A stretch of 64,000 bases of DNA from an uncultured delta proteobacterium (GCA_963712115.1 CAVQGX010000037.1:32001-96000); one strand, 5' to 3'; positions 1 through 64,000 are shown, numbered from the stretch's first letter. Numbers and translations: made by a program. The notes: a model not told the origin generated them from the letters alone.

Positions 1-55
1 GTTTTTGGAACTTAACTGAGAGCATGAGAGGGTAGGGGAAGAGGGCCACAACAAG

Positions 56-370
56 ATGATCTACGACGATAGACGAACATACCCCAGAGCCGAGGTAAAA
101 TGGCCTGTTTCCGCAGTTACACCTGAGGGGACCATCCATGGCGAGACGAAGAATCTCAGCATGTTGGGGGCTTTTATCTGCTGTCCTCAACCTCTGAGAT
201 TAAATGAAATAGTGGCATTGACCATCAATATCCCGGACACGGAGCACTCACTCACAGTTAGGGCACAAGTGGTGTGGTCAAATGGTTGCGCTTGCGAGGA
301 CGAGGCGAGCCCAAATGGCATGGGAGTCAGGTTCATATGGCATTGCGGAATCCTGACTAACGAGAATTGA
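56..370 (+). CDS. PilZ domain protein
   Basis: RTYPR (RxxxR) and NLSMLG (D/NxSxxG) motifs, C-terminal GMGVRF. Confidence 0.88.
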   Translation: MIYDDRRTYPRAEVKWPVSAVTPEGTIHGETKNLSMLGAFICCPQPLRLNEIVALTINIPDTEHSLTVRAQVVWSNGCACEDEASPNGMGVRFIWHCGILTNEN

Positions 371-404
371 AGCGAGAGGTAGTCATTAACAAAGGATACT
401 CGTC

Positions 405-695
405 ATGACCCTAACAAAAGCAGAAATCGCCGAACAGGTCCACAATCAGGTAGGCCGGAACAAGAAAGAATCCGCGCAAATGGTTGAAGCTCTTTTCGAA
501 ACCATCAAGGAGTCTCTAGAAGAGGGGAAGGATGTCATGATCAGCGGTTTCGGAAAGTTCTCTATCCGTGACAGAGGAGAAAGAAAAGGCAGGAACCCAC
601 TCACTGGCGATGCAATAATGCTACCGGCAAAGAAAGTGGTGACTTTCAGATGCTCTGGAAAACTCAGGGAGAAAATAAACGGGGAAACAAAGTGA
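405..695 (+). CDS. ihfA: Integration host factor subunit alpha (orphan copy)
   Basis: MTLTKAEI start, ISGFGKF, RKGRNPLTG, VVTFR..GKLR IHF/HU signatures. Confidence 0.9.
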   Translation: MTLTKAEIAEQVHNQVGRNKKESAQMVEALFETIKESLEEGKDVMISGFGKFSIRDRGERKGRNPLTGDAIMLPAKKVVTFRCSGKLREKINGETK

Positions 696-753
696 GCCTC
701 TTTTTTGCCTCCTGTGAAAGGTTAAACTGTTCCAGAAAGACGGATAAGGCGAT

Positions 754-1092
754 ATGGTCTTAGGAATCAAGAGCCGCGGGCAGCCTAGAGCCAAAATAAA
801 ATGGCCCGTTTTAATGCAGACCACTAGCGGTTCAATAAGCGGGGAGACCCAGAACATCAGCACCAGTGGTGCCTTCATCTTCTGCCAGGATCCGTCAGGT
901 CTAGAAGACAACTTCCAGATAATTATCAAGGTTCCTCACCGTCAGTCGCTGAGCATATCAGCAAAGGTCGTTTGGAAGACAGCTTCCACAATGAATGACA
1001 AGGCTCCAGGTTCTGGTATCGGCGTCCAGTTCTCAGGAATCTCAGCAGACGATCGGAGGCTTCTCCAAGCCTTGATCGCAAAACACCGATAG
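754..1092 (+). CDS. PilZ domain protein
   Basis: RGQPR and NISTSG motifs, GIGVQF. Confidence 0.85.
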   Translation: MVLGIKSRGQPRAKIKWPVLMQTTSGSISGETQNISTSGAFIFCQDPSGLEDNFQIIIKVPHRQSLSISAKVVWKTASTMNDKAPGSGIGVQFSGISADDRRLLQALIAKHR

Positions 1093-1155
1093 TAACTTGT
1101 GTCCATCCAGAGATTCCGGGTAAACATTAACTAATTCCTCCTATCTTTCATCCCT

Positions 1156-1171
1156 TGGCACCATGTTTGCA
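1156..1171 (+). promoter_or_regulatory. sigma-54 -24/-12 promoter
   Basis: TGGCAC-CATGT-TTGCA matches TGGCAC-N5-TTGCW. Confidence 0.7.
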
Positions 1172-1181
1172 TTAAAACTCC

Positions 1182-1261
1182 AATGAGGTGGGCGTAAAGC
1201 TCACCCATACCATTTCCCTAGTCCCCCATTGGCACAGGAGAGTCGGTGGGGGACTTTTTTT
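1182..1261 (+). ncRNA. Candidate ~80 nt sRNA
   Basis: Starts at the predicted +1 of the sigma-54 promoter; hairpin GGTGGGC/GCTCACC, C/U-rich linker, 13-bp stem terminator plus T7; no ORF. Confidence 0.5.
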
Positions 1262-1461
1262 CCCTGCCAGACCTCACCTTTTCCCCTTGCGCCTAACCTA
1301 GTCTAGCCTGTATATTCCACAAATCTGTTTCGCCAAATATCCGACCAGATTAATACTTCTGAACTCCGCTGCCGAGCTTGCTTCTGCCGGCACCTGGCTC
1401 GAGAAGCAAAGAAAGATTTTCTGAGGGAAAGGGGTGTGAGAACAGTAAGGAGAATATCAAG

Positions 1462-2019
1462 ATGAAAAGGGTTTTAATAATAGTAATATTATTTACTATC
1501 CTCCCTGCCAACACTTTTCCTGCGGTCCAACAAAAGGATCAGCTATTGCAGGCAACAACAGCTGCTTTGGTGGTCCAGTCTCTTCAATTAGGTGATAAAG
1601 CACAACAGTTATTTAGCATAAAGGACGGTCTTCTAAAGATCGTAAGAATAAGAGAAGGTAATCTTACCTCTCAAGAGGATATGATGATTGATGCAGCCAC
1701 AGAGATGAAGTATATTGCTACGGTCGCCTATTTCGAAGGTAATCTATTAGGGGCTGTGTTGGCTTTAAAAAAAGAGTTCAAGTTACATTTTATTAATGAT
1801 CGAATATTGGAACTTGAGAATGCTATAAAAGGTACCATTTCAAGCTTACAAGCTATACAGGTTGCACACTCAAGAATAGAGGAGAGGTCGGCCAGAGGCC
1901 AACTGGATAGATCAATCAAGGCCGTAGGGGAAATACTGGAGATATACAAAAATAGCATTGAGATCTTGCAGAGGATAAAGAAGAAAGAATTTGGCGAAGA
2001 GGAGATAAAACAACCGTAA
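1462..2019 (+). CDS. Hypothetical exported, helical protein
   Basis: AAGGAG RBS before ATG 1462; signal-peptide-like MKRVLIIVILFTILPANT; AT-rich. Confidence 0.7.
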   Translation: MKRVLIIVILFTILPANTFPAVQQKDQLLQATTAALVVQSLQLGDKAQQLFSIKDGLLKIVRIREGNLTSQEDMMIDAATEMKYIATVAYFEGNLLGAVLALKKEFKLHFINDRILELENAIKGTISSLQAIQVAHSRIEERSARGQLDRSIKAVGEILEIYKNSIEILQRIKKKEFGEEEIKQP

Positions 2020-2159
2020 AAAGCCCGATAATGCCCGAGGGAATTGAAATAATTGTAAGGAACCGTTAGGCTAAAAGAGCAACTCAGTATCAAGCAGTCT
2101 TGTATCAATACGATGTGGGTCCTATCTGCCACGAGATCGAGCCTGGAACTAGCAAAGAA

Positions 2160-2750
2160 CCAGGCCTGGAGGACTTGGTCTTGAGCTCCCCCAAGTGAAC
2201 GGCTCAAGGCACAGGGCCTTTGTTAGCCAGCAGCAGGCAGTCGTTTCAACTAGGCACTAGGGACTAAGCACTAGGCACAGCAGGTCGACGCGGGGACCCG
2301 CCCGCCTCGCCTGAAGGCGAAGCCGATGGCGGGCAGGCGCGGAGAAACGGCGAGACGGCGATGAGAGGTCAGAGGACAGACGACAGATGGTTCAAAGTAC
2401 TGAATACCCGCCCGCCTCGCCTGAGCGGCTCGCGATGGCGGGCAGGTCGAACAGCAGAACAAGGAACCGCAGAATGATGAAGTGATCACTTAGATATTGG
2501 AAATTCCTTGTTCGATATTCTGCGGTTCGAAGAGGCGGTAGCTCAGATGAAGTCAATTTTGATTGCTTTTCTCCTGAATTCTGGATTCTGACTCCTGGCT
2601 CCTTGCTCTATGCCCCATGCTCTATGCTCCATGCCCTAGGCCTTACGCCTTATGCCTTAAACCTCTTGGTCCGGCAAAGCCATTGAAACTTGACCTGGCC
2701 CATCGAAGATCCCGCTATGCGGGGAAGGACCAAGTTTTCTTTGCCCAAAT
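2160..2750. repeat. Nested composite repeat (MITE/REP/heptamer mosaic)
   Basis: 2231-2595 nearly identical to 14471-14792; flanks 2160-2218 and 2640-2750 match the reverse complement of ~56928-57128. Confidence 0.85.
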
Positions 2751-2763
2751 AAAGAGGCAGCCC

Positions 2764-2964
2764 ATGAACAGTTACGAAATTCATTTGGCAGGAGACAAGA
2801 GATGCATATTTTGTGGTGCCCAGGGAGATAGTGTGCAGCTTCTGAATACAAGAGCAGAGTGTAAAGGGGGAGTGGAAAGCTATTATTTTCGCTGTGGCCA
2901 ATGCCGGCAGTATTTTGTGGAATACTGGATCAACGGAGAATTGAAGACTGTGCTAGCCTCGTGA
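2764..2964 (+). CDS. Small Zn-finger-like protein (CxxC...CxxC)
   Basis: AAGAGG before ATG 2764; CIFC and CGQC; the longer ORF-track start lies in repeat DNA. Confidence 0.6.
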   Translation: MNSYEIHLAGDKRCIFCGAQGDSVQLLNTRAECKGGVESYYFRCGQCRQYFVEYWINGELKTVLAS

Positions 2965-3042
2965 AGGGGGCCTCAGTGTGGTTCGGGCGAACCCAAGGAA
3001 AAAGATCAGACCCATTCACAAAGCAGTTAACCGTAAAAGGAC

Positions 3043-3273
3043 GTGGGGATGGCGAAGCTCAATAAGATCGCCCTGGGGTTAATAACAGAGCTGGAGTCTA
3101 TTCGGGATGAGTTGGGCTCAGCACTGGACAACATAGAAGGCAAAGGTAAAACTGACGTTATTCATGCACATGGCCGTCTTGCAGACTTGGCAGCAAATGT
3201 CACTCTTCTGGTCGGGCAGTTCAGCCTAAAGAATTTGGCCAAATTCATCAGGGGGAGGACAAAAAGGGGATAG
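3043..3273 (+). CDS. Hypothetical protein
   Basis: AAAGGA RBS; amphipathic helical 76-aa ORF filling the gap. Confidence 0.55.
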   Translation: MGMAKLNKIALGLITELESIRDELGSALDNIEGKGKTDVIHAHGRLADLAANVTLLVGQFSLKNLAKFIRGRTKRG

Positions 3274-3345
3274 CCTGCCGAAGAGTTCAGGATGACATTG
3301 AGTAGGTTGCGGATGGAAAGCAACTAAAGAAAAGGAGGAGAGCCG

Positions 3346-4419
3346 ATGAAAGCAGTAGTCTACGAAGAATATGCCCCGGATGATGATTTTAAGCGGATTC
3401 TGAAGGTGAAAGAAATTGACGAGCCCAAACCGAAGCCCAATCAAGTGGTTTTCCAGGTAAAGGCAGCAGCGCTCAACTACAACGACATCTGGGGAATGCG
3501 AGGAACGCCCATTCCAGTACCCTTGCCCCACATTTCGGGCTCGGACGCAGCAGGGGAAGTGATTGCTGTAGGGGAAGATGTAAAGCAGATTAAAGTTGGA
3601 GACAGGGTTGTGTCTCACTCAAACATGTCCTGCAGGGTTTGTGCGGCCTGCACCGATGGTCGGGAGTTCGATTGCAGGTACAGGACCATTTGGGGTTTTG
3701 AGACAGGGCCGCTGTGGGGGGGATTTTCCGAAGTCACCTATCTCCCCGAGGTAAATGTCATAAAGATACCGGATAAGGTGAGCTACGACGAGGCTGCGGC
3801 AGCTTCGATGACCTTGCTCACTTCCTGGCACATGCTGGTTGGGAGAGCCAAGATCAAACCCGGACAGACCGTGCTGGTCATGGGGGGCGGCAGTGGTGTG
3901 GGAAGTTTTGGCATCCAGATTGCCAAGCTTTACAACTGCACGGTAATCGCCACAGCCAGCGGGGATAAGTTGGACAAGTGTCTAGAACTCGGGGCAGACT
4001 ACGCCGTGGATCACAGGAAGGAGGACTGGCCCAAGCAAGTGAGGGCCATAAGCAAGGAAATTGGCCAGAAAACCGGTGTGGTTCCTGGCATAGACGTCTC
4101 TTTTGACCACATTGGCGAGACCCATTTTAACCAGCAGCTGACTCTGCTCAAGTATGGTGGAACTCTGGTCCAGTGCGGGGCAACAACGGGCTATGACGCC
4201 AAGGCCGACCTCAGGCACATTTTCTTTAAGGGTACAAACATACTTGGCTCAAGCCAGGGAACCAAGGCCGAGGTAGAACAGGGATTCTACTGGATGTCCC
4301 AAGGAAAGATAAAGGCTGCCATAGACTCCGTATACCCCTTTGAAAAAGCGGCAGAGGCTCACACAAAGATGCTTACAGGCAAAGGGTTGTTCGGCAAGAT
4401 CCTCTTGAAGCCAGAATGA
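3346..4419 (+). CDS. Zinc-binding dehydrogenase (MDR family, enoyl-reductase/quinone oxidoreductase-like)
   Basis: PHISGSDAAG, structural-Zn CRVCAAC...C, GGGSGVG nucleotide-binding motif, strong RBS. Confidence 0.92.
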   Translation: MKAVVYEEYAPDDDFKRILKVKEIDEPKPKPNQVVFQVKAAALNYNDIWGMRGTPIPVPLPHISGSDAAGEVIAVGEDVKQIKVGDRVVSHSNMSCRVCAACTDGREFDCRYRTIWGFETGPLWGGFSEVTYLPEVNVIKIPDKVSYDEAAAASMTLLTSWHMLVGRAKIKPGQTVLVMGGGSGVGSFGIQIAKLYNCTVIATASGDKLDKCLELGADYAVDHRKEDWPKQVRAISKEIGQKTGVVPGIDVSFDHIGETHFNQQLTLLKYGGTLVQCGATTGYDAKADLRHIFFKGTNILGSSQGTKAEVEQGFYWMSQGKIKAAIDSVYPFEKAAEAHTKMLTGKGLFGKILLKPE

Positions 4420-4437
4420 TCTCGAACTCAAAAGGTA

Positions 4438-4790
4438 GCATGGAGCATAGGGCACGGGGCATGGAGTCTTGTCAATTAGTTGATTAGAGAATTAGTTAAT
4501 TCGTTAAAAGCGTTAAAACCGTTGAATTCGCCTGCCCGCCATCGCGAGCCCTATCGGCATTGCGAGGCTTCAGCCGAGGTGGACGGGCCGCTCAGGCGAG
4601 GCGGGCGGGTTGAAACCGTTCAATTCGCAAGACTCACTTGCAATTTGAAGGCTCCTACCTATTACAACGAATGACAGCGAAGCGTAGTGACCTAATGACG
4701 GCAAAGCCAAAATGACGTGAAGCTCGATCAGAGTGAAGCAGTGGTGCCTAGTGCTTAGTTCCTAGTGCCTAGTTGAATAGCTGCTCGCTG
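4438..4790. repeat. Mosaic of short tandem repeats and REP-like palindromes
   Basis: GCATGGA-type heptamers, AATTAGTT octamers, CGTTAAAA units; 4670-4708 recurs at 14062-14100 and 22443-22481; 4744-4790 is the reverse complement of ~14471-14518. Confidence 0.8.
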
Positions 4791-4809
4791 AATAAGACCG
4801 GCCAATGGG

Positions 4810-5160
4810 CTAAGATTTGCGAGAATGTTCCGCCGTAAGGGTTGCTTCTCTTCCCTCAGGGGCAGGGGCAGACACCCTGATCGTGTAGTTTTTGCCAATT
4901 CTGACAATGTCCCCGTCGCAGAGCTCAGCTGACATCACTCTTTTGCCGTTAACAATAGTGCCGTTCTTACTTCCTTGGTCAGAGACAAGTATTTTTCGCC
5001 CCTTTACTGCAATGGTCGCATGGAGGCGGGACACGGTCATGTCCTTGAGAACGATGTCATTTCCGTGGACGCGCCCAATGGTTAGATTAGCTCCATCGGC
5101 GAGAGAATACTCTTTCAGGACAAGGTCTTGCAGGGTCAGTTCCAGCTTGAACGTACTCAT
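4810..5160 (-). CDS. FHA domain protein
   Basis: IGR...NDIVL...VSRLHA...DQGSKNGTIVNG FHA signature. Confidence 0.92.
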   Translation of the reverse strand: MSTFKLELTLQDLVLKEYSLADGANLTIGRVHGNDIVLKDMTVSRLHATIAVKGRKILVSDQGSKNGTIVNGKRVMSAELCDGDIVRIGKNYTIRVSAPAPEGREATLTAEHSRKS

Positions 5161-5406
5161 TTTCCGATCCGATCGATTTGGTTTGCCATAGCAACCGATG
5201 CAACGATTATACCGCAGCAGAGGTTGCTGAGCGGATGCAAGTGCGGTGAGTTACTTTCTTGTAGATTGGATCGGGTATTTTGTCAATTAGCCAAATCTTG
5301 CCTTGTTCACTCTCTCTGAGATGCTCAAAGGGCTTAACGGGTTGACTAATTGGGATTTGAGATGTAGCTTACCCTCCAAGAGAAACCCCTTGACCCGACC
5401 AATCAG

Positions 5407-5931
5407 ATGAGCTGGAAAAAATCAAGATTTATCTCTGTAATGGTTTTTTTATCGCTGGTCATGGCCGCATTTTTCAGTGGCCATGCTTTTGCGGATGCTT
5501 TTGTCGACAGGCTGGTTAAGTTTGACGGCAAATTATTGAAAGGAAAACTGGACCAAGATGACAATCTTGAGTTTCTTGGACAAGGAAAATGGGAGTCACC
5601 GGTTAAGCTTAGATTCAGTCTATTTGTGCGGGCGCATTTCGAATTGGTCCCCTTCATTGAAACAGAGACTCGGGGAATATTGGGTGAATACGCCGTTACT
5701 TTTACTGTAGTCCCGAAGACAAGGCGCGCTTCTTACCAAAATCTTAGGTTCAAGATTTTAACCAGTACGGGGAGCGAGATAGTCAGTAGTGGTGTGGCTG
5801 CACCGAACGGTTCGGGGTGGGTGATAGGAATAGCAACTGACGAGAAGCCTTTTGACATACACGTCTCATACACAACGGAAAGGGGACGGGAGCTAACCCC
5901 TGTCCCTTCAGAGGGTAGCGATCCTTCTTGA
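5407..5931 (+). CDS. Hypothetical exported protein
   Basis: Signal peptide ending HAFA; 174-aa ORF. Confidence 0.65.
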   Translation: MSWKKSRFISVMVFLSLVMAAFFSGHAFADAFVDRLVKFDGKLLKGKLDQDDNLEFLGQGKWESPVKLRFSLFVRAHFELVPFIETETRGILGEYAVTFTVVPKTRRASYQNLRFKILTSTGSEIVSSGVAAPNGSGWVIGIATDEKPFDIHVSYTTERGRELTPVPSEGSDPS

Positions 5932-5970
5932 CTAAGCCCGGATATTTCATGAATCGCCTGCTGTGCTTTG

Positions 5971-6111
5971 TTGGCTAATAGACCAAATAGACTTTGGCCT
6001 TTTGGCCAGATTTGGCATTTTGACCAACCCGCCTGATCTTGTCTACTGGATTTAAGTAGCTGTATCTAATAAACTTGTCGACTTTTTCTCTCTTTTGGCA
6101 TTTTCCCTGCG
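5971..6111 (+). promoter_or_regulatory. Three TTGGC-N6-RCCAA palindromes (putative activator sites) plus a sigma-54 promoter
   Basis: TTGGCTAATAGACCAA 5971, TTGGCCTTTTGGCCAG 5994, TTGGCATTTTGACCAA 6012; TGGCAT-TTTCC-CTGCG 6096-6111. Confidence 0.55.
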
Positions 6112-6165
6112 AATACAATCAAATCCAAAAGGTGGGTTGGCAACCTCCTCTCCACCTTATAGCCC

Positions 6166-6209
6166 GCCCCCATCAGCTAAGTGAGTCCGGCTTGATGGGG
6201 GCATTTCTT
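6166..6209 (+). terminator. Terminator-like hairpin in the PilZ leader
   Basis: GCCCCCATCA/TGATGGGGGC 10-bp stem followed by ATTTCTT. Confidence 0.55.
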
Positions 6210-6287
6210 GAGATACCGCATTTTGTTGTTCATCGAACAACCGAGGCCTATTTGATAAAGACCAAAGAGAAAACAAAGGGGTGATTA

Positions 6288-6707
6288 ATGGCAGAAAATC
6301 AACGGGGATATCCTAGGGCCGACATCAAGTGGCCAGTTGTGGTAAAGAGCGATAAGAGAACCATGGAGGGGGTAACCTCGAATGTCACCCCCAACGGAGT
6401 GTTTATCCACTGCCAACAACCATTGAGACTAAATGAAGTTTTTGATATGGACATTAGCATTCCCGGTTCAGACCAATCCCTGAAAGCAAGAGCGGAAGTT
6501 ATCTGGTCTAACAGATACGGTCCGAATGATGATATTTCGCCTCGAGGCATGGGTGTGAGATTCCTCAGAATCTCCAGCGAGGCCCGCAGATTTATAGCCA
6601 GAGCAGCGATGGATTACCTGAAGTCAAAAAAGGTCGCACCAGAGCTGCTGCAGACCCTGAGCACTTTGATGATAGACCTTAACGAAGTAGAGTCAAAGGT
6701 CGCTTGA
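6288..6707 (+). CDS. PilZ domain protein
   Basis: RGYPR, NVTPNG, PRGMGVRF; close paralog of 11851-12243. Confidence 0.88.
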   Translation: MAENQRGYPRADIKWPVVVKSDKRTMEGVTSNVTPNGVFIHCQQPLRLNEVFDMDISIPGSDQSLKARAEVIWSNRYGPNDDISPRGMGVRFLRISSEARRFIARAAMDYLKSKKVAPELLQTLSTLMIDLNEVESKVA

Positions 6708-6732
6708 GGGAAGGGTAGTACCTGAGGGTTAT

Positions 6733-8136
6733 TCAAAAATAACTCGATCCGTCCCAGCAGTGGGTGCACAACCTTTTTTTGGGTAGACCGATGGCACCCA
6801 CCAGGTCCTCCAACTTCTGATACTGCAGGGAGGTCAGACGCAGACGCTCTTTGATTCTATCAATCATCTGTGAAAATTTCTGAGATCCAGGAAGAAGATA
6901 TTCATCCATATTTATGTCTTCCCTGCCCTCTATCTCCTTGATGACGCTTCGCCCGGCAAGGTCCAATGTTGATCGGGAGGTGGAGAAGTTAAGAAACTCA
7001 CAGGGGAAGATCAAGGTGGGACATGCGGGTCGCATGTGGACTTCCAGTGCGCCGTAGTCGAACAATATCTGAATGTTGTCCTTCAGTTGGGTCCCCCGCA
7101 CAATTGAATCCTCACAAAAGAGAATCCTTCTGCCCTCTATCATGGATCTTATGGGGATCAGTTTCATCTTGGCCACAAGATCTCTCACGTCCTGGTTCTG
7201 AGGCATAAAACTTCTGGGCCATGTGGGGGTGTATTTAACAAATGGCCTCAGGTAAGGTATTTTTCTCTCGTTGGCATAGCCGATGGCGTGACCTATCCCA
7301 GAGTCCGGAATCCCGGCGACGAAATCTATCTCGACCTGGTCATTTCCAGCAAGTGCCGAGCCGCATCTGTTGCGCACCGACTCAACATTTATTCCTTCAT
7401 AATCAGTGGCAGGGTAACCGTAGTAAACCCAGAGAAATGCGCAAATCTGCATCTTCTTACCGGGCTTGTTGCGTTGTTCATAGCCGTCTGCCGTAAGCAA
7501 GATGGTTTCACCGGGTCCCAAGTGAGTTACCACTTCATAGCCGAGGTTCGGAAAGGCGCATGATTCTGAGGCTACGGCAAAAGCACCATTCTTTTTGCCT
7601 ATTACCAGGGGGGTTCTTCCCAGCTTGTCTCTGGCAGCGTACATGCCTTCATCTGTGAGAAGGAGCATGGAACATGAACCCTGGATAGCTTCCTGGGCAT
7701 TTCTTATGCCGTCCTCAATGGTGTTCTCTTCGCAAATTAGGGTGGAAGCCAGCTCCGTGGGGTTTATCACCCCGCCGCTGGTTTCCAGAAAATGCATCTT
7801 TTTCCGGAGCGCTCTTTGCTCGAGTTCCTCTATGTTGTTAATTTTGCCGACGGTGACGATGGCGAATGTCCCCAAGTGCGATCCGATCATCAGTGGCTGA
7901 GGATCATTGTCACTGATGACTCCAATACCGCTATTTCCATGAAATTTCGGCAGAACAGGCTCGAATTTTGCTCTGAAATAGTTTTTTTCGATGTTGTGAA
8001 TGGATCTGTTGAACCCGGTGGAGCCATGCACTGCAAGTCCCCCTCGTCTAGTGCCGAGGTGTGAATGGTAATCCGTCCCGTAAAAAAGGTCATTAACGCA
8101 GTCGTCCCTCGCGACAACCCCAAAGAGCCCACCCAT
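6733..8136 (-). CDS. purF: Amidophosphoribosyltransferase-like protein lacking the N-terminal catalytic Cys
   Basis: GIPDSG, EDSIVRGT PRPP loop, C-terminal CTHC; begins MGGLFG rather than MCG. Confidence 0.85.
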   Translation of the reverse strand: MGGLFGVVARDDCVNDLFYGTDYHSHLGTRRGGLAVHGSTGFNRSIHNIEKNYFRAKFEPVLPKFHGNSGIGVISDNDPQPLMIGSHLGTFAIVTVGKINNIEELEQRALRKKMHFLETSGGVINPTELASTLICEENTIEDGIRNAQEAIQGSCSMLLLTDEGMYAARDKLGRTPLVIGKKNGAFAVASESCAFPNLGYEVVTHLGPGETILLTADGYEQRNKPGKKMQICAFLWVYYGYPATDYEGINVESVRNRCGSALAGNDQVEIDFVAGIPDSGIGHAIGYANERKIPYLRPFVKYTPTWPRSFMPQNQDVRDLVAKMKLIPIRSMIEGRRILFCEDSIVRGTQLKDNIQILFDYGALEVHMRPACPTLIFPCEFLNFSTSRSTLDLAGRSVIKEIEGREDINMDEYLLPGSQKFSQMIDRIKERLRLTSLQYQKLEDLVGAIGLPKKRLCTHCWDGSSYF

Positions 8137-8265
8137 TATCTGCTCCTATTTTTCTGGTGACGGCCGGCAGAAATCTCAGTAAGGAACAAAATGTCTACCA
8201 TAACCGGAGAAATATTGCACTAGTCTTGTTGAGAAAGAAGAGAGGGCAGGCCTGCAACGGTTCTC

Positions 8266-8492
8266 TAACCCGGATATCTCATGAATCACCTGCTGCGACC
8301 ACGGATATGGCCGTCCTTCTCTCCGAGCTGTAGGCTCTCCGAGCCGGAAGCCTGGCGTCCTCGGGTGTCGGCCCCTGCGACGTACCATCCAGGTACGCCT
8401 CGGAACCAATCCCGCGGTACCGCGGGACGGTTGCCAGGTGGCACGACCATCTTCGCGGTCTCGCGACAGCAATTCATGAAATATCCGGGTTA
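8266..8492. mobile_element. MITE-like element with 21-bp terminal inverted repeats
   Basis: TAACCCGGATATCTCATGAAT / ATTCATGAAATATCCGGGTTA (20/21 match); internal palindromes; non-coding. Confidence 0.8.
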
Positions 8493-8675
8493 AGCTGCTC
8501 CTGCTAGATCTTTTGGTTCAAAATATTGGCACTTGACGCAGATGGCCCGGGCCTCCCTTTGCAGCACTATGGCATGGAGGCCGGAAAAGCTGGCGGGTAT
8601 ATCTCGTTTCACCGTCTCAAGATCTTGGCATAGCGGGTAATGCCTACAATCTGCGGGTCTCTTGGAGTCTACCAT
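8490..8675 (-). CDS. Small Cys-rich protein (C-x5-C ... CxxC)
   Basis: GGAGG RBS; sigma-54 promoter directly upstream; 61 aa. Confidence 0.65.
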   Translation of the reverse strand: MVDSKRPADCRHYPLCQDLETVKRDIPASFSGLHAIVLQREARAICVKCQYFEPKDLAGAA

Positions 8676-8724
8676 GGCATGCCTCCGTTCTCATGGTAGT
8701 TCATCCCCCCCAATGTGTAACCGC

Positions 8725-8740
8725 TGCAAACTCAATGCCA
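8725..8740 (-). promoter_or_regulatory. sigma-54 promoter
   Basis: Minus strand TGGCAT-TGAGT-TTGCA. Confidence 0.65.
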
Positions 8741-8930
8741 AGCCGACTTTCGATTTCGGATTTGTCCTTCGGACTCCCACCCATCGGGTAGGTTCCCGGT
8801 TTCGGAATGCGGAATTCTAATCTTTTTTCCGGCTATGCAATCGTAGCTGCAAAAGCTGATATAATACTCCAGTGATAAATGTCTTCTGAAATCAATCTGC
8901 GACCACAGCGTCAGGTAGGTGGGAGGGGTT

Positions 8931-10253
8931 ATGAAGCGCAAAGGGGAAATTGCCGAGGCTGAAGGTAAACTTGGAGTACTGATCCCGGGAATTGGGGGTG
9001 CGGTGAGCACCACTTTCTTGGCAGGGGTGGAAGCGATTCGCCAAGGCTTGGCCCTTCCTATTGGTTCACTGACCCAGTTGGGCACTGTTCGTCTCGGGAA
9101 GCGCTTTGAGTATCGCATCCCCCGGATTAGGGACTTTGTGCCGCTGGCACAGTTGGATAACCTTGTCTTCGGCGGGTGGGATGTGTTTCCAGATGACTGT
9201 TATAGGGCGGCCCTGCAAGCCGACGTTCTTAAACCGGAGCACCTCGAGGCGGTCCGTTCTTTTCTTGAAGGCTTAAAACCCTGGCCGGCGGTTTTCAACA
9301 CCCAGTTCGTTAAAAACCTCGCGGGGCCACACTTGAAGACCCAGACAAATCATCTAGATCTTGTTGAGGCCATCAGGGCGGATATTGACATATTTGAGCA
9401 AAAAAATGATGTATCTCGCTGTGTCATGATCTGGTGCGGCAGCACAGAGGTGTACCTGAAACCTGGGGAAGTACATGCTTCGCTCAGCAATTTCGAATTA
9501 GGACTGAAAAACAACGATCCCAACATCTCACCGAGTATGCTCTACGGTTATGCCGCCATTACCAGTGGCATTCCTTACATAAATAGCGCTCCTAATCTTA
9601 CGGTTGACATTCCAGCCATGGTAGAGCTGGCTGAGAAGCACCAAGTCCCGGTAACCGGCAAGGATTTGAAAACCGGACAGACTCTTATGAAGACTATTCT
9701 GGCGCCAGGACTGAAGGCCCGCATGCTCGGCCTTACGGGTTGGTATTCAACCAATATTCTTGGCAACCGTGACGGCATGGTACTGGACGATCAAGCTTCT
9801 TTCAAGTCCAAGGAAGAGAGCAAATTGTCGGTCCTCGAGACTATTTTGCAGCCAGAGGTTTACGCGGACTTATACGGTGATTTTCACCACAAAGTGGTTA
9901 TCAGCTACTATCCACCCCGGGGTGACAACAAAGAAGGCTGGGACTGCATAGACATATTTGGCTGGCTGGGATATCCGATGCAGATCAAGGTGGACTTTCT
10001 TTGTCGGGACAGTATCTTGGCGGCGCCTTTGGTGCTCGATCTGGTTCTGTTCATGGATCTGGCGCAGCGGGCTGAAATGACCTCCATCCAGGAGTGGCTC
10101 TCTTTCTATTTCAAGAGTCCACAGTGTGCAGCCGAGCTCTATCCCGAGCACGATCTCTTCATTCAGTTGATGAAACTAAAAAACACTCTACGCTACCTTA
10201 TGGGGGAAGACCAAATCACCCACCTCGGACTAGACTACTACTATGCCCTCTAG
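8931..10253 (+). CDS. ino1: myo-inositol-1-phosphate synthase
   Basis: GKDLKTGQT, NILGNRDG, SK, YYPPRGDNKEGWD, CRDSILAAPLVLDL motifs. Confidence 0.95.
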   Translation: MKRKGEIAEAEGKLGVLIPGIGGAVSTTFLAGVEAIRQGLALPIGSLTQLGTVRLGKRFEYRIPRIRDFVPLAQLDNLVFGGWDVFPDDCYRAALQADVLKPEHLEAVRSFLEGLKPWPAVFNTQFVKNLAGPHLKTQTNHLDLVEAIRADIDIFEQKNDVSRCVMIWCGSTEVYLKPGEVHASLSNFELGLKNNDPNISPSMLYGYAAITSGIPYINSAPNLTVDIPAMVELAEKHQVPVTGKDLKTGQTLMKTILAPGLKARMLGLTGWYSTNILGNRDGMVLDDQASFKSKEESKLSVLETILQPEVYADLYGDFHHKVVISYYPPRGDNKEGWDCIDIFGWLGYPMQIKVDFLCRDSILAAPLVLDLVLFMDLAQRAEMTSIQEWLSFYFKSPQCAAELYPEHDLFIQLMKLKNTLRYLMGEDQITHLGLDYYYAL

Positions 10254-10267
10254 CCCGGATGAGCTAC

Positions 10268-10304
10268 AAAGAAAAAGAGCCACAGGAAATTGTCCCGTGG
10301 CTCT
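10268..10304 (-). terminator. Rho-independent terminator (minus strand)
   Basis: AGAGCCACGGG/CCTGTGGCTCT stem with the U-tract only on the minus side. Confidence 0.75.
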
Positions 10305-10484
10305 CATGACGAGGTGGTATCACATTTACCTCCCAAGTTTTTCTGCTCACTGGCACTCTTGCGGCTGAAGCTCGAACCTCTTTTTTAGTTATAAACCAGT
10401 GTCTATCTGGTTCTTTGTCTAGGTGTTAGATTGAGCTTTCCCACCGTAATCAGTGCCTCGGGTATTTGTGTTCACCTCGTTGCT
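10268..10484 (-). ncRNA. Candidate ~215 nt rod-shaped ncRNA
   Basis: Bounded by a sigma-54 promoter and a terminator; nested end-to-end complementarity across 10309-10480; no sizeable ORF. Confidence 0.55.
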
Positions 10485-10494
10485 TTTACAGATA

Positions 10495-10510
10495 AGCAAG
10501 TGGTGTGCCA
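10495..10510 (-). promoter_or_regulatory. sigma-54 promoter
   Basis: Minus strand TGGCAC-ACCAC-TTGCT; palindrome TTGGCGAAAAGGCCAA at 10605-10620 upstream. Confidence 0.72.
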
Positions 10511-10656
10511 TCAATGCCTGAAACAAGCATTTAACAATTAGTTAGTAAAATCAAGATAATATTCTTCTCTCCAACTGCAGCTCCATAATCATTCTTCGGG
10601 AAAATTGGCGAAAAGGCCAAATAGGAATTTGCCAAATGGTTAGGGAAGGCAGGTCT

Positions 10657-10860
10657 TCACCGCGACAGGGTTACACTTGTTATTGTTGGCCGCTGGGAAA
10701 GAATACCCAGTTTTTTTATCTCAATGTAGTGGCGGATTAAAGGAAGGGAGAGGGCTTCTGCTGGAACCTCAACTGTTTGGCTAGGTTTGAGCACTATCGG
10801 CTCGTCGGTTACGTGCTCCAGAACGACGGTTGCCCGGGAAAAATTTTTTATTATCGGCAT
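10657..10860 (-). CDS. Hypothetical protein
   Basis: AAGGA RBS; 67 aa with protein-like composition. Confidence 0.5.
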   Translation of the reverse strand: MPIIKNFSRATVVLEHVTDEPIVLKPSQTVEVPAEALSLPLIRHYIEIKKLGILSQRPTITSVTLSR

Positions 10861-10983
10861 ATTTTGTTCCTTGCCAAATTGTTAGATATGGGATGAATTA
10901 TCCTGTTAGTTTAATTTTCATCGGTCATCATAACAGCAGACTGCCGAGAATGAAACATTTATTCACTGCAACCGCTCAGCAAG

Positions 10984-11412
10984 TCAGGATTGCAGTAAAC
11001 GCCGATCCTCCTCGGCTATGAAAGTGAAACGAATCCCAGTACCGAAGAGACCATGACCGAGTTCCGTTGAATGCAGCACCTCTCCCCTGGCAGATATAAT
11101 CTGGTCTTCTACTGCTATTTCCAATTCCAGCTGCACGCCCCGATCTAGTTTTCTGTGGGTCTCTATTTTTGCTCCCCCCTCGCTAACGTCGAGAGTTCGT
11201 CCAATAGAGATTATGTATTCCTGTCTCTTATCTTTCTTGGGGACATACGAAGCCAAATTGAGAGAACGGATCCTGGGGCTTGCTCTCTTTTCCCTCACAT
11301 TTTCCAGGTGAGCTTCTGCTTGGTCTATTCCAACCTCAATAGACTGCAACTTCTTAACATGCTGATCCCAAAACTCTGTTGGACTCACTTCTAAAAATCC
11401 CATAGGAGTCAC
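10984..11412 (-). CDS. PilZ domain protein (start uncertain)
   Basis: RASPR, DVSEGG, GTGIRF motifs. Confidence 0.85.
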   Translation of the reverse strand: MTPMGFLEVSPTEFWDQHVKKLQSIEVGIDQAEAHLENVREKRASPRIRSLNLASYVPKKDKRQEYIISIGRTLDVSEGGAKIETHRKLDRGVQLELEIAVEDQIISARGEVLHSTELGHGLFGTGIRFTFIAEEDRRLLQS

Positions 11413-11499
11413 CTCCGTAAATATCCGGGTTAAGTTTGCTACAAAACATGGTTGAATGTCAAAGGCAGTAAATTTAAGAGCGAGAAATGCGAGACGGGC

Positions 11500-11697
11500 A
11501 TAGAGATCAGAGGTCAGTGGACAGGGTTCAAGCTGATCTCTGACCTCCGACTTCTGACCTCTGGGATAGACGAGTTCGACGATTTCAACGAATTAACTAA
11601 TTCTCTAATCAACTAATCAACAAATCGCCCTGAGCCTCTCTTCAATCCGCAATTCGAAATCTCATATCCCAAATCCGCAATCCGCAATCCGCAATTA
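11500..11697. repeat. Heptamer/octamer tandem-repeat mosaic
   Basis: TCTGACC-type and ATCCGCA repeats; 11575-11620 resembles the reverse complement of 4475-4525. Confidence 0.75.
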
Positions 11698-11722
11698 CCA
11701 AAGTGCCTAGTCTATTCTTTGG

Positions 11723-11738
11723 TGGCATATTTCCTGCA
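11723..11738 (+). promoter_or_regulatory. sigma-54-like promoter
   Basis: TGGCAT-ATTTC-CTGCA upstream of a PilZ gene. Confidence 0.55.
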
Positions 11739-11850
11739 ATTTTGAACTTGACGACGAGGGAGCCTATCCCACTACGTTCAACCTCCCTCTGCAAAAGTAC
11801 TCATAGCAATAATAGCACCTTGGGGGCAAGTAATAAGAAAGGCGGCCAAA

Positions 11851-12243
11851 ATGACCTTTGAAGACCACCGCGTGCATCCTAGAGCAAATCTCAGATGGTC
11901 TGTTTCCCTCGAACTTGATGGTGTAGTCACAGAGGGCGTGACTAAGGATATTAGCGAAGGCGGAGCATACGTCTGTTGTGCTACCCCACTGGGGCCAAAA
12001 GAAGAGTTTTGTATGGTCATAAATGCCCCAAATAAGCAGCTAAATGTCAAGGCTGAGGTGGTCTGGGCGAATACCTATGGTGTTAATGACGAGATTACTC
12101 CAAGGGGAATGGGTGTGCGTTTTATGAATATCACCGGCGAAGACAGAGGGATTATTGCTAGAGCTGTAGCTGAACACCTCGCCAAAAATAAAGTGCCTGA
12201 GGATCTGCAAACTTCTATGTTGGATACGTTGGAAATCGAATGA
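11851..12243 (+). CDS. PilZ domain protein
   Basis: RVHPR, DISEGG, PRGMGVRF. Confidence 0.9.
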   Translation: MTFEDHRVHPRANLRWSVSLELDGVVTEGVTKDISEGGAYVCCATPLGPKEEFCMVINAPNKQLNVKAEVVWANTYGVNDEITPRGMGVRFMNITGEDRGIIARAVAEHLAKNKVPEDLQTSMLDTLEIE

Positions 12244-12520
12244 TTTCACCTTCCCGTGGCCTGCGTCGCAAAAATATTTTTGGGGAAACTCCTGCCTTGT
12301 GAAGACTTGACACATCCCCGAGACAAAGTTAGGGTGGGTTATAGGAGACGGGGCACGATCTCTCAGACTTCCCAGTCTAACAATCAAGCGGAAATTTCCA
12401 CCGGATTCCATGCTTCGAAGGCCCAAAGAGGCTAAAGGGTGGCGTGTTTGCAGAATTGCCGCCGAGTTTCTGGCCGGCGGCATGAAGAATAGAATTAGTG
12501 GCAATCTATTGTCGCCACCC

Positions 12521-12536
12521 TGGCATGCTATGTGCT
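12521..12536 (+). promoter_or_regulatory. sigma-54-like promoter
   Basis: TGGCAT-GCTAT-GTGCT 45 bp before the cytochrome ATG. Confidence 0.5.
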
Positions 12537-12581
12537 TGTTAGTTTACACCTTTGTTTGGGACCTGGAGTCGAGAGTTGGAG

Positions 12582-13787
12582 ATGGATAAGTTCAGAGCTG
12601 CATTGGTTGCGGCACTCGCCTTATTGACTATTTTTTTGCTTTCCCCTATTGCCTACGCATTCCATGAGGGCGGTGGGGAGGAGTACTGTCTTGGATGCCA
12701 CAACATACAGAGGTCTGAGAGTAGCCAAGACCCCAGCCCAGGCGAGAATTCCTCTACTTTGACTCCCAGGGTGACTCTCAAAGGCTCAGACCCGAGTTCA
12801 ACCTGTCTGCGATGCCATGCCGTAAGTGGTGCAATTCAATCTGTGTTGAGTAATGATGGTTCAAAGTTCACTCCAGGAGGAGACTTCTATTGGCTGCAAA
12901 AGACATTCACTTGGACCGAAGGAGGGCTCTCCTATCAGAGCGAGGCTGACTCCCACGGTCACAATGTGGTGGCCCTTGACTATGGTTTGAATCAAGACCG
13001 GAGACAGAACACCGCTCCAGGGGGCAGTTACCTTGCCCCGTCTCTGGCTTGTACCAGTTGTCATAACCCACATGCCACGACCATGGCAAATGGAGGAGCC
13101 GGGAGTACAACTTCGGTGTTAACTATATACGGTGAGGAGCCCTTCGAAGGAACAACTAACGGAAACTACCGGCTCCTCGGTGGAGCGGGCTATCAAGGCA
13201 GTCCGCAGGGATCCGGCGTGACTTTTACTCATGGGCCACCCGTTGCGGTGGCCGATTCATCAAGCTGGACCGAGACCGACTCGAGCCACCCGGCTTACGG
13301 TTCTGGCATGTCCGAGTGGTGTGCAAACTGTCACCCAGCCTTCCTCAATAGCAGCACCAGCGGGGTAGGAGGCAAGCATCCAGCCGGCAAGGGTGCGAAG
13401 CTAAATGCAGACATTGCCAAGAACTACAACTATTATATGAAAACGGGTGATCTCAGCGGGATCCAGGCGAGTGCTTACCTGGCTCTGGTGCCCTTTGAGG
13501 TAGGTATCTCCGATGTGGTCTTTCTCGATCCTTCAAGCTCTTCCGGCCCAAGATTTGGGAATGCCAATGTAATGTGTCTGACCTGTCACAGGGCTCACGC
13601 CTCTCCATTTCAAAATATCGGCAGGTGGGATTTTGAGACCGCATTTATTGCCGACTCTCACCCCCAATTTAACGATGGAGGTGCCAGTGGCAATGATGTG
13701 GTGAACAGTTACTATGGCAGGAATATGACGGCGGAGTTCGGCGAAACCCAGAGGCAACTCTGCAACAAATGTCATCTGAAAGACTAA
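12582..13787 (+). CDS. Secreted hexaheme c-type cytochrome, OmcS family
   Basis: Signal peptide then FHEGG; six CxxCH (CLGCH, CLRCH, CTSCH, CANCH, CLTCH, CNKCH); TPGGDF, GHN, GMSEWCANCH, HPAG, CHRAHAS, YYGR blocks as recalled for Geobacter OmcS. Confidence 0.88.
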   Translation: MDKFRAALVAALALLTIFLLSPIAYAFHEGGGEEYCLGCHNIQRSESSQDPSPGENSSTLTPRVTLKGSDPSSTCLRCHAVSGAIQSVLSNDGSKFTPGGDFYWLQKTFTWTEGGLSYQSEADSHGHNVVALDYGLNQDRRQNTAPGGSYLAPSLACTSCHNPHATTMANGGAGSTTSVLTIYGEEPFEGTTNGNYRLLGGAGYQGSPQGSGVTFTHGPPVAVADSSSWTETDSSHPAYGSGMSEWCANCHPAFLNSSTSGVGGKHPAGKGAKLNADIAKNYNYYMKTGDLSGIQASAYLALVPFEVGISDVVFLDPSSSSGPRFGNANVMCLTCHRAHASPFQNIGRWDFETAFIADSHPQFNDGGASGNDVVNSYYGRNMTAEFGETQRQLCNKCHLKD

Positions 13788-13992
13788 ACCCTAATGTTGC
13801 ATATCTATATCGAGGAAAAACGCGCAAGAGTACGTTCCGCCGTAGGCGGACTGCGCACAGGCTCGGACAGGTCGAGGCGTACTTGACGGTACGTGAAGTC
13901 CTGTCCGAGGCGAGTCCAGCCGTCCCGCCATGGGCGGGACTATCGCGCGAGCGCAGCGGTTTTTTACTGGTGTAGGTATGCAACATTAGGGT
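13788..13992. mobile_element. MITE-like element with 22-bp inverted repeats
   Basis: ACCCTAATGTTGCATATCTATA / TGTAGGTATGCAACATTAGGGT (20/22); abuts the cytochrome stop; shares a CGAGGCGTAC...GTACG core with the 8266 element. Confidence 0.8.
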
Positions 13993-14242
13993 ACATTCAG
14001 CTTGCCCTCTGTCCTCTGCTAGTCGCCCCCACCCGCCTTCCATCCTCTACCTCTTACAATCAATGACAGCGAAGCGTAGTGACCTAATGACGGCGAAGCC
14101 AAGTGCCCCAAGGCTTTGCAGGAGCGAAGCCCTGCTGCCTGCTGTCAGCAGCAAGCTGTCAGCTGAACGTACCTTCTCACTCGTCTCTAAGGTCAAACTC
14201 GTGGTATTCTAAAAAAGAAAACCAAAAAAGAGGGGTGAGCAA

Positions 14243-14449
14243 ATGGAACCGTGGAGAAAAATCGGGGTAGTCATTATTTTTGGCATAGTTGCTATTATCG
14301 GTGGCGGGGTTGCCTGGGTCCTGTCAGAAGACTGGGCTGTTGTCTTCACCTTTCTGGGCATTGTAACTTTTTGCCTCCTAGCTTTTCTTTTGAACCCAGA
14401 GCAAATGGTTAACCAGATGGGTGCAGAGAAAAAACCAGGGGAACATTAA
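14243..14449 (+). CDS. Small two-TM membrane protein
   Basis: GAGGGG RBS; two hydrophobic segments. Confidence 0.7.
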   Translation: MEPWRKIGVVIIFGIVAIIGGGVAWVLSEDWAVVFTFLGIVTFCLLAFLLNPEQMVNQMGAEKKPGEH

Positions 14450-14470
14450 GAAGGGTTTAGCCGGTCTTGT

Positions 14471-14792
14471 CAGCAGGCAGCTATTCAACTAGGCACTAGG
14501 AACTAAGCACTAGGCACAGCGGAACGAAGGGGGGACGGGGAGAAACGGCGATGAGAGGTCAGAGGACAGACGACAGTCTACAGATGGTTCAAAGTACTGA
14601 ATACCCGCCCGCCTCGCCTGAGCGGCTCGCGATGGCGGGCAGGTCGAACAGCAGAACAAGGAACCGCAGAATGATGAAGTGATCACTTCGATATTCGAAA
14701 TTCCTTGTTCGACATTCTGCGGTTCAAAGAGGCGGTAGCTCAGATGAAGTCAATCTTGATTGCTTTTCTCCTGAATTCTGGATTCTGACTCC
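14471..14792. repeat. Second copy of the ~320-bp composite repeat
   Basis: Near-identical to 2231-2595 minus one palindromic module. Confidence 0.88.
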
Positions 14793-14795
14793 CAA

Positions 14796-15122
14796 CTATG
14801 AATGAAGGGATTGGGATAGGGATAGGGTGGAATTGTCTAGCTTCCTAATTAGCCGCTCTACATCGGTCCAGTCTTTTCCCCTCCTCTCTGTCCTTGAAGT
14901 CCCCTCCTCTTGGGCAAGAAGAGCTTTTTGCAACACCTCCAAAGCTTCTCGCAGCATAGCTTCCGCACCTTGAAACCAGATGAGGTTGTCACTTGACTTA
15001 TCAGCCTCAATTATGCCTGTACAGGAGTCTCTCAACACGTAAAGTTTGGCGACTGCTTTTTTGACGCTGTCGTAGAGTTCGCCGTCACTGCTCATGCGCT
15101 CCCCCCTGGAGCTGTTGCCCAT
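14796..15122 (-). CDS. Hypothetical protein (start may be 15095)
   Basis: RBS-like sequences before both ATGs; helical composition. Confidence 0.55.
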   Translation of the reverse strand: MGNSSRGERMSSDGELYDSVKKAVAKLYVLRDSCTGIIEADKSSDNLIWFQGAEAMLREALEVLQKALLAQEEGTSRTERRGKDWTDVERLIRKLDNSTLSLSQSLHS

Positions 15123-15506
15123 CCTTTAGTCCTGATATTCGCCGGTGTGGAAGAATAAAGGTAATTCAAGCTATTTCGTTAAGTTATCGATCGTTTGCTA
15201 GAAATGAACTCTCAGCCTCGATTACGAGCACCATAGAAAATTACTATAATAATTTAGCTGATGTCAATGAATTTGGCCCAACGAATCAGTCAAAATGGTG
15301 TTTTTTATAGGGGTATGTCGTGGTAAACTTGCTGCCCCTCAAATGTTGATTAATAGTGTTAATTATTTTACTTCATATGTAGATGTTTATAAGTCAAGTT
15401 ATTACGCAGGGTCAGAGCTTTTGTTGTAGAAGTTATAAAAGATTTTTCGCCCCAATTCACTTCAAAAAATCTGATCCCCAACCCCTCTCTCGAGGTGAAA
15501 TGTCTT

Positions 15507-17246
15507 CTAAGGAGCCCTTCTACAGTTCAATATAGCCTCAATGTTTCTATCTGCCCAGTCATCCACCCGTCGTTCAGTTTCGACATAGTTGATGACTCTC
15601 TCGGACAACCGTCTTTCTTGCGTCAATGCTTGCACCACATCTTCCCCCGCACTTTTGGCACTCATGGGGTTGACGTAAACAATCCCGTCTTCCTCTCCAA
15701 ACCCTTGCTGTTTGAGTACCCTTGATGCGCCGCTGGTGCTCAAAACTAGGATGCCTCGCTCCTCCGGGAGTCTGTATTTTTGCGCAAGGATGTACTCGAA
15801 GGCGACTAGGTTCATCCCATCCTCCAGGGGCGTCACCAGCATGACATCGATCTCTTTCATGAACTTATAATTTTGCGGCGCTGGAATGCCTTGGTCTATG
15901 TGGGTGATGGGGACATCTTTGATTTTCTGGTTAAGCTTGGTCACCCTTTCCTCCAGAAAGGCATGCAGTTTTTGGTAGTCTGGGCTTTCAGATCTGCTTG
16001 GGGCCGTCACCTGGTAAAAGCGGGCATCCTTTTTCAAAGCTTTTAATTTAGTAAGGGCGTGCTCAAAGATACTTAGCCTGGCAACAAGTCCTTTGGTGTA
16101 GTCGCATCTCTCGAGACCACCAAAGATATATCTTCCTGCTTTTCTGTCATTGTTGATTTGCTGGTAAAGGCTCTTTCCGCCCAACTTATAGTTCAACCTT
16201 TCACCCTCGGCAACTTCAGAAAGTATGTAGTCCACATCCAGGCCAATGGGAAAGGCGCCAATTGTTGTCACCGAATCCTGGTGAATCACTTCGTAGAAGC
16301 GATCCTTGATCCTTATTTCCACAGGAAACCACTCTTGCAGGGCCTCTAAATAGTGGTCACAATATTCTTTGGTATGAAAAGCGATGAAATCATTTGAAAG
16401 CATGCCCCAGGTCAACTTCTGCAATGCTGTCTCGATGGTTTCTCCAAATGGATCATATACCTGAGCTTTCACTCTGTGTCTCTTGTCCTCCCTGATGAGA
16501 CCCTGGATTTCATGAATATTGAAGAAAGGTGTGTGGATGAATTGACCCACGTGTACCCTCTTTCTTTTTTCGTCAGATATACCCTCTTCCACCAGAAGTG
16601 CCTTGTACACTTCGGCAATCCGCATGAGATGGTAATCCTGATTCCAGATGACAATGTTGTCTCCATTTTTTTGCAATGCCATGCTCTTGCGAGTCTCGTC
16701 AATGATGGTATTGGCGAAGGTGACGCCGCTGCTGGTGTATTGAACAAAATCATTTTTGACAAAGTGAGGCCTGGGAAACACTGGTGTTTTTTTGTAAAAG
16801 AGCGGTGTTCGCGTGAGGTGCATGAGAGGCCAAAGAAATCCATTGGCAAATTTACTGTAGTAACTGTGCATGTGCTTGGTGTCGAAAAAAACGAATCTCA
16901 TGTAAAAGTCATATTTTTTGTACTTGAAGTGCATTCTGCCATCGCGCTTTATCTCTATATGAGGAAAATGATCAGGGGCGTATTTGGCCTTTTTCATCCT
17001 TCTGAATAGCCGGGTGTAGTGTCCTCTGGCCACATCGATATCGTAATCTCCCATGGAGGCACCTATCCAGGTGGTGTCCCATCTCCCAGGTTTGAGGAGA
17101 CCTGCCATGGCCTGCACCAGACCTCCCTCGCCAAAGCTCGGTGCCTCAGGCTCAGTTCCCTTTTTTAGGCACGCCTGCGCGTCTTTCAGGAATTCTTCCG
17201 AAAAACTGAACGGTCCCCTGTTTGATACAATGACCAGATAACTCAT
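15507..17246 (-). CDS. otsA: Trehalose-6-phosphate synthase-like protein (GT20), divergent
   Basis: VSNR, GGL, LWPLMH, QDYHL, FIHTPF, RCDYTKG, DGMNLVAFEY. Confidence 0.8.
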   Translation of the reverse strand: MSYLVIVSNRGPFSFSEEFLKDAQACLKKGTEPEAPSFGEGGLVQAMAGLLKPGRWDTTWIGASMGDYDIDVARGHYTRLFRRMKKAKYAPDHFPHIEIKRDGRMHFKYKKYDFYMRFVFFDTKHMHSYYSKFANGFLWPLMHLTRTPLFYKKTPVFPRPHFVKNDFVQYTSSGVTFANTIIDETRKSMALQKNGDNIVIWNQDYHLMRIAEVYKALLVEEGISDEKRKRVHVGQFIHTPFFNIHEIQGLIREDKRHRVKAQVYDPFGETIETALQKLTWGMLSNDFIAFHTKEYCDHYLEALQEWFPVEIRIKDRFYEVIHQDSVTTIGAFPIGLDVDYILSEVAEGERLNYKLGGKSLYQQINNDRKAGRYIFGGLERCDYTKGLVARLSIFEHALTKLKALKKDARFYQVTAPSRSESPDYQKLHAFLEERVTKLNQKIKDVPITHIDQGIPAPQNYKFMKEIDVMLVTPLEDGMNLVAFEYILAQKYRLPEERGILVLSTSGASRVLKQQGFGEEDGIVYVNPMSAKSAGEDVVQALTQERRLSERVINYVETERRVDDWADRNIEAILNCRRAP

Positions 17247-17597
17247 GAGGTATTACTCCTAATATTTTTAAGGTAGTTCCGATTTAGATTTGTTATTTGT
17301 CAGCTATATCCACTTAATGCTTATCTTGTCGATTCCGTCCATGTCAACTTTGATTTCTCTGTTTCTTGCCGAGACCGGGAGTGTGACAAGGGTTGACCCC
17401 CAAGGGGAGATAAGCTAGTGTCGATCCAGAAATCTTTGGCAATAGGGGGACCAATTATTTGGCCCGGGATGTGCAACAAATCTGTCAAACTCTGGCAGGG
17501 CCTCGAAAGTAATGCACTTTTTCAACATGGTGAATTTGACGAAATGGATTGAATTCGTTAAGGTTATTCATAACTTTGCATTGTAGGGTGGAGATTC

Positions 17598-18248
17598 ATG
17601 ATTGATCCATTTGCGGTAAAAGACTGTGCCCTCATTGCCATCGCTACCGGCGAACGGGCCCACAATCTCAGAGAGTTGAGGGATCGCCTGGAGACAACCC
17701 GTCCAGGCTGTATCTACCACCATTTCTGGGGGGGACTGCTGCGCCCCAGCTTTGATGATCCCGAGTATCAAAACGACTTTGCCGTCTGGGCCTATCACGG
17801 CCTGCACGATAGATTTCTTGCCGAGAGGCTTGCCCTCATCGATCCCACCGAATTAGCTGACATGGAAGAGTTGAGGCGAGAATTGATAGAGATTATCGAA
17901 GAGAGACTGGATGAAAATGAGTTGGTGCCGTGGGCCTCTGCGCATCAACAGTTTCACTTCATTCGCTCACAGATCATCGTCTTTGACACAAGAATCCGGA
18001 TCAGCGAACCGGAAGAACTCAAGGGGCACATTCCCCAACTCACCGTGGGTAGCATTTTCTATCACTTTGTGGACGCTCGCAGGCGGACAGCCAACAGGAG
18101 CGATGATTTCAGCGAGTGGCTCAAGGGTTTTGGCAACAGCTACAATAGACTATTAGAGCAGATAGCGGCCCTGGATCCCTATTTCAAATCTCTGACGGAG
18201 CTGAGGTCCCAACTCAGTCAGATATTCGAGGAGTATGTGAGTAGATGA
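17598..18248 (+). CDS. DUF5752-like protein (TreT partner)
   Basis: Duplicated IY.HF...NDF..W module; overlaps the treT start. Confidence 0.8.
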   Translation: MIDPFAVKDCALIAIATGERAHNLRELRDRLETTRPGCIYHHFWGGLLRPSFDDPEYQNDFAVWAYHGLHDRFLAERLALIDPTELADMEELRRELIEIIEERLDENELVPWASAHQQFHFIRSQIIVFDTRIRISEPEELKGHIPQLTVGSIFYHFVDARRRTANRSDDFSEWLKGFGNSYNRLLEQIAALDPYFKSLTELRSQLSQIFEEYVSR

Positions 18249-19486
18249 CAGATCTCCTGCTGGACCAATACCAAGAGATAGTCGGTGAGGACGTGATTAG
18301 CAGCCTGCGCCAGCTGGCCGAGCCTCTCAGAGGTGCAAAGGTAGTGCATGTAAATTCTACCAAGGAGGGTGGTGGCGTAGCCGAGATTCTTCATCGCATG
18401 ATCCCTTTAAAAAAGGAGCTGGGCCTTGAACCCAGCTGGGAAGTTATTGTCGGAGAGGGGGAGTTCTATCAATGCACAAAGTATATGCACAACACTTTGC
18501 AGGGGAACCGGTTCGAAATTCCCCAACCCCTGCTCAGACGGTATGAAGAGACCAATGAGGAGAATGGAGAGAGATTGCGAGGCCAACTGGAGGAGGCTGA
18601 TTTCGTCTTTATCCACGACCCGCAACCTGCACCCCTGTTGAATTTGTGCCCCGGAAGGAGGGGGAAGTGGATCTGGCGCTGCCATATAGATGTGAGCCGT
18701 CCATACCGGCCGGTGTGGAAGTACCTGCGTAATTTTGTTGAACCCTATGATGCCAGCATTTGGTCACTGGCTGAGTTTGCCCAACCCTTGCATCACCCTC
18801 TTTACCTAATCGCCCCAAGCATTGATCCCCTAAGTGACAAAAATCAGGAACTTTCCAAAAAGGAGCTCCAGGAGGTTTTGAAGCGCTCCAAGGTCGACCC
18901 TGACCGGCCAATTGTTGTCCAGGTCTCCCGCTTTGATCGCTTCAAGGATCCCGTAGGAGTGATCCAGGCCTTTCGACTGGCAAAAAATTTTGTTCCACTT
19001 CAGCTTGTCCTCGCAGGCGGCGGGGCCACAGACGATCCCGAGGGGGAGGAGGTTCTCGCCGAGGTTAGGGCAGCGGCAATGGACGAGCCGGACATCCACG
19101 TCATGCTTTTACCTTCTGATGCTCACCGCACCATCAACGGGCTGCAGAGAATCTCGGACATTGTGCTGCAAAAATCCACTAAGGAAGGCTTCGGCCTCAC
19201 AGTTACTGAAGCGATGTGGAAAGGCAAACCGGTTATCGGTGGAGAAGTCGGTGGCATACGACTCCAGGTGCACAACCATCACACTGGTTTTCTGGTCAAT
19301 ACTCCCGAAGGGGCTGCACTGAGAATCAGATATCTCCTAACCCACAGGGATAAGTTGGAGGAAATGGGTCGCAAGGCACGCCAGTTAGTTTTGGAGAACT
19401 TTCTCATCACGCGCCATGTTCGTGAATACCTTACCTTAATGCTGGCGATACTTCGGGGAACCGAAGAAAGGATTGAGCTTGTATGA
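18245..19486 (+). CDS. treT: Trehalose glycosyltransferring synthase (GT4)
   Basis: HVNST..GGGVAEIL, IHDPQP, WRCHID, SRFDRFKDP, EGFGLTVTEAMWK. Confidence 0.9.
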   Translation: MTDLLLDQYQEIVGEDVISSLRQLAEPLRGAKVVHVNSTKEGGGVAEILHRMIPLKKELGLEPSWEVIVGEGEFYQCTKYMHNTLQGNRFEIPQPLLRRYEETNEENGERLRGQLEEADFVFIHDPQPAPLLNLCPGRRGKWIWRCHIDVSRPYRPVWKYLRNFVEPYDASIWSLAEFAQPLHHPLYLIAPSIDPLSDKNQELSKKELQEVLKRSKVDPDRPIVVQVSRFDRFKDPVGVIQAFRLAKNFVPLQLVLAGGGATDDPEGEEVLAEVRAAAMDEPDIHVMLLPSDAHRTINGLQRISDIVLQKSTKEGFGLTVTEAMWKGKPVIGGEVGGIRLQVHNHHTGFLVNTPEGAALRIRYLLTHRDKLEEMGRKARQLVLENFLITRHVREYLTLMLAILRGTEERIELV

Positions 19487-20297
19487 CCCCGCCTCAGCCG
19501 AGGGGCCGGAAGTTGCCAAAGTGCCTGATTTCTGGCGCAGGTTGAGAGTGTCCGAAAGAAGATTCCTCGCTTTGGATTACGACGGCACCCTAGCACCATT
19601 TCACCCAGATCCCATGCAAGCCTTCCCCCTACCCGAAATTCCCGAGTTACTCAAAAAACTGAGCGAAAGAAGTGATACCACTTTGGCGATCATTTCGGGT
19701 CGCCCGCTAAGGGAAATATTAGAGCTTCTGGGAGATTTGGCTGTTGTGGTCGTAGGCAGCCACGGTCGAGAGATGAAGAAGAGAGACGGAAGCCTGACGG
19801 CAATGGAGCCAACAAACAAACAAAGAGAGGGATTAGAAGCTGCCCTCCACCTTGCCGTCCAAGAGGGTTTTGAGGACCATCTGGAAAAGAAAATAGGGAG
19901 CATTGCCCTCCACACCCGCCCTTTGTCGCCTCATAGGGCGGGGGAAATCGAAAACATTGCCTTTGCAAAGTGGTCAGTCCTAGCCCAGCAGTACGACCTC
20001 GAGTGTATGGGCTTCAACGGAGGAGTTGAGGTCCGGTGCACCGGGCGAAACAAAGGGGATGTGCTGGCAGAGCTTCTGGACCTTCAGCCCTCGGGGACTT
20101 TCTCGGTCTACATCGGAGACGATTTAACAGACGAAGACGGTTTTCGAGAGATTAAAGGTCGGGGCATCGGCATAAAAGTGGGTGAATCCGCCACACCCAC
20201 TGCCGCCACCGGCTTCCTGGCCAGTTGCGAAGAGGTGAGAGACTTTCTTCGAGCCTGGTCCCTTTCCAACCCTTCCCCTGTTCCACATCTCCCTTGA
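19473..20297 (+). CDS. otsB: Trehalose-6-phosphate phosphatase (HAD)
   Basis: LDYDGTL, ISGR, GSHG, NKG, YIGDDLTDEDGF. Confidence 0.9.
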   Translation: MSLYDPASAEGPEVAKVPDFWRRLRVSERRFLALDYDGTLAPFHPDPMQAFPLPEIPELLKKLSERSDTTLAIISGRPLREILELLGDLAVVVVGSHGREMKKRDGSLTAMEPTNKQREGLEAALHLAVQEGFEDHLEKKIGSIALHTRPLSPHRAGEIENIAFAKWSVLAQQYDLECMGFNGGVEVRCTGRNKGDVLAELLDLQPSGTFSVYIGDDLTDEDGFREIKGRGIGIKVGESATPTAATGFLASCEEVRDFLRAWSLSNPSPVPHLP

Positions 20298-20343
20298 GGG
20301 ATAGGTGTTTCCCAACAATCACGATCTATAAAGGAAGGAAACC

Positions 20344-20931
20344 ATGCGGATCCTCATCCCACTGATTATGGTTATCACCCTGCATGGTTCAGATTCATTT
20401 GCCGAACCTTCTCTGAGACCTTGGGCCCATCACAATCAAAAAGATTATGAAGCCGGAGTCACCACAGATGATGCCTTCGCGGGGAAATATTCAGCCTATA
20501 TAAGATCAAAGAGTTCAGAAACAAGTACTACAGGCACCCTCTGGCAAGCTATAAAGCCGCGACCGGACTGGTTTGGGGAAAAGGTCATGATGACTGTCCA
20601 GATGAGAACACTCAAGGTCAAGGAGGCAGCTGGATTATTTATGAGGGTGTCCACCTACAGTGGTTGGATCAACTATGACTATATGTACGACAGGTTGGCC
20701 AAAGGTGACACTGGTTGGCAAAAGCACATGATTGTCTTGGAAGTTCCTAACGACACAAGCTTGATAGATTTTGGCGTCTGGATAATCGGTCCGGGAGAGG
20801 TTCAGGTAGATAACTTCGGGTTCGAGGTAGGCGATCCCAAGGTTCGGGTCACTGGCACTTCTGAAAAAATAGAATTTGGCGAACCCGAAAACCTGGATTT
20901 TGAGCGGTATTCCAAGGGAGAAGGTTTCTAA
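20344..20931 (+). CDS. Exported hypothetical protein, probable beta-sandwich domain
   Basis: Signal peptide; FMRV, D.M.DR, GDTGW, P.NLDFE pattern. Confidence 0.7.
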   Translation: MRILIPLIMVITLHGSDSFAEPSLRPWAHHNQKDYEAGVTTDDAFAGKYSAYIRSKSSETSTTGTLWQAIKPRPDWFGEKVMMTVQMRTLKVKEAAGLFMRVSTYSGWINYDYMYDRLAKGDTGWQKHMIVLEVPNDTSLIDFGVWIIGPGEVQVDNFGFEVGDPKVRVTGTSEKIEFGEPENLDFERYSKGEGF

Positions 20932-20974
20932 GATAAGATGAGTTTTGGTTTTTCAAAAGAAAAGGAGAGTAAAG

Positions 20975-21769
20975 GTGGCGCTAAAGATTTTTCAGGTCGA
21001 TGCTTTTACCGATAAACCATTTACCGGCAACCCGGCTGCAGTCTGCATTCTCCCCGAACCGAGGAATGAGATTTGGATGCAGAAGGTGGCGCGAGAGATG
21101 AACTTGTCCGAAACAGCCTTTCTTTGCCAGCAGGAAGACGGTTTCAATCTCCGTTGGTTTACCCCAAGTGTTGAGGTTGATTTGTGCGGTCATGCCACCC
21201 TGGCAAGCGGTCATATTTTATGGGAGGCGGGCATGTTGACTCGTCAACAGCAGGCAAGGTTTCACACCCGCAGTGGATTATTGACTGCTGAGAGCAAGGG
21301 AGATGAGGTGGAACTCAACTTTCCATCTACTCCTGAAGAGCCCACGACTGCACCCTCGGGACTCAGTGACGCCTTGGGCCTGGAGCCCAAGTACATCGGC
21401 AAGAGCAAGTTTGACTACCTTTTGGAGGTAGAATCAGAAGAGCTGGTTAGAAAATTGACACCCGATTTTTCCTTGCTCAGGAAACTACCAATTCGTGGCA
21501 TCATCGTTACAAGTCCTGCTGATTCTGCTGAGTACGATTTTGTCTCTCGTTTCTTTGCCCCGGCTGTGGGAGTGGATGAAGATCCAGTGACAGGTTCAGC
21601 CCATTGCTGTCTTGGTCCTTTCTGGAGCAAGAAATCCGGTAAAAATGTCTTTGTTGCTTATCAGGCCTCATCCCGCGGTGGTATTGTCCGGGTGAGAGTT
21701 GACGGAGACCGTGTATACCTCGGTGGCAAGGCAGTTACAGTACTTAGGGGAGAACTGATCCATGACTGA
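20975..21769 (+). CDS. PhzF family isomerase
   Basis: QVDAFT, GNPAAV, NLSETAF, EVDLCGHATLA, EDPVTGSAH. Confidence 0.95.
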   Translation: MALKIFQVDAFTDKPFTGNPAAVCILPEPRNEIWMQKVAREMNLSETAFLCQQEDGFNLRWFTPSVEVDLCGHATLASGHILWEAGMLTRQQQARFHTRSGLLTAESKGDEVELNFPSTPEEPTTAPSGLSDALGLEPKYIGKSKFDYLLEVESEELVRKLTPDFSLLRKLPIRGIIVTSPADSAEYDFVSRFFAPAVGVDEDPVTGSAHCCLGPFWSKKSGKNVFVAYQASSRGGIVRVRVDGDRVYLGGKAVTVLRGELIHD

Positions 21770-22066
21770 AGAGACATAGAGCATGGGGAAGTAGGGTCGA
21801 ATTTGGAATTGCGAATTACGAATTTAGGAATTAGAGAATTAGTAAAATCGTTAAAGTCGTTAAAACCGTTGACGTTCATCTGAGCAACCCATTTTTGAAC
21901 CGCAGAATGTCGATACGAAGGCAATTACGAATAAATCGCAAAGCTAATGACCTCATGATCGGCGGTTCAAAATGACTCTGCAGCTCGATCATAGTCAGTA
22001 CTTGTGCCATCTGTACTCTATCGTACCTGCCTCTGAGCCTGTCGAAGGGCCCGCCTCGCCCAGTCA

Positions 22067-22375
22067 CTAATTAGGCCAGCTTGGATACTCGCTGGGGTTG
22101 TTCTGATTGGACTTGAATCTGCTGGACATCAACATAACTAACTTGAGCAACCCACGTAAGCCAAAGAACACAATGGCAAAGGCAAGCAAGGCCGTTGCTG
22201 CACCTGCTAGTTGGCATTGCCAGTCTGGCGGATAAGAGTACAACTCCAAGGACTTGCCATAGACGGCAGTTCGAAACATCTCTTTGTAAACATTCTCTCC
22301 GATTGGGTAGCTGGGAACCATTGCTATTACAGCAGGCACCACAAGTATGCGGTTTATTCTTCTGCTAATGTACAT
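22067..22375 (-). CDS. Hypothetical membrane protein
   Basis: AAGGA RBS; two hydrophobic segments; flanked by repeat DNA. Confidence 0.5.
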   Translation of the reverse strand: MYISRRINRILVVPAVIAMVPSYPIGENVYKEMFRTAVYGKSLELYSYPPDWQCQLAGAATALLAFAIVFFGLRGLLKLVMLMSSRFKSNQNNPSEYPSWPN

Positions 22376-22568
22376 TGCTTAATCCTTCTTTCTCGGTTCC
22401 TGGTGGATCTCCGCACCTCCCGCCTTGCTTCACGCCATGCCCAGTGACAGCGAAGCTTAGTGACCTAATGACGGCGAAGCCAATTGACGGGAAGCGCTAA
22501 CTGCACGCCGCTAACTGAAGATTCCGTCTCGCTCGTCTCGCCCGACCTCCCGTCTCGCCAATGTCGCC

Positions 22569-23321
22569 TCACCAGTCGAGATTCTTGAACTGTCGATAAA
22601 GAAGATAGCCCCCCCAAACCAGGGCTAAAATCATCAGCATCAGCCCGGTGGTGTATGCCAGCTTGGCCAGGAGGTGATCGTGCTTCAACCAACCAAGGGT
22701 TCGGAGGATGTTTTCCCAATCGTGCCCGTCCGTCTCTTTTCCGGTGACGCCTCCCAGCAAAATTAGATTAAGGGCGCGGGCGTCATTGATATAGGGTGCA
22801 ACGTCGAGGAAATTCTGGCCGAACCACCAGAGGCACGCCGCAGCACCGAAGTTCTGCCCATAGCTGAGCAGCAAGGCCACAGTGCAGATAAGAGGTATGA
22901 GCAACTGGCCGAGAGTACCTCCGAGGAACATGATGAACCGTCCAAAGGGGGAGAAAATTATGTGGCCTGCCTCATGGAAAGGAAGATTTATCAGGTGCAT
23001 GAAGGGCATGACACCGTAGGCCATCTCCAGGGAGGTGAAAAGATACTTCAAGAGGTAGAAGAGCAGGAGGACATAGACGCCTATTCTCCCGGCAAAATAA
23101 AAGACGTTGACATCTTCATCGACACGAAAAAGAAGATAAGTCAACGAACTCCAGAGGTCAGCGCTACTCTTCTGCGCTTCTAGACGAACTGAGCCACCTG
23201 CCTGAGCGGTTGCCCCGGCGACAGTTTCCCGTGCGGCGTAGTATTTGGAAAAAATAATGCCACAGCGGTTACATTCGTTGTTGCCATCGGCCTGTTTGAA
23301 GCCGCACTTCGGACAAAGCAT
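22569..23321 (-). CDS. Zn-ribbon plus M50-like membrane protein
   Basis: CPKC...CNRC; PFHEAGH (HExxH); YINDA; HDW; several TM segments. Confidence 0.8.
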   Translation of the reverse strand: MLCPKCGFKQADGNNECNRCGIIFSKYYAARETVAGATAQAGGSVRLEAQKSSADLWSSLTYLLFRVDEDVNVFYFAGRIGVYVLLLFYLLKYLFTSLEMAYGVMPFMHLINLPFHEAGHIIFSPFGRFIMFLGGTLGQLLIPLICTVALLLSYGQNFGAAACLWWFGQNFLDVAPYINDARALNLILLGGVTGKETDGHDWENILRTLGWLKHDHLLAKLAYTTGLMLMILALVWGGYLLYRQFKNLDW

Positions 23322-23350
23322 GGTTGATCCTCCATCTCATGGAGAACTAA

Positions 23351-23366
23351 AGCAATCACCGTGCCA
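23351..23366 (-). promoter_or_regulatory. sigma-54 promoter
   Basis: Minus strand TGGCACG-GTGA-TTGCT, full consensus, 30 bp from the start codon. Confidence 0.8.
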
Positions 23367-23515
23367 CAGGGCCGCAAACGAACCATTAGCCGTGTTGTTG
23401 CCTGGGTTTAATAGATCAGCAGAATTTCGTTGAGTTCTATCCGTCTCGGCATTACAGTAAGGGGCAACAGTTTTGCTAAATGTTTTTAATTTTGACTTTT
23501 GCCGGAGGTTCAGCA

Positions 23516-25984
23516 ATGAACGACTATGAAAAGCTCGGTGCTTTTTATCTCGGCAGGAACTATGATCTTGACCAAGGCAAGCTGCAAGAGAGCTTGGTCC
23601 TTTACGACTCCAAGGACCTCACTACCCATGGGGTCATCATCGGCATGACCGGCAGCGGCAAAACCGGCCTCGGCATCGCCCTTATTGAAGAGGCACTAAT
23701 TGACAGAATTCCTGTTATTGCCGTGGACCCTAAAGGAGACTTGCCCAATCTGCTGTTGAGTTTTCCCCAGCTGCGGGCTGAGGATTTCCGTCCCTGGGTG
23801 GATGAGCAGGATGCCATGCTCCAGGGGGTGACCCCGGATGAGTTTGCGGCTGAGCAAGCTAAAATCTGGCGAAGGGGGCTGGCGGAGTGGGGCCAGGAAC
23901 CTGAACGTATCGCCCGTCTTCGGGCCTCGGCCGATTTTGCCGTCTACACCCCAGGGAGCAATGCTGGTCTGCCGGTGAGCATTCTGCGGACTTTCGCCCC
24001 ACCGCCAGGTGCGATTCTCGAAGATAGCGATCTGTTGAGAGAACGCATTCAGACCACCACTACAGGACTGCTGGCGCTAATCGGCATTGAAGCAGACCCA
24101 CTAACTAGTCCTGAGCACATTCTGATTGCCAACATCCTGGAGTCAACCTGGTCAGAGGGCAGGGGGTTTGACCTGGCCGGGTTGATCCATGCTATTCAGA
24201 CTCCGCCCTTCGAAAGACTGGGGGTCATGGACTTGGACCTCTTCTTTCCTGCCAAAGAGCGATTCACCCTTGCCATGCGCTTGAACAGCCTGCTAGCCGC
24301 ACCAGGTTTTGAAAGCTGGCTTTCCGGCGAGCCTCTGGATATCAATCGCATGCTCTTCACTGACCAGGGCAAACCGAGGCTTTCGATATTTACTATTAAT
24401 CATCTTGCAGATGGTGAGCGGATGTTCTTCCTCTCCATACTGCTCAATGAAATACTGGGATGGATGCGGATGCAGCCCGGCACTTCCAGCCTGCGGGCTA
24501 TCTTGTACATAGATGAGATTTTTGGTTATTTCCCGCCGGTAAAGAATCCACCTTCCAAGGCACCGCTGCTGACCCTGTTGAAACAGGCCCGAGCCTTTGG
24601 ACTGGGGGTGGTGCTCTCCACTCAGAATCCGGTGGATCTTGACTACAAGGGACTGGCCAACACAGGCACCTGGTTCATTGGTCGCCTGCAGACCGATCAG
24701 GATAAAGAACGAGTTCTGGGTGGGCTCGAGGGAGCCTCTGCAGGTAGGGGCTTTAATCGGGGACAGGCTAGTAAGATCCTGGCAAAACTTGGTAAGCGTG
24801 TATTCCTGCTCCATAATGTACATGAAAACGAACCGGCTATCTTTCAGAGTCGCTGGGTGCTTTCTTATTTGCGGGGACCTATGACCCGTGAGCAAATCAA
24901 ACTGCTTGTGGCCGCCCGCAAAGAGAGGGAATCGGCCATTATGCCACCTGTGGTTGCAGGTCAACCCACAGCGGCCGCTGCTGCCTCCCGGGCTAAAGAA
25001 ATAACCGCTCTGTCCCCATTGGCATCACAACCACCGGTGTTGCCTGCTGAGATAGAGGTTTTTTACCTGGCACCATCAGGATCCGGCCATGGTCTCCTCT
25101 ACTATCCCTCGGTGATTGGCCAGGCAGAGGTTCACTACAGCAGTGCCAAATATGAGGTGGATGAAACCAGGACCATGGCCGTTGCTGTCCAGCTCGAAGA
25201 GGGGCCCATAGCCCTCGAATGGGACAATGGAGTAGAATTCGAACTGGAGGACTTGCAAACCGCCCCTGTGGTGGGGGCAGAGTTTGCTGATTTGCCGGCG
25301 GAGGCCAATGAGGTAAAGTCCTACCGCAACTGGAATAGAGATTTCCTCCGATGGGTTCGGGTAAACCGACCGCTCACCCTCTATCGGTCCGAACGGTTTT
25401 CGCAGACAAGTGGGGTGAACGAAACTGAAGGTGAGTTCCGTGCCCGGCTCTCACAGGTGGCCCGTGAAAAGCGGGACCTGGAAATCGAAAAGCTGCGCCG
25501 GAAATACAGTCCAAAGTTCACCAGCTTGAACGATCGACTGAGGAGGGCCGAGCAAGCCATAGCCCGGGAGGAGGAGCAAGCCAAATCCAAGACTTTGGCC
25601 ACGGCCATTTCTTTTGGCACGGCAATTCTGGGTGCCTTCTTGGGGCGCAAAACCGTCAGCGCCACATCAGCCTCGCGCATGGGAACGGCGATGAAGTCGG
25701 CTGGCCGGCTAGGGAAGGAAAAGATGGATGTGGCCCGAGCCCGGGAAACAGCTGAAGCTATAAGGGAACAACTGAACCAACTTGAACTGCAACTTCAGGG
25801 GGATATTCAAAACCTGGAGGGGGCGTACGACCCGGCCTCGGAAGAGCTCAAGGAAATCAAGGTGAATCCCAAGACCACCGATATGAGCCTTAGACTATTC
25901 GGCCTGGGCTGGCTGCCTTACCGCAAAGAGGTGGACGGCGGCTTGGGTCCCGACTACCGCTTGAAATCCACCATACGAATCTGA
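23516..25984 (+). CDS. HerA/DUF87/DUF853-like P-loop ATPase
   Basis: Walker A GMTGSGKT, DPKGD, Walker B YIDE, RAFG, STQNPVDLD; C-terminal coiled coil. Confidence 0.88.
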   Translation: MNDYEKLGAFYLGRNYDLDQGKLQESLVLYDSKDLTTHGVIIGMTGSGKTGLGIALIEEALIDRIPVIAVDPKGDLPNLLLSFPQLRAEDFRPWVDEQDAMLQGVTPDEFAAEQAKIWRRGLAEWGQEPERIARLRASADFAVYTPGSNAGLPVSILRTFAPPPGAILEDSDLLRERIQTTTTGLLALIGIEADPLTSPEHILIANILESTWSEGRGFDLAGLIHAIQTPPFERLGVMDLDLFFPAKERFTLAMRLNSLLAAPGFESWLSGEPLDINRMLFTDQGKPRLSIFTINHLADGERMFFLSILLNEILGWMRMQPGTSSLRAILYIDEIFGYFPPVKNPPSKAPLLTLLKQARAFGLGVVLSTQNPVDLDYKGLANTGTWFIGRLQTDQDKERVLGGLEGASAGRGFNRGQASKILAKLGKRVFLLHNVHENEPAIFQSRWVLSYLRGPMTREQIKLLVAARKERESAIMPPVVAGQPTAAAAASRAKEITALSPLASQPPVLPAEIEVFYLAPSGSGHGLLYYPSVIGQAEVHYSSAKYEVDETRTMAVAVQLEEGPIALEWDNGVEFELEDLQTAPVVGAEFADLPAEANEVKSYRNWNRDFLRWVRVNRPLTLYRSERFSQTSGVNETEGEFRARLSQVAREKRDLEIEKLRRKYSPKFTSLNDRLRRAEQAIAREEEQAKSKTLATAISFGTAILGAFLGRKTVSATSASRMGTAMKSAGRLGKEKMDVARARETAEAIREQLNQLELQLQGDIQNLEGAYDPASEELKEIKVNPKTTDMSLRLFGLGWLPYRKEVDGGLGPDYRLKSTIRI

Positions 25985-26031
25985 TATGTTCCTCTGCGGC
26001 TTGGATCCACTCAGGAGCCAATTTCAAAGGT

Positions 26032-26301
26032 GGTTCATCCGGTATTTGCTTGAATGCGAGGATGTAAGAGGTGGATGAGACAGGGGAAGGTCCTCGACAA
26101 AGGTGCATATTCGCATCTATGGGATTCCCGGCTCTTGGTCCTTTAAAACAGTTATCGCCGACGCAGACGAAGGGCATTCCAGGCTGCCAAAGCAAAACAC
26201 CGGCGGCTCAGATGCACTTTCCCTCGGACCTCCCCCTGTCCCAGTATAGCCACACTATCATTGGCCAAAATATGGTCATCCAAGCAGATCCCGGGTGAAC
26301 C
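26032..26301. repeat. ~270-bp structured element with inverted ends, copy 1
   Basis: GTTCATCCGGTATTTGCTTGAATG / CATCCAAGCAGATCCCGGGTGAAC; core 26079-26240 homologous to 32021-32187. Confidence 0.8.
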
Positions 26302-26338
26302 TCAAGAGCAACCTTTTGGCTAAGAAAGAGATGCTACT

Positions 26339-26968
26339 ATGTTGAGAAGATGGTATCTAGCTGCAGCCATGATCATGCTGGCCAGTCTGATGGTCACTCC
26401 CACGGCATTTACTGAGGAGTCCGCCCGAGAGTTTAGAAAAGAGAACGGGCTCCTGGCCTACACTCCCCCCGCCTGGTTTCTAGAGGGTCACTTCATTGCC
26501 CGGGAAAAGAATCCAGCTTACGTTTTCGGGCGGGTGCAGGATTTCGTTCTGGCTGTGGGCGGCAAAACAACCTGGTTGATCGAGGACGCGGAATTAAAGC
26601 GGGTTGAGCAGGCCTCCGTAGAAGGGGAGAGCCCTGAATATTCCTTGTTTCTGGAGTCTGTTTCACCTGAGCGCACGGAATATTGGGTTTTTGTGGTGCT
26701 GCCTCATGAAAGCGCCCAAGCTTGGTTCGACGCCAGGCGGGCATATCATGGAAGAAAGGCTGAGGATTATTACGGAAAAACCCAAAGTGAGCTCGAGTCC
26801 GCCCTTAGCCAAGGCCTTAAAATTAAAGCTGAGCTTCGCTTTTTCATAGAGAAAGGAGAGATCAGCCTAGAGTGCCCCGAGGACGAGATCATGAAGAGAT
26901 ACAATTTCCAGCCGGTTTTTGACCTCAGCGGTGGTCGCTGGTTGGGTTCGGCTGCCAAGACCAAGTAG
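26339..26968 (+). CDS. Hypothetical exported protein
   Basis: Signal peptide; 209-aa ORF. Confidence 0.75.
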   Translation: MLRRWYLAAAMIMLASLMVTPTAFTEESAREFRKENGLLAYTPPAWFLEGHFIAREKNPAYVFGRVQDFVLAVGGKTTWLIEDAELKRVEQASVEGESPEYSLFLESVSPERTEYWVFVVLPHESAQAWFDARRAYHGRKAEDYYGKTQSELESALSQGLKIKAELRFFIEKGEISLECPEDEIMKRYNFQPVFDLSGGRWLGSAAKTK

Positions 26969-26990
26969 ACGGGTTAAGGAGGTATGAATC

Positions 26991-28223
26991 ATGTCATCCC
27001 AGAGGGATAATAGTGGAAAACCTAATCGCCGCGACTTCTTCAAGCAGGCTGCAGCCATCGGATTGGGGGCCACGGTGGGAGGATCCTCTTTCTTGCGGCC
27101 CCACCAGGCTTCGGCCCAGATCACCATTCCCAAGGAACCCATGCCCCGCAGACCCTTTGGCCGCTCGTCCATAATGGTCTCCACCCTTTCACTGGGCGGG
27201 ATGTTCGACATTCTCAACAACCGGTTGATGCTCGCCAAGGCTCTTGATTGGGGGATCAACTACTGGGACACAGCGGAGGGCTACGGCCGGGGCCGCAGCG
27301 AAGAGGGCATCGGTCGCTGGTTCGCCCGCAATCCCCATACCCGCAAGCAAGTTTTTCTGGTAACCAAACTTTCCACAAGAAGAGGTGGTGAGTTTACCGG
27401 CCGGCTGGAGGAGAGTCTCAAAAGGCTGCACACTGATTACGTGGATCTATTCTTTGTCCATGGAATAAGTGGCATAGGTGAGATGGAATCCAGTCTGGAA
27501 TCCTGGGCACAAGCCATGAAAAAGAGTGGTAAGATAAGGTTGTTCGGCTTCAGCACCCATTCCAACATGGAAGAGTGCCTGGAGGGAGCAGCCAAGCTTC
27601 CATGGATAGACGGCATCATGTTTACTTACAATTATCGCCTGATGCACGAGCCCCGCATGAAAGAGGCTGTTGAGGCCTGTTACCGAGCCGGTATCGGTCT
27701 AACGGCCATGAAGACCCAGGGCGGCGGCCCGGTCAAAAGCGACAGTGAGTCTGAGATTGAAATGGCGGGCCGCTTTATGCAAAAAGGATTTTCAGACAAT
27801 CAGGCAAAGCTCATGGCTGTCTGGCAAGATAAGCGTATCGCCAGCATCTGTTCGCAAATGCCCAATCTCACCATCATGGCCACAAACGCAGCGGCGGCAG
27901 TGGAACAAACCCGCCTGTCAAAGTCAGATCGCCTCTTCCTGGCCAAATACGCCGAGGAAACCTGCGGTGACTATTGCGCCGGATGCGAGCGTCTCTGTTC
28001 AGAAGTGCTTGCCCAAAGGGTGCCAATCAGCGATGTCATGCGCTGCCTTATGTACTTCCATTCCTACCAGGATCTCGGCTTGGCACGTGCCACCTTCCAA
28101 AGTTTGCCGACTCAGACAAAAGAGCTTTTGACCCAGGTGGATTTCAGCAAGGCAGAAAGGTCTTGCCCCCGAAACTTGAAAATCGGAAAACTGATGCGAG
28201 AGGCTGCGACTCTATTTGTCTGA
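26991..28223 (+). CDS. Tat-signal aldo/keto reductase with C-terminal Fe-S motif
   Basis: NRRDFFK; DTAEGY, TK, DLFFVH, GFSTH; CAGC...C...C...CP. Confidence 0.9.
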   Translation: MSSQRDNSGKPNRRDFFKQAAAIGLGATVGGSSFLRPHQASAQITIPKEPMPRRPFGRSSIMVSTLSLGGMFDILNNRLMLAKALDWGINYWDTAEGYGRGRSEEGIGRWFARNPHTRKQVFLVTKLSTRRGGEFTGRLEESLKRLHTDYVDLFFVHGISGIGEMESSLESWAQAMKKSGKIRLFGFSTHSNMEECLEGAAKLPWIDGIMFTYNYRLMHEPRMKEAVEACYRAGIGLTAMKTQGGGPVKSDSESEIEMAGRFMQKGFSDNQAKLMAVWQDKRIASICSQMPNLTIMATNAAAAVEQTRLSKSDRLFLAKYAEETCGDYCAGCERLCSEVLAQRVPISDVMRCLMYFHSYQDLGLARATFQSLPTQTKELLTQVDFSKAERSCPRNLKIGKLMREAATLFV

Positions 28224-28391
28224 CCTAGCCCGGATAGTGAAGAGCAATTCCAAATCACAAAGACTAAGGTTTCAGTGTTCAGGTTTCAGGTTTTACTCTT
28301 GCTTTTTCTTTTTCCTGACACCTGACACCTGAAACCTCAGTACCAAAGGACCAGGTTTTCTCTGATTAAATAGATTAAGCGGGGTGGCTCG

Positions 28392-29354
28392 GTGGTTCTT
28401 ACCTTTCTGGCAATCTGCATGGGCATAGCATTGCTGGCCTTTGGCGCTAACCGCTTTGTGGGGGCAGCAGCATCTCTTGCGAGACGCTTAGGGGTCTCAC
28501 CACTATTTGTCGGTCTGACCATAGTGTCAGCGGGGACTTCTTTTCCCGAGCTCTTAGTTAGCACCACAGCGGTGCTGAGCGGCCATTCTGCAATGGCTCT
28601 GGGTAACGTACTAGGAAGTAATATCGCTAATGTATTTCTTGTTCTCGGGCTCTCGTCTCTTTTGCATCCGGTAAAAGTGGATGCACAGGTTATCGGCAGA
28701 GACTACTCGGCACTGCTTCTGGCCACAGTAATAGCATGGCTCATGGCCAGCAACGGAGTGTTAGGCCGCTTGGAAGGTGTGGTTCTCCTTGCAGGTCTCA
28801 TAGCATATTATGGCGTTACCCTCAGATCAGCCGGAGCAGGTGGAGACTGGAAATTAAGTGGTGCAACGAGTAAGGATGGCCATCTGCCCACACAGTCTCT
28901 CTATGGTCTCGTCGTCCGATTAGTTGCCAGCCTTGTTCTGCTGCTCGTTGGAAGTCGCTTGCTAGTCTGGGGTGGCGTAGGGCTCGCCCGAGCAATGGGT
29001 GTCAGTGAGCTGGTCATCGGCCTGACCCTGGTAGCAGTGGGAACCAGTCTTCCAGAATTGGCCACCACTCTAACTGGGATCATTAAGAAGCAAGACGCGA
29101 TTGCTCTGGGAAATGTGGTTGGTTCCAACATGTTCAATACCTTGGCCATACTTGGTACTATCTCGGTGCTGAGTCCTCTGCCAATTACTTCCGAGAACTC
29201 TACTCGTGATTTCCCAGTGACGCTTCTGGCTTCCCTGGTTCTCTGGCCTATTTCCTGGTCTCGACGAAAAGGGCGTGGACGGGTGAATCGTTTCGAGGGT
29301 GGAATTCTCTTGGGGTTGTACGGAGCCTATCTGTACTTGCTGGCAGGCAGATAG
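28392..29354 (+). CDS. Ca2+/Na+ antiporter (YrbG/CaCA)
   Basis: Two GTS.PEL and GNV.GSN repeats. Confidence 0.92.
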   Translation: MVLTFLAICMGIALLAFGANRFVGAAASLARRLGVSPLFVGLTIVSAGTSFPELLVSTTAVLSGHSAMALGNVLGSNIANVFLVLGLSSLLHPVKVDAQVIGRDYSALLLATVIAWLMASNGVLGRLEGVVLLAGLIAYYGVTLRSAGAGGDWKLSGATSKDGHLPTQSLYGLVVRLVASLVLLLVGSRLLVWGGVGLARAMGVSELVIGLTLVAVGTSLPELATTLTGIIKKQDAIALGNVVGSNMFNTLAILGTISVLSPLPITSENSTRDFPVTLLASLVLWPISWSRRKGRGRVNRFEGGILLGLYGAYLYLLAGR

Positions 29355-29451
29355 TTGAAATTTGTTTACTCTCTCTTAACTTTTGACATTGCAGCGGATA
29401 GGATAGATGAAAATTTGGCAAAGAGATATCCAACTTTGAGAGGATGAGAAA

Positions 29452-30831
29452 ATGCTCGAGAGTCTGGACCCGGTTTTACTGGCACGAATACAGTTTACCT
29501 TTACCATTGCATTCCACATTATCTTCCCAGCCTTTACCATCGGCCTTGCCAGCTGGTTGGCCGTGGTCGAGTGGCGCTGGCTGAAGACCGGCAACGATAT
29601 CTATCAAGAAGTTTACCGCATGTGGGTAAAAATATTTGCGGTGACCTTCGGCATGGGAGTGGTGTCAGGCGTGGTTATGTCATTCCAGTTCGGCACCAAC
29701 TGGTCCGTATTCTCAGATAAGGTGGGTAATATTTTTGGACCGTTGCTGGGCTTTGAGGTGCTGACGGCTTTTTTCCTGGAGGCTTCTTTCCTCGGCATCA
29801 TGCTCTTTGGTTGGAATCGGGTGAGCCGTAAGATGCACTTTGCCTCAACCATAATAGTGGCAAGTGGCACCCTCATATCAGCCTTCTGGATCCTGTCGGC
29901 CAATAGCTGGATGCAGACGCCACAAGGTTTCCGTCTCGGCGAACATGGTCTGCTCTATCCCACCAACTGGTGGCAAATCATATTCAATCCTTCTTTCCCC
30001 TATCGTTTCATGCACATGGTCACTGCTGCCTACCTGACTACGGCCTTTGTCGTTGGTGGCGTTGGTGCTTATTATCTATGGCGTAAGCTTCATGTAAGCC
30101 ATGCCAGGGTGATGTTCGGTATGGCAATGATTATGGCGATTTTTGTGGCCCCCTTTCAGCTGGTGCTTGGAGACTTACACGGGCTGAACACCCTTAAACA
30201 TCAGCCTGCTAAGGTATCTGCCATGGAAGGTATCTGGGAAACTGAGCGCGGCGCCGCCTTGAAGCTCTTTGGCTGGCCCGATCAACAGGAAGAAAAGACA
30301 AAATATGCAATTGAAATTCCTAAGTTGTCCAGCTTGATCCTCACCCACGATCTCGATGGTGAAGTGAAAGGTCTTAAAGAGTGGCCCAAAGAAGAGCGCC
30401 CCCCGGTGGCCTGGGTGTTCTGGTCATTTCGTCTGATGGTTGGCGTTGGTTTGTTGATGATATTGACCGGGGTTATGGCTGCCATTCTTTATTTTCGCAA
30501 AAAACTCTTTGACACGCCGTGGTTCCAATTTTGGTGCATGGCCCTTACGCCAGCAGGTTTCATCGCCGTCATCACCGGATGGTGCGTTACTGAAATCGGC
30601 CGGCAGCCTTATGTGGCCTATGGAGTTATTCGCACCGCGGAATCAGTCTCACCGGTACCTGGCCCACACATCGCCTTGTCTCTACTGGCATTCATCATCA
30701 CCTACATCTTTATATTCGGGGCAGGCAGTTATTACATTTTGCGACTTATTGCAAAAGGTCCCTCTACCGAGGAAGAAGCTTATGGTGACCATGGCGTAGA
30801 TGAACCGCCCCTGGTAACTGATCTGGTATGA
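29452..30831 (+). CDS. cydA: Cytochrome bd oxidase subunit I (short Q-loop, CioA-like)
   Basis: FHIIFP, FQFGTNW, ANSWMQTP, QPAK.SAME, EIGRQP. Confidence 0.95.
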   Translation: MLESLDPVLLARIQFTFTIAFHIIFPAFTIGLASWLAVVEWRWLKTGNDIYQEVYRMWVKIFAVTFGMGVVSGVVMSFQFGTNWSVFSDKVGNIFGPLLGFEVLTAFFLEASFLGIMLFGWNRVSRKMHFASTIIVASGTLISAFWILSANSWMQTPQGFRLGEHGLLYPTNWWQIIFNPSFPYRFMHMVTAAYLTTAFVVGGVGAYYLWRKLHVSHARVMFGMAMIMAIFVAPFQLVLGDLHGLNTLKHQPAKVSAMEGIWETERGAALKLFGWPDQQEEKTKYAIEIPKLSSLILTHDLDGEVKGLKEWPKEERPPVAWVFWSFRLMVGVGLLMILTGVMAAILYFRKKLFDTPWFQFWCMALTPAGFIAVITGWCVTEIGRQPYVAYGVIRTAESVSPVPGPHIALSLLAFIITYIFIFGAGSYYILRLIAKGPSTEEEAYGDHGVDEPPLVTDLV

Positions 30832-30847
30832 GAAACAGGAGAAGAAC

Positions 30848-31867
30848 ATGTTTAGTTTTGCCAGCTTTTTGAACTTGCCCATTGTCTGGTTTGGGCTGAT
30901 TGCAACGGCCGTCCTCCTGTACGTGCTGCTGGATGGATTTGATCTTGGTGTTGGTATTCTCTTTCCTTTTGCCCCTTCTGATCAGTGCCGTGATCGGATG
31001 ATGAACTCAATTGCTCCTTTTTGGGACGGCAATGAGACTTGGCTGGTCCTTGGCGGTGGCGGCCTGTTTGCAGCCTTTCCTCTGGCATACGCTGTCTTGA
31101 TGCCGGCTCTCTACGTCCCGGTGATCCTCATGCTCCTCGGCCTGATTTTTCGGGGGGTTGCCTTTGAGTTCCGCTTCAAAGCAACGGGCAAATCCAGGAG
31201 GATATGGGATTATTCTTTCCACTTTGGTTCCCTGGTTGCAGCCTTTATGCAGGGGATGTTTCTCGGTGGTTTGGTGCAGGGGGTCCAGGTCGATGGCCGG
31301 AACTTTGCCGGTGGCCCTTTTGATTGGCTGAATGGTTTCAGTGTAATGACGGGCTTTGCCCTGGTGTGTGGCTACGGTTTGCTGGGCGCTACCTGGGTGG
31401 TGATGAAAACCGATGATACCACCCAGGAGTGGGCGCGAAAGTGCGCCAATTATTTACTGTTCTACGTTGCTTTGTTCATGGGGTTGGTTAGTTTGATCAT
31501 GCCTTACATCAATGCGGATGTGAAAAGGTTGTGGTTTAGTTCGCCTAATTTCTTCATGCTCTTGCCAATACCCCTGCTGACCCTTGCCATGTTTGTAACA
31601 ATCTGGCGTGATTTGCATAAGCAAAGGGAATACCGGCCTTTCTTACTGAGCGTTGGACTTTTTATTATGGGATACATCGGTTTGGCCGTCAGTCTGTGGC
31701 CTTATGTAGTACCCTTTGACATCACCATCTGGCAGGCGGCAGCAGCACCGGAATCTCAATCTTTACTTTTGGTGGGAACAGTCCTCATGTTACCCGTGGT
31801 ACTCGGATACGTAGGCTACAGTTACTACATATTCAGGGGAAAAGCATCCCATGAGACCACTTACTAA
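30848..31867 (+). CDS. cydB: Cytochrome bd oxidase subunit II
   Basis: DGFDLGVG, PFWDGNETWL, FAAFP, FEFR. Confidence 0.95.
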   Translation: MFSFASFLNLPIVWFGLIATAVLLYVLLDGFDLGVGILFPFAPSDQCRDRMMNSIAPFWDGNETWLVLGGGGLFAAFPLAYAVLMPALYVPVILMLLGLIFRGVAFEFRFKATGKSRRIWDYSFHFGSLVAAFMQGMFLGGLVQGVQVDGRNFAGGPFDWLNGFSVMTGFALVCGYGLLGATWVVMKTDDTTQEWARKCANYLLFYVALFMGLVSLIMPYINADVKRLWFSSPNFFMLLPIPLLTLAMFVTIWRDLHKQREYRPFLLSVGLFIMGYIGLAVSLWPYVVPFDITIWQAAAAPESQSLLLVGTVLMLPVVLGYVGYSYYIFRGKASHETTY

Positions 31868-31970
31868 AAAGCAGCAGCAATGGCTATGGTTTTTAGCACT
31901 TTGGTGCGGCGGTTTGGCAGCTGCAGCACTGCTGGCCTATTTGGTCCGGTTGGTCATGGGTATTGGCTAA
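31851..31970 (+). CDS. 39-aa single-TM protein (DUF2474-like), absent from the ORF track
   Basis: MRPLTKKQQQWLWFLALWCGGLAAAALLAYLVRLVMGIG; overlaps the cydB end. Confidence 0.7.
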   Translation: MRPLTKKQQQWLWFLALWCGGLAAAALLAYLVRLVMGIG

Positions 31971-32251
31971 AATTAAGGCTCTTGCGGAATTTGCTTGGAT
32001 AGCATAATAAAAGAGTTGGATTGGACAGGGTGAGTTCCTCGACAAAGCTGCATATTCGCATCAGTTGGACTAAGGTTAATGGTTTTACAGCATGGCTGCC
32101 GCCGACGCAGACGAAAGTCATTCCAGGCTGCCGGAGCAATACACCGGTGGCTCAGATACACTTTGCCTCGGAGCACCTCCTGTCCAAAGAAAGCTCTGGC
32201 ATAAATGGTCTATAGCTGTTCATCCAAGCAAGTTCCTGAAGAAGCTTAATT
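31971..32251. repeat. ~280-bp structured element with inverted ends, copy 2
   Basis: AATTAAGGCTCTTGCGGAATTTGCTTGGAT / ATCCAAGCAAGTTCCTGAAGAAGCTTAATT; homologous to 26032-26301. Confidence 0.8.
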
Positions 32252-32334
32252 AGATTCATAATGTAATTGTTTGTATCACCAATCTTAAAATAAAAGGAAA
32301 GCCAGCTACGCTGGCAGAGAATATTTAGACCCAA

Positions 32335-35300
32335 GTGAAAACACTTAAACGAATCCTTGTGGCAGCACTCGGTCTGCTGGGTGCTGCATTTCTGGCAATT
32401 ATCTTAACCTATCTCCTGGTTGACGACGCCACCCTCTTTGGCCAAATAGTCAAACAACTGGAATCGTCGTCAGACATCCAGGTCCTGCACCGGGGTGATG
32501 CCCACATCACCCGCACCTTGGCACCGACCCTGACCGTGGATGATCTGGTCATCGCGGATAAGGGTAGACAGTACCGGGTTGAAGCCGCCTCTCTTGAGGT
32601 GCAGATCAGCCTGCCGAGATTGCTCCTTGGGAAGTTGGACATACCACATCTGATCATCGGCCCCACCCGCGTGGAAATCAAGGAAGATGAATCATCCACC
32701 AAGCCGGCGGCCGCGCCGGAGCCGAAGCCTGGTGCAAAGCTTTGGCCACTGCCACTCAAGCCGGTATTGCATGATATCCGGATTTCAAAAGTGGAAATCA
32801 TCCATAAAGGTGGCGCAGTGCTACTGCCGGGAAGCCATGTAAGTGAATTCACCCTGGAGTTGAAATCTGACAACACTCTGGAGTTGAGGGGCAAGGCAGA
32901 GCTTGCCCATCAGAACATCGATGTCAATGCCGTACTGAAGGATGTGGACGAATATTCAGGCGGACAGCCCCTGGCGTTCTCTTTTGGCTTGGAAAGCACG
33001 CTGTTCAATCTTTCTGTGGATGGCCATATCGATTTTGAACAACCCGATCCGATTGTCGAGGCAACGGTGCGTGGCTGGACACCGGATGCTGAAAAGATTG
33101 TAACGGGTAGTCAGCGTATTGAGATTCCCGGCAAATTGACCTTTGGAGCGCAACTGAAGGGTACTTTCTCCCGGCTACCCATGGAGGAGATCAAAGCAAC
33201 ATACCATGGCCCCGAACAATCCGCTGTGGAACTGAAAGGTAGGATCGCCAATGTTATTGAGCTCGAAGGGGTGCAGCTCAACCTGACCGGCAAACTGGAC
33301 GACCCGGCCTGGTTAACGCCACTGCTGCCGGAAAGCTTGGGAGCGATAAAAGGTGCCAGTGTATCGGCGCAGATCTCCGGCGGTTATCCAAGCTTTACGG
33401 TCAAGGATTTTGATTTTGAAGGCAAAACGGAGCAGGACCTGGACCTGTCGCTGTCCGGGAAGTTTGATCTGGCCCATTCCTCAACCGGTCTGGAGCCGGT
33501 AAACATTCAGGCTCAATTGGTATTTTCCGCCCCGACCACCCGGGCAGCAAGATTTTTGATTTTTGAAACAATACCGGAATTTGGCGCCATTACCGGCAAG
33601 TGCGATGTTCACTCGGCCGTGGGTGACCCATCGCTAGTGAACATTGTGGTTCAAACCAAAGATGAGAGCTCCATTCAGGCAAACCTCAGCGGTGGGATTG
33701 CCCAGTTTCCCCTGGCGGACCGACCCAACAGGGGCTATGATCTGGACGTGTCCATGCAAGCAACAGAAGGTGCGGTCCTGGCTAAAAGGGTGGGCCTGGA
33801 ACTGCCTGAGTTCGGGCCCCTGGATCTGAACTTCAAAATCGAAGGTTCCACCCTGGCGTTGAAACTCAATCAGATCAAGCTGTCCGGAGGCAAGGAAGAA
33901 GGAGTGCGGATCGGTGCCCAGGGGGAAATGTCATTTGCTGACTGGGATCAGGCCGACCCTTTCAAGACCATCGACCTGAAGCTACAGGCACAAAGTCGCA
34001 CTACCCAACTACTCTCCCCTTGGATCGGGCAGGAACTGCCCGAGCTGGGCCCACTCAGCGGTGAGGCCCGCTTGCATACGGTCTCCGGCCGACACCGAAT
34101 CGACCAGATTAAGATCCAGACCACCGAGACCGCACCACTAACCGTCGCAGTCTCCGGTTCAGCCGAGCATGTCACCCTGCTGCCGGAGTTGCGTATCCGG
34201 GAGATCCAACTGGATGCCAACGGCAGCACCGATGATATTGGCAAACTAAATGCGGTATTCGGTTTGAAGGATGGGATTCCCTCGATTGGGCCACTCAAAG
34301 CGCAGGCGCACATATCCGGCGATGATAAAAATTTTGTCATCGATGAAGTGTCAATGGCAGCCGGTAAGGAAGATGTTCTGCTGGTGAACCTGAGCGGCCG
34401 GTTGGGAGAGCTCAGTTCTGCCAATAAATGGCAGCCCCAGGATACCAGTCTTACCATCCAGGCCAATTCCAGCAGCAGCCGTGGGCTTGCCGGAAAACTG
34501 GGCTACAGTATTCCGGAGCTGGGCCCCCTTTTCGCCCAGGCCAACATCCGCGGCAAGAAGAAGGTCTCCATGGACTCCGCCCAGCTCAGGCTGGGAGACA
34601 AGGATAAACCGGTGGTGAAGGCCACAGGTTATATCAACGATCTGTTTGCCATGCAGGGGGTCAAAGGGGATGGACAGCTGCATTTGGATGGCCGTCGCTT
34701 TGCGGCCTTTGCCGATTTAGACAAACTGCCAGAGCTTGGTCCTCTAACCGGCCAGGTGAAAATCTCGGACAGTGATGGATCCCTGGGTATTGATTCCCTT
34801 CAGGTCGAAAGCGCGCAGCCGGAACTGCTGAGCCTGAAGGTGAACGGCAGCTTTGACAATTTCAAAGACCCCTCCACCTGGCTGGTCAACAGCAGCCTGA
34901 CTGCCCGGGACCTGCAGCTCATTGGCGCAATCTTTGATCGTCGATGGCCGGCCATCGGACCGGTGCAACTCGATAGTCAGATAAAAAAAAGCGACGCAGG
35001 CAAGGAATTCAACGGTACGCTCACTGCAGGGAAAACCGAGGTAGAGACAAAGCTAAAGGCACTCTTTGAAACGACTCCCATGAGGATAAGCGGTACTGTC
35101 AAGGCCCGGAAGATGCTCGTGTATGAACTGTTTGAGAAGGAGAGGGAGGGAAAGAAAAAGAAATCTTCAAAGAAGGAGCACGTATTTAGCCGTGAGCCCA
35201 TAGACTTTGGCTGGTTGAAAAAAGTCGATGTGGATGTTGCCATTGAAGTGGAATCCTTTGCTAAAGAGCAGTTTCTAGCCAATTCCGCCCAGTTCCAGGT

Positions 35301-36106
35301 GAAAGTCAAATCAGGTGTACTGTCCATCAGCCCGGCTCGTTTTGTCTATGCAAAGGGAAAACTCGACATGGATCTGGAGCTAGATGTACGGGAGCATCCC
35401 CGGTTGACCTTCAGAGCCTTCGGCAAAGACCTCGATCCCCGGCGGGCCCTGGATATCCAGGATTACAAAGAAGAACTTCAGACGGAGATGAATATTGACC
35501 TCTCCTTTAGCACATCCGGGCTGACTCCCCACGAACTGGCCTCAAACAGCCAGGGTAGCATCTACATAACCATGCAAAACGGCAAGATCGCTGCCCCACT
35601 GATTGATCTGGTTTTTTGGGATGTGGCGGGCTGGGCCTGGAAAAAAGCGACAGATCAAAGGTATTACGATTTAGGTTGCGGGGTGGCCGATTACAGCATC
35701 GAGGAAGGGGTCATCTCGACGAGGGCCTTTATACTCGACACCGAGAACATTACCATTACCGGCGGGGGGAACCATCGATCTGGGTGGTGAGAAAGTGGAA
35801 TACTTCTTTCTGCCAAAGAAGAAATCACTCAAAATTATTCAAAAAGCCGATCCGGTGAATATCGAGGGCCCCTTGAACAATCCCAAAGTGAAGACGATTC
35901 CCTGGAAATCGGCCGCCATCACTGCGGGCAAGGTTGGTGGGATTATTTTTGCTCCCTTTATTTTCATCCCCCTCACCGCAGCCGACTACCTGGCAGGCCA
36001 GGTGACAATCAAAGATGGAAAATCGGCCTGCCTGGAATATCAAAAGGCCCATGAATTGGAAAATAGGCCGCGTGAGAGAACAACTCCAAAGGAGCAAAAC
36101 AAATAG
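32335..36106 (+). pseudogene. AsmA-family protein split by a +1 frameshift near 35764-35769
   Basis: N-terminal TM and beta-rich repeats; removing one G from the G6 run gives ITGGGTIDLGGEKVEYFFLP, joining both ORFs. Confidence 0.8.
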
Positions 36107-36131
36107 AATGGTTAGCAGTTCAAATCCAGCT

Positions 36132-37880
36132 TTACCTTCCCGGGGCAGGCAGGTTTTCACATGTTACCCACCTGATGCTCGGGGTTTTAAACCTGGACCC
36201 CGTCGGTTGGTCCTTTTCCAGAGCGAGGGCCGCCTCATTCTTCTGGTAAAATGAGACCGGTTCATAGGTCCAGCCACTGGCCAGTCGCTTCTCTTCCTTT
36301 TTCAGGGTGAGATAAAGATATCTTCCCATGAGGGGGGCGGCAATCCTGGTTGTCCAGCCAAAGGTCTTATACAAGTCTTTCACCAGGGAATCCATTTTTT
36401 TCTCCATCCGCCCATCTTGGCTGTACCACTTTCTCATTGCCCAAACGGCACCGGCATAAGCGGTACGGAGCGGCCTCACTTCCCAGGCAAAACGATGGCG
36501 AATTCGTTTTGTCGGATGGTCTTTATAGCGCTGCCAGCCCTTGAGGAAGGTTCGGATCAACCGGGCGAGACTGGGTCCGTTGACCTCGAAATCGCGCCTG
36601 AAGGCATCGACAATATACTGCTCCTCCCGGCCTCCGGTAATATGAGGATGGCGATAATTGAAGCGATATTGACCGTGAGCGTCGGCGAGAGAGAATGTAT
36701 CTTCCGCCAGGAGGGTCCCGTCTTTTGAATGCTTTTCGTACAGGGGAGTTCCGGGAATGGGAGTGTACAACATGAACTGGTGAAAATCCGTATCATGGCT
36801 GACGGCATAGTCGATAATCCGCTCCATAGCCTCGGGTGTGTGGTTTTCCAGACCGATGATGGATGATCCCAAAACGCGTATACCGTGAGCCTGTAAGGAC
36901 CGCACCAGTTCCAGGGTGTCAACTTCCTTGAGTTTTCTGTAGGAGCTTGCCTCTCCTTCAAGGCCCATCCACACCCAGGAGATCCCCAAGCCTACCAACT
37001 GCTCGAAGGTGTATGACTGCAACACACGGGCAGAGCTGAAAACCATAAGCGCCCAACTCTTTTTGTGTTGCTCCATCAGTTCAAGGAGCCGCAGCGCCCG
37101 CTTCCGATGGAGGAGAAAATTCTCGTCCATGGTAAAAAAGGACCGGACCTTGAGTTTTTCTTCCAGCTGACACATGACGGCAAAGAGGTCGTCGCCGGTT
37201 TCATAAAAATTAATATGCTTCCCCTTACCCCCGAACAGGGCCGAGGTTGAACAGAAATTACAACCCACGGGACAGCCCACGGAGGGAATGAGCATGGCCG
37301 CCGTGTTTCCCGGCCGTAACGGAAGGGAAATACCCATAATACGGGCACCGAATCCCGAATGCACCATGGGATGCCGAATTGGCGCATCTTCGTCTTCTCC
37401 CAGAAATCGACGAAACCAGCGGACGCCTTCGCCTCTACAGATATGATCGGCGTCGATGCTATCAGCGATATTGTCCTTGTTGGCGACATGTCCGCCCACC
37501 ACAATCGTCGCACCCGGCTGGTGTTCCCTGATGACTTCGCACATTTTCTTCACTTTGCCGATATTTGCAACAATCGAGCTGATGCCGACGATATCGTAGG
37601 AATTTTCCCGGATTTCGGAGACAAAGCGATTGAGGGAGGGAAAATCCAAAAGCGTACAGGGGGCATCGATATTGGATTGAATCATCATCAAGCCGAAGGA
37701 GCGGTGAAACATGCGGAGGGAAAAGCCGCCCTGAACCCTGGTGACTTGATTCTGATAGAGTTCCATGGGGTTGATTTTTCGGCTTCCATATTCATCGTCT
37801 TGGGCGTACGGTCCGAAGACGCTGGATAGCAGAACCCTTGCCCTGGTGGAGCGGGGGTGGACCGGGTGTGTTGTCTTCAT
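36132..37880 (-). CDS. B12-binding radical SAM protein
   Basis: CPVGCNFC; N-terminal DIVGIS...VVGG; DENF; YTPIPGTPLY. Confidence 0.9.
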   Translation of the reverse strand: MKTTHPVHPRSTRARVLLSSVFGPYAQDDEYGSRKINPMELYQNQVTRVQGGFSLRMFHRSFGLMMIQSNIDAPCTLLDFPSLNRFVSEIRENSYDIVGISSIVANIGKVKKMCEVIREHQPGATIVVGGHVANKDNIADSIDADHICRGEGVRWFRRFLGEDEDAPIRHPMVHSGFGARIMGISLPLRPGNTAAMLIPSVGCPVGCNFCSTSALFGGKGKHINFYETGDDLFAVMCQLEEKLKVRSFFTMDENFLLHRKRALRLLELMEQHKKSWALMVFSSARVLQSYTFEQLVGLGISWVWMGLEGEASSYRKLKEVDTLELVRSLQAHGIRVLGSSIIGLENHTPEAMERIIDYAVSHDTDFHQFMLYTPIPGTPLYEKHSKDGTLLAEDTFSLADAHGQYRFNYRHPHITGGREEQYIVDAFRRDFEVNGPSLARLIRTFLKGWQRYKDHPTKRIRHRFAWEVRPLRTAYAGAVWAMRKWYSQDGRMEKKMDSLVKDLYKTFGWTTRIAAPLMGRYLYLTLKKEEKRLASGWTYEPVSFYQKNEAALALEKDQPTGSRFKTPSIRWVTCENLPAPGR

Positions 37881-37973
37881 GATGTGGTTCCTCTTTGGGG
37901 TGATCTGTTTTGCCGATTTGTGAGCTGGATCTTAATACAGTAAGGAAGAGGAAAGATAGGCCCCCCGCAAGGC

Positions 37974-37992
37974 TTTTACAAAAGTTTTACAA
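37974..37992. promoter_or_regulatory. Tandem OmpR/PhoB-type binding site
   Basis: TTTTACAA twice with 11-bp period between divergent genes. Confidence 0.5.
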
Positions 37993-38061
37993 TCAAAATG
38001 TCAAGAAAATGGTACGGATTTGCAAGTTGACAGAACTTCTAGCGTATTGTAGTTCAACTAA

Positions 38062-39018
38062 ATGCTTAATCGATCAAAGTGGTTTTTTCACCCAATCTTT
38101 ATTTTTGTTTTTTCCATCCTAGCCCTGGCTACGTCTCTGGGTCTTTATATCTACTGGTATGTGGAGATCAGCAAGGGGCTCAAGTCAGTGGTGCACACAT
38201 TTAGCCTCGACAAGTCCCAAATCTTTGCGCCCCAGACATGGGTGGTGATTCTCACTCTTTCGATTCTCGTCGGCATCATTCTGGTGGGGGTTTTCATTAT
38301 CTTTGTATACAATCAAAAATTGATCCAGCTCTACAGGATGCAAAATAACTTCATCAACAGCTTTACCCACGAACTGAAAACACCCGTGACCTCACTGAAC
38401 CTCTACCTCGAGACCTTTCTACGCCACGAGCTTTCCAGGGGAGAGCAGATCAAGTATGTTCGCTACATGCTCCAGGACGTAAACCGTCTTGCGAGCAATG
38501 CAACCCGTATCCTCAACCTGGCGCGGATCGAGAGCAAGAGCTTTGAGGGGGAGCTAGTCAAATCCGACCTGGTTGAGACGGTCAAACGGTTTTACCATAA
38601 CAATCACCATATGTTTCAGGATTGCGAAATCAATATCCATAATCCGACGGGGCGATCCTTCCTTTACCCCATAAATGTTTCATTGTTTGAAATGCTGTTG
38701 ATGAATCTCACGACAAACGCCACCAAGTACAATGACTCAGATGTGCCCAGGATCGATATTACCTTTTCACCACAAAAACGAAAATTGCACATCCAATTTA
38801 AAGACAACGGCATAGGAATCGAAAAAGGTGAAGCAAAAAAGATTTTCAGAAAATTCTATCAGGTGGGCAGGGCGGACGACATGAGCGCCAGGGGAAGTGG
38901 AATCGGCCTGTATCTGGCACAACACATCGTAAGGATTCATCAGGGCAAGATTGTCGCTCAGAGCGAAGGTCTAGGGAAGGGATCGACATTTTCCGTCATC
39001 CTGCCCTTCAGATCATGA
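38062..39018 (+). CDS. Sensor histidine kinase
   Basis: Two TMs, HELKTP, NATKY, DNGIGI, GSGIGL. Confidence 0.95.
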   Translation: MLNRSKWFFHPIFIFVFSILALATSLGLYIYWYVEISKGLKSVVHTFSLDKSQIFAPQTWVVILTLSILVGIILVGVFIIFVYNQKLIQLYRMQNNFINSFTHELKTPVTSLNLYLETFLRHELSRGEQIKYVRYMLQDVNRLASNATRILNLARIESKSFEGELVKSDLVETVKRFYHNNHHMFQDCEINIHNPTGRSFLYPINVSLFEMLLMNLTTNATKYNDSDVPRIDITFSPQKRKLHIQFKDNGIGIEKGEAKKIFRKFYQVGRADDMSARGSGIGLYLAQHIVRIHQGKIVAQSEGLGKGSTFSVILPFRS

Positions 39019-39030
39019 GGAGCTGATTGT

Positions 39031-39762
39031 ATGGGAGATGGTGGGAAAAAACATATCCTTATCATCGAAGACGACATACACATAGCGGAGGGAATGAAAC
39101 TCAACCTGTCGCTGCAAAAATATGAGGTCACCATTGCGACAGACGGTCCGTCCGGCCTGCGACGATGGAAAGAGGCACAACCAGACCTGATCGTGCTGGA
39201 CATCATGCTTCCCGGCATCGACGGATTAACGGTGCTGCAGAACATCCGCCTGGAAGACGAGCGCATCCCCATCCTGATAGTCTCGGCCAAGGGAGCACCG
39301 GACGAAAAAATCAAAGGTTTTTCATATGGGGTTGACGATTATATGTCAAAGCCCTTCAATCTTGACGAGTTCCTGCTGCGCATAGAGCGACTGATGACCA
39401 GGTCATCCTGGTACCGGGACGAAGGCGAGCCGGACAGGGCCGGACTCGACTCGTCGCCCCGGACATACGCATTCGGTGACAATCTCATTGATTTTAGCAC
39501 CTGCACGGCCCAGTGTAAGTGCGGACAAGTGGTTCTGAGTGAACAGGAAGTCAAGCTCCTGAAACTCTTTATCTACAATCGGGGGAAACCCCTGTCGCGA
39601 GGGAAACTTCTGGAAATCGGCTGGGGCTATACAAAGGACACCACCACGAGAACCGTGGACAATTTTATCGTGAGATTACGGAAGTATTTTGAAGACAACC
39701 CGAAAAAACCCGTCTATTTCAAAAGCCTCCGATCGGTTGGCTACCTCTTCGACCATGATTAG
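39031..39762 (+). CDS. OmpR-family response regulator
   Basis: IEDD, LDIMLP, KPF, RTVDNFIVRLRK, RSVGY. Confidence 0.95.
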   Translation: MGDGGKKHILIIEDDIHIAEGMKLNLSLQKYEVTIATDGPSGLRRWKEAQPDLIVLDIMLPGIDGLTVLQNIRLEDERIPILIVSAKGAPDEKIKGFSYGVDDYMSKPFNLDEFLLRIERLMTRSSWYRDEGEPDRAGLDSSPRTYAFGDNLIDFSTCTAQCKCGQVVLSEQEVKLLKLFIYNRGKPLSRGKLLEIGWGYTKDTTTRTVDNFIVRLRKYFEDNPKKPVYFKSLRSVGYLFDHD

Positions 39763-39942
39763 CGGAATCAAATCAAAAAGCCAGTTGATCCCGCTTAATG
39801 ATTCGACCCCACTCATTGACAAATGAGATCATTTAAGCTTTAGTTGGCTATAAATCACTTAATGTGAGTCAATCAAAAACAGGCACCGCTCTTTTTGAGG
39901 ATTCAGCAGAAAGCTTGAGGGGCCTTTTGATTGGGGGAGTTA

Positions 39943-40161
39943 ATGCCAAAGGAAGACGCAATAGAGGTTGAGGGGACGGTGGTGGAGACTCTACCCAATG
40001 CCATGTTTCGGGTGGAGTTGGCCGATGGCCACCTGGTCCTGGCGCATATCTCCGGAAAAATGCGCAAGTATTACATCAAGATTGTTACCGGAGACAAGGT
40101 GACAGTTGAACTGTCACCCTATGATTTGACTCGAGGACGGATTACCTTTCGGGTTAAATAG
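39943..40161 (+). CDS. infA: Translation initiation factor IF-1
   Basis: [39 protein letters not shown]. Confidence 0.97.
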
Positions 40162-40335
40162 ATGTTATTTTAGAAAGTAAGCAAAGACTACTCAAATTTT
40201 TTCACTTGATCCCTGCATTTTTTTGTATTATATGAAACGATTTCGTTCGCAAGTCGGCTGGGCTTTTGAGGAAAGTTTCCTTTGCCAGGGTGGCGGCCTG
40301 AGACTTGGAACAATACTTTTTGGGAGGTCAACACT

Positions 40336-40536
40336 GTGGCAGAAGGGACTGTTAAATGGTTTAGTGAGCAGAAAGGTTATGGTTTTATTGAGCAAGATGA
40401 AGGAGGAGACATATTTGTCCACCACTCCGAAATCAACATGGCCGGTTTTAAAACCCTTTCTGAAGGGGACCGGGTGAGCTTCGAGGTGGGAGAGGGCACG
40501 AAAGGGCCCGCCGCCAAGAACGTCACGAAGCTCTAG
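40336..40536 (+). CDS. cspA: Cold-shock protein
   Basis: GTVKWF, KGYGFI, DIFVH; GTG start after GGAGG. Confidence 0.93.
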
Positions 40537-40658
40537 TTGCCAGCATCACATTTATCACGGGCATCTCGTTTGATTAGGAAGAGATGCCCTTCGTGTTTTC
40601 TGTCGACACGAGGATTTTTGAACCGTTAGGTTCAGAGATCCATGAAAGGTGGTACAAT

Positions 40659-40832
40659 TTGCATAGTTTTGAAAGCAGGCTAAGGCAGCTCAAGAAAGAC
40701 TTTCAGAGGAATGTCGGACCTTCTATAAGGAGGCATCGTTATTATCTGAGTAAGGGCGAAAGAAGCAGACTCAAACACGAGAAAGCTATAAAGCGCTTGA
40801 ACAAGAAAAGATCGAGAAGAGTTTACCGATAG
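40659..40832 (+). CDS. Divergent ribosomal protein bS21-like (start uncertain)
   Basis: SFESRLRQLKK...IRRHRYYLSKGERSR.K..AIKR basic pattern; AAGGTGG before TTG 40659. Confidence 0.55.
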   Translation: MHSFESRLRQLKKDFQRNVGPSIRRHRYYLSKGERSRLKHEKAIKRLNKKRSRRVYR

Positions 40833-40894
40833 AATTCACTTAAATATAAGTTTGACCTCAAGAGTTCGCCTATCCGCATAAAATCTCTAAAAAC

Positions 40895-40999
40895 AAAAGC
40901 GACTGGTCGCTGATGTTGCCAGCCGCTTTTTATTCTTTGGCGTCCCCAAGAGTACTCCCGGTTTACCCCAGTTTTTGTCTGCGTCTCAGGCAACACCAA
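40895..40999 (-). other. tRNA-Glu 3'-end remnant plus terminator (att scar 1)
   Basis: Minus strand CTTGGGGACGCCA at 40938-40950; hairpin AAAAGCGACTGG/CCAGCCGCTTTT; following ~50 bp homologous to the 56123 and 60915 copies. Confidence 0.7.
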
Positions 41000-41012
41000 C
41001 AACAAAAACAAC

Positions 41013-42179
41013 CTAGAAAAAGGCTGAAATCTTCGTTATATCCTCTCCCAAAATAAGAGTGTGAATATCATGGGTTCCCTCGTAGGTGTAGAGGCTCTCC
41101 AGGTTACACATGTGGCGAATAATCCCATACTCGATACTAATACCGTAGGCACCCAGCATGTTTCTGGCCACCCGGGCAATTTTCAGCGCTTCATTGACAT
41201 TGTTCATTTTGGCCATGGAAATATGTTGGTGTCGCCACTTGCCGGCATCTTTCAGACGTCCCACCTGCAAAGCAAGCAACTGCATTTTAGAAATCTCGGT
41301 CAACATCTTCACCAATTTTTTTTGAGTCAACTGGAAGGATGCGATGGGCTTTCCAAACTGAATCCGCTCTTTGGAATAACGTAAGGCCCTGTCGTAGCAA
41401 TCCATGGCCGCTCCAATGGCGCCCCAGGAAATGCCGTAGCGAGCTTCGTTCAAGCACATCAAGGCGCACTTGAGCCCGTTTGCTTCAGGTAGCCTATTGG
41501 ACTCGGGGATTCGTACATCTTCAAAAATGAGCCCCGAGGTAACCGAAGCCCGCAAGGACATTTTTTTCTCGATGGGAAAGGTGAGGAAGCCTTTCGCTCC
41601 TTTTTCCACCAGGAACCCTTTGATCCCTTCGTCAGTTCTGGCCCACACCACAGCCACATCCGCGATATCGCCGTTGGTGATCCAGAGCTTTGAGCCATTG
41701 ATGACCCAGCCTTTCCCATCTTTCTTTGCCCTGGTTTTCATGCCGGCAGGGTCTGAACCATGATCCGGTTCGGTGAGGCCGAAACAACCTATCTTTTCGC
41801 CTGCGGCCATTCTGGGAAGCCAGTATTCTTTCTGCTCCTCGGAGCCAAAGGAATGAATGGGGTACATAACGAGGGAGGACTGCACCGACATGAGACTTCT
41901 GAGACCACTGTCTCCTCGTTCCAGTTCCTGACAGGCGAGGCCGTATTGGACGTTGTTGGTGCCGGCACACCCATAGCCATGGAGTTTCATCCCGAAAAGG
42001 CCCAGTTCCCCAACCTTGGGGATTATCTCCATGGGAAAGGTGGCCTTTTCAAAGTGATCATCTATGAGGGGCATGAACTTCTCATCCACGAACCTTCTCA
42101 CCGTATCCCGAGTAATCTTCTCTTCGTCGCTGAGAAGGTCATCTAGACGCAGAAAATCCAGACCTTGAAATTTGGACAC
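41013..42179 (-). CDS. gcdH: Glutaryl-CoA dehydrogenase-like acyl-CoA dehydrogenase
   Basis: ELERGDSG.RS..SVQSSL, GCFGLTEPDHGSDP, YTYEGTHDIH. Confidence 0.85.
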   Translation of the reverse strand: MSKFQGLDFLRLDDLLSDEEKITRDTVRRFVDEKFMPLIDDHFEKATFPMEIIPKVGELGLFGMKLHGYGCAGTNNVQYGLACQELERGDSGLRSLMSVQSSLVMYPIHSFGSEEQKEYWLPRMAAGEKIGCFGLTEPDHGSDPAGMKTRAKKDGKGWVINGSKLWITNGDIADVAVVWARTDEGIKGFLVEKGAKGFLTFPIEKKMSLRASVTSGLIFEDVRIPESNRLPEANGLKCALMCLNEARYGISWGAIGAAMDCYDRALRYSKERIQFGKPIASFQLTQKKLVKMLTEISKMQLLALQVGRLKDAGKWRHQHISMAKMNNVNEALKIARVARNMLGAYGISIEYGIIRHMCNLESLYTYEGTHDIHTLILGEDITKISAFF

Positions 42180-42208
42180 TGTTCACTCCAAGTTTGAGAT
42201 GATTTAAT

Positions 42209-43447
42209 TTACACCACACCCTTTTCCCTTAACTGCTTAATCTGTTCGGGACTGAATCCTAACTGGTCCTGCAAAATTTCGTCGGTGTGCTCACCGAGCA
42301 GTGGTGGGTGGAGCATGGTCTTGCAGGGGGTCTTGGAAAGCTTCATCGGCGAAGCAACTAACTTGACGGTACCAGCGGTCGGGTGCGGTACTTCTTCGAT
42401 CATGGCTCGCGCTTTGACCTGGGGGTCGGAAAAGACTCTGTCCAGGGTGTTGATGGGACCACAGGGAATTCCTGCCTCTTCAAGCAGATGCAGCCACTCC
42501 TCTGCTTTTTTGCTGAGCATCCTCGCCGCCACAATTGGGACCAGTTCTGTGCGATTTTCAACCCTCGCCGCATTTGTGGCAAACTTTGGATCCTGGGCCA
42601 GTCCTTCTAGACCTGCCAACTTACAGAAGGCTCGCCACTGCTGATCGTTACCAACAGCCAGTGCAACGTAGGATGTCTTTGTTTTGAAGGGCTCGTATGG
42701 CACAATATTTGGATGAGCATTACCATGCCGCACGGGATTCTTCCCTGATACCAGGTAGTTGCTTCCGACATTGGCAAGCCAGGCCATCACAGAGTCGAGA
42801 AGAGAAATGTCAATGTATTGCCCTTCCCCGGACTTTTCTCGGTGGCGCAGAGCAGCCAGAATAGCACTAGAGGCAAACAGCCCGGCGGTGATGTCCACTA
42901 TCGCCACTCCAACCTTCATCGGTGGGCCGTCTGGCTCACCGGTAAAGCTCATCACCCCGCCCATTCCCTGGATCATGAAATCATAGCCCGGTTTGTCTTT
43001 GTACGGTCCATTTTGACCAAATCCCGTAATGGAACAGTAAATCAGACCAGGGTTCTCTTGGCTGAGTTCTCTGTATCCCAGCCCTGTATTATCCAGGGTG
43101 CCGACCTTAAAATTTTCTATCAAGATATCACTCTGCTTTGACAGAGATTTTATGATCTTCACACCCTCAGGGGTTTTCATGTTTGCGGTTAAACTCTTCT
43201 TGTTGCGGTTTACGCACAAATAATACGCGCTCTCCCCTGCAACAAAAGGCGGTCCCCAGTGCCTTGTGTCGTCACCTCCATGGGGGCGTTCCACTTTGAT
43301 GACTTCGGCACCAAGGTCTCCGAGCATCATGGTACAATATGGGCCGGCTAGGACACGGGAAAGATCGAGCACCTTGATACCCTCTAGAGGTAGCTTAGCG
43401 GTTCCTGCTTTCATCAAAACTCCATTTGGTTGGGTTAAAGCCGACAT
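42209..43447 (-). CDS. Class III CoA-transferase (CaiB/BaiF)
   Basis: DLSRVLAGP, NRNKKS, SITGFGQ.GP, PGYD. Confidence 0.93.
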   Translation of the reverse strand: MSALTQPNGVLMKAGTAKLPLEGIKVLDLSRVLAGPYCTMMLGDLGAEVIKVERPHGGDDTRHWGPPFVAGESAYYLCVNRNKKSLTANMKTPEGVKIIKSLSKQSDILIENFKVGTLDNTGLGYRELSQENPGLIYCSITGFGQNGPYKDKPGYDFMIQGMGGVMSFTGEPDGPPMKVGVAIVDITAGLFASSAILAALRHREKSGEGQYIDISLLDSVMAWLANVGSNYLVSGKNPVRHGNAHPNIVPYEPFKTKTSYVALAVGNDQQWRAFCKLAGLEGLAQDPKFATNAARVENRTELVPIVAARMLSKKAEEWLHLLEEAGIPCGPINTLDRVFSDPQVKARAMIEEVPHPTAGTVKLVASPMKLSKTPCKTMLHPPLLGEHTDEILQDQLGFSPEQIKQLREKGVV

Positions 43448-43699
43448 CCTTTTTACGAGGGTCGGAAATAGGTGCCTGAGATTTTGCTGTGAGAACTGAA
43501 AAAAGAATCAGGGTTCAGTGACATAATAATGTTTGCAACTATACCAAGAAACAAGATTGAAGTATACTTTGCAGAAACTTCCAAGGGTATCATTGGGTGT
43601 GATCGGGACGGATCTCGGTTTCAATATTTTTCGTTTTCAATATTGTGTGTTATCGAATAAGTAGCTGTCTTCTTTTAAGAAACGACAGGAGGGTGATCC

Positions 43700-44047
43700 A
43701 TGAAGGTTGTCCGTATGAGCAGCGCAGAGAGTTACGAGCCTGAAAAGGACTGGAAACGTGTGAGTCTCTGCAATGAAAAAGACATTTCCATTGAGCACTT
43801 CATCAAGCCGCCACATCATGCTTCGCCGATGCACGATCATCCGAACGCGCAGGTTCTGGTCGTTCTCAAAGGCAAACTGGCAATCGTTACTGATGGGAGC
43901 GGAGAGCAGGTGCTTGGAGAGGGCGATGCTGCCTATATCCCGGAGAATGAAGCGCATGTGGTGAAGAACCTGCTCGATGTCCCCTCGATCGGCCTCGACA
44001 TATTTGTTCCTGGACGGTCCTTTGATTTCTGGTTGAAGCGAAAGTAG
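43700..44047 (+). CDS. Cupin domain protein
   Basis: H.H...Q...G and YIP.NE.H motifs; DIF.P.R. Confidence 0.9.
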   Translation: MKVVRMSSAESYEPEKDWKRVSLCNEKDISIEHFIKPPHHASPMHDHPNAQVLVVLKGKLAIVTDGSGEQVLGEGDAAYIPENEAHVVKNLLDVPSIGLDIFVPGRSFDFWLKRK

Positions 44048-44126
44048 TCATAGCGTCCATCCGGCCGCCCGGGGTAAGCAAACTGAGTCAGCAGCAGAAA
44101 GCGGGCAATCTAGAAGGTGGGATAGC

Positions 44127-44190
44127 AGCCAACCCTTCGCTGCAGCCGTCCCTTAGACAAGCTTAGGGCGCCCGAGCTCGGCCGTTATAT
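44127..44190. other. Integron attC-like site
   Basis: GCCAAC-CCTTCGCTGCAGCCG...CCCT/AGGG central hairpin...CGAGCTCGGCC-GTTATAT, ~64 bp. Confidence 0.55.
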
Positions 44191-44209
44191 TTCAGGAGGA
44201 TATCAAAAG

Positions 44210-44818
44210 ATGGAAATAAGTCCCGAAAGCAGATCAAACCAGGATATATATAAGATTCTTATTGGCACAGTATTACCTCGGCCAATTGCCTGGGTCTCAA
44301 CCGTTGATACCTCGGGTAACATAAACCTTGCTCCCTTCTCCTTCTTCACGGTTGCAAGTGTTAACCCGCCGATTCTATGCTTCTCTCCACTTCTGCAAGA
44401 AAATTCAATAGAGAAAGACACTCTGGTAAACATCAAACAGACTTCTGAATTTGTGGTGAACATTGTGAGCTACGGTCTGGCCGAGGCAATGAATCGTACA
44501 AGTGGTCCATATCCGTCCGAGGTCAATGAGTTTGATGTAGCTGGAGTTGCCGCGAAGCAATCGACAATTGTTAAGCCTCCCTGTGTTGCAGACTCACTGG
44601 TTAATTTTGAGTGCAAACTTCACCAGATCATTTCTTTCGGCTCAGAGCCAAGGGCCGGGAATCTGGTCTTGGGCCGAGTTTGTAACATTCATATTCATCC
44701 AGACATTGTTAGAAATGGTGAAGTAGACTGTAAGTCCTTGGACGCCATTGGAAGGTTGGGGGGCAATATGTACACTACCATCAGGGATTGCTTCGAGATG
44801 GAAAGACCTGCAATATAA
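44210..44818 (+). CDS. Flavin reductase-like FMN-binding protein (probable gene cassette)
   Basis: PRPIAWVST, NLAPFSFF, KDTL.NI, EFVVN, IGRLGG. Confidence 0.92.
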   Translation: MEISPESRSNQDIYKILIGTVLPRPIAWVSTVDTSGNINLAPFSFFTVASVNPPILCFSPLLQENSIEKDTLVNIKQTSEFVVNIVSYGLAEAMNRTSGPYPSEVNEFDVAGVAAKQSTIVKPPCVADSLVNFECKLHQIISFGSEPRAGNLVLGRVCNIHIHPDIVRNGEVDCKSLDAIGRLGGNMYTTIRDCFEMERPAI

Positions 44819-45295
44819 CCACCCGCTGCGGTCGAACACGGCAAACAACATCCTACTCCCCCCTAATGTTGAGTGCGTCGATCTCCCCACGACTACACCT
44901 GCTTGACACACCAGGACCTTTCATCCTATCATCCTAATATTTATTGCCCTTATCTGGAGCGAGTACTCATCAGTTATCAATCTCCCTCTCATCTTCAGTT
45001 GGACATGTTGAACTTACTATTTGATTAATTGCCACAATGTGGTACTAGATTATTCATAAAAAGAGCGGTTGCAGGCAATTAATCTCTTTTTCTTCTGTTG
45101 CCTCCGAAAGCGGCTATGTATTTTATCCTTTTAAATTAATATGTTGGATGTTTTCAGCAAGGAGAGTATGTCTGATTCCACAATGCTTCGATGAATTAGA
45201 CACATTCAAAGACAGCAGCTTGGCGTCAGGAAGTTGTGCGGCATTTTGAAGTTTCTCATTGACCCAGAACATTTGTACTCAAGGAGGGCAGAATT

Positions 45296-46540
45296 ATGTC
45301 GAGAAAATTAAGAGTTCTAATCGGACTATTAGTAGCTGTCGCTGCCGCTGGTTTCGTTTTTGCGAGTCCGGCCGTCGCCAAGGTTGAGGGCGACACCATT
45401 GTTTTTGGCGCAGCGGTTTCTTTCACCGGGAAATACTCAACCAACGGCAAGCACACCAAGAACGGTTATGATCTTGCCGTAAAGCGGATTAACGAGATGG
45501 GCGGCGTCAAGGTGGGCAATAAGACTTATAAAATCAAGGTCCAATACTACGACGACGAATCAACACCGGCCCGCGCCGGACAGTTGGCCGACCGGCTGAT
45601 CAAGCAGGATGGGATCAAATTCATCCTGGGGCCATACGGTTCCGGTCCGACCAAAGGCATGGCACCGATAACCGAAAAGTACAAGATTCCCATGGTCGAG
45701 GGGAACGGTGCTTCCCGCGCCCTTTTTAACAAAGGCTACCGGTACCTGTTCGCCGTACTTACAACTTCAGAACAGTACTTGGCAGAATCCATCAACTTGC
45801 TCGCAGAAGAGTTCAAGAAGGATGGCAGAGATCCAAGCACTGCTACAGTGGCCATTGCGGTCGAAAACGACCCATTCTCCATGGACATCCGCGCCGGGGT
45901 TTTGGATGATGCCAAGAGGTGGGGCATGAAAGTCGTCATCGACGACAAATTGCCCAAAGAGCTGACCGACATGACCGCCACCCTGACCAAGGTCAAGGCC
46001 TTGAGGCCCGATGCCCTCATCGTATCAGGGCACTCCAAGGGTGCAGCCCTGGCTGTCCGTCAGACGGCCCAGATGAAGGTGGATGTGCCCATGCTGGCCA
46101 CCACCCATTGCGATGCAGCGGACGTGATTGGTAAGTTCGGAGGAGATGCCAATTACACCCTGTGCGCCACCCAGTGGGACCCAACCATGACATACAAGGA
46201 TGACTGGTTCGGCTTTGCCGGAGACTATGCCGACAGATTCGAGAAAGAATACGGCTACGCACCGCCTTACCAGGCCGCTGAGTCGACCGCATCCGTGCTC
46301 GTTTATGTGGATGCCCTGCAACGAGCCGGCACATTCGACACCGAGAAGGTACGCGACGCCATAGCTGCGACGAACCTTCAGACCTTCTACGGCTGGGTCA
46401 AGTTCGATGAAACCGGTAAAAACATCGCCAAACCCATCGTGATGTGGCAGGTTCAGAAGGGCAAATACATACCCGTGGCTCCCAGCAAATTTGCCGCAGG
46501 CCAGGTGATCTTTCCGAAACCTCTGTGGAGAGACCGCTAA
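45296..46540 (+). CDS. Liv/HAAT-family ABC substrate-binding protein
   Basis: Signal peptide; YDDES, LGPYGSG; first gene of an ABC operon. Confidence 0.92.
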   Translation: MSRKLRVLIGLLVAVAAAGFVFASPAVAKVEGDTIVFGAAVSFTGKYSTNGKHTKNGYDLAVKRINEMGGVKVGNKTYKIKVQYYDDESTPARAGQLADRLIKQDGIKFILGPYGSGPTKGMAPITEKYKIPMVEGNGASRALFNKGYRYLFAVLTTSEQYLAESINLLAEEFKKDGRDPSTATVAIAVENDPFSMDIRAGVLDDAKRWGMKVVIDDKLPKELTDMTATLTKVKALRPDALIVSGHSKGAALAVRQTAQMKVDVPMLATTHCDAADVIGKFGGDANYTLCATQWDPTMTYKDDWFGFAGDYADRFEKEYGYAPPYQAAESTASVLVYVDALQRAGTFDTEKVRDAIAATNLQTFYGWVKFDETGKNIAKPIVMWQVQKGKYIPVAPSKFAAGQVIFPKPLWRDR

Positions 46541-46599
46541 ACCCATAAAGCAACCCGCCCGCCCTAGCGATAATCCTAGGGCGGGCCTTCTTATTCGCT

Positions 46600-47499
46600 A
46601 TGGATAATCTTCAAATTTTATTCTCTGCACCGATATTTGCTTTGCAGCTGCTCATTGATGGTCTTCTCATCGGCGCCATCTTTGCGCTGGCAGCCTATGG
46701 CATGGCGCTGGTGTGGGGTGTTATGAAGATCATAAACTTCGCCCAAGGGGAGTTTGTCATCTTGGGGGGATATATGGCCTTCGCCTTCAGCAAAGCAGGA
46801 GTCCACCCCTTCTTCACCGTGCCGCTGTCAACGGTGTCTCTGTACATTGCCGGCTGGTTGTTGTACCGCCTTGTCATCTTCAGAATCGTGGAAGAGGACC
46901 TCTTCATCTCGATTCTAGCCACCTTTGGCATCAGCATACTCATGCAGCAGCTCATGAACCAGGTGTTCACTGCCGACGTTCAGACCGTCGACTCCGGCCT
47001 CGGCACCTGGTTTCTCTTTGACGGCAACGTGACAGTGTTGCAAATCAAGGTCGTCAGCTTTGCCAGCGCCCTGGTACTGGGGGTCTGCCTTGGGCTGTTC
47101 ATGAAAAAGACCCGGCTCGGGCAAACCATCCGTGCTACCGCCCAGAACGCCCGTGCGGCCCGCATTCTGGGTATCGATACAGACAAGGTATATTGCACGA
47201 CCTTTGCATTGAACGCGGCTATCTGCGGCGCCTGCGGGGCCTTGGTCCTTATGACCTGGGTGATTCAACCGTTCATGGGGCTTGCCTATACGATCCGTTC
47301 ATTCATGATTGTCATCATTGCCGGCATCGGCAATGTGGCCGGGGTCGTGCTAGCAGGTCTGGGGCTCGGTGCTGCCGAAAACTTTGCCGGTTTTGTTCTG
47401 GGCACCGAGTTTCAGGCCGCCTTTATCTTTTCATTGCTGGTCGTCATCCTGGTCTGGCGTAACTTTACCCTCAGACTTAAACGAAGGTATCTCCATTGA
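46600..47499 (+). CDS. HAAT ABC permease (LivH-like)
   Basis: INFAQGEF, IRATAQN...A.ILGI. Confidence 0.92.
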   Translation: MDNLQILFSAPIFALQLLIDGLLIGAIFALAAYGMALVWGVMKIINFAQGEFVILGGYMAFAFSKAGVHPFFTVPLSTVSLYIAGWLLYRLVIFRIVEEDLFISILATFGISILMQQLMNQVFTADVQTVDSGLGTWFLFDGNVTVLQIKVVSFASALVLGVCLGLFMKKTRLGQTIRATAQNARAARILGIDTDKVYCTTFALNAAICGACGALVLMTWVIQPFMGLAYTIRSFMIVIIAGIGNVAGVVLAGLGLGAAENFAGFVLGTEFQAAFIFSLLVVILVWRNFTLRLKRRYLH

Positions 47500-48557
47500 A
47501 CACCGTTGAACGAAATCTCGCTCTTTACGGCTCCATCCTCATTGTTTCCCTGGCCGCCCCCTGGGTGTTCCCCGCCTACCGCACCCAGTTGGCGTTCTTG
47601 TGGATAATGGTGCTGTTTGCCCTTACCTGGGACCTGGTAGGCGGGCAGATGGGATATACATCCTTTGGGAATATCGTGTTTTTCGGCATCGGTATGTACG
47701 TGACCGCGGTGATCCAACGGAATCTACATTTTGACATCGAAGAGTACGTTCATGTGGCGGGCGCAGTTGATATGTTGCAGCCCGGTGAATATTTGAGCGG
47801 ACTTTTTCTGGGCATGGGTGCAAGCGCCATTGTTGCCGTGATCGTTGCGGTGGTCCTCGGCCTCTGTATCCTGGCCATGGGGATGCGCGGTCAATATTTC
47901 GGCATTTGTACCCTTGGTCTCGGGGTCGCCGCCGGCGAACTTGCCAGCGGCTGGGAATACATCGGTGCCGGATCGGGGATGGTAACGCCGGTGTTTCCCG
48001 AAAGATTGGGTGAGCGCGGAATCTTCTTCTATTACATTTTTTTCATCCTGGCCGGGATGGTATTCCTGACCTTGAAATGGCTCTATGCGGGTCGCTTCGG
48101 CCTTGCTATCAACGCCATCCGAGACGATGAGGACAAGGCCGAAGCCATGGGCATCCGCACCACCCGGTATAAAATGACAGCCTGGTGCATTTCCGGTTTC
48201 TTCCTTGCAATTGCAGGAGGCGCTGCCGGCCATCTGGTGGGATTCATCGATCCTACGGAAGTGGCTTTTGCCGGCGCAACTTTCGGCGTTTGGATGATCT
48301 TGATGGCAATCCTCGGCGGCAAGGGAACCCTTTGGGGACCGGTGATCGGGGCGGTGATTTTTCATATTACCCAGGAACTGTTCTGGACATACCTTTTTGG
48401 CTGGCAGCGCGTGGCAATGGGCGCCCTTATCGTCGGTATCGTAGTCTTTTTTCCCCAAGGAATCATCGGCTGGATCCGCGACCGCTGGCCGGAACGCTTT
48501 GGCCATCGAGTAGAGGAAAGTACCGTTTCCAGTTCTTCCGGGGGAGGTGGGGCATGA
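47496..48557 (+). CDS. HAAT ABC permease (LivM-like)
   Basis: GY.SFG, AIRDDEDKAEAMGI, ILGGKGTLWGP. Confidence 0.92.
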   Translation: MNTVERNLALYGSILIVSLAAPWVFPAYRTQLAFLWIMVLFALTWDLVGGQMGYTSFGNIVFFGIGMYVTAVIQRNLHFDIEEYVHVAGAVDMLQPGEYLSGLFLGMGASAIVAVIVAVVLGLCILAMGMRGQYFGICTLGLGVAAGELASGWEYIGAGSGMVTPVFPERLGERGIFFYYIFFILAGMVFLTLKWLYAGRFGLAINAIRDDEDKAEAMGIRTTRYKMTAWCISGFFLAIAGGAAGHLVGFIDPTEVAFAGATFGVWMILMAILGGKGTLWGPVIGAVIFHITQELFWTYLFGWQRVAMGALIVGIVVFFPQGIIGWIRDRWPERFGHRVEESTVSSSSGGGGA

Positions 48558-49300
48558 CCGGACAGCAGCTGATGGTGGAAGGTGTCACCAAAAGGTTCGG
48601 TGGTGTCGTTGCCAATGACAACATCAGTCTCTCTGTGCCTGAGGGTAGCATCGTCGGCCTCATCGGCCCCAATGGATCCGGCAAAACCACACTGTTCAAC
48701 TCTATTGTTGGCTACCACCCCATCGACCAGGGCTCCATCCGCTTTGAAGGCCGCGAAATCTCAGGCCTGAGGGTGACTGAGATCGCGCGGTTGGGGATGC
48801 TGAGAACCTTCCAGCAAACGCGAGTTTACGCCAAGATGACCTGCGTGCAAAACATGCAGATCAGCGTGCCCCGGCAAAACGAGGGTTTTGGCGCCATGTT
48901 CTCTAAGTCTCATCCGAAGATCATGAAGAAGGCCGAGAGCTTGCTGGCCTTTGTCGGTCTTTATGCCAAACGGTACCTCCTGGCAGGAGATCTTTCCTTC
49001 GGCCAGCAGAAACTTCTCGAGTTCGCCATGGCACTTATGAACGAGCCCAAGCTGCTTCTTCTGGACGAGCCCACGGCGGGAATCAATCCGACCCTGATCA
49101 ACGGCCTGATCGACCGCTTGAAACGCTCAAATGCAGACCTCGGTATCACGCTTTTTATTATCGAGCATAACATGCCCGTTATCATGGACCTTGCCGAACA
49201 TATCTACTGTTTGGCCCATGGAGAACTCCTGGCCGAAGGCCCGGCCGATGAGATCCGAGACGATCAGCGGGTGATCGACGCTTATCTCGGGGCGAACTGA
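48554..49300 (+). CDS. HAAT ABC ATPase (LivG-like)
   Basis: GPNGSGKTT, LSFGQQK, LLDEP, AYLG; ATG 48554 after GGAGG. Confidence 0.93.
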   Translation: MTGQQLMVEGVTKRFGGVVANDNISLSVPEGSIVGLIGPNGSGKTTLFNSIVGYHPIDQGSIRFEGREISGLRVTEIARLGMLRTFQQTRVYAKMTCVQNMQISVPRQNEGFGAMFSKSHPKIMKKAESLLAFVGLYAKRYLLAGDLSFGQQKLLEFAMALMNEPKLLLLDEPTAGINPTLINGLIDRLKRSNADLGITLFIIEHNMPVIMDLAEHIYCLAHGELLAEGPADEIRDDQRVIDAYLGAN

Positions 49301-50178
49301 TGGATGAAAAGAAAGAACAGAGAGCCGGAAAAGGCGACATCGGCGACCTCAGCCTCGACGATTTTGACACGGTGCTTTCGGTTGACGAAGTGGCGCATCA
49401 AGCCGAGAAGCTGGCTGCCGAGGCACCAAGCCGGCAGCGTTTGAGCGAACTGGTGGGGAAGGAACCGCTGCTTACCATTGAAGGCCTAAGGGCCGGCTAC
49501 GGCAAGATGCAGATACTGCATGAGTTTGATCTGCAGGTAGGGGTGGAGCAGTCTCTTTGTATCATCGGGCCCAATGGCGCCGGAAAGTCTACGGTGCTGC
49601 ACTCCATCTACGGATTCACCAACATTATGGGTGGGAACATCAAAATGGGAGGTAGCGACATTACCGGTATGAGTCCCAACCAAAAGCTCAAAAGAGCCGG
49701 TATCGCCTACATTCTCCAGGACAACTCGGTGTTTCCGGACATGACGGTAGAGGAAAACATGTTGATGGGCGGTTTCCTCAAAGACAAGCCGAGCCAGGCA
49801 TGGGAGGCTGCTGAAAACGTGCTTCAGAAGTATACCCGCCTGAGTGAAAGACGAAAGCAAAAGGCCGGTGTTCTCTCCGGCGGTGAGCGGCGCCTCCTCG
49901 AGATCTCCCGGGCGCTGATTATGGAACCGGAGGTTCTGTTAGTAGATGAGCCCTCCATCGGACTCGAGCCTCGTTTCATCCAGATGGTCTTCGAGATTCT
50001 GGATGATCTGCAGAATACGGAAGGCAAGACCATTGTCATGGTCGAGCAGAACGCGAAGAAAGGCCTTGAGTTCGCCGACATCGGCTACGTGCTGGTCTCG
50101 GGCCATCTGGCCATGGCCGGAACCGGCGATGAACTCCTTGAGAACCCGGAAGTTGGCCGGTTGTTTCTGGGCGCCTAA
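49300..50178 (+). CDS. HAAT ABC ATPase (LivF-like) with N-terminal extension
   Basis: GPNGAGKST, LSGGE, VDEPS.GL, VEQNA. Confidence 0.93.
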   Translation: MDEKKEQRAGKGDIGDLSLDDFDTVLSVDEVAHQAEKLAAEAPSRQRLSELVGKEPLLTIEGLRAGYGKMQILHEFDLQVGVEQSLCIIGPNGAGKSTVLHSIYGFTNIMGGNIKMGGSDITGMSPNQKLKRAGIAYILQDNSVFPDMTVEENMLMGGFLKDKPSQAWEAAENVLQKYTRLSERRKQKAGVLSGGERRLLEISRALIMEPEVLLVDEPSIGLEPRFIQMVFEILDDLQNTEGKTIVMVEQNAKKGLEFADIGYVLVSGHLAMAGTGDELLENPEVGRLFLGA

Positions 50179-50214
50179 CCTGGATAACTCACCACACTCG
50201 TCTATTTGCAAGGA

Positions 50215-51273
50215 CTAGACTGCTTCCGCAATCGCCGCGCCAAGTTCCATCGTTGTTGCTGTGCCGCCCATATCGGGGGTTCGCAGCGAAGTGTTCTCCA
50301 GTACCGTCTCGATGGCCCGTTCCACGGCAGCTGCAGCCTCTGGATGGCCCAGGTGGTCGAGCATCAGAGCGCCCGACCAGATCTGGCCAATGGGATTGGC
50401 GATGCCTTTGCCTGCAATGTCAGGCGCCGAGCCGTGTACCGGTTCGAACATTGATGGATACTCACGAGTCGGATTGATATTGGCAGAGGGTGCTATACCG
50501 ATGGTTCCGGCAATTGCAGGGCCAAGATCCGAAAGGATATCGCCGAAAAGGTTGCTCCCTACCACCACATCGAACCAGTCGGGATGCAAGACAAAATGAG
50601 CGGTGAGAATATCGATGTGGTACTGATCGGTCCGAACGTCCGGATACTCGCTAGCAATGGCGGCAAAGCGTTCGTCCCAATAAGGCATAGTGTGAATGAT
50701 CCCATTGGACTTGGTCGCTGAGGTGACATGCTTGGCTTTACGTGTCCGGGCGAGTTCAAATGCATAACGCAGGACACGGTCCACACCTTTTCTGGTGAAT
50801 ACCGTCTCCTGAACGACCATCTCTTGATCAGTTCCTGAATAGAGGCGTCCGCCAATCTCCGAATATTCACCCTCATTGTTCTCTCGCACAACAAGAAAAT
50901 CAATGTCTGTTGGCCCTCGACCTTGCAAGGGTGAAACCATACCCCTCAACATGCGTATAGGTCGCAGATTGACGTATTGTTGCATCTGCCGGCGGATTGG
51001 TATGAGAAGCCCCCACAGGGAGATGTGATCCGGTACGGTGGGAAATCCCACAGCGCCAAGGAAAATCGCATCATATTCGCGAAGTTGATCGATCCCGTCC
51101 TCTGGCATCATGCGGCCGGTTCGGGTGAAGGTTTCGCAGTTCCAGGTGAATGTGTCCCATTTGAATTGGATGTCGAAACGGTGGCCGACCGACTCCAGTA
51201 CACGAATGCCTTCAGGAACCACCTCTTTACCGATGCCATCGCCGGGGAGCACCGCAATCCTATAACCGGCCAT
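50215..51273 (-). CDS. Tartrate dehydrogenase / D-malate dehydrogenase (decarboxylating)
   Basis: GDGIGKEV, VPDHISLWGLL, RENNEGEY, SATKSNG, FEPVHGSAPDI. Confidence 0.92.
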   Translation of the reverse strand: MAGYRIAVLPGDGIGKEVVPEGIRVLESVGHRFDIQFKWDTFTWNCETFTRTGRMMPEDGIDQLREYDAIFLGAVGFPTVPDHISLWGLLIPIRRQMQQYVNLRPIRMLRGMVSPLQGRGPTDIDFLVVRENNEGEYSEIGGRLYSGTDQEMVVQETVFTRKGVDRVLRYAFELARTRKAKHVTSATKSNGIIHTMPYWDERFAAIASEYPDVRTDQYHIDILTAHFVLHPDWFDVVVGSNLFGDILSDLGPAIAGTIGIAPSANINPTREYPSMFEPVHGSAPDIAGKGIANPIGQIWSGALMLDHLGHPEAAAAVERAIETVLENTSLRTPDMGGTATTMELGAAIAEAV

Positions 51274-51276
51274 GCT

Positions 51277-52029
51277 CTACCTCCTCCTTTTCGTATAAGA
51301 GGATCTGGTCTTGACCCCGCCGAATGCTGCGAAACATGAGGACTTGTGCAATACTTCTATTTTTTCGAATCCTACCTTCTTCATTAATGCAAGCTGGTAG
51401 GTCAAACTTCTGGGAGAATCTTCCTTGTCAATGTAGTCAAAAACTCTTGTTCTATAGTCTTTTCCTCCTGAAGACTCAAGATATTCTCCATATCTTTCCC
51501 ACATTAATTCTTGTATGGCTGGGAGGTCGTGAAAGACCATATCGCTTATCCAAAAACTTCCGTTAAGATTTATGGCATTATAAATTTTCTTGAACACAAA
51601 TTTCCAGTCAGCCTCATCCCTTAAATGATGGAGCACAGCAGCTGCCAACACTATATCATATCGATCCGTTCCCAGTTCAATTTCTCTGACATCGCCTTGG
51701 AGCAGACGAATGTTCCCCGGTTTTTCTTTTGAGATTCTTTCTCTCGCTTTTTCAAGCATTGGCAGACTCAGATCAATCAAATCACAGTCAAGTCCATTTA
51801 AAATCCTTACTGTTTTAATTGTATTGTTTCCGGCACCGCAGCCAATATCAAGTAATCGCTTTGCATGAGGTGTAGTTTTAGCTGCTGCATGGGCTAACAG
51901 GTCCATCATTAACGGAGCATCAATGATCGCCTGTTGCCCGGTTTCCAAATTTGAAAATCGCTCTACGTCGTTATTAAATCGCTCTTTGATTTCTTTTATT
52001 GTGGATTTTTTTTCGAGAGGAGTTTTCAC
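51277..52029 (-). CDS. Class I SAM-dependent methyltransferase (CmoA-like group)
   Basis: LLDIGCGAGN, DLS..ML, AVLHHLR; AT-rich. Confidence 0.88.
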   Translation of the reverse strand: MKTPLEKKSTIKEIKERFNNDVERFSNLETGQQAIIDAPLMMDLLAHAAAKTTPHAKRLLDIGCGAGNNTIKTVRILNGLDCDLIDLSLPMLEKARERISKEKPGNIRLLQGDVREIELGTDRYDIVLAAAVLHHLRDEADWKFVFKKIYNAINLNGSFWISDMVFHDLPAIQELMWERYGEYLESSGGKDYRTRVFDYIDKEDSPRSLTYQLALMKKVGFEKIEVLHKSSCFAAFGGVKTRSSYTKRRR

Positions 52030-52382
52030 TTCAAATTACTCCTAAGCTGATCGAGTTTGTGAAATATTTAAAGGCGATCTGTTCAACCTCTTACAAGGAT
52101 GGCTATCAGACCACTCAGGGAATCTGGTTGTCTAAGGCACCACTGGTTAAGATCGTTTTGTGCTTGTTTTAGACGGTCTAACCCCTAATATATCTTGCCA
52201 AAAGACAAGCTTGGCCTCATTCACACAGGCACTTATAGCAAAAAATAAAACCTTAGGCAAAACGCTGGCAAATTCAGCATGTCCAGAACATATCATCCAA
52301 TCAGGAAGTAGAGGTTGTCCCACGATTCTGTCTGCTGTATGATTCCCCGATAAAAATTACATATTGATATGGGTGGTTTCGC

Positions 52383-53258
52383 ATGGATACCAAGAATCTT
52401 TCGGTAGCGCCAGACGCTTGGATAACCAGTATGGTGATTGATTTTGTCGCCACCTCACCTCTCAATACATTGGGGCTTCCTGGCGGTGAGGTCGCATGGG
52501 ATGCTCCCATTGTGGGCTTTTGCCGGGGTGATGATCCCATCTATCTGGAGTTCAAGAACCACATTGGCGATTTCTACTGGACTCCTCTGGAGATCTTTGA
52601 ACGCACCTTTACGGGGGTGAAAACGACCGCAAAAGATTTGACCGTCATCAGCTGGATACTGCCACAAACCCGAACTACAAAAGATGAGAACACCTCTCAG
52701 AAAGTCTATCCTTCGCTGCGATGGGCAGCTGCCCGGGGCTCAGGGGAAAAGTTCAATGTAGCCCTGCGCGAGCACGTCGCTAAGACTCTGGTTCAGGCTG
52801 GTGTGGAAGCGGTGGCGCCCATGCTTTCACCCTTCTGGTCCCGGCAAGCTTCTGAGCGTTACGGCTTCGCTTCTAACTGGTCTGAGCGCCACGCAGCCCA
52901 CGCGGCTGGCCTGGGCACTTTCGGGCTCTGCGACGGTCTTATCACCCCTGTTGGCAAGGCTATCAGGGCCGGTTCAGTGGTAGCCAGGCTGGAGGTTCAC
53001 CCCACCCCCCGACCCTACCGCGATCACCACGCCTATTGTCTTTTCTATAGTCATGGCACCTGTCAGAAATGTGTCGCGCGGTGTCCAGTTCAGGCCATCA
53101 GTTCCGAAGGCCATGACAAGGTCAGATGCCAGAGTCACCTGGAAAAGGCCAAGAGCTATGTCCGCAAAAAATATGGTTTAGAAAACAAGGTCGGCTGCGG
53201 GCTTTGCCAGGTGGGAGTGCCCTGTGAATCTCACATTCCCTCGCCCGACGAGGGATAA
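52383..53258 (+). CDS. QueG-like 4Fe-4S/cobalamin-fold protein
   Basis: SERHAA.AAGLGTFG, C...CQKCVARCP, CGLCQVGVPC. Confidence 0.85.
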   Translation: MDTKNLSVAPDAWITSMVIDFVATSPLNTLGLPGGEVAWDAPIVGFCRGDDPIYLEFKNHIGDFYWTPLEIFERTFTGVKTTAKDLTVISWILPQTRTTKDENTSQKVYPSLRWAAARGSGEKFNVALREHVAKTLVQAGVEAVAPMLSPFWSRQASERYGFASNWSERHAAHAAGLGTFGLCDGLITPVGKAIRAGSVVARLEVHPTPRPYRDHHAYCLFYSHGTCQKCVARCPVQAISSEGHDKVRCQSHLEKAKSYVRKKYGLENKVGCGLCQVGVPCESHIPSPDEG

Positions 53259-53346
53259 TACGGCGGACGATGGCGGGCAGGCAGACGCGATTCGACCCTC
53301 AAGCTGAAAGGTCATATTTTGACAACCTGTGACATAAGGTGAAGTG

Positions 53347-55920
53347 ATGGGAGCATCAACCGTCCCTGGAAAACCTGATTCCGCACTTGGAGGAGGTACC
53401 CTGGGGACCTTCGCTGGGGTTTTTACCCCGAGCATTTTGACTATTCTGGGAATCATCCTCTTCCTGCGGCTCGGTTATGTTGTCGGGAACGCAGGCCTAG
53501 GTCGCGCCCTCATCATTATTGGCCTGGCAAACGCCATCTCTATACTAACCAGTGTTTCACTTTCTGCGATTGCCACGAACATCAAGGTAAGGGGGGGAGG
53601 GGATTACTATCTCATCTCCCGGACCCTTGGTGTGGAATTCGGTGGCTCCATAGGGATTGTCCTCTTTCTCGCCCAATCGGTATCTGTCGGCTTCTACTGT
53701 ATAGGGTTTGCCGAGGCCGTGACCAGCTTCATTCCAGATGCTGGAAGATTTTTGCCACAGATCGTAGCTGGCCTCGCAGTGCTATTTCTTTTTGTCTTCG
53801 CCTGGCTGGGTGCAGATTGGGCCACCAAGTTCCAGTATGTGGTGATGGTCACATTGGCAGCCGCACTGATCTCGTTTTTTGCCGGCGGTCTGGCTAAGTG
53901 GGACACGGTAATTCTCCTTCAAAACTGGGTGGCGCCTCCTGCTGGTGCTGAGTTTTGGGTTCTTTTCGCCATTTTCTTTCCGGCGGTCACAGGCTTCACC
54001 CAGGGCGTAAGCATGTCAGGCGACCTCAAGGATGCGGGTAAGAGCTTACCATCGGGAACATTTTTGGCGGTGGGGCTGTCGATCATCATCTACTTCGGGG
54101 TGGCGGTAGTATTCGCTGCCACCCTGCCCAACGACCTCCTAATTGGCGACTACGGGGCCATGAAACGTGTTGCGCGGTTCAACTTTCTCATCGATGCAGG
54201 GGTAATCGCAGCCACTTTGTCCTCCGCCATGGCCAGTTTTATGGGCGCACCTCGCATCTTGCAATCCCTGGCAGGTGACCGTACTTTTCCTTTCCTTCTG
54301 CCGTTTGCCAAGGGATATGGCCCGACCGGCAATCCTCGTCGAGGTGTTTTGCTGTCTGGGGGAATCGCTCTGGGCACCATAACTCTAGGCAATTTGAATC
54401 TGGTGGCATCAGTTGTCTCTATGTTCTTCTTGATTTCCTATGGCCTTCTTAACTACGCTACTTTTTACGAGGCTCGGGCAGCCAGCCCATCATTCCGCCC
54501 TAGGTTTCGTTTTTTCGATCTGCGGCTCAGCTTCCTCGGCGGGCTAGCATGCCTTGGAGCGATGCTGGCAATTGATCTGGCGGCTGGTGCAGCGGCAACT
54601 GCACTCCTGTTTGCTATCTACCAGTATCTCAAGCGAACCGCAGGTCCAGCAAGGTGGGCTGATAGTCGTCGCTCTTACTACCTACAGCGCGTGCGGGAGA
54701 ATCTTCTGGCTGCGGGACTAGAGCCCGAGCATCCTCGGGATTGGCGCCCCCATTTGCTTGCCTTCTCCAATGACTCCCACAGACGCAAACAACTTCTGCG
54801 ATTTGCTTCCTGGCTTGAGGGTGGCAGTGGTTTTACCACAGCGGTGCGCATTCTGGAAGGAGAAGGGGTGAAAATGCTGAAATTACGTCAGGAGGCTGAA
54901 GCGGAACTTCGTGCCGACATCGCTGACTATGGTATGCAAGCCTTTCCCCTTGTAGTAGCCGCACCCAATCTCAACCTTGGTGTTCACACCTTGGTGCAAT
55001 CCTTTGGCATCGGGCCGCTACGGGTGAATACAATTCTTCTCAACTGGCTCGAACAGCTTCCCAAAGGCATTCTTGGCCTTGGGGAATTTCAATATGCAAC
55101 AAATCTCCGCACCGCCTTCCGGTTGGGTTGTAACATCGTGGTGCTGGACGCCAAGGAGGAAGAATGGATCTCCCTGGAGACTCTTTCCCCTGATGAAAGG
55201 CGTATAGATGTATGGTGGTGGGACGATGCGACCAGCCGCCTGATGCTTCTGCTTGCGTATCTGATGACCCGAAGTGATGCTTGGGGTGAGGCGAGGATTC
55301 GGGTGCTGGCTGCTGGTCAAGATGGGGAATTAGATGAAGAGGTGGAGGGCCTCAAGAAGATGCTCGAGGAGGCCCGAATTGAAGCGGAACCAGAGATAGC
55401 AGAGAACATGAACTCCGAAACTGTTGTGGAGCACTCCGGTGATGCTGCCCTGGTGTTTTTCCCGTTTCGACTGCGGGGGAATCAGCTTCTGGACCCATTT
55501 GATAAACCTCTTGATGCAATTCTCCCTCGTTTGCCCATTGTGGCTCTGGTTCTGGCTGCTGAGGATATCGAACTCGACGCTGAACCCGAAGAAGGAATAG
55601 CTGGAGAAAGCGCTGCAGCGCTTGATACTTTTGCAGATGCTGAGAAGAAAGCCCGGGAGGCGGAGAAGGAGGCAGTTGCCGCAAAGGAGGAGTTAGAAAA
55701 GTGGCTTGGAGAGATCCGGGCTGCCACTGAATCCGGCGCCAAGCATGAGGATTTGTCTAAGATAGAGGGTGCTGCCCTTGAAGCCGAAGAACGGGTAAAC
55801 AAAGCTACTCGGCGGGCAGCCAAGGCCAAGGCCAAATTGGAAGATGCAGCCAGAACGGTTGAGGCCCTTGGGGTAAAACCTCCAGAGGTAGACAAAGAGC
55901 CCGGGGAGACGCAAGATTGA
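53347..55920 (+). CDS. SLC12/cation-chloride cotransporter-like APC permease
   Basis: GVFTPSILTILG, GGG.YYLISRTLG.EFGG, FFPAVTG, SGDLK, DWRPH, DVWW; coiled-coil tail. Confidence 0.9.
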   Translation: MGASTVPGKPDSALGGGTLGTFAGVFTPSILTILGIILFLRLGYVVGNAGLGRALIIIGLANAISILTSVSLSAIATNIKVRGGGDYYLISRTLGVEFGGSIGIVLFLAQSVSVGFYCIGFAEAVTSFIPDAGRFLPQIVAGLAVLFLFVFAWLGADWATKFQYVVMVTLAAALISFFAGGLAKWDTVILLQNWVAPPAGAEFWVLFAIFFPAVTGFTQGVSMSGDLKDAGKSLPSGTFLAVGLSIIIYFGVAVVFAATLPNDLLIGDYGAMKRVARFNFLIDAGVIAATLSSAMASFMGAPRILQSLAGDRTFPFLLPFAKGYGPTGNPRRGVLLSGGIALGTITLGNLNLVASVVSMFFLISYGLLNYATFYEARAASPSFRPRFRFFDLRLSFLGGLACLGAMLAIDLAAGAAATALLFAIYQYLKRTAGPARWADSRRSYYLQRVRENLLAAGLEPEHPRDWRPHLLAFSNDSHRRKQLLRFASWLEGGSGFTTAVRILEGEGVKMLKLRQEAEAELRADIADYGMQAFPLVVAAPNLNLGVHTLVQSFGIGPLRVNTILLNWLEQLPKGILGLGEFQYATNLRTAFRLGCNIVVLDAKEEEWISLETLSPDERRIDVWWWDDATSRLMLLLAYLMTRSDAWGEARIRVLAAGQDGELDEEVEGLKKMLEEARIEAEPEIAENMNSETVVEHSGDAALVFFPFRLRGNQLLDPFDKPLDAILPRLPIVALVLAAEDIELDAEPEEGIAGESAAALDTFADAEKKAREAEKEAVAAKEELEKWLGEIRAATESGAKHEDLSKIEGAALEAEERVNKATRRAAKAKAKLEDAARTVEALGVKPPEVDKEPGETQD

Positions 55921-56080
55921 TCTCTGGGAGCTAACGCCAGCCGCGGCAAAGCAGTAATGGAATTCAGAGGCGCGTGGCCAGCCACATCTTGGTCAACAGT
56001 GCCCTTCGAAGTCATTCAATCTAACACCCTCCACCTGGTCAAGATAACCATCGAATACATTCCACCAGTATTGCCCAAAA

Positions 56081-56235
56081 AGAAAAGCCCCCATAAGAAG
56101 TGAGAGCTTATCTGTAATTCAAATGGCGTCCCCAAGGGTACTCCCCGTTTACCCCAGTTTTTTCTACGTCTCAGGCAGCATCAGAATGTTGTTGAGTATT
56201 ATCCCTCTAGGAGGCAGCGGAAACCATTGCTTCTC
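56081..56235 (-). other. tRNA-Glu 3'-end remnant plus degenerate terminator (att scar 2)
   Basis: Minus strand CCCTTGGGGACGCCA at 56124-56138; following ~110 bp homologous to 60915-61025. Confidence 0.7.
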
Positions 56236-56662
56236 CTAGTAATAGGTCTTTCAATTGGTATTTAGCTGAAGCTAATAGTTCGAAAGTTGACCCAACAGAG
56301 TTTATATTAAGATATGCTTTTCATGATTTTAATTCTGGTCAAGTTTTAAGCTTGGCAAAATACTTTCAGTTACTGTTCAAATATATTTCCCCCTACATAT
56401 TAGCTCAAAAGAAAGTTTTCTAGCCAAATTACCGAAAAGAAGATGGTGATAGTATTATGCTAATTTCTTTATATTGTTACCTCCCAATAATAATAATTAT
56501 AAATGACTTGACTTCCGCCAAGAAAGTGAGTATCATCCTCTCAATCAATAAAGGGCCGTCTTTATTGACGGCCCGGTTTCGTTCTGAGGGAAGATCCATT
56601 TGTCAAAAGTGGCAACCCCGAGTTTGGAACCTTGAGAATCTTTTTGAAAGGAGGGTGTCACT

Positions 56663-56863
56663 ATGACCAATGGAATTGTGAAGTGGTTTGATAGCCAAAA
56701 AGGCTACGGCTTCATTGAGCAGGAAGATGGCCCGGATGTATTCGTCCACCATTCAGGGATAAACGCATCGGGTTACAAATCTCTCAATGATGGCGACAGC
56801 GTGACTTTTAATGTGGAGCAGGGCCAAAAAGGGCCTGCTGCCGTGAACGTCACCAAGATTTAG
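56663..56863 (+). CDS. cspA: Cold-shock protein
   Basis: GIVKWF, KGYGFI, DVFVH. Confidence 0.95.
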
Positions 56864-56927
56864 TTGGCGGTAACACGCTTATTAAGGGCATCTCGTCTAA
56901 GTAAGGCAAGATGTCCTTTTCATTTGT

Positions 56928-57128
56928 ATTTGAGCAAAGAAAACCTGGTCCTGTGGGCCAGGTCAAGTTTCAATGGCTTTGCCAGCAGAAGAGGTTTAAG
57001 GCACAAGGCGTAAGGCGCAAGGCATAGGGAGAGAGTGAGTTTTCTTTTATTGTTTTTACCTTGTGCCCTGTACCTTGAGCCTTGAGCCGTTCGCTTTTGA
57101 CAGCTCAAAGCCAGGTTCTTTGGGCCTG
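56928..57128. repeat. Heptamer-containing repeat element
   Basis: Reverse complement matches 2160-2218 and 2640-2750; the AGGACCAGGTTTTC end also occurs at ~28347. Confidence 0.8.
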
Positions 57129-57221
57129 AATTCTTTACTTGCCTTGCCAAAGTCGGGTTAAGCAAGGAAAAATGACCAAATCTGAAAATAAGACTATGAA
57201 AGGCTGGTTATTATCTGAAAG

Positions 57222-57938
57222 ATGAATCTCTTAAGCGGAATTACTTATAACTTGCGTGGTCTACGGCTGGGCATAAAGACCCCTAAGCTTCTTGTATTGG
57301 GGCTTATCAGGTTTGCCGCCGTCGTCATCATTACCATTCTTGCAACAAGCCTTATCCTTGTTTACCATGAGAAGATTCTGCATCTCATTTGGGCTAAGCC
57401 TGCAAGTCAATGGATTCTTTGGTTATGGTACGTCCTCTCCTGGGTGCTTTCCTTATTCCTAGTGGGGCTGTCGGCCATTCTTTCCTATCTTGTCTCGCAA
57501 ATACTCTTCGGTGTGTTCATCATGGATTACATGTCTCGAGTTACTGAACGCATGATGCTGGGCGAGGAACATGAACCGGAGAAAGTGCCCGTGTTGCGGC
57601 AACTTTCCTATCTTGTCAAACAGGAAATACCAAGAACGATCCTCCCAGTTTTAGTAATCCTTCTACTCATGGTTCTAGGCTGGCTTACACCCTTGGGCCC
57701 GGTGCTGGCGATCCTCTCATCGGGAATTGCGGTCATTTTTCTCGCCTGGGACAATACGGATCTTGTTCCTGCAAGAAGGCTTTATCCTTATAAGAAGCGT
57801 TTCAAACTCTTGTTGGATAGCCTCACGTTTCACTTGGGTTTCGGCCTTCTGTTCCTGATTCCTCTATTGAACATCCTTTTTCTCTCCTTCGCACCAGTGG
57901 GCGCCACTATCTACTTTATCGATAAGCATGACAAATAG
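57222..57938 (+). CDS. EI24/CysZ-like membrane protein
   Basis: Multi-TM; D.MS..TE, FLAWD..D....RR, IPLLN...PVGAT. Confidence 0.8.
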   Translation: MNLLSGITYNLRGLRLGIKTPKLLVLGLIRFAAVVIITILATSLILVYHEKILHLIWAKPASQWILWLWYVLSWVLSLFLVGLSAILSYLVSQILFGVFIMDYMSRVTERMMLGEEHEPEKVPVLRQLSYLVKQEIPRTILPVLVILLLMVLGWLTPLGPVLAILSSGIAVIFLAWDNTDLVPARRLYPYKKRFKLLLDSLTFHLGFGLLFLIPLLNILFLSFAPVGATIYFIDKHDK

Positions 57939-58094
57939 AGGCTATTCAAAGATCAGCTTTACGACTGGCTCTCCCTCAATCCTTCACAAGGTCATCTCTA
58001 TTTTTGGGTAAGCGGAAGTCAACTATTTAATCTTGTTGGGATAAAAGCGAAAATAGTCAATAAAGATTGGGTAACATCTTACGAGGCGATCTAG

Positions 58095-59270
58095 GTGAAA
58101 GACGAAGATAAGACAAAAGAGCAATTCATAAATAAATTGGTGGAGTTGCGGCGGCGGATTGCTGAATTGGAAGCACTGGCAGGCGAGCACAAGCGGGCAG
58201 AGCAGGAGACTCGTGAATACGCTGAAAGCATAGTGGATACGGTTCGTGAGGGTCTTTTGGTGCTTGATGGGGATCTGAGGGTAATTTCGGCCAACCGTTC
58301 TTTCTACGAGACATTCAAAGTGAAACCTGGGGAGACCGAGGGACAGCTAGTATATGACCTGGGCAACCGACAGTGGAACATCCCCAAGCTGCGAGAACTG
58401 CTGGAAGAGATCCTCCCCACGGACACAACCTTCGACAACTTCGAGGTGGAGCATGAATTCAAGATAATCGGGCGCCGAGTAATGCACCTGAACGCTCGAC
58501 GGATATACAGGGAGACCAACGAGACCCGTTTGATTCTCCTGGCCATTGAAGATGTGACCGAGCGCAAGCGAGCGCAGCAAGCACTGCGACAGAGCTCTGA
58601 AGAACTGAAGTTTTTTGCTTATTCGGTTATGCACGATCTTAAGAGTCCGGCTATAGGCATCTATGGACTGACAGAGCTTCTTCATAAGCACTACAAAGAT
58701 GCTCTTGATGAAAGGGGTAGGAGCTACTGTGATCAAATCTTAAAAGCTTCCGTGCATGTTGCGGCGCTCATTGAAAAGATCAATGTCTACATCGCGACGA
58801 AGGAATCACCTTTAAAGATTGAGAAAATAAACATAAAAGATATTCTGCAGATGGTTAGAGAAGAGTTCTCACCTCGGCTGGCTGTTCGTCAAGTAAAGTG
58901 GTTGGAACCCGACGGCATGGTAGAGGTCAAAGCAGATCAGTTGTCTATCCTTAGGGTTTTCAGAAATTTCGTGGATAACGCATTAAAATACGGTGGCGAA
59001 GAATTAAGCGAGATTAGAATTGGCCATGAAGAATCTGAAGAATTCCACACTCTTTCCATAAGCGACGACGGTGCTGGCGTAAGAGAAGGAGATTATGCAA
59101 GGATTTTTGCGGCCTTTCGAAGGGGCGAGACATATAAAGCGGTTGAAGGCGTTGGCCTCGGATTGGCCATAGTGGCCGAAATAGCAGAACGCCATGGGGG
59201 CAGGGTGTGGGCGGAGTCCAGAAATGACCGATGGACAAAATTTCATATATCTATTGCAAAATATTTGTAA
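58095..59270 (+). CDS. Cytoplasmic PAS sensor histidine kinase
   Basis: PAS (SANRSFY), HDLKSP, NALKY, DDGAG, GVGLGLAIV. Confidence 0.93.
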   Translation: MKDEDKTKEQFINKLVELRRRIAELEALAGEHKRAEQETREYAESIVDTVREGLLVLDGDLRVISANRSFYETFKVKPGETEGQLVYDLGNRQWNIPKLRELLEEILPTDTTFDNFEVEHEFKIIGRRVMHLNARRIYRETNETRLILLAIEDVTERKRAQQALRQSSEELKFFAYSVMHDLKSPAIGIYGLTELLHKHYKDALDERGRSYCDQILKASVHVAALIEKINVYIATKESPLKIEKINIKDILQMVREEFSPRLAVRQVKWLEPDGMVEVKADQLSILRVFRNFVDNALKYGGEELSEIRIGHEESEEFHTLSISDDGAGVREGDYARIFAAFRRGETYKAVEGVGLGLAIVAEIAERHGGRVWAESRNDRWTKFHISIAKYL

Positions 59271-59681
59271 TCTTCTTTTTTTCTAGATTTCGGACTTCTC
59301 CTCTCGGTGCAAAGCAGAATTCAGCAAAAGGGTTCAAGACCAAAACCGTGAACATGGGAAATTAAGATGAGCTAATTTCGATCGAGTCTTGAGTGCTTTT
59401 GGTATTATATCTCCTGCTGTCACAAACCAGTTGTTTCCGTTATCCTAGTTTCTGTCGTTCCCGATTTCAAATCAAGATAACCGCTTTCCCTTGTTGACAT
59501 AAACCGTCTGCTACCCTTAATATGGAAATAGCTCACATTTTCTGGTGATTTTCACTCCACTTTTGCACCTCTCTGCTCCAGCCGCTGGTAATCCCAAAGA
59601 AGGAGCGTGACATGCAAAGAATGGCCGCTTTCTTATTACTCTTAATTTCATTATCTCTGGTGGGTTAAAGGAGGATGAGCC

Positions 59682-59903
59682 GTGAAAGAGCAGTGCGAAA
59701 ATTGTAGGTTTTGGAGGAGACCTGAAGCTCAAGCAGAAAAGGCCGCTGGTAATTGTCGTCGCTATGCCCCTAGACCTTGGGGCTGCGGCTATGTTGGGGT
59801 GGACATTCGTGAAGATGAATCTATTGAGAGAAAACTCTATTCTATTGCATTGTGGCCGACCACCCACGGCCATGAATGGTGTGGTGAGTGGCAGAAAAAA
59901 TAG
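59682..59903 (+). CDS. Small Cys-rich protein (CxxCRFW...GxCRRxxP...WP...WCGE)
   Basis: GGAGGA RBS; motif style recalled from phage/MGE small proteins. Confidence 0.7.
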   Translation: MKEQCENCRFWRRPEAQAEKAAGNCRRYAPRPWGCGYVGVDIREDESIERKLYSIALWPTTHGHEWCGEWQKK

Positions 59904-59929
59904 TGGGTTTATCGTGAGCGGAAGATAGC

Positions 59930-60703
59930 ATGCCCTACTCCATTGTTTTCATTCTTATACTGGCGGTCCTTTTTCTGGCCAGTGCAATTCGGATTCTCAA
60001 GGAATACGAGCGGGGAGTCATTTTCCGTCTAGGAAGGGTCATTGGTGCCAAAGGACCGGGGCTTATCATTCTCATCCCTGTGGTAGATCGGATGGTGAAG
60101 GTCAGCCTGCGGTTGGTGGCCATGGACGTACCTCCTCAGGATGTGATCACCCGAGATAACGTATCCGTGAAGGTCAATGCAGTGATCTATTTCCGGGTGA
60201 TGGATTCCATCAAGGCGGTGGTGGAGGTGGAAAATTATCTCTACGCCACCTCCCAGATGGCCCAAACCACCCTGCGCAGTGTTTGCGGGCAGGGGGAGCT
60301 GGATGAACTGCTCTCTGAACGTGAAAAGATCAATAGGCAGCTCCAGGAGATTTTGGATGAGCACACCGACCCCTGGGGCATTAAGGTGAGCACTGTTGAG
60401 GTCAAGCACATCGATCTGCCCCACGATATGCAACGAGCCATGGCCCGCCAGGCTGAAGCCGAGCGGGAGCGCCGTGCCATGGTTATCAACGCAGAGGGGG
60501 AGCACCAGGCTGCGAATCGCCTGGCCGAAGCGGCCCGGATCATCTCCGACCATCCCATTGCACTTCAGCTCCGCTATTTACAGACCCTGCGAGAGGTCGC
60601 TGCGCAGAGCAAATCCAGCACGCTCTTTCCCATTCCCATTGATTTGTTCGAACCGTTTCTGCAGTTAGAGGAAAACGTGAAAAAAGAAAGCCCTGGCAGC
60701 TGA
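59930..60703 (+). CDS. Stomatin/slipin SPFH (band 7) protein
   Basis: [48 protein letters not shown]. Confidence 0.96.
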
Positions 60704-60739
60704 TTGTGCGCCAGCCACCCCCGGTGCTCACTTGGTAGT

Positions 60740-60756
60740 CGTCCCCAAGGGGATTC
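60740..60756 (-). other. tRNA-Glu T-arm/acceptor remnant (att scar 3)
   Basis: Minus strand GAATCCCCTTGGGGACG. Confidence 0.6.
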
Positions 60757-60867
60757 CCTTCGTGTAAGGAACTTGTCCTGAGCGAGAGCGAAGGAGGGCA
60801 AGCTCACTTCCCTGTTGCCCGCTCTCCGAGCGGGAGGCCTACGAGTTCAAATCCGCCGGCACAATGC

Positions 60868-61064
60868 AAAAAGAAGAGGGCCAACTAAAATTACAGTTGA
60901 CCCTCTTTTTTTACATGGCGTCCCCAAGGCTACTACCCGTTTACCCGTGTTTTTATCTAATACTCAGAGAACACCACAGTTTTGTTGAATTTTACTCATC
61001 ACGGAGACATCAGAAGCCAATGCTGGCCAAGTTTAGTTATTGGCAAGCTATCTGGAATTCTTGA
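60868..61064 (-). other. Terminator, tRNA-Glu 3'-end remnant and conserved peptide frame (att scar 4)
   Basis: AAGAGGGCCAACT/AGTTGACCCTCTT hairpin; CCTTGGGGACGCCA on minus at 60916-60929; plus-strand frame MASPRLLPVYP... open to 61064. Confidence 0.72.
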
Positions 61065-61477
61065 TTAGAGCACCTTACCACTGCACTTTGGGTATTGCTA
61101 TCTGGCCTATGCTATTCGTAAGCAATTTTGCGAAATAAAGAGAAAACAAAAGAAAAGATAAGAACTGCTTTTGCAGACAAACTGTAGATAACTTCGTTAT
61201 CACACGGATATTGCAGCATATTAAAAGCGGATAAAGAAGCTTAATTATTCCCGTGAGTTCCAGCTGCGCGGTTAAACTTCTTTTGTTATCTCCTTGGGTT
61301 AGCTTTTGTGTATAACCCGAAATACCACATTCACAATTCAAGCCCTGCTGCATTTGACCAGTTTTTAGATGCTAAGGTAAAAAGCACATTAGAGATTACT
61401 CCACAGTGGTGCATGGGAAGAAGCATCTGAAAACTTTTGGCAACTCCGGCTTTTTCTGACGTCAATAGGAGGGCGCC

Positions 61478-61777
61478 ATGAGTAAAGGTCGGTACATTGC
61501 TTGGGTGGTGGATTCCGGTCGAAGTCCTAAGTGGCTTTTGAGGGAGTACCAAAACAAAGTCAAGCGGGTCATCCAGATGCGCCGAGTCTTAGAAAGACCT
61601 AATTTAAAAGACAGGAACACTGGTCGGCCCCACAGTCCAACGGCGATAAATATCTACAGGCGAAGCCTTCCCATTCGAGAAAGGGATCTCGTGGAGTGTC
61701 GAGAGGCCATCCGTTGGTTGGCCCGCCGGGGGCTGCTCCGAAAGATCGATCGCATTGCCTGTGAGGTTTCCGAATGA
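61478..61777 (+). CDS. Hypothetical basic protein
   Basis: AGGAGG RBS; 99 aa. Confidence 0.55.
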   Translation: MSKGRYIAWVVDSGRSPKWLLREYQNKVKRVIQMRRVLERPNLKDRNTGRPHSPTAINIYRRSLPIRERDLVECREAIRWLARRGLLRKIDRIACEVSE

Positions 61778-61986
61778 TCCATTACGGAAGACCATGACTA
61801 TGGTTTGCCGAACAGGCCCAAATCGTCTTCGATATCCCACCTGCTTTTCTGTTGATTTGTCGTCTTAGGTACCTACTGATTTAATCCTACCGAGAGAGGG
61901 GATGCTGCTTATGCCCATACGGTCCTGCAGCTACTGGAACAGTTTGCTAGAAATCGTTCATTTTTCTTGAGGGGGGTGTTACTGCT

Positions 61987-62193
61987 TTGACTGAGGTAGA
62001 TATCACGGGGCTTGTTATTGTGGAGTGTCCAAAATGTCAGAAACGCGTTTGGCTGTTATCTTATGGTGGTTATGATGAAAACGCTGCACATTACTGCAAG
62101 CATTGTGATTACACATTTGCCACCGATTTAAGAGGGAAGCTCTTAGGTCACGTAGAGTGGGCAAAGCGGTCTTTGGAAAAAATTCACGCATAA
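61987..62193 (+). CDS. Small Zn-ribbon protein
   Basis: CPKC...CKHC; GAGGGG RBS. Confidence 0.6.
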   Translation: MTEVDITGLVIVECPKCQKRVWLLSYGGYDENAAHYCKHCDYTFATDLRGKLLGHVEWAKRSLEKIHA

Positions 62194-62343
62194 GAAGTTC
62201 CATAGTCAGACAGCTCGTCTGGTAACAAACTGGAGTAATTACCAGGGAACATCTGAAGATACACAAAGGATTCTGATTCAGTATCTTACACACACAGATT
62301 GAGTCCTCACACTCCGCATAACTTCTTGATAAAGGAGGGAGTC

Positions 62344-62613
62344 TTGGCTCGACAGGTTAGACTGATGATCCATGGCCGTGAATTTACTGTACACACCCTG
62401 GCCGATGAGACGCATTTGGAAACAGTGGCCCACTATGTAAACTCGAAATGTCAGGAAGCAGAAAGGAGCCTTCTTTCCAAGTCACAGACAAGCATCTTTG
62501 CCCTAGCTGCTCTGAACATAGCGAGTGATTATTTGCAGTTGAAGGAATGTTATAAACTTATGCTTGAGCGGATTGAGGAAAATCAGAAAAAATTGGCATC
62601 TTTTGCATTTTGA
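62344..62613 (+). CDS. zapA: Cell division protein ZapA-like
   Basis: I.GREF.V, VA.YVNSK, LAALNIASDY; TTG start after AAGGAGG. Confidence 0.8.
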   Translation: MARQVRLMIHGREFTVHTLADETHLETVAHYVNSKCQEAERSLLSKSQTSIFALAALNIASDYLQLKECYKLMLERIEENQKKLASFAF

Positions 62614-62695
62614 ACAGAGAAGCTTAAATGCAAGATCGGATAAAGCCAGTTCTTGAAATTGGCAGTAGTGGCCGCTGATAATCTCCATATTTGGA

Positions 62696-63724
62696 TCAAA
62701 TCAGAACCTGCTCCAGAATATCAATGGAATCAAGAACTTTGCCAGCGCCCATCACCACACTGGCAAGTGGATCATTTGCAATGCTTACGGGAAGTCCGGT
62801 CTCCTCTATTAGAAGCCTGTCAAGATTCTTTAAAAGTGCACCGCCTCCGGCAAGAACAATACCTGTATCTACAATATCTCCGGCCAATTCGGGCGGTACT
62901 TGCTCAAGAGCAGTCTTGACTGTCTGAACTATATTTTCAAGCAGTTCACTAAGGGCCTTGTTCACATCGGCCGAGTCAACCTCGACAATCTTTGGAATCC
63001 CTGAGACAAGATCACGCCCCTTGACCTCCATTTGCTGCACATTATGGTTTGAGATCGCATTACCGATGGTGGTCTTGATTTGTTCTGCAGAACTTTCTCC
63101 TATCAGGAGATTGTACTTCTGCTTGATATGCTGAAGAATAGCTTCGTCCATGAGGTTGCCGCCTACGCGAACCGACTTGCTGTACACCACTCCAGCCAGA
63201 GCGATTACCGCCACCTCTGTCGTGCCTCCGCCAATATCGACTATCATATTACCAATTGGCTCTGTTACAGGTAATCCGGCACCTATAGCAGCAGCCATGG
63301 GTTCTTCAATGAAAAAGACTTCACGGGCACCAGCTGCGCCTGCTGCCTCTCGCACTGCTCGTTTCTCCACCATGGTAATGCCCGAAGGCACGCAGACGAT
63401 GACGCGCGCTTTTGCCAATCGGCGATTATTCGCTTTTCTAATAAAATGCCGTAGCATCGCCTCGGTTACATCGAAATCGGCGATCACCCCATCTTTCATT
63501 GGACGACTGGCAACGATATTCCCAGGGGTGCGGCCCAACATCTCTTTAGCCTCTTTGCCCACTGCCAAGACTTTATTGGCTCCTCTTCCATCTCTGCGAA
63601 CAGCAACAACAGAAGGCTCGTTAAGTACAACACCTTTTCCTTTCACATACACAAGCGTGTTTGCTGTACCCAGGTCAATTGCAAGATCTTCGGAAAATCT
63701 TCGCCAAATGTGATTCAAAACCAT
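62696..63724 (-). CDS. mreB: Rod shape-determining protein MreB (no mreC/mreD downstream)
   Basis: [44 protein letters not shown]. Confidence 0.95.
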
Positions 63725-64000
63725 AAGATCTTATCTCCTGCCCGTTTAGGCCGAATTACCATGGCTTCGATCGAAAGAGTATAAAAGTTCATGGAGGTGA
63801 AGCAAAATAATTGCAAGGCGAGGGCAAAGTCAAGTCATTAGGACACTTTTGAGGGAAAAAATGAGGTGCCCTTGTACCTGATAAATGTGCAATGCTTCGG
63901 GTTTGCAACTGAAAAGGAAATCGTTATATTGGTGTGACTGAAGCTTAAGGATTCAATTGTGATTGCTTGGAAGCAAGGAGAACAAATGCGGAATTTTCGA

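Follow-up and report, generated by a model that had tools for sequence, protein, structure and literature searches.

The window analysed here is a stretch of 64,000 nucleotides on contig C37 of an uncultured delta proteobacterium (GCA_963712115.1, CAVQGX010000037.1:32001-96000). A whole-window motif scan placed exact copies of a short motif, TGGCGTCCCCAAG (hereafter the core), on the plus strand at 40938, 56124, and 60916, just as an initial annotation of the sequence had listed them, together with a variant carrying 2 mismatches (AGTCGTCCCCAAG), which that annotation had put at 60740 and which in fact occupies 60737-60749. Each core is flanked on one side by a minus-strand terminator hairpin and on the other by a conserved ORF of ~45 codons (hereafter the tail). 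Terminator-like stems (60907-60874, 14 pairs; 56109-56085, 9 pairs; and 40911-40898) are present at all three copies, in agreement with the hairpin originally described before each of them, and the three peptides read from the tails at that time, including a 1-nt frameshift in the 56124 copy, were reproduced. The coordinates of all features are collected in Table 1.

Table 1. Features of the repeat units and of the intervening blocks in the window
Feature	Position	Strand
Terminator hairpin type 'a', immediately following core copy 1 in the tRNA sense	40896..40934	-
Core copy 1, antisense of last 13 tRNA-Glu nt including CCA	40938..40950	+
Predicted recombinase tail, truncated, ~21 codons, LASPRVLPVYPSFCLRLRQHQ	40937..41003	+
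Block with SLC12-type transporter gene; right boundary is first base of core copy 2	53272..56123	.
Terminator-like hairpin following core copy 2 in the tRNA sense	56085..56109	-
Core copy 2, attR core of 4.6-kb island	56124..56136	+
Predicted recombinase tail; codon 13 is followed by a 1-nt frameshift, and element-family homology reaches 56358	56123..56358	+
Cargo of 4.6-kb island	56359..60736	.
Degenerate core AGTCGTCCCCAAG, attL core of 4.6-kb island	60737..60749	+
tRNA-Glu pseudogene 3' half ('v unit'), target (B arm) of 4.6-kb island	60750..60865	-
Terminator hairpin type 'b', 14 pairs, following core copy 3 in the tRNA sense	60874..60907	-
Core copy 3	60916..60928	+
Predicted recombinase tail, intact ORF, M + 48 codons + stop, MASPRLLPVYPCFYLILREHHSFVEFYSSRRHQKPML...	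60915..61064	+

Two of the window tails are already in decay, one being truncated and the other frameshifted. The truncation in copy 1 is due to a deletion that joins the tail to the flank downstream of an acyl-CoA dehydrogenase gene, and at the orthologous site in genome G002 only 17 nt of the tail are left. The sequence common to the three copies reaches 55-120 nt past the motif, and a fifth, diverged copy was located at C37:100199, 4.2 kb past the right edge of the window. The right boundary of the element at copy 3 lies at ~61056, the point at which metagenome contigs diverge. In addition, position 53271 is joined directly to 56124 in 3 metagenome runs (single contigs, with a shorter side of just 31-40 nt).

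When up to 2 mismatches were allowed, the window contained 5 motif matches against 1.84 expected, and because 5 or more matches were reached in 4 of 100 shuffles, the short motif by itself is only weakly significant. Across the 4.9-Mb assembly, exact TGGCGTCCCCAAG is not scattered but occurs four times, namely in the three array copies and once in tRNA-Glu, where it forms the 3' end; a reversed-pattern control gave 0 matches in the assembly. The window core is antisense to the 13 nt, CCA included, with which this genome's tRNA-Glu ends (a 13-nt exact match, found three times), which bears out the tRNA-Glu origin first suggested for it; in variant copies, e.g., L020 and L008, the match to the tRNA-Glu 3' end extends to up to 20 nt. 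The sole tRNA-Glu(ttc) gene of the assembly is located at C38:81194-81271, on a contig other than that of the window and 78 nt from the contig end, and the intact minus-strand tRNA-Glu that had been predicted past the right edge is not on the window's contig, which continues for another 94 kb. Set against the features by which Islander (PMC4383910) recognizes tDNA islands, the array carries, away from the gene, a stretch that is identical to the 3' terminus of its own genome's tRNA; an intact tDNA on the same replicon and in the same orientation, delimiting an island together with the fragment, was not found (C37 carries no tRNA-Glu), nor was an integrase gene within the island. That the array in this assembly does not adjoin tRNA-Glu is a point against reading the units as integration junctions.

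The hairpins are informative as to the host side of the units. A hairpin with a dG of <= -8 kcal/mol that starts no more than 20 nt from the CCA end was present in 36 of 41 distinct copies, and the median dG was -19.5, versus -6.7 in shuffles. The hairpin types found beside cores are those of the terminators downstream of true tRNA-Glu genes in sister species and in this genome (G000): type a follows true tRNA-Glu in G016, G010, and G005, whereas type c does so on G000:C38 and in G003. Likewise, the left flank of the fifth copy shares 85% identity with the flank downstream of true tRNA-Glu, and the left flank of L070 is the downstream flank of the G003 tRNA-Glu. The hairpins are native tRNA-Glu terminators, and the units therefore have the structure of attR (element arm, tRNA core, host flank); what had been described as tandem arms of tRNA-Glu-targeting elements are attR-type junctions with a native terminator flank, stacked in one orientation. 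One may alternatively regard the repeat as a minus-strand gene for a structured, tRNA-like small RNA, with the acceptor strand of tRNA-Glu and CCA at its end and a terminator behind it. The minus strand does end in GGGGACGCCA ahead of the terminator, and some copies allow GUCUCC...GGGGAC pairing with a 7-nt CUGAGAC loop. However, RNAalifold analysis of 16 copies yielded 12 pairs only and no compensatory changes, changes in the putative 5' acceptor strand are uncompensated, fold z-scores range from -0.2 to -2.8, Rfam gave no match (gathering score or E <= 1), ARAGORN made no call, and the 3-nt periodicity agrees with the plus-strand ORF. We consider an RNA gene of this kind extremely unlikely.

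The tail has the signature of a coding sequence. Its dN/dS is 0.31 (445 pairs, 31 in-register copies), and alignment columns are more variable at codon position 3 (0.23-0.27) than at positions 1 and 2 (0.10-0.14), in line with the synonymous and conservative differences that had been noticed among the window copies. In the remaining two plus frames the ratio is 2.15 or stops interrupt the reading, and a conserved stop lies in the minus frame whose wobble position coincides with that of the tail (alignment inspected by eye). A signature of this kind could belong to a small-protein gene working in place (e.g., a basic DNA-binding factor at each cassette boundary), with an incidental tRNA-like start. 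Indeed, a stretch of 37 codons stays open in 35 of 43 distinct copies, a proportion that could also reflect selection in place and in this respect speaks against a junction; most copies terminate at a comparable position (37-48 codons), and ATG, TTG, or GTG precedes the GCG codon in most. Yet the ORF starts right at the terminator T-run without a Shine-Dalgarno-like sequence, its apparent start T and G are the complement of CCA, and orthologous copies decay (truncated at 40938 and in G002, frameshifted at 56124). Moreover, the DNA of the tails is less conserved (72-94%) than that of the adjoining cargo genes (80-95%), Pfam gave no match for the tail, and in L043 the same frame runs upstream into a recombinase C-terminal domain. 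A resident small-protein gene is in our view very unlikely.

Searching IMG/VR with a 15-mer returned 81 matches in 80 loci, 51 of them tRNA-Glu-like and 30 other. In 6 IMG/VR loci, an ORF of 504-529 aa enters antisense tRNA-Glu in the same frame as the tail. Recombinases in the attL form (6 loci) end ...ASPRGFEPLLPA or ...LLPP within antisense tRNA-Glu, i.e., in ASPRGFEPLLP[AP], while ORFs in the attP form (5 distinct sequences, 6 loci) cross the core into their own tails of 16-22 aa following ASPR; integrase ORFs accordingly pass through the core in frame and have C-termini that differ between the two forms. Three of these ORFs were submitted to Pfam, which reported Resolvase, Recombinase, and Zn_ribbon_recom domains in L146, and Resolvase and Recombinase domains in L080 and L085. 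By this domain content, the enzymes are large serine recombinases (LSRs), not recombinases of the tyrosine type that might have been expected. The frame-matched ORFs form one family by BLASTP (21-60% identity; locus GC of 43-71%), and the PDB match of a related IMG/VR recombinase is the SPbeta LSR (residues 147-453). A full LSR element, with Resolvase, Recombinase, and zinc ribbon in about 450-600 aa beside an att site, is seen among the IMG/VR relatives and is absent from the window.

The link between recombinase body and tail is provided by one contig, appearing as L013, L043, and L201. In the L013/L043 copy, 71 in-frame upstream codons can be aligned, at 61% over 64 aa (E 5e-27), with the C-terminal end of the L146 LSR, with the register kept to ASPR, and the L043 remnant, from a sister species and with approximately the last 60 residues kept, joins the recombinase C-terminal domain in frame to ASPRVLPVYPSF. 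Because this remnant connects LSR C-terminal residues in frame to ASPR-VLPVYPSF, the tail is identified as the C-terminus of a recombinase, as the initial annotation had supposed. Its coding signature was probably acquired in working recombinase genes rather than at the present location. A second remnant of the L146-type LSR lineage, from a different Desulfobacterota family, reads into true tRNA-Glu. Of the two recombinase endings named at the outset, ASPRGFEP was found in LSRs, whereas ASPRVLPVYP is represented by the one remnant: no intact recombinase with the VLPVYPSF tail was found in a 5.8-billion-protein database, IMG/VR, 36 genome/metagenome loci, 122 class genomes, or 401 phylum genomes. 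The supposed loss of the recombinase bodies agrees with 0 matches to PF07508 and 0 tblastn matches with the L146 LSR in this genome. No recombinase domain was detected in the scanned window ORFs, and the 12 Phage_integrase matches in the genome all fall outside C37 and C38. No paper on a tRNA-Glu-specific serine recombinase was found in the literature searched, which covered few subscription journals, so that an unpublished status is unproven.

Arrays of this kind contain 2-5 cores per contig, at a spacing of 1.2-15 kb and in a single orientation throughout (n = 11 distinct contigs). Between L052 and L053, the 200 nt left of the core are 100% identical and the tails 83%. Among 21 pairs of copies of a 1.6-kb cassette, homology begins in most cases at TGG, 2-5 nt ahead of the GCG codon, and both ends lie ~100 nt past gene A in 16 pairs; in the rest, the match continues in one locus. 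These units might represent an ordinary dispersed repeat that arose once at a tRNA-Glu junction and spread by duplication or homologous recombination, with no dedicated recombinase now acting, which would suit a genome without a recombinase, the almost invariant first ~34 nt (which could allow homologous exchange), and surrounding gene blocks that are ordinary and rearranged in order between species. Homology between copies nevertheless starts exactly at the core TGG with at least 5 unrelated left flanks, all arrays are co-oriented, core repeats bound islands with attL facing a pseudo-tRNA, and the left flanks are specifically tRNA-Glu terminators; spread as an ordinary repeat therefore appears unlikely to us. 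An integron, defined by attC palindromes around mostly single co-oriented ORFs beside intI/attI, was also considered and rejected on the repeat and the gene content: the repeat is tRNA-derived, the tail lacks a conserved hairpin, and the blocks comprise as many as a dozen genes, encoded on either strand.

An island with a junction at either end occupies 56124-60749, where it has inserted into a tRNA-Glu pseudogene. Its degenerate core and core copy 2 are exactly alike over 11 nt, which form the direct repeats of the island, and its cargo (56359-60736) encodes a cold-shock protein, a CysZ-like protein, a PAS histidine kinase, and an SPFH/Band7 protein, and no recombinase. The pseudogene retains an anticodon-arm-like stem-loop and the T stem, with an insertion in place of the T loop. 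Consequently, a segment of ~0.2 kb that had initially been counted as a further element is not cargo; it consists of the pseudogene target and its terminator, with the 60737 variant as the attL core of the island. As in CIMEs, att sites flank the island, which encodes no recombinase; in L049 and L045, the 1.6-kb toxin-antitoxin-like cassette is likewise bordered by attR and attL-like ends. For 3 of the 4 main copies no attL partner was found, a further point against junctions. The layout of pseudo-tRNA, hairpin b, and core-tail houses different islands in G000 and G009; this shared site, together with metagenome contig joints at the core, hints toward movement driven by a helper.

Collectively, we think it probable that the units are junction scars of site-specific integration into the 3' ends of tRNA-Glu genes or pseudogenes by an LSR whose gene crosses att. 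The targets would be tRNA-Glu genes and the tRNA-Glu pseudogenes downstream of them. In the free (attP) form, the ORF would run from the body through x-ASPR (antisense of the tRNA's last 13-15 nt) into a tail of ~41 codons, and integration would split the gene in two. The body half would come to lie at the tRNA side, with a new end of 8 residues from antisense tRNA-Glu (GFEPLLPA), and the tail half at the far junction beside the native terminator of the tRNA, such that the plus-strand order of hairpin, core, and tail would represent attR. The window would then hold three attR scars and one attL (60737) facing the tRNA-Glu pseudogene, the bodies having been lost from the genome. This account keeps the att scars, the tail identity, and the lost bodies of the initial annotation, but not its right-edge tRNA-Glu or its 0.2-kb segment. 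The swap of C-termini may alter the activity or stability of the recombinase.

Canonical LSR rules (attP x attB only) do not on their own account for arrays with a host-type terminator before each core, which also counts against this reading. The tandem pseudo-tRNA units may serve as additional landing sites, and blocks without a recombinase (56124-60749 and the 1.6-kb toxin-antitoxin-like cassette) may have been moved by the recombinase of a helper. A broader proposal, which we regard as possible but doubtful, is that tRNA-Glu and the tandem pseudo-tRNA units jointly host recombinase-less cassettes through an LSR acting in trans, with the tail as a switch. Each pseudo-tRNA unit would have its own terminator, making the platform multi-site; the cassettes (toxin-antitoxin modules, metabolic operons) would bear the vestigial recombinase tail as an attP arm; and rare helper elements would supply the LSR in trans for insertion, swapping, and stacking. 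The tail of ~41 residues across attP would make the recombinase fully active (or unstable) in the excised form only. If true, this would amount to integron-like gene accretion based on a serine recombinase and a tRNA.

Our data point to a widespread LSR family (host GC of 43-71%) that targets the highly conserved tRNA-Glu 3' end and whose genes, always in one and the same frame, run across their own att; enzymes that recognize a short and conserved natural target are sought after for genome engineering. The mosaic gene order in this sediment Syntrophobacterales genus would also find an explanation, with ordinary operons lying between scars of old and recent exchange.

The closest known system is that of the Dehalococcoides ssrA islands with DsiB. 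In McMurdie et al. 2011 (PMC3146451), tandem islands are described downstream of a small RNA gene (ssrA), delimited by short directly repeated copies of that gene's 3' end, and 15 islands without an integration module are proposed to be cis-mobilisable. DsiB, a serine recombinase of ~540 aa, has an ORF whose 3' end always overlaps attL, and its stop codon therefore depends on the junction; the overlapping part was found divergent, and its function was doubted by the authors (PMC3146451). As far as described there, both systems share tandem islands, a short repeat of an RNA-gene 3' end, and a serine recombinase ORF that crosses att. They differ in the target, which is tRNA-Glu here and tmRNA there, and in the attP-side tail, which here spans ~41 codons under purifying selection, in contrast to the divergent DsiB overlap. 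The selected 41-codon tail is sequence-level evidence for a functional attP-encoded C-terminus, a question left open by the DsiB work. Furthermore, the arrays described here persist detached from the tRNA in a genome without the recombinase, and tRNA pseudogene units act as targets.

Tandem cassettes between short direct repeats are also built by LSRs in SCC and pseudo-SCC elements at rlmH (orfX), through CcrAB, and some SCC cassettes without recombinase genes rely on others. The SCC target, however, lies at the 3' end of a protein-coding gene, and the recombinase ORF is not known to span the site. CIMEs in streptococcal ICEs are att-flanked, devoid of recombination genes, and found in tandem with a related element that moves them; unlike the units described here, they use tyrosine integrases and are not known to leave a recombinase tail at the junction. 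The Int of phage Mx8 is a tyrosine recombinase with tRNA-Asp as its target, and its integration at the tRNA gene 3' end reportedly swaps the integrase C-terminus; we know of no arrays of orphan tails described for Mx8. In this phage of Myxococcus xanthus, attP lies within the integrase gene, intP (Tojo et al. 1996, cited in PMC4383910). The elements studied here resemble Mx8 in having att inside the recombinase gene and a C-terminus replaced on tRNA integration, and differ in being of the serine type. Finally, the 'suicidal' integrases of the SSV type in archaea are described as carrying att within the integrase ORF, such that the gene is split by integration (PMC7253208); as characterized in that source, these are archaeal tyrosine recombinases split mid-gene, whereas the split proposed here would fall within the last ~45 codons of an LSR gene.

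The 13-mer core TGGCGTCCCCAAG occurs exactly three times in the window, always on the + strand, together with one form that carries 2 mismatches, which confirms the tandem core-plus-tail arrangement described in the initial annotation. To the right of the core, 55-120 nt are common to the three copies, and a fifth, diverged copy lies 4.2 kb past the right edge of the window. Only one other exact 13-mer was found in the whole source assembly (4.9 Mb, 70 contigs, 94% complete), and it makes up the 3' end of the only tRNA-Glu(ttc) gene, 78 nt from the end of contig C38. The core is therefore the antisense of CTTGGGGACGCCA, the 13 nt with which this tRNA-Glu ends. That annotation had viewed the repeats as stacked arms of tRNA-Glu-targeting elements that have lost their recombinase bodies, and this was largely right; what did not hold is the intact tRNA-Glu expected beyond the right edge, since contig C37, of which the window covers positions 32001-96000, carries no tRNA-Glu. 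The tRNA-Glu gene is found at contig ends in several metagenome-assembled genomes (MAGs), which fits repeats or strain variation at this place. The genes upstream of the true tRNA-Glu include no recombinase and encode instead a ClpX-like AAA protein, radical SAM proteins, and hemB. Separately, the left end of the SLC12 block in the window begins TGGCGGGCAGG...GATTCGACCC, faintly resembles an antisense tRNA 3' end, and has TGGCG in common with the core at the other end of the block; no match to this sequence was found among the tRNAs of the source assembly.

Coordinates of the features discussed in the text (C, contig; G, genome; L, locus)
Feature	Location	Details
Exact core copies	window 40938, 56124, 60916	+ strand
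Core form with 2 mismatches	window 60737	
Fifth, diverged copy	C37:100199	
tRNA-Glu(ttc) gene	C38:81194-81271	
Left end of SLC12 block	window 53271-53300	
Island	window 56124-60749	attR at 56124 (hairpin-core-tail); attL at 60737 (core against pseudogene 60750-60865)
tRNA 3' halves (v units)	window 60750-60865 (-); G000:C38 ~80915-81027; L033 (G010:C52); L049 ~1910-2006; L070 ~2944-3040	
1.6-kb two-gene cassette	L040:411-1717	relatives L044, L045, L049, L051-L053
Hairpin before ASPR	L146 ~5670-5720; L043 ~5950-6000; L209 ~1635-1675	
Block breakpoints	window ~40997-41004, ~53270, 60746, 61056	
Cold-shock protein gene	window 56663-56863	66 aa, long leader; region 56400-56926
Repeated stretch right after cold-shock gene	window 56930-57140	
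Intergenic region upstream of S21-like gene	window 39796-40600	
MreB paralogues	window 62696-63724 (-); C37:96827-97873 (-)	

With the 56124 copy as the query, a search of 41 genomes revealed 1-6 copies each in 10 of the 17 other genomes of the genus and none in 23 genomes of other genera. In addition, a peptide-pattern scan uncovered 26 loci in metagenome contigs, none in IMG/VR, and 10 in GTDB representative genomes, all of the latter in MAGs labelled Syntrophobacterales, Syntrophobacteria, Desulfobacterota, Deltaproteobacteria, or Desulfobacteraceae.

The other flank of the core was also informative. On the minus strand, i.e., in the sense of the tRNA, a hairpin with a dG of -8 or lower lies within 20 nt after the core in 36 of 41 distinct copies, and 23 of these 36 also have a T-run (median hairpin dG of -19.5 vs -6.7 for shuffles). 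The hairpins belong to a few sequence types, two of which are found as terminators after true tRNA-Glu genes of the genus: type a in sister genomes G016, G010, and G005, and type c in the source assembly (contig C38) and sister genome G003. Moreover, the fifth copy shares 85% identity on its left side with the flank after the true tRNA-Glu, and L070 has the G003 tRNA-Glu flank on its left. Since the native terminator of tRNA-Glu thus flanks the core, each unit consists of an element arm, a tRNA core, and a host flank and is built like an attR junction. A homing spacer of a CRISPR-associated transposon, a group II intron end, an IS200/IS605 end, and a retroelement primer-binding site had been considered from anatomy alone, and all four were dropped because the flanks are tRNA-Glu terminators; an integron attC site was rejected on the criteria for integron membership.

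We found that the tail behaves as coding sequence. In the + strand frame xTG GCG TCC CCA AGG, its copies translate as ASPRVLPVYPSFYLRLRQHxNxVEFYPSRRHRKPMLV..., with a stop after 37-48 codons, and the frame is uninterrupted over 37 codons in 35 of 43 distinct copies. Codon position 3 has a variability of 0.23-0.27, vs 0.10-0.14 at positions 1 and 2, and dN/dS is 0.31 (Nei-Gojobori; 445 pairs of 31 in-register copies), while the remaining two + frames either yield 2.15 or are interrupted by stops. The rival reading, a tRNA-like RNA, was rejected: ARAGORN detected no tRNA and Rfam no match in the window, and a 16-copy consensus RNA fold (12 pairs) displayed zero compensatory change. Collectively, the codon-position bias, the dN/dS value, the closed alternative frames, and the fold without compensation argue against an RNA and for a coding sequence, which is the reading we accept. 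The start of this ORF directly adjoins the T-run of the terminator, the T and G of its first codon being the complement of CCA, and no gene-like sequence leads into the ORF in 40 of the 41 distinct copies.

The source of such a sequence was suggested by a 15-mer core scan of IMG/VR, which returned, among the matches listed, at least 81 matches at no fewer than 80 loci; 51 of the 81 listed run on as tRNA-Glu and 30 as something else. At 6 or more loci, an ORF of 504-529 aa enters antisense tRNA-Glu in exactly the frame of the tail and ends ...ASPRGFEPLLPA, ...LLPP, or ...LYSP, and at 6 or more loci (at least 5 distinct sequences) the ORF runs through the core and on into its own tail, which has 16-22 residues after ASPR. 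Pfam assigned three such ORFs to the large serine recombinases (LSRs), L146 with Resolvase, Recombinase, and Zn_ribbon_recom domains and L080 and L085 with Resolvase and Recombinase domains; among solved structures, the SPbeta LSR comes closest, with a match over residues 147-453. BLASTP places the frame-matched ORFs in a single family (21-60% identity), on contigs with a GC content of 43-71% among the matches listed. Recombinases ending in ASPRGFEP, as predicted in the initial annotation, thus exist and are the integrated form; L146 adjoins a tRNA-Glu 98.75% identical to that of the source assembly.

The decisive link between body and tail, as judged from sequence, is a sister-species copy (L013/L043, G012:C60) with 71 in-frame uninterrupted codons upstream of the core. 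These codons match the L146 C-terminus (61% over 64 residues, E 5e-27) in register to ASPR, after which the sequence runs on as VLPVYPSFYVKLRQHF...; the L043 remnant comprises 115 aa of body end, ASPR, and tail. Because an L146-like C-terminus is here joined in register to the tail, the tail is the C-terminus of the recombinase when its gene is whole, whether as attP or at a junction where the gene is restored. A second remnant of the L146-type lineage, from another Desulfobacterota family, reads into a true tRNA-Glu.

Within the last ~15 codons before ASPR, we also spotted by eye a short GC-rich hairpin in each of the three members of the L146 lineage, the stem sequence differing between them. 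In the integrated state, this hairpin is located ~15 nt downstream of the tRNA CCA and may then act as the replacement terminator of the tRNA. Two further LSR ORFs of sister genome G017 (L200 in G017:C236 and L202 in G017:C203), 26-27% identical to L146, run off contig ends with final bases that read TGG..., like an antisense tRNA 3' end, which suggests that LSRs of this group commonly have ORFs that cross a tRNA att core. In IMG/VR, tyrosine integrases of 363-441 aa (L117 and L083/L109/L126) also cross the tRNA-Glu core into antisense tRNA, L117 in the LSR frame and L083/L109/L126 in another.

None of the searches revealed an intact recombinase ending ...ASPRVLPVYPSF... (the VLPVYPSF-type tail). 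A protein search with the tail returned only read-through hypothetical ORFs of 70-132 aa, and one with the L043 remnant had no match. The L146 LSR retrieved from IMG/VR only itself and relatives at 23-28% identity, at E <= 1e-40 none of 122 class genomes, from 401 phylum genomes one match that is a remnant, and from the genus only the G012 remnant and the two G017 LSRs. The source assembly itself contains no LSR by PF07508 or by tblastn with the L146 LSR (0 hits each). It has 12 tyrosine integrases, all on contigs other than C37, and several converge on other tRNAs. On C39, C46, C50, and C12, the integrase genes end 30-90 nt from tRNA genes; the orientation is convergent in the first three and sense in C12, and all four are ordinary tRNA-linked islands.

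Arrays of 2-5 cores, always co-oriented and spaced 1.2-15 kb apart, were present in 11 distinct contigs. Recurrent cargo adjoining the tail comprises a 229-aa unknown protein with a DUF6036 nucleotidyltransferase at 8-9 loci, HepT/MntA at 5, and AbiEi at 4. The first pair, probably a toxin-antitoxin or defence pair, makes up a discrete 1.6-kb cassette: homology between copies begins at the TGG of the core in most of 21 pairs and ends in both members ~100 nt past the second gene in 16 of them, the match extending further in one locus in the others. Past this end lies a degenerate core with a tRNA-Glu pseudogene (L049, L045) or the next tail (L051). The 229-aa protein has no family match, and the palindromes TTGTATA..TATACAA are repeated upstream of the genes.

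In the window, the island that starts at 56124 has ends with 11 nt exactly in common and carries a cold-shock protein gene, a CysZ-like gene, a histidine kinase, and a Band7 gene. Sister genome G009 has the same pseudogene, hairpin b, and core-tail, but there the site is occupied by the 1.6-kb cassette. Such pseudogenes, which we call v units, can be aligned to tRNA-Glu over the stretch that starts at the anticodon arm and reaches the CCA end, except that an insertion takes the place of the T loop; in G010 they form a tandem series after the true tRNA-Glu, and every unit has a terminator of its own. The insertion (~31 nt or more) has a shared motif, occurs in tRNA-Glu and tRNA-Lys types, and its motif is also found near tRNA-Val and tRNA-Arg genes. 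The stem of the anticodon arm is kept with a sequence that differs by copy (CCGGC/GCCGG, CCCGC/GCGGG, CACCC/GGGTG), which hints at a maintained structure; the v units may be no more than att fragments in decay, or they may have a function, as tRNA-like units or as landing sites.

Other repeated sequences were noted in this region. The cold-shock gene is one of a multi-copy family, which has 6 or more other members in the source assembly and many in all genomes of the genus; the sequence right after the gene is repeated too, and the intergenic region upstream of the S21-like gene is multi-copy across the genus. Two MreB paralogues lie within 5 kb; each genus genome has many more mreB-like copies at ~70% identity, and the best genus match of the copy in the window is only 81-83%.

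Across the genus, gene blocks, whose GC content (0.44-0.54) was uninformative, retain their content and swap neighbours. Exchange at the core is apparent from L052, which is 100% identical to L053 over 200 nt left of the core and 83% in the tail, and 98% identical to L064 left of the core vs 79% in the tail, with unrelated sequence beyond. In sister genome G002, the ortholog of the 40938 site has a tail cut after 17 nt (60 nt are retained in the source assembly), the tail at 56124 is frameshifted, and tails are less conserved in DNA (72-94%) than neighbouring cargo genes (80-95%). Taken together, the truncation, the frameshift, the lower conservation, and the exchange indicate that the tails are probably not maintained in place and that their coding signature would date from their time inside recombinase genes.

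Logan contigs from four estuary and marine-sediment runs were placed on the window. Position 53271 was joined to 56124 in one contig in each of 3 runs, 56358 was joined to 61056 in one contig, and one contig diverged at 61056; because the shorter sides of the joints are 31-40 nt, we take them only as hints of polymorphism at element boundaries. At 56124, a loose contig end with sequence resembling the 40938 hairpin may reflect cross-mapping of a paralogous copy and was not counted, and an extra T at 56157 in some contigs may have the same origin.

The best reading of these data is that a tRNA-Glu-specific LSR, whose gene spans attP, would have integrated serially, with the recombinase bodies lost afterwards. 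Tandem pseudo-tRNA units, each with its own terminator, would serve as additional targets and so account for the many host-type terminators beside cores; two islands show this directly, and the others presumably follow the same pattern. We infer that recombinase-less cassettes are moved in trans, and the C-terminal swap would regulate the recombinase.

SCC/pseudo-SCC arrays, CIME accretion, and the integration-dependent immunity of mycobacteriophages offer analogies. Our literature search found no paper on a tRNA-Glu-specific serine recombinase. Integrase ORFs that span att sites do have precedents, namely Mx8 IntP and the SSV integrases (PMC4383910; PMC7253208). The ssrA islands of Dehalococcoides are the closest described system to the tRNA-Glu arrays (PMC3146451).
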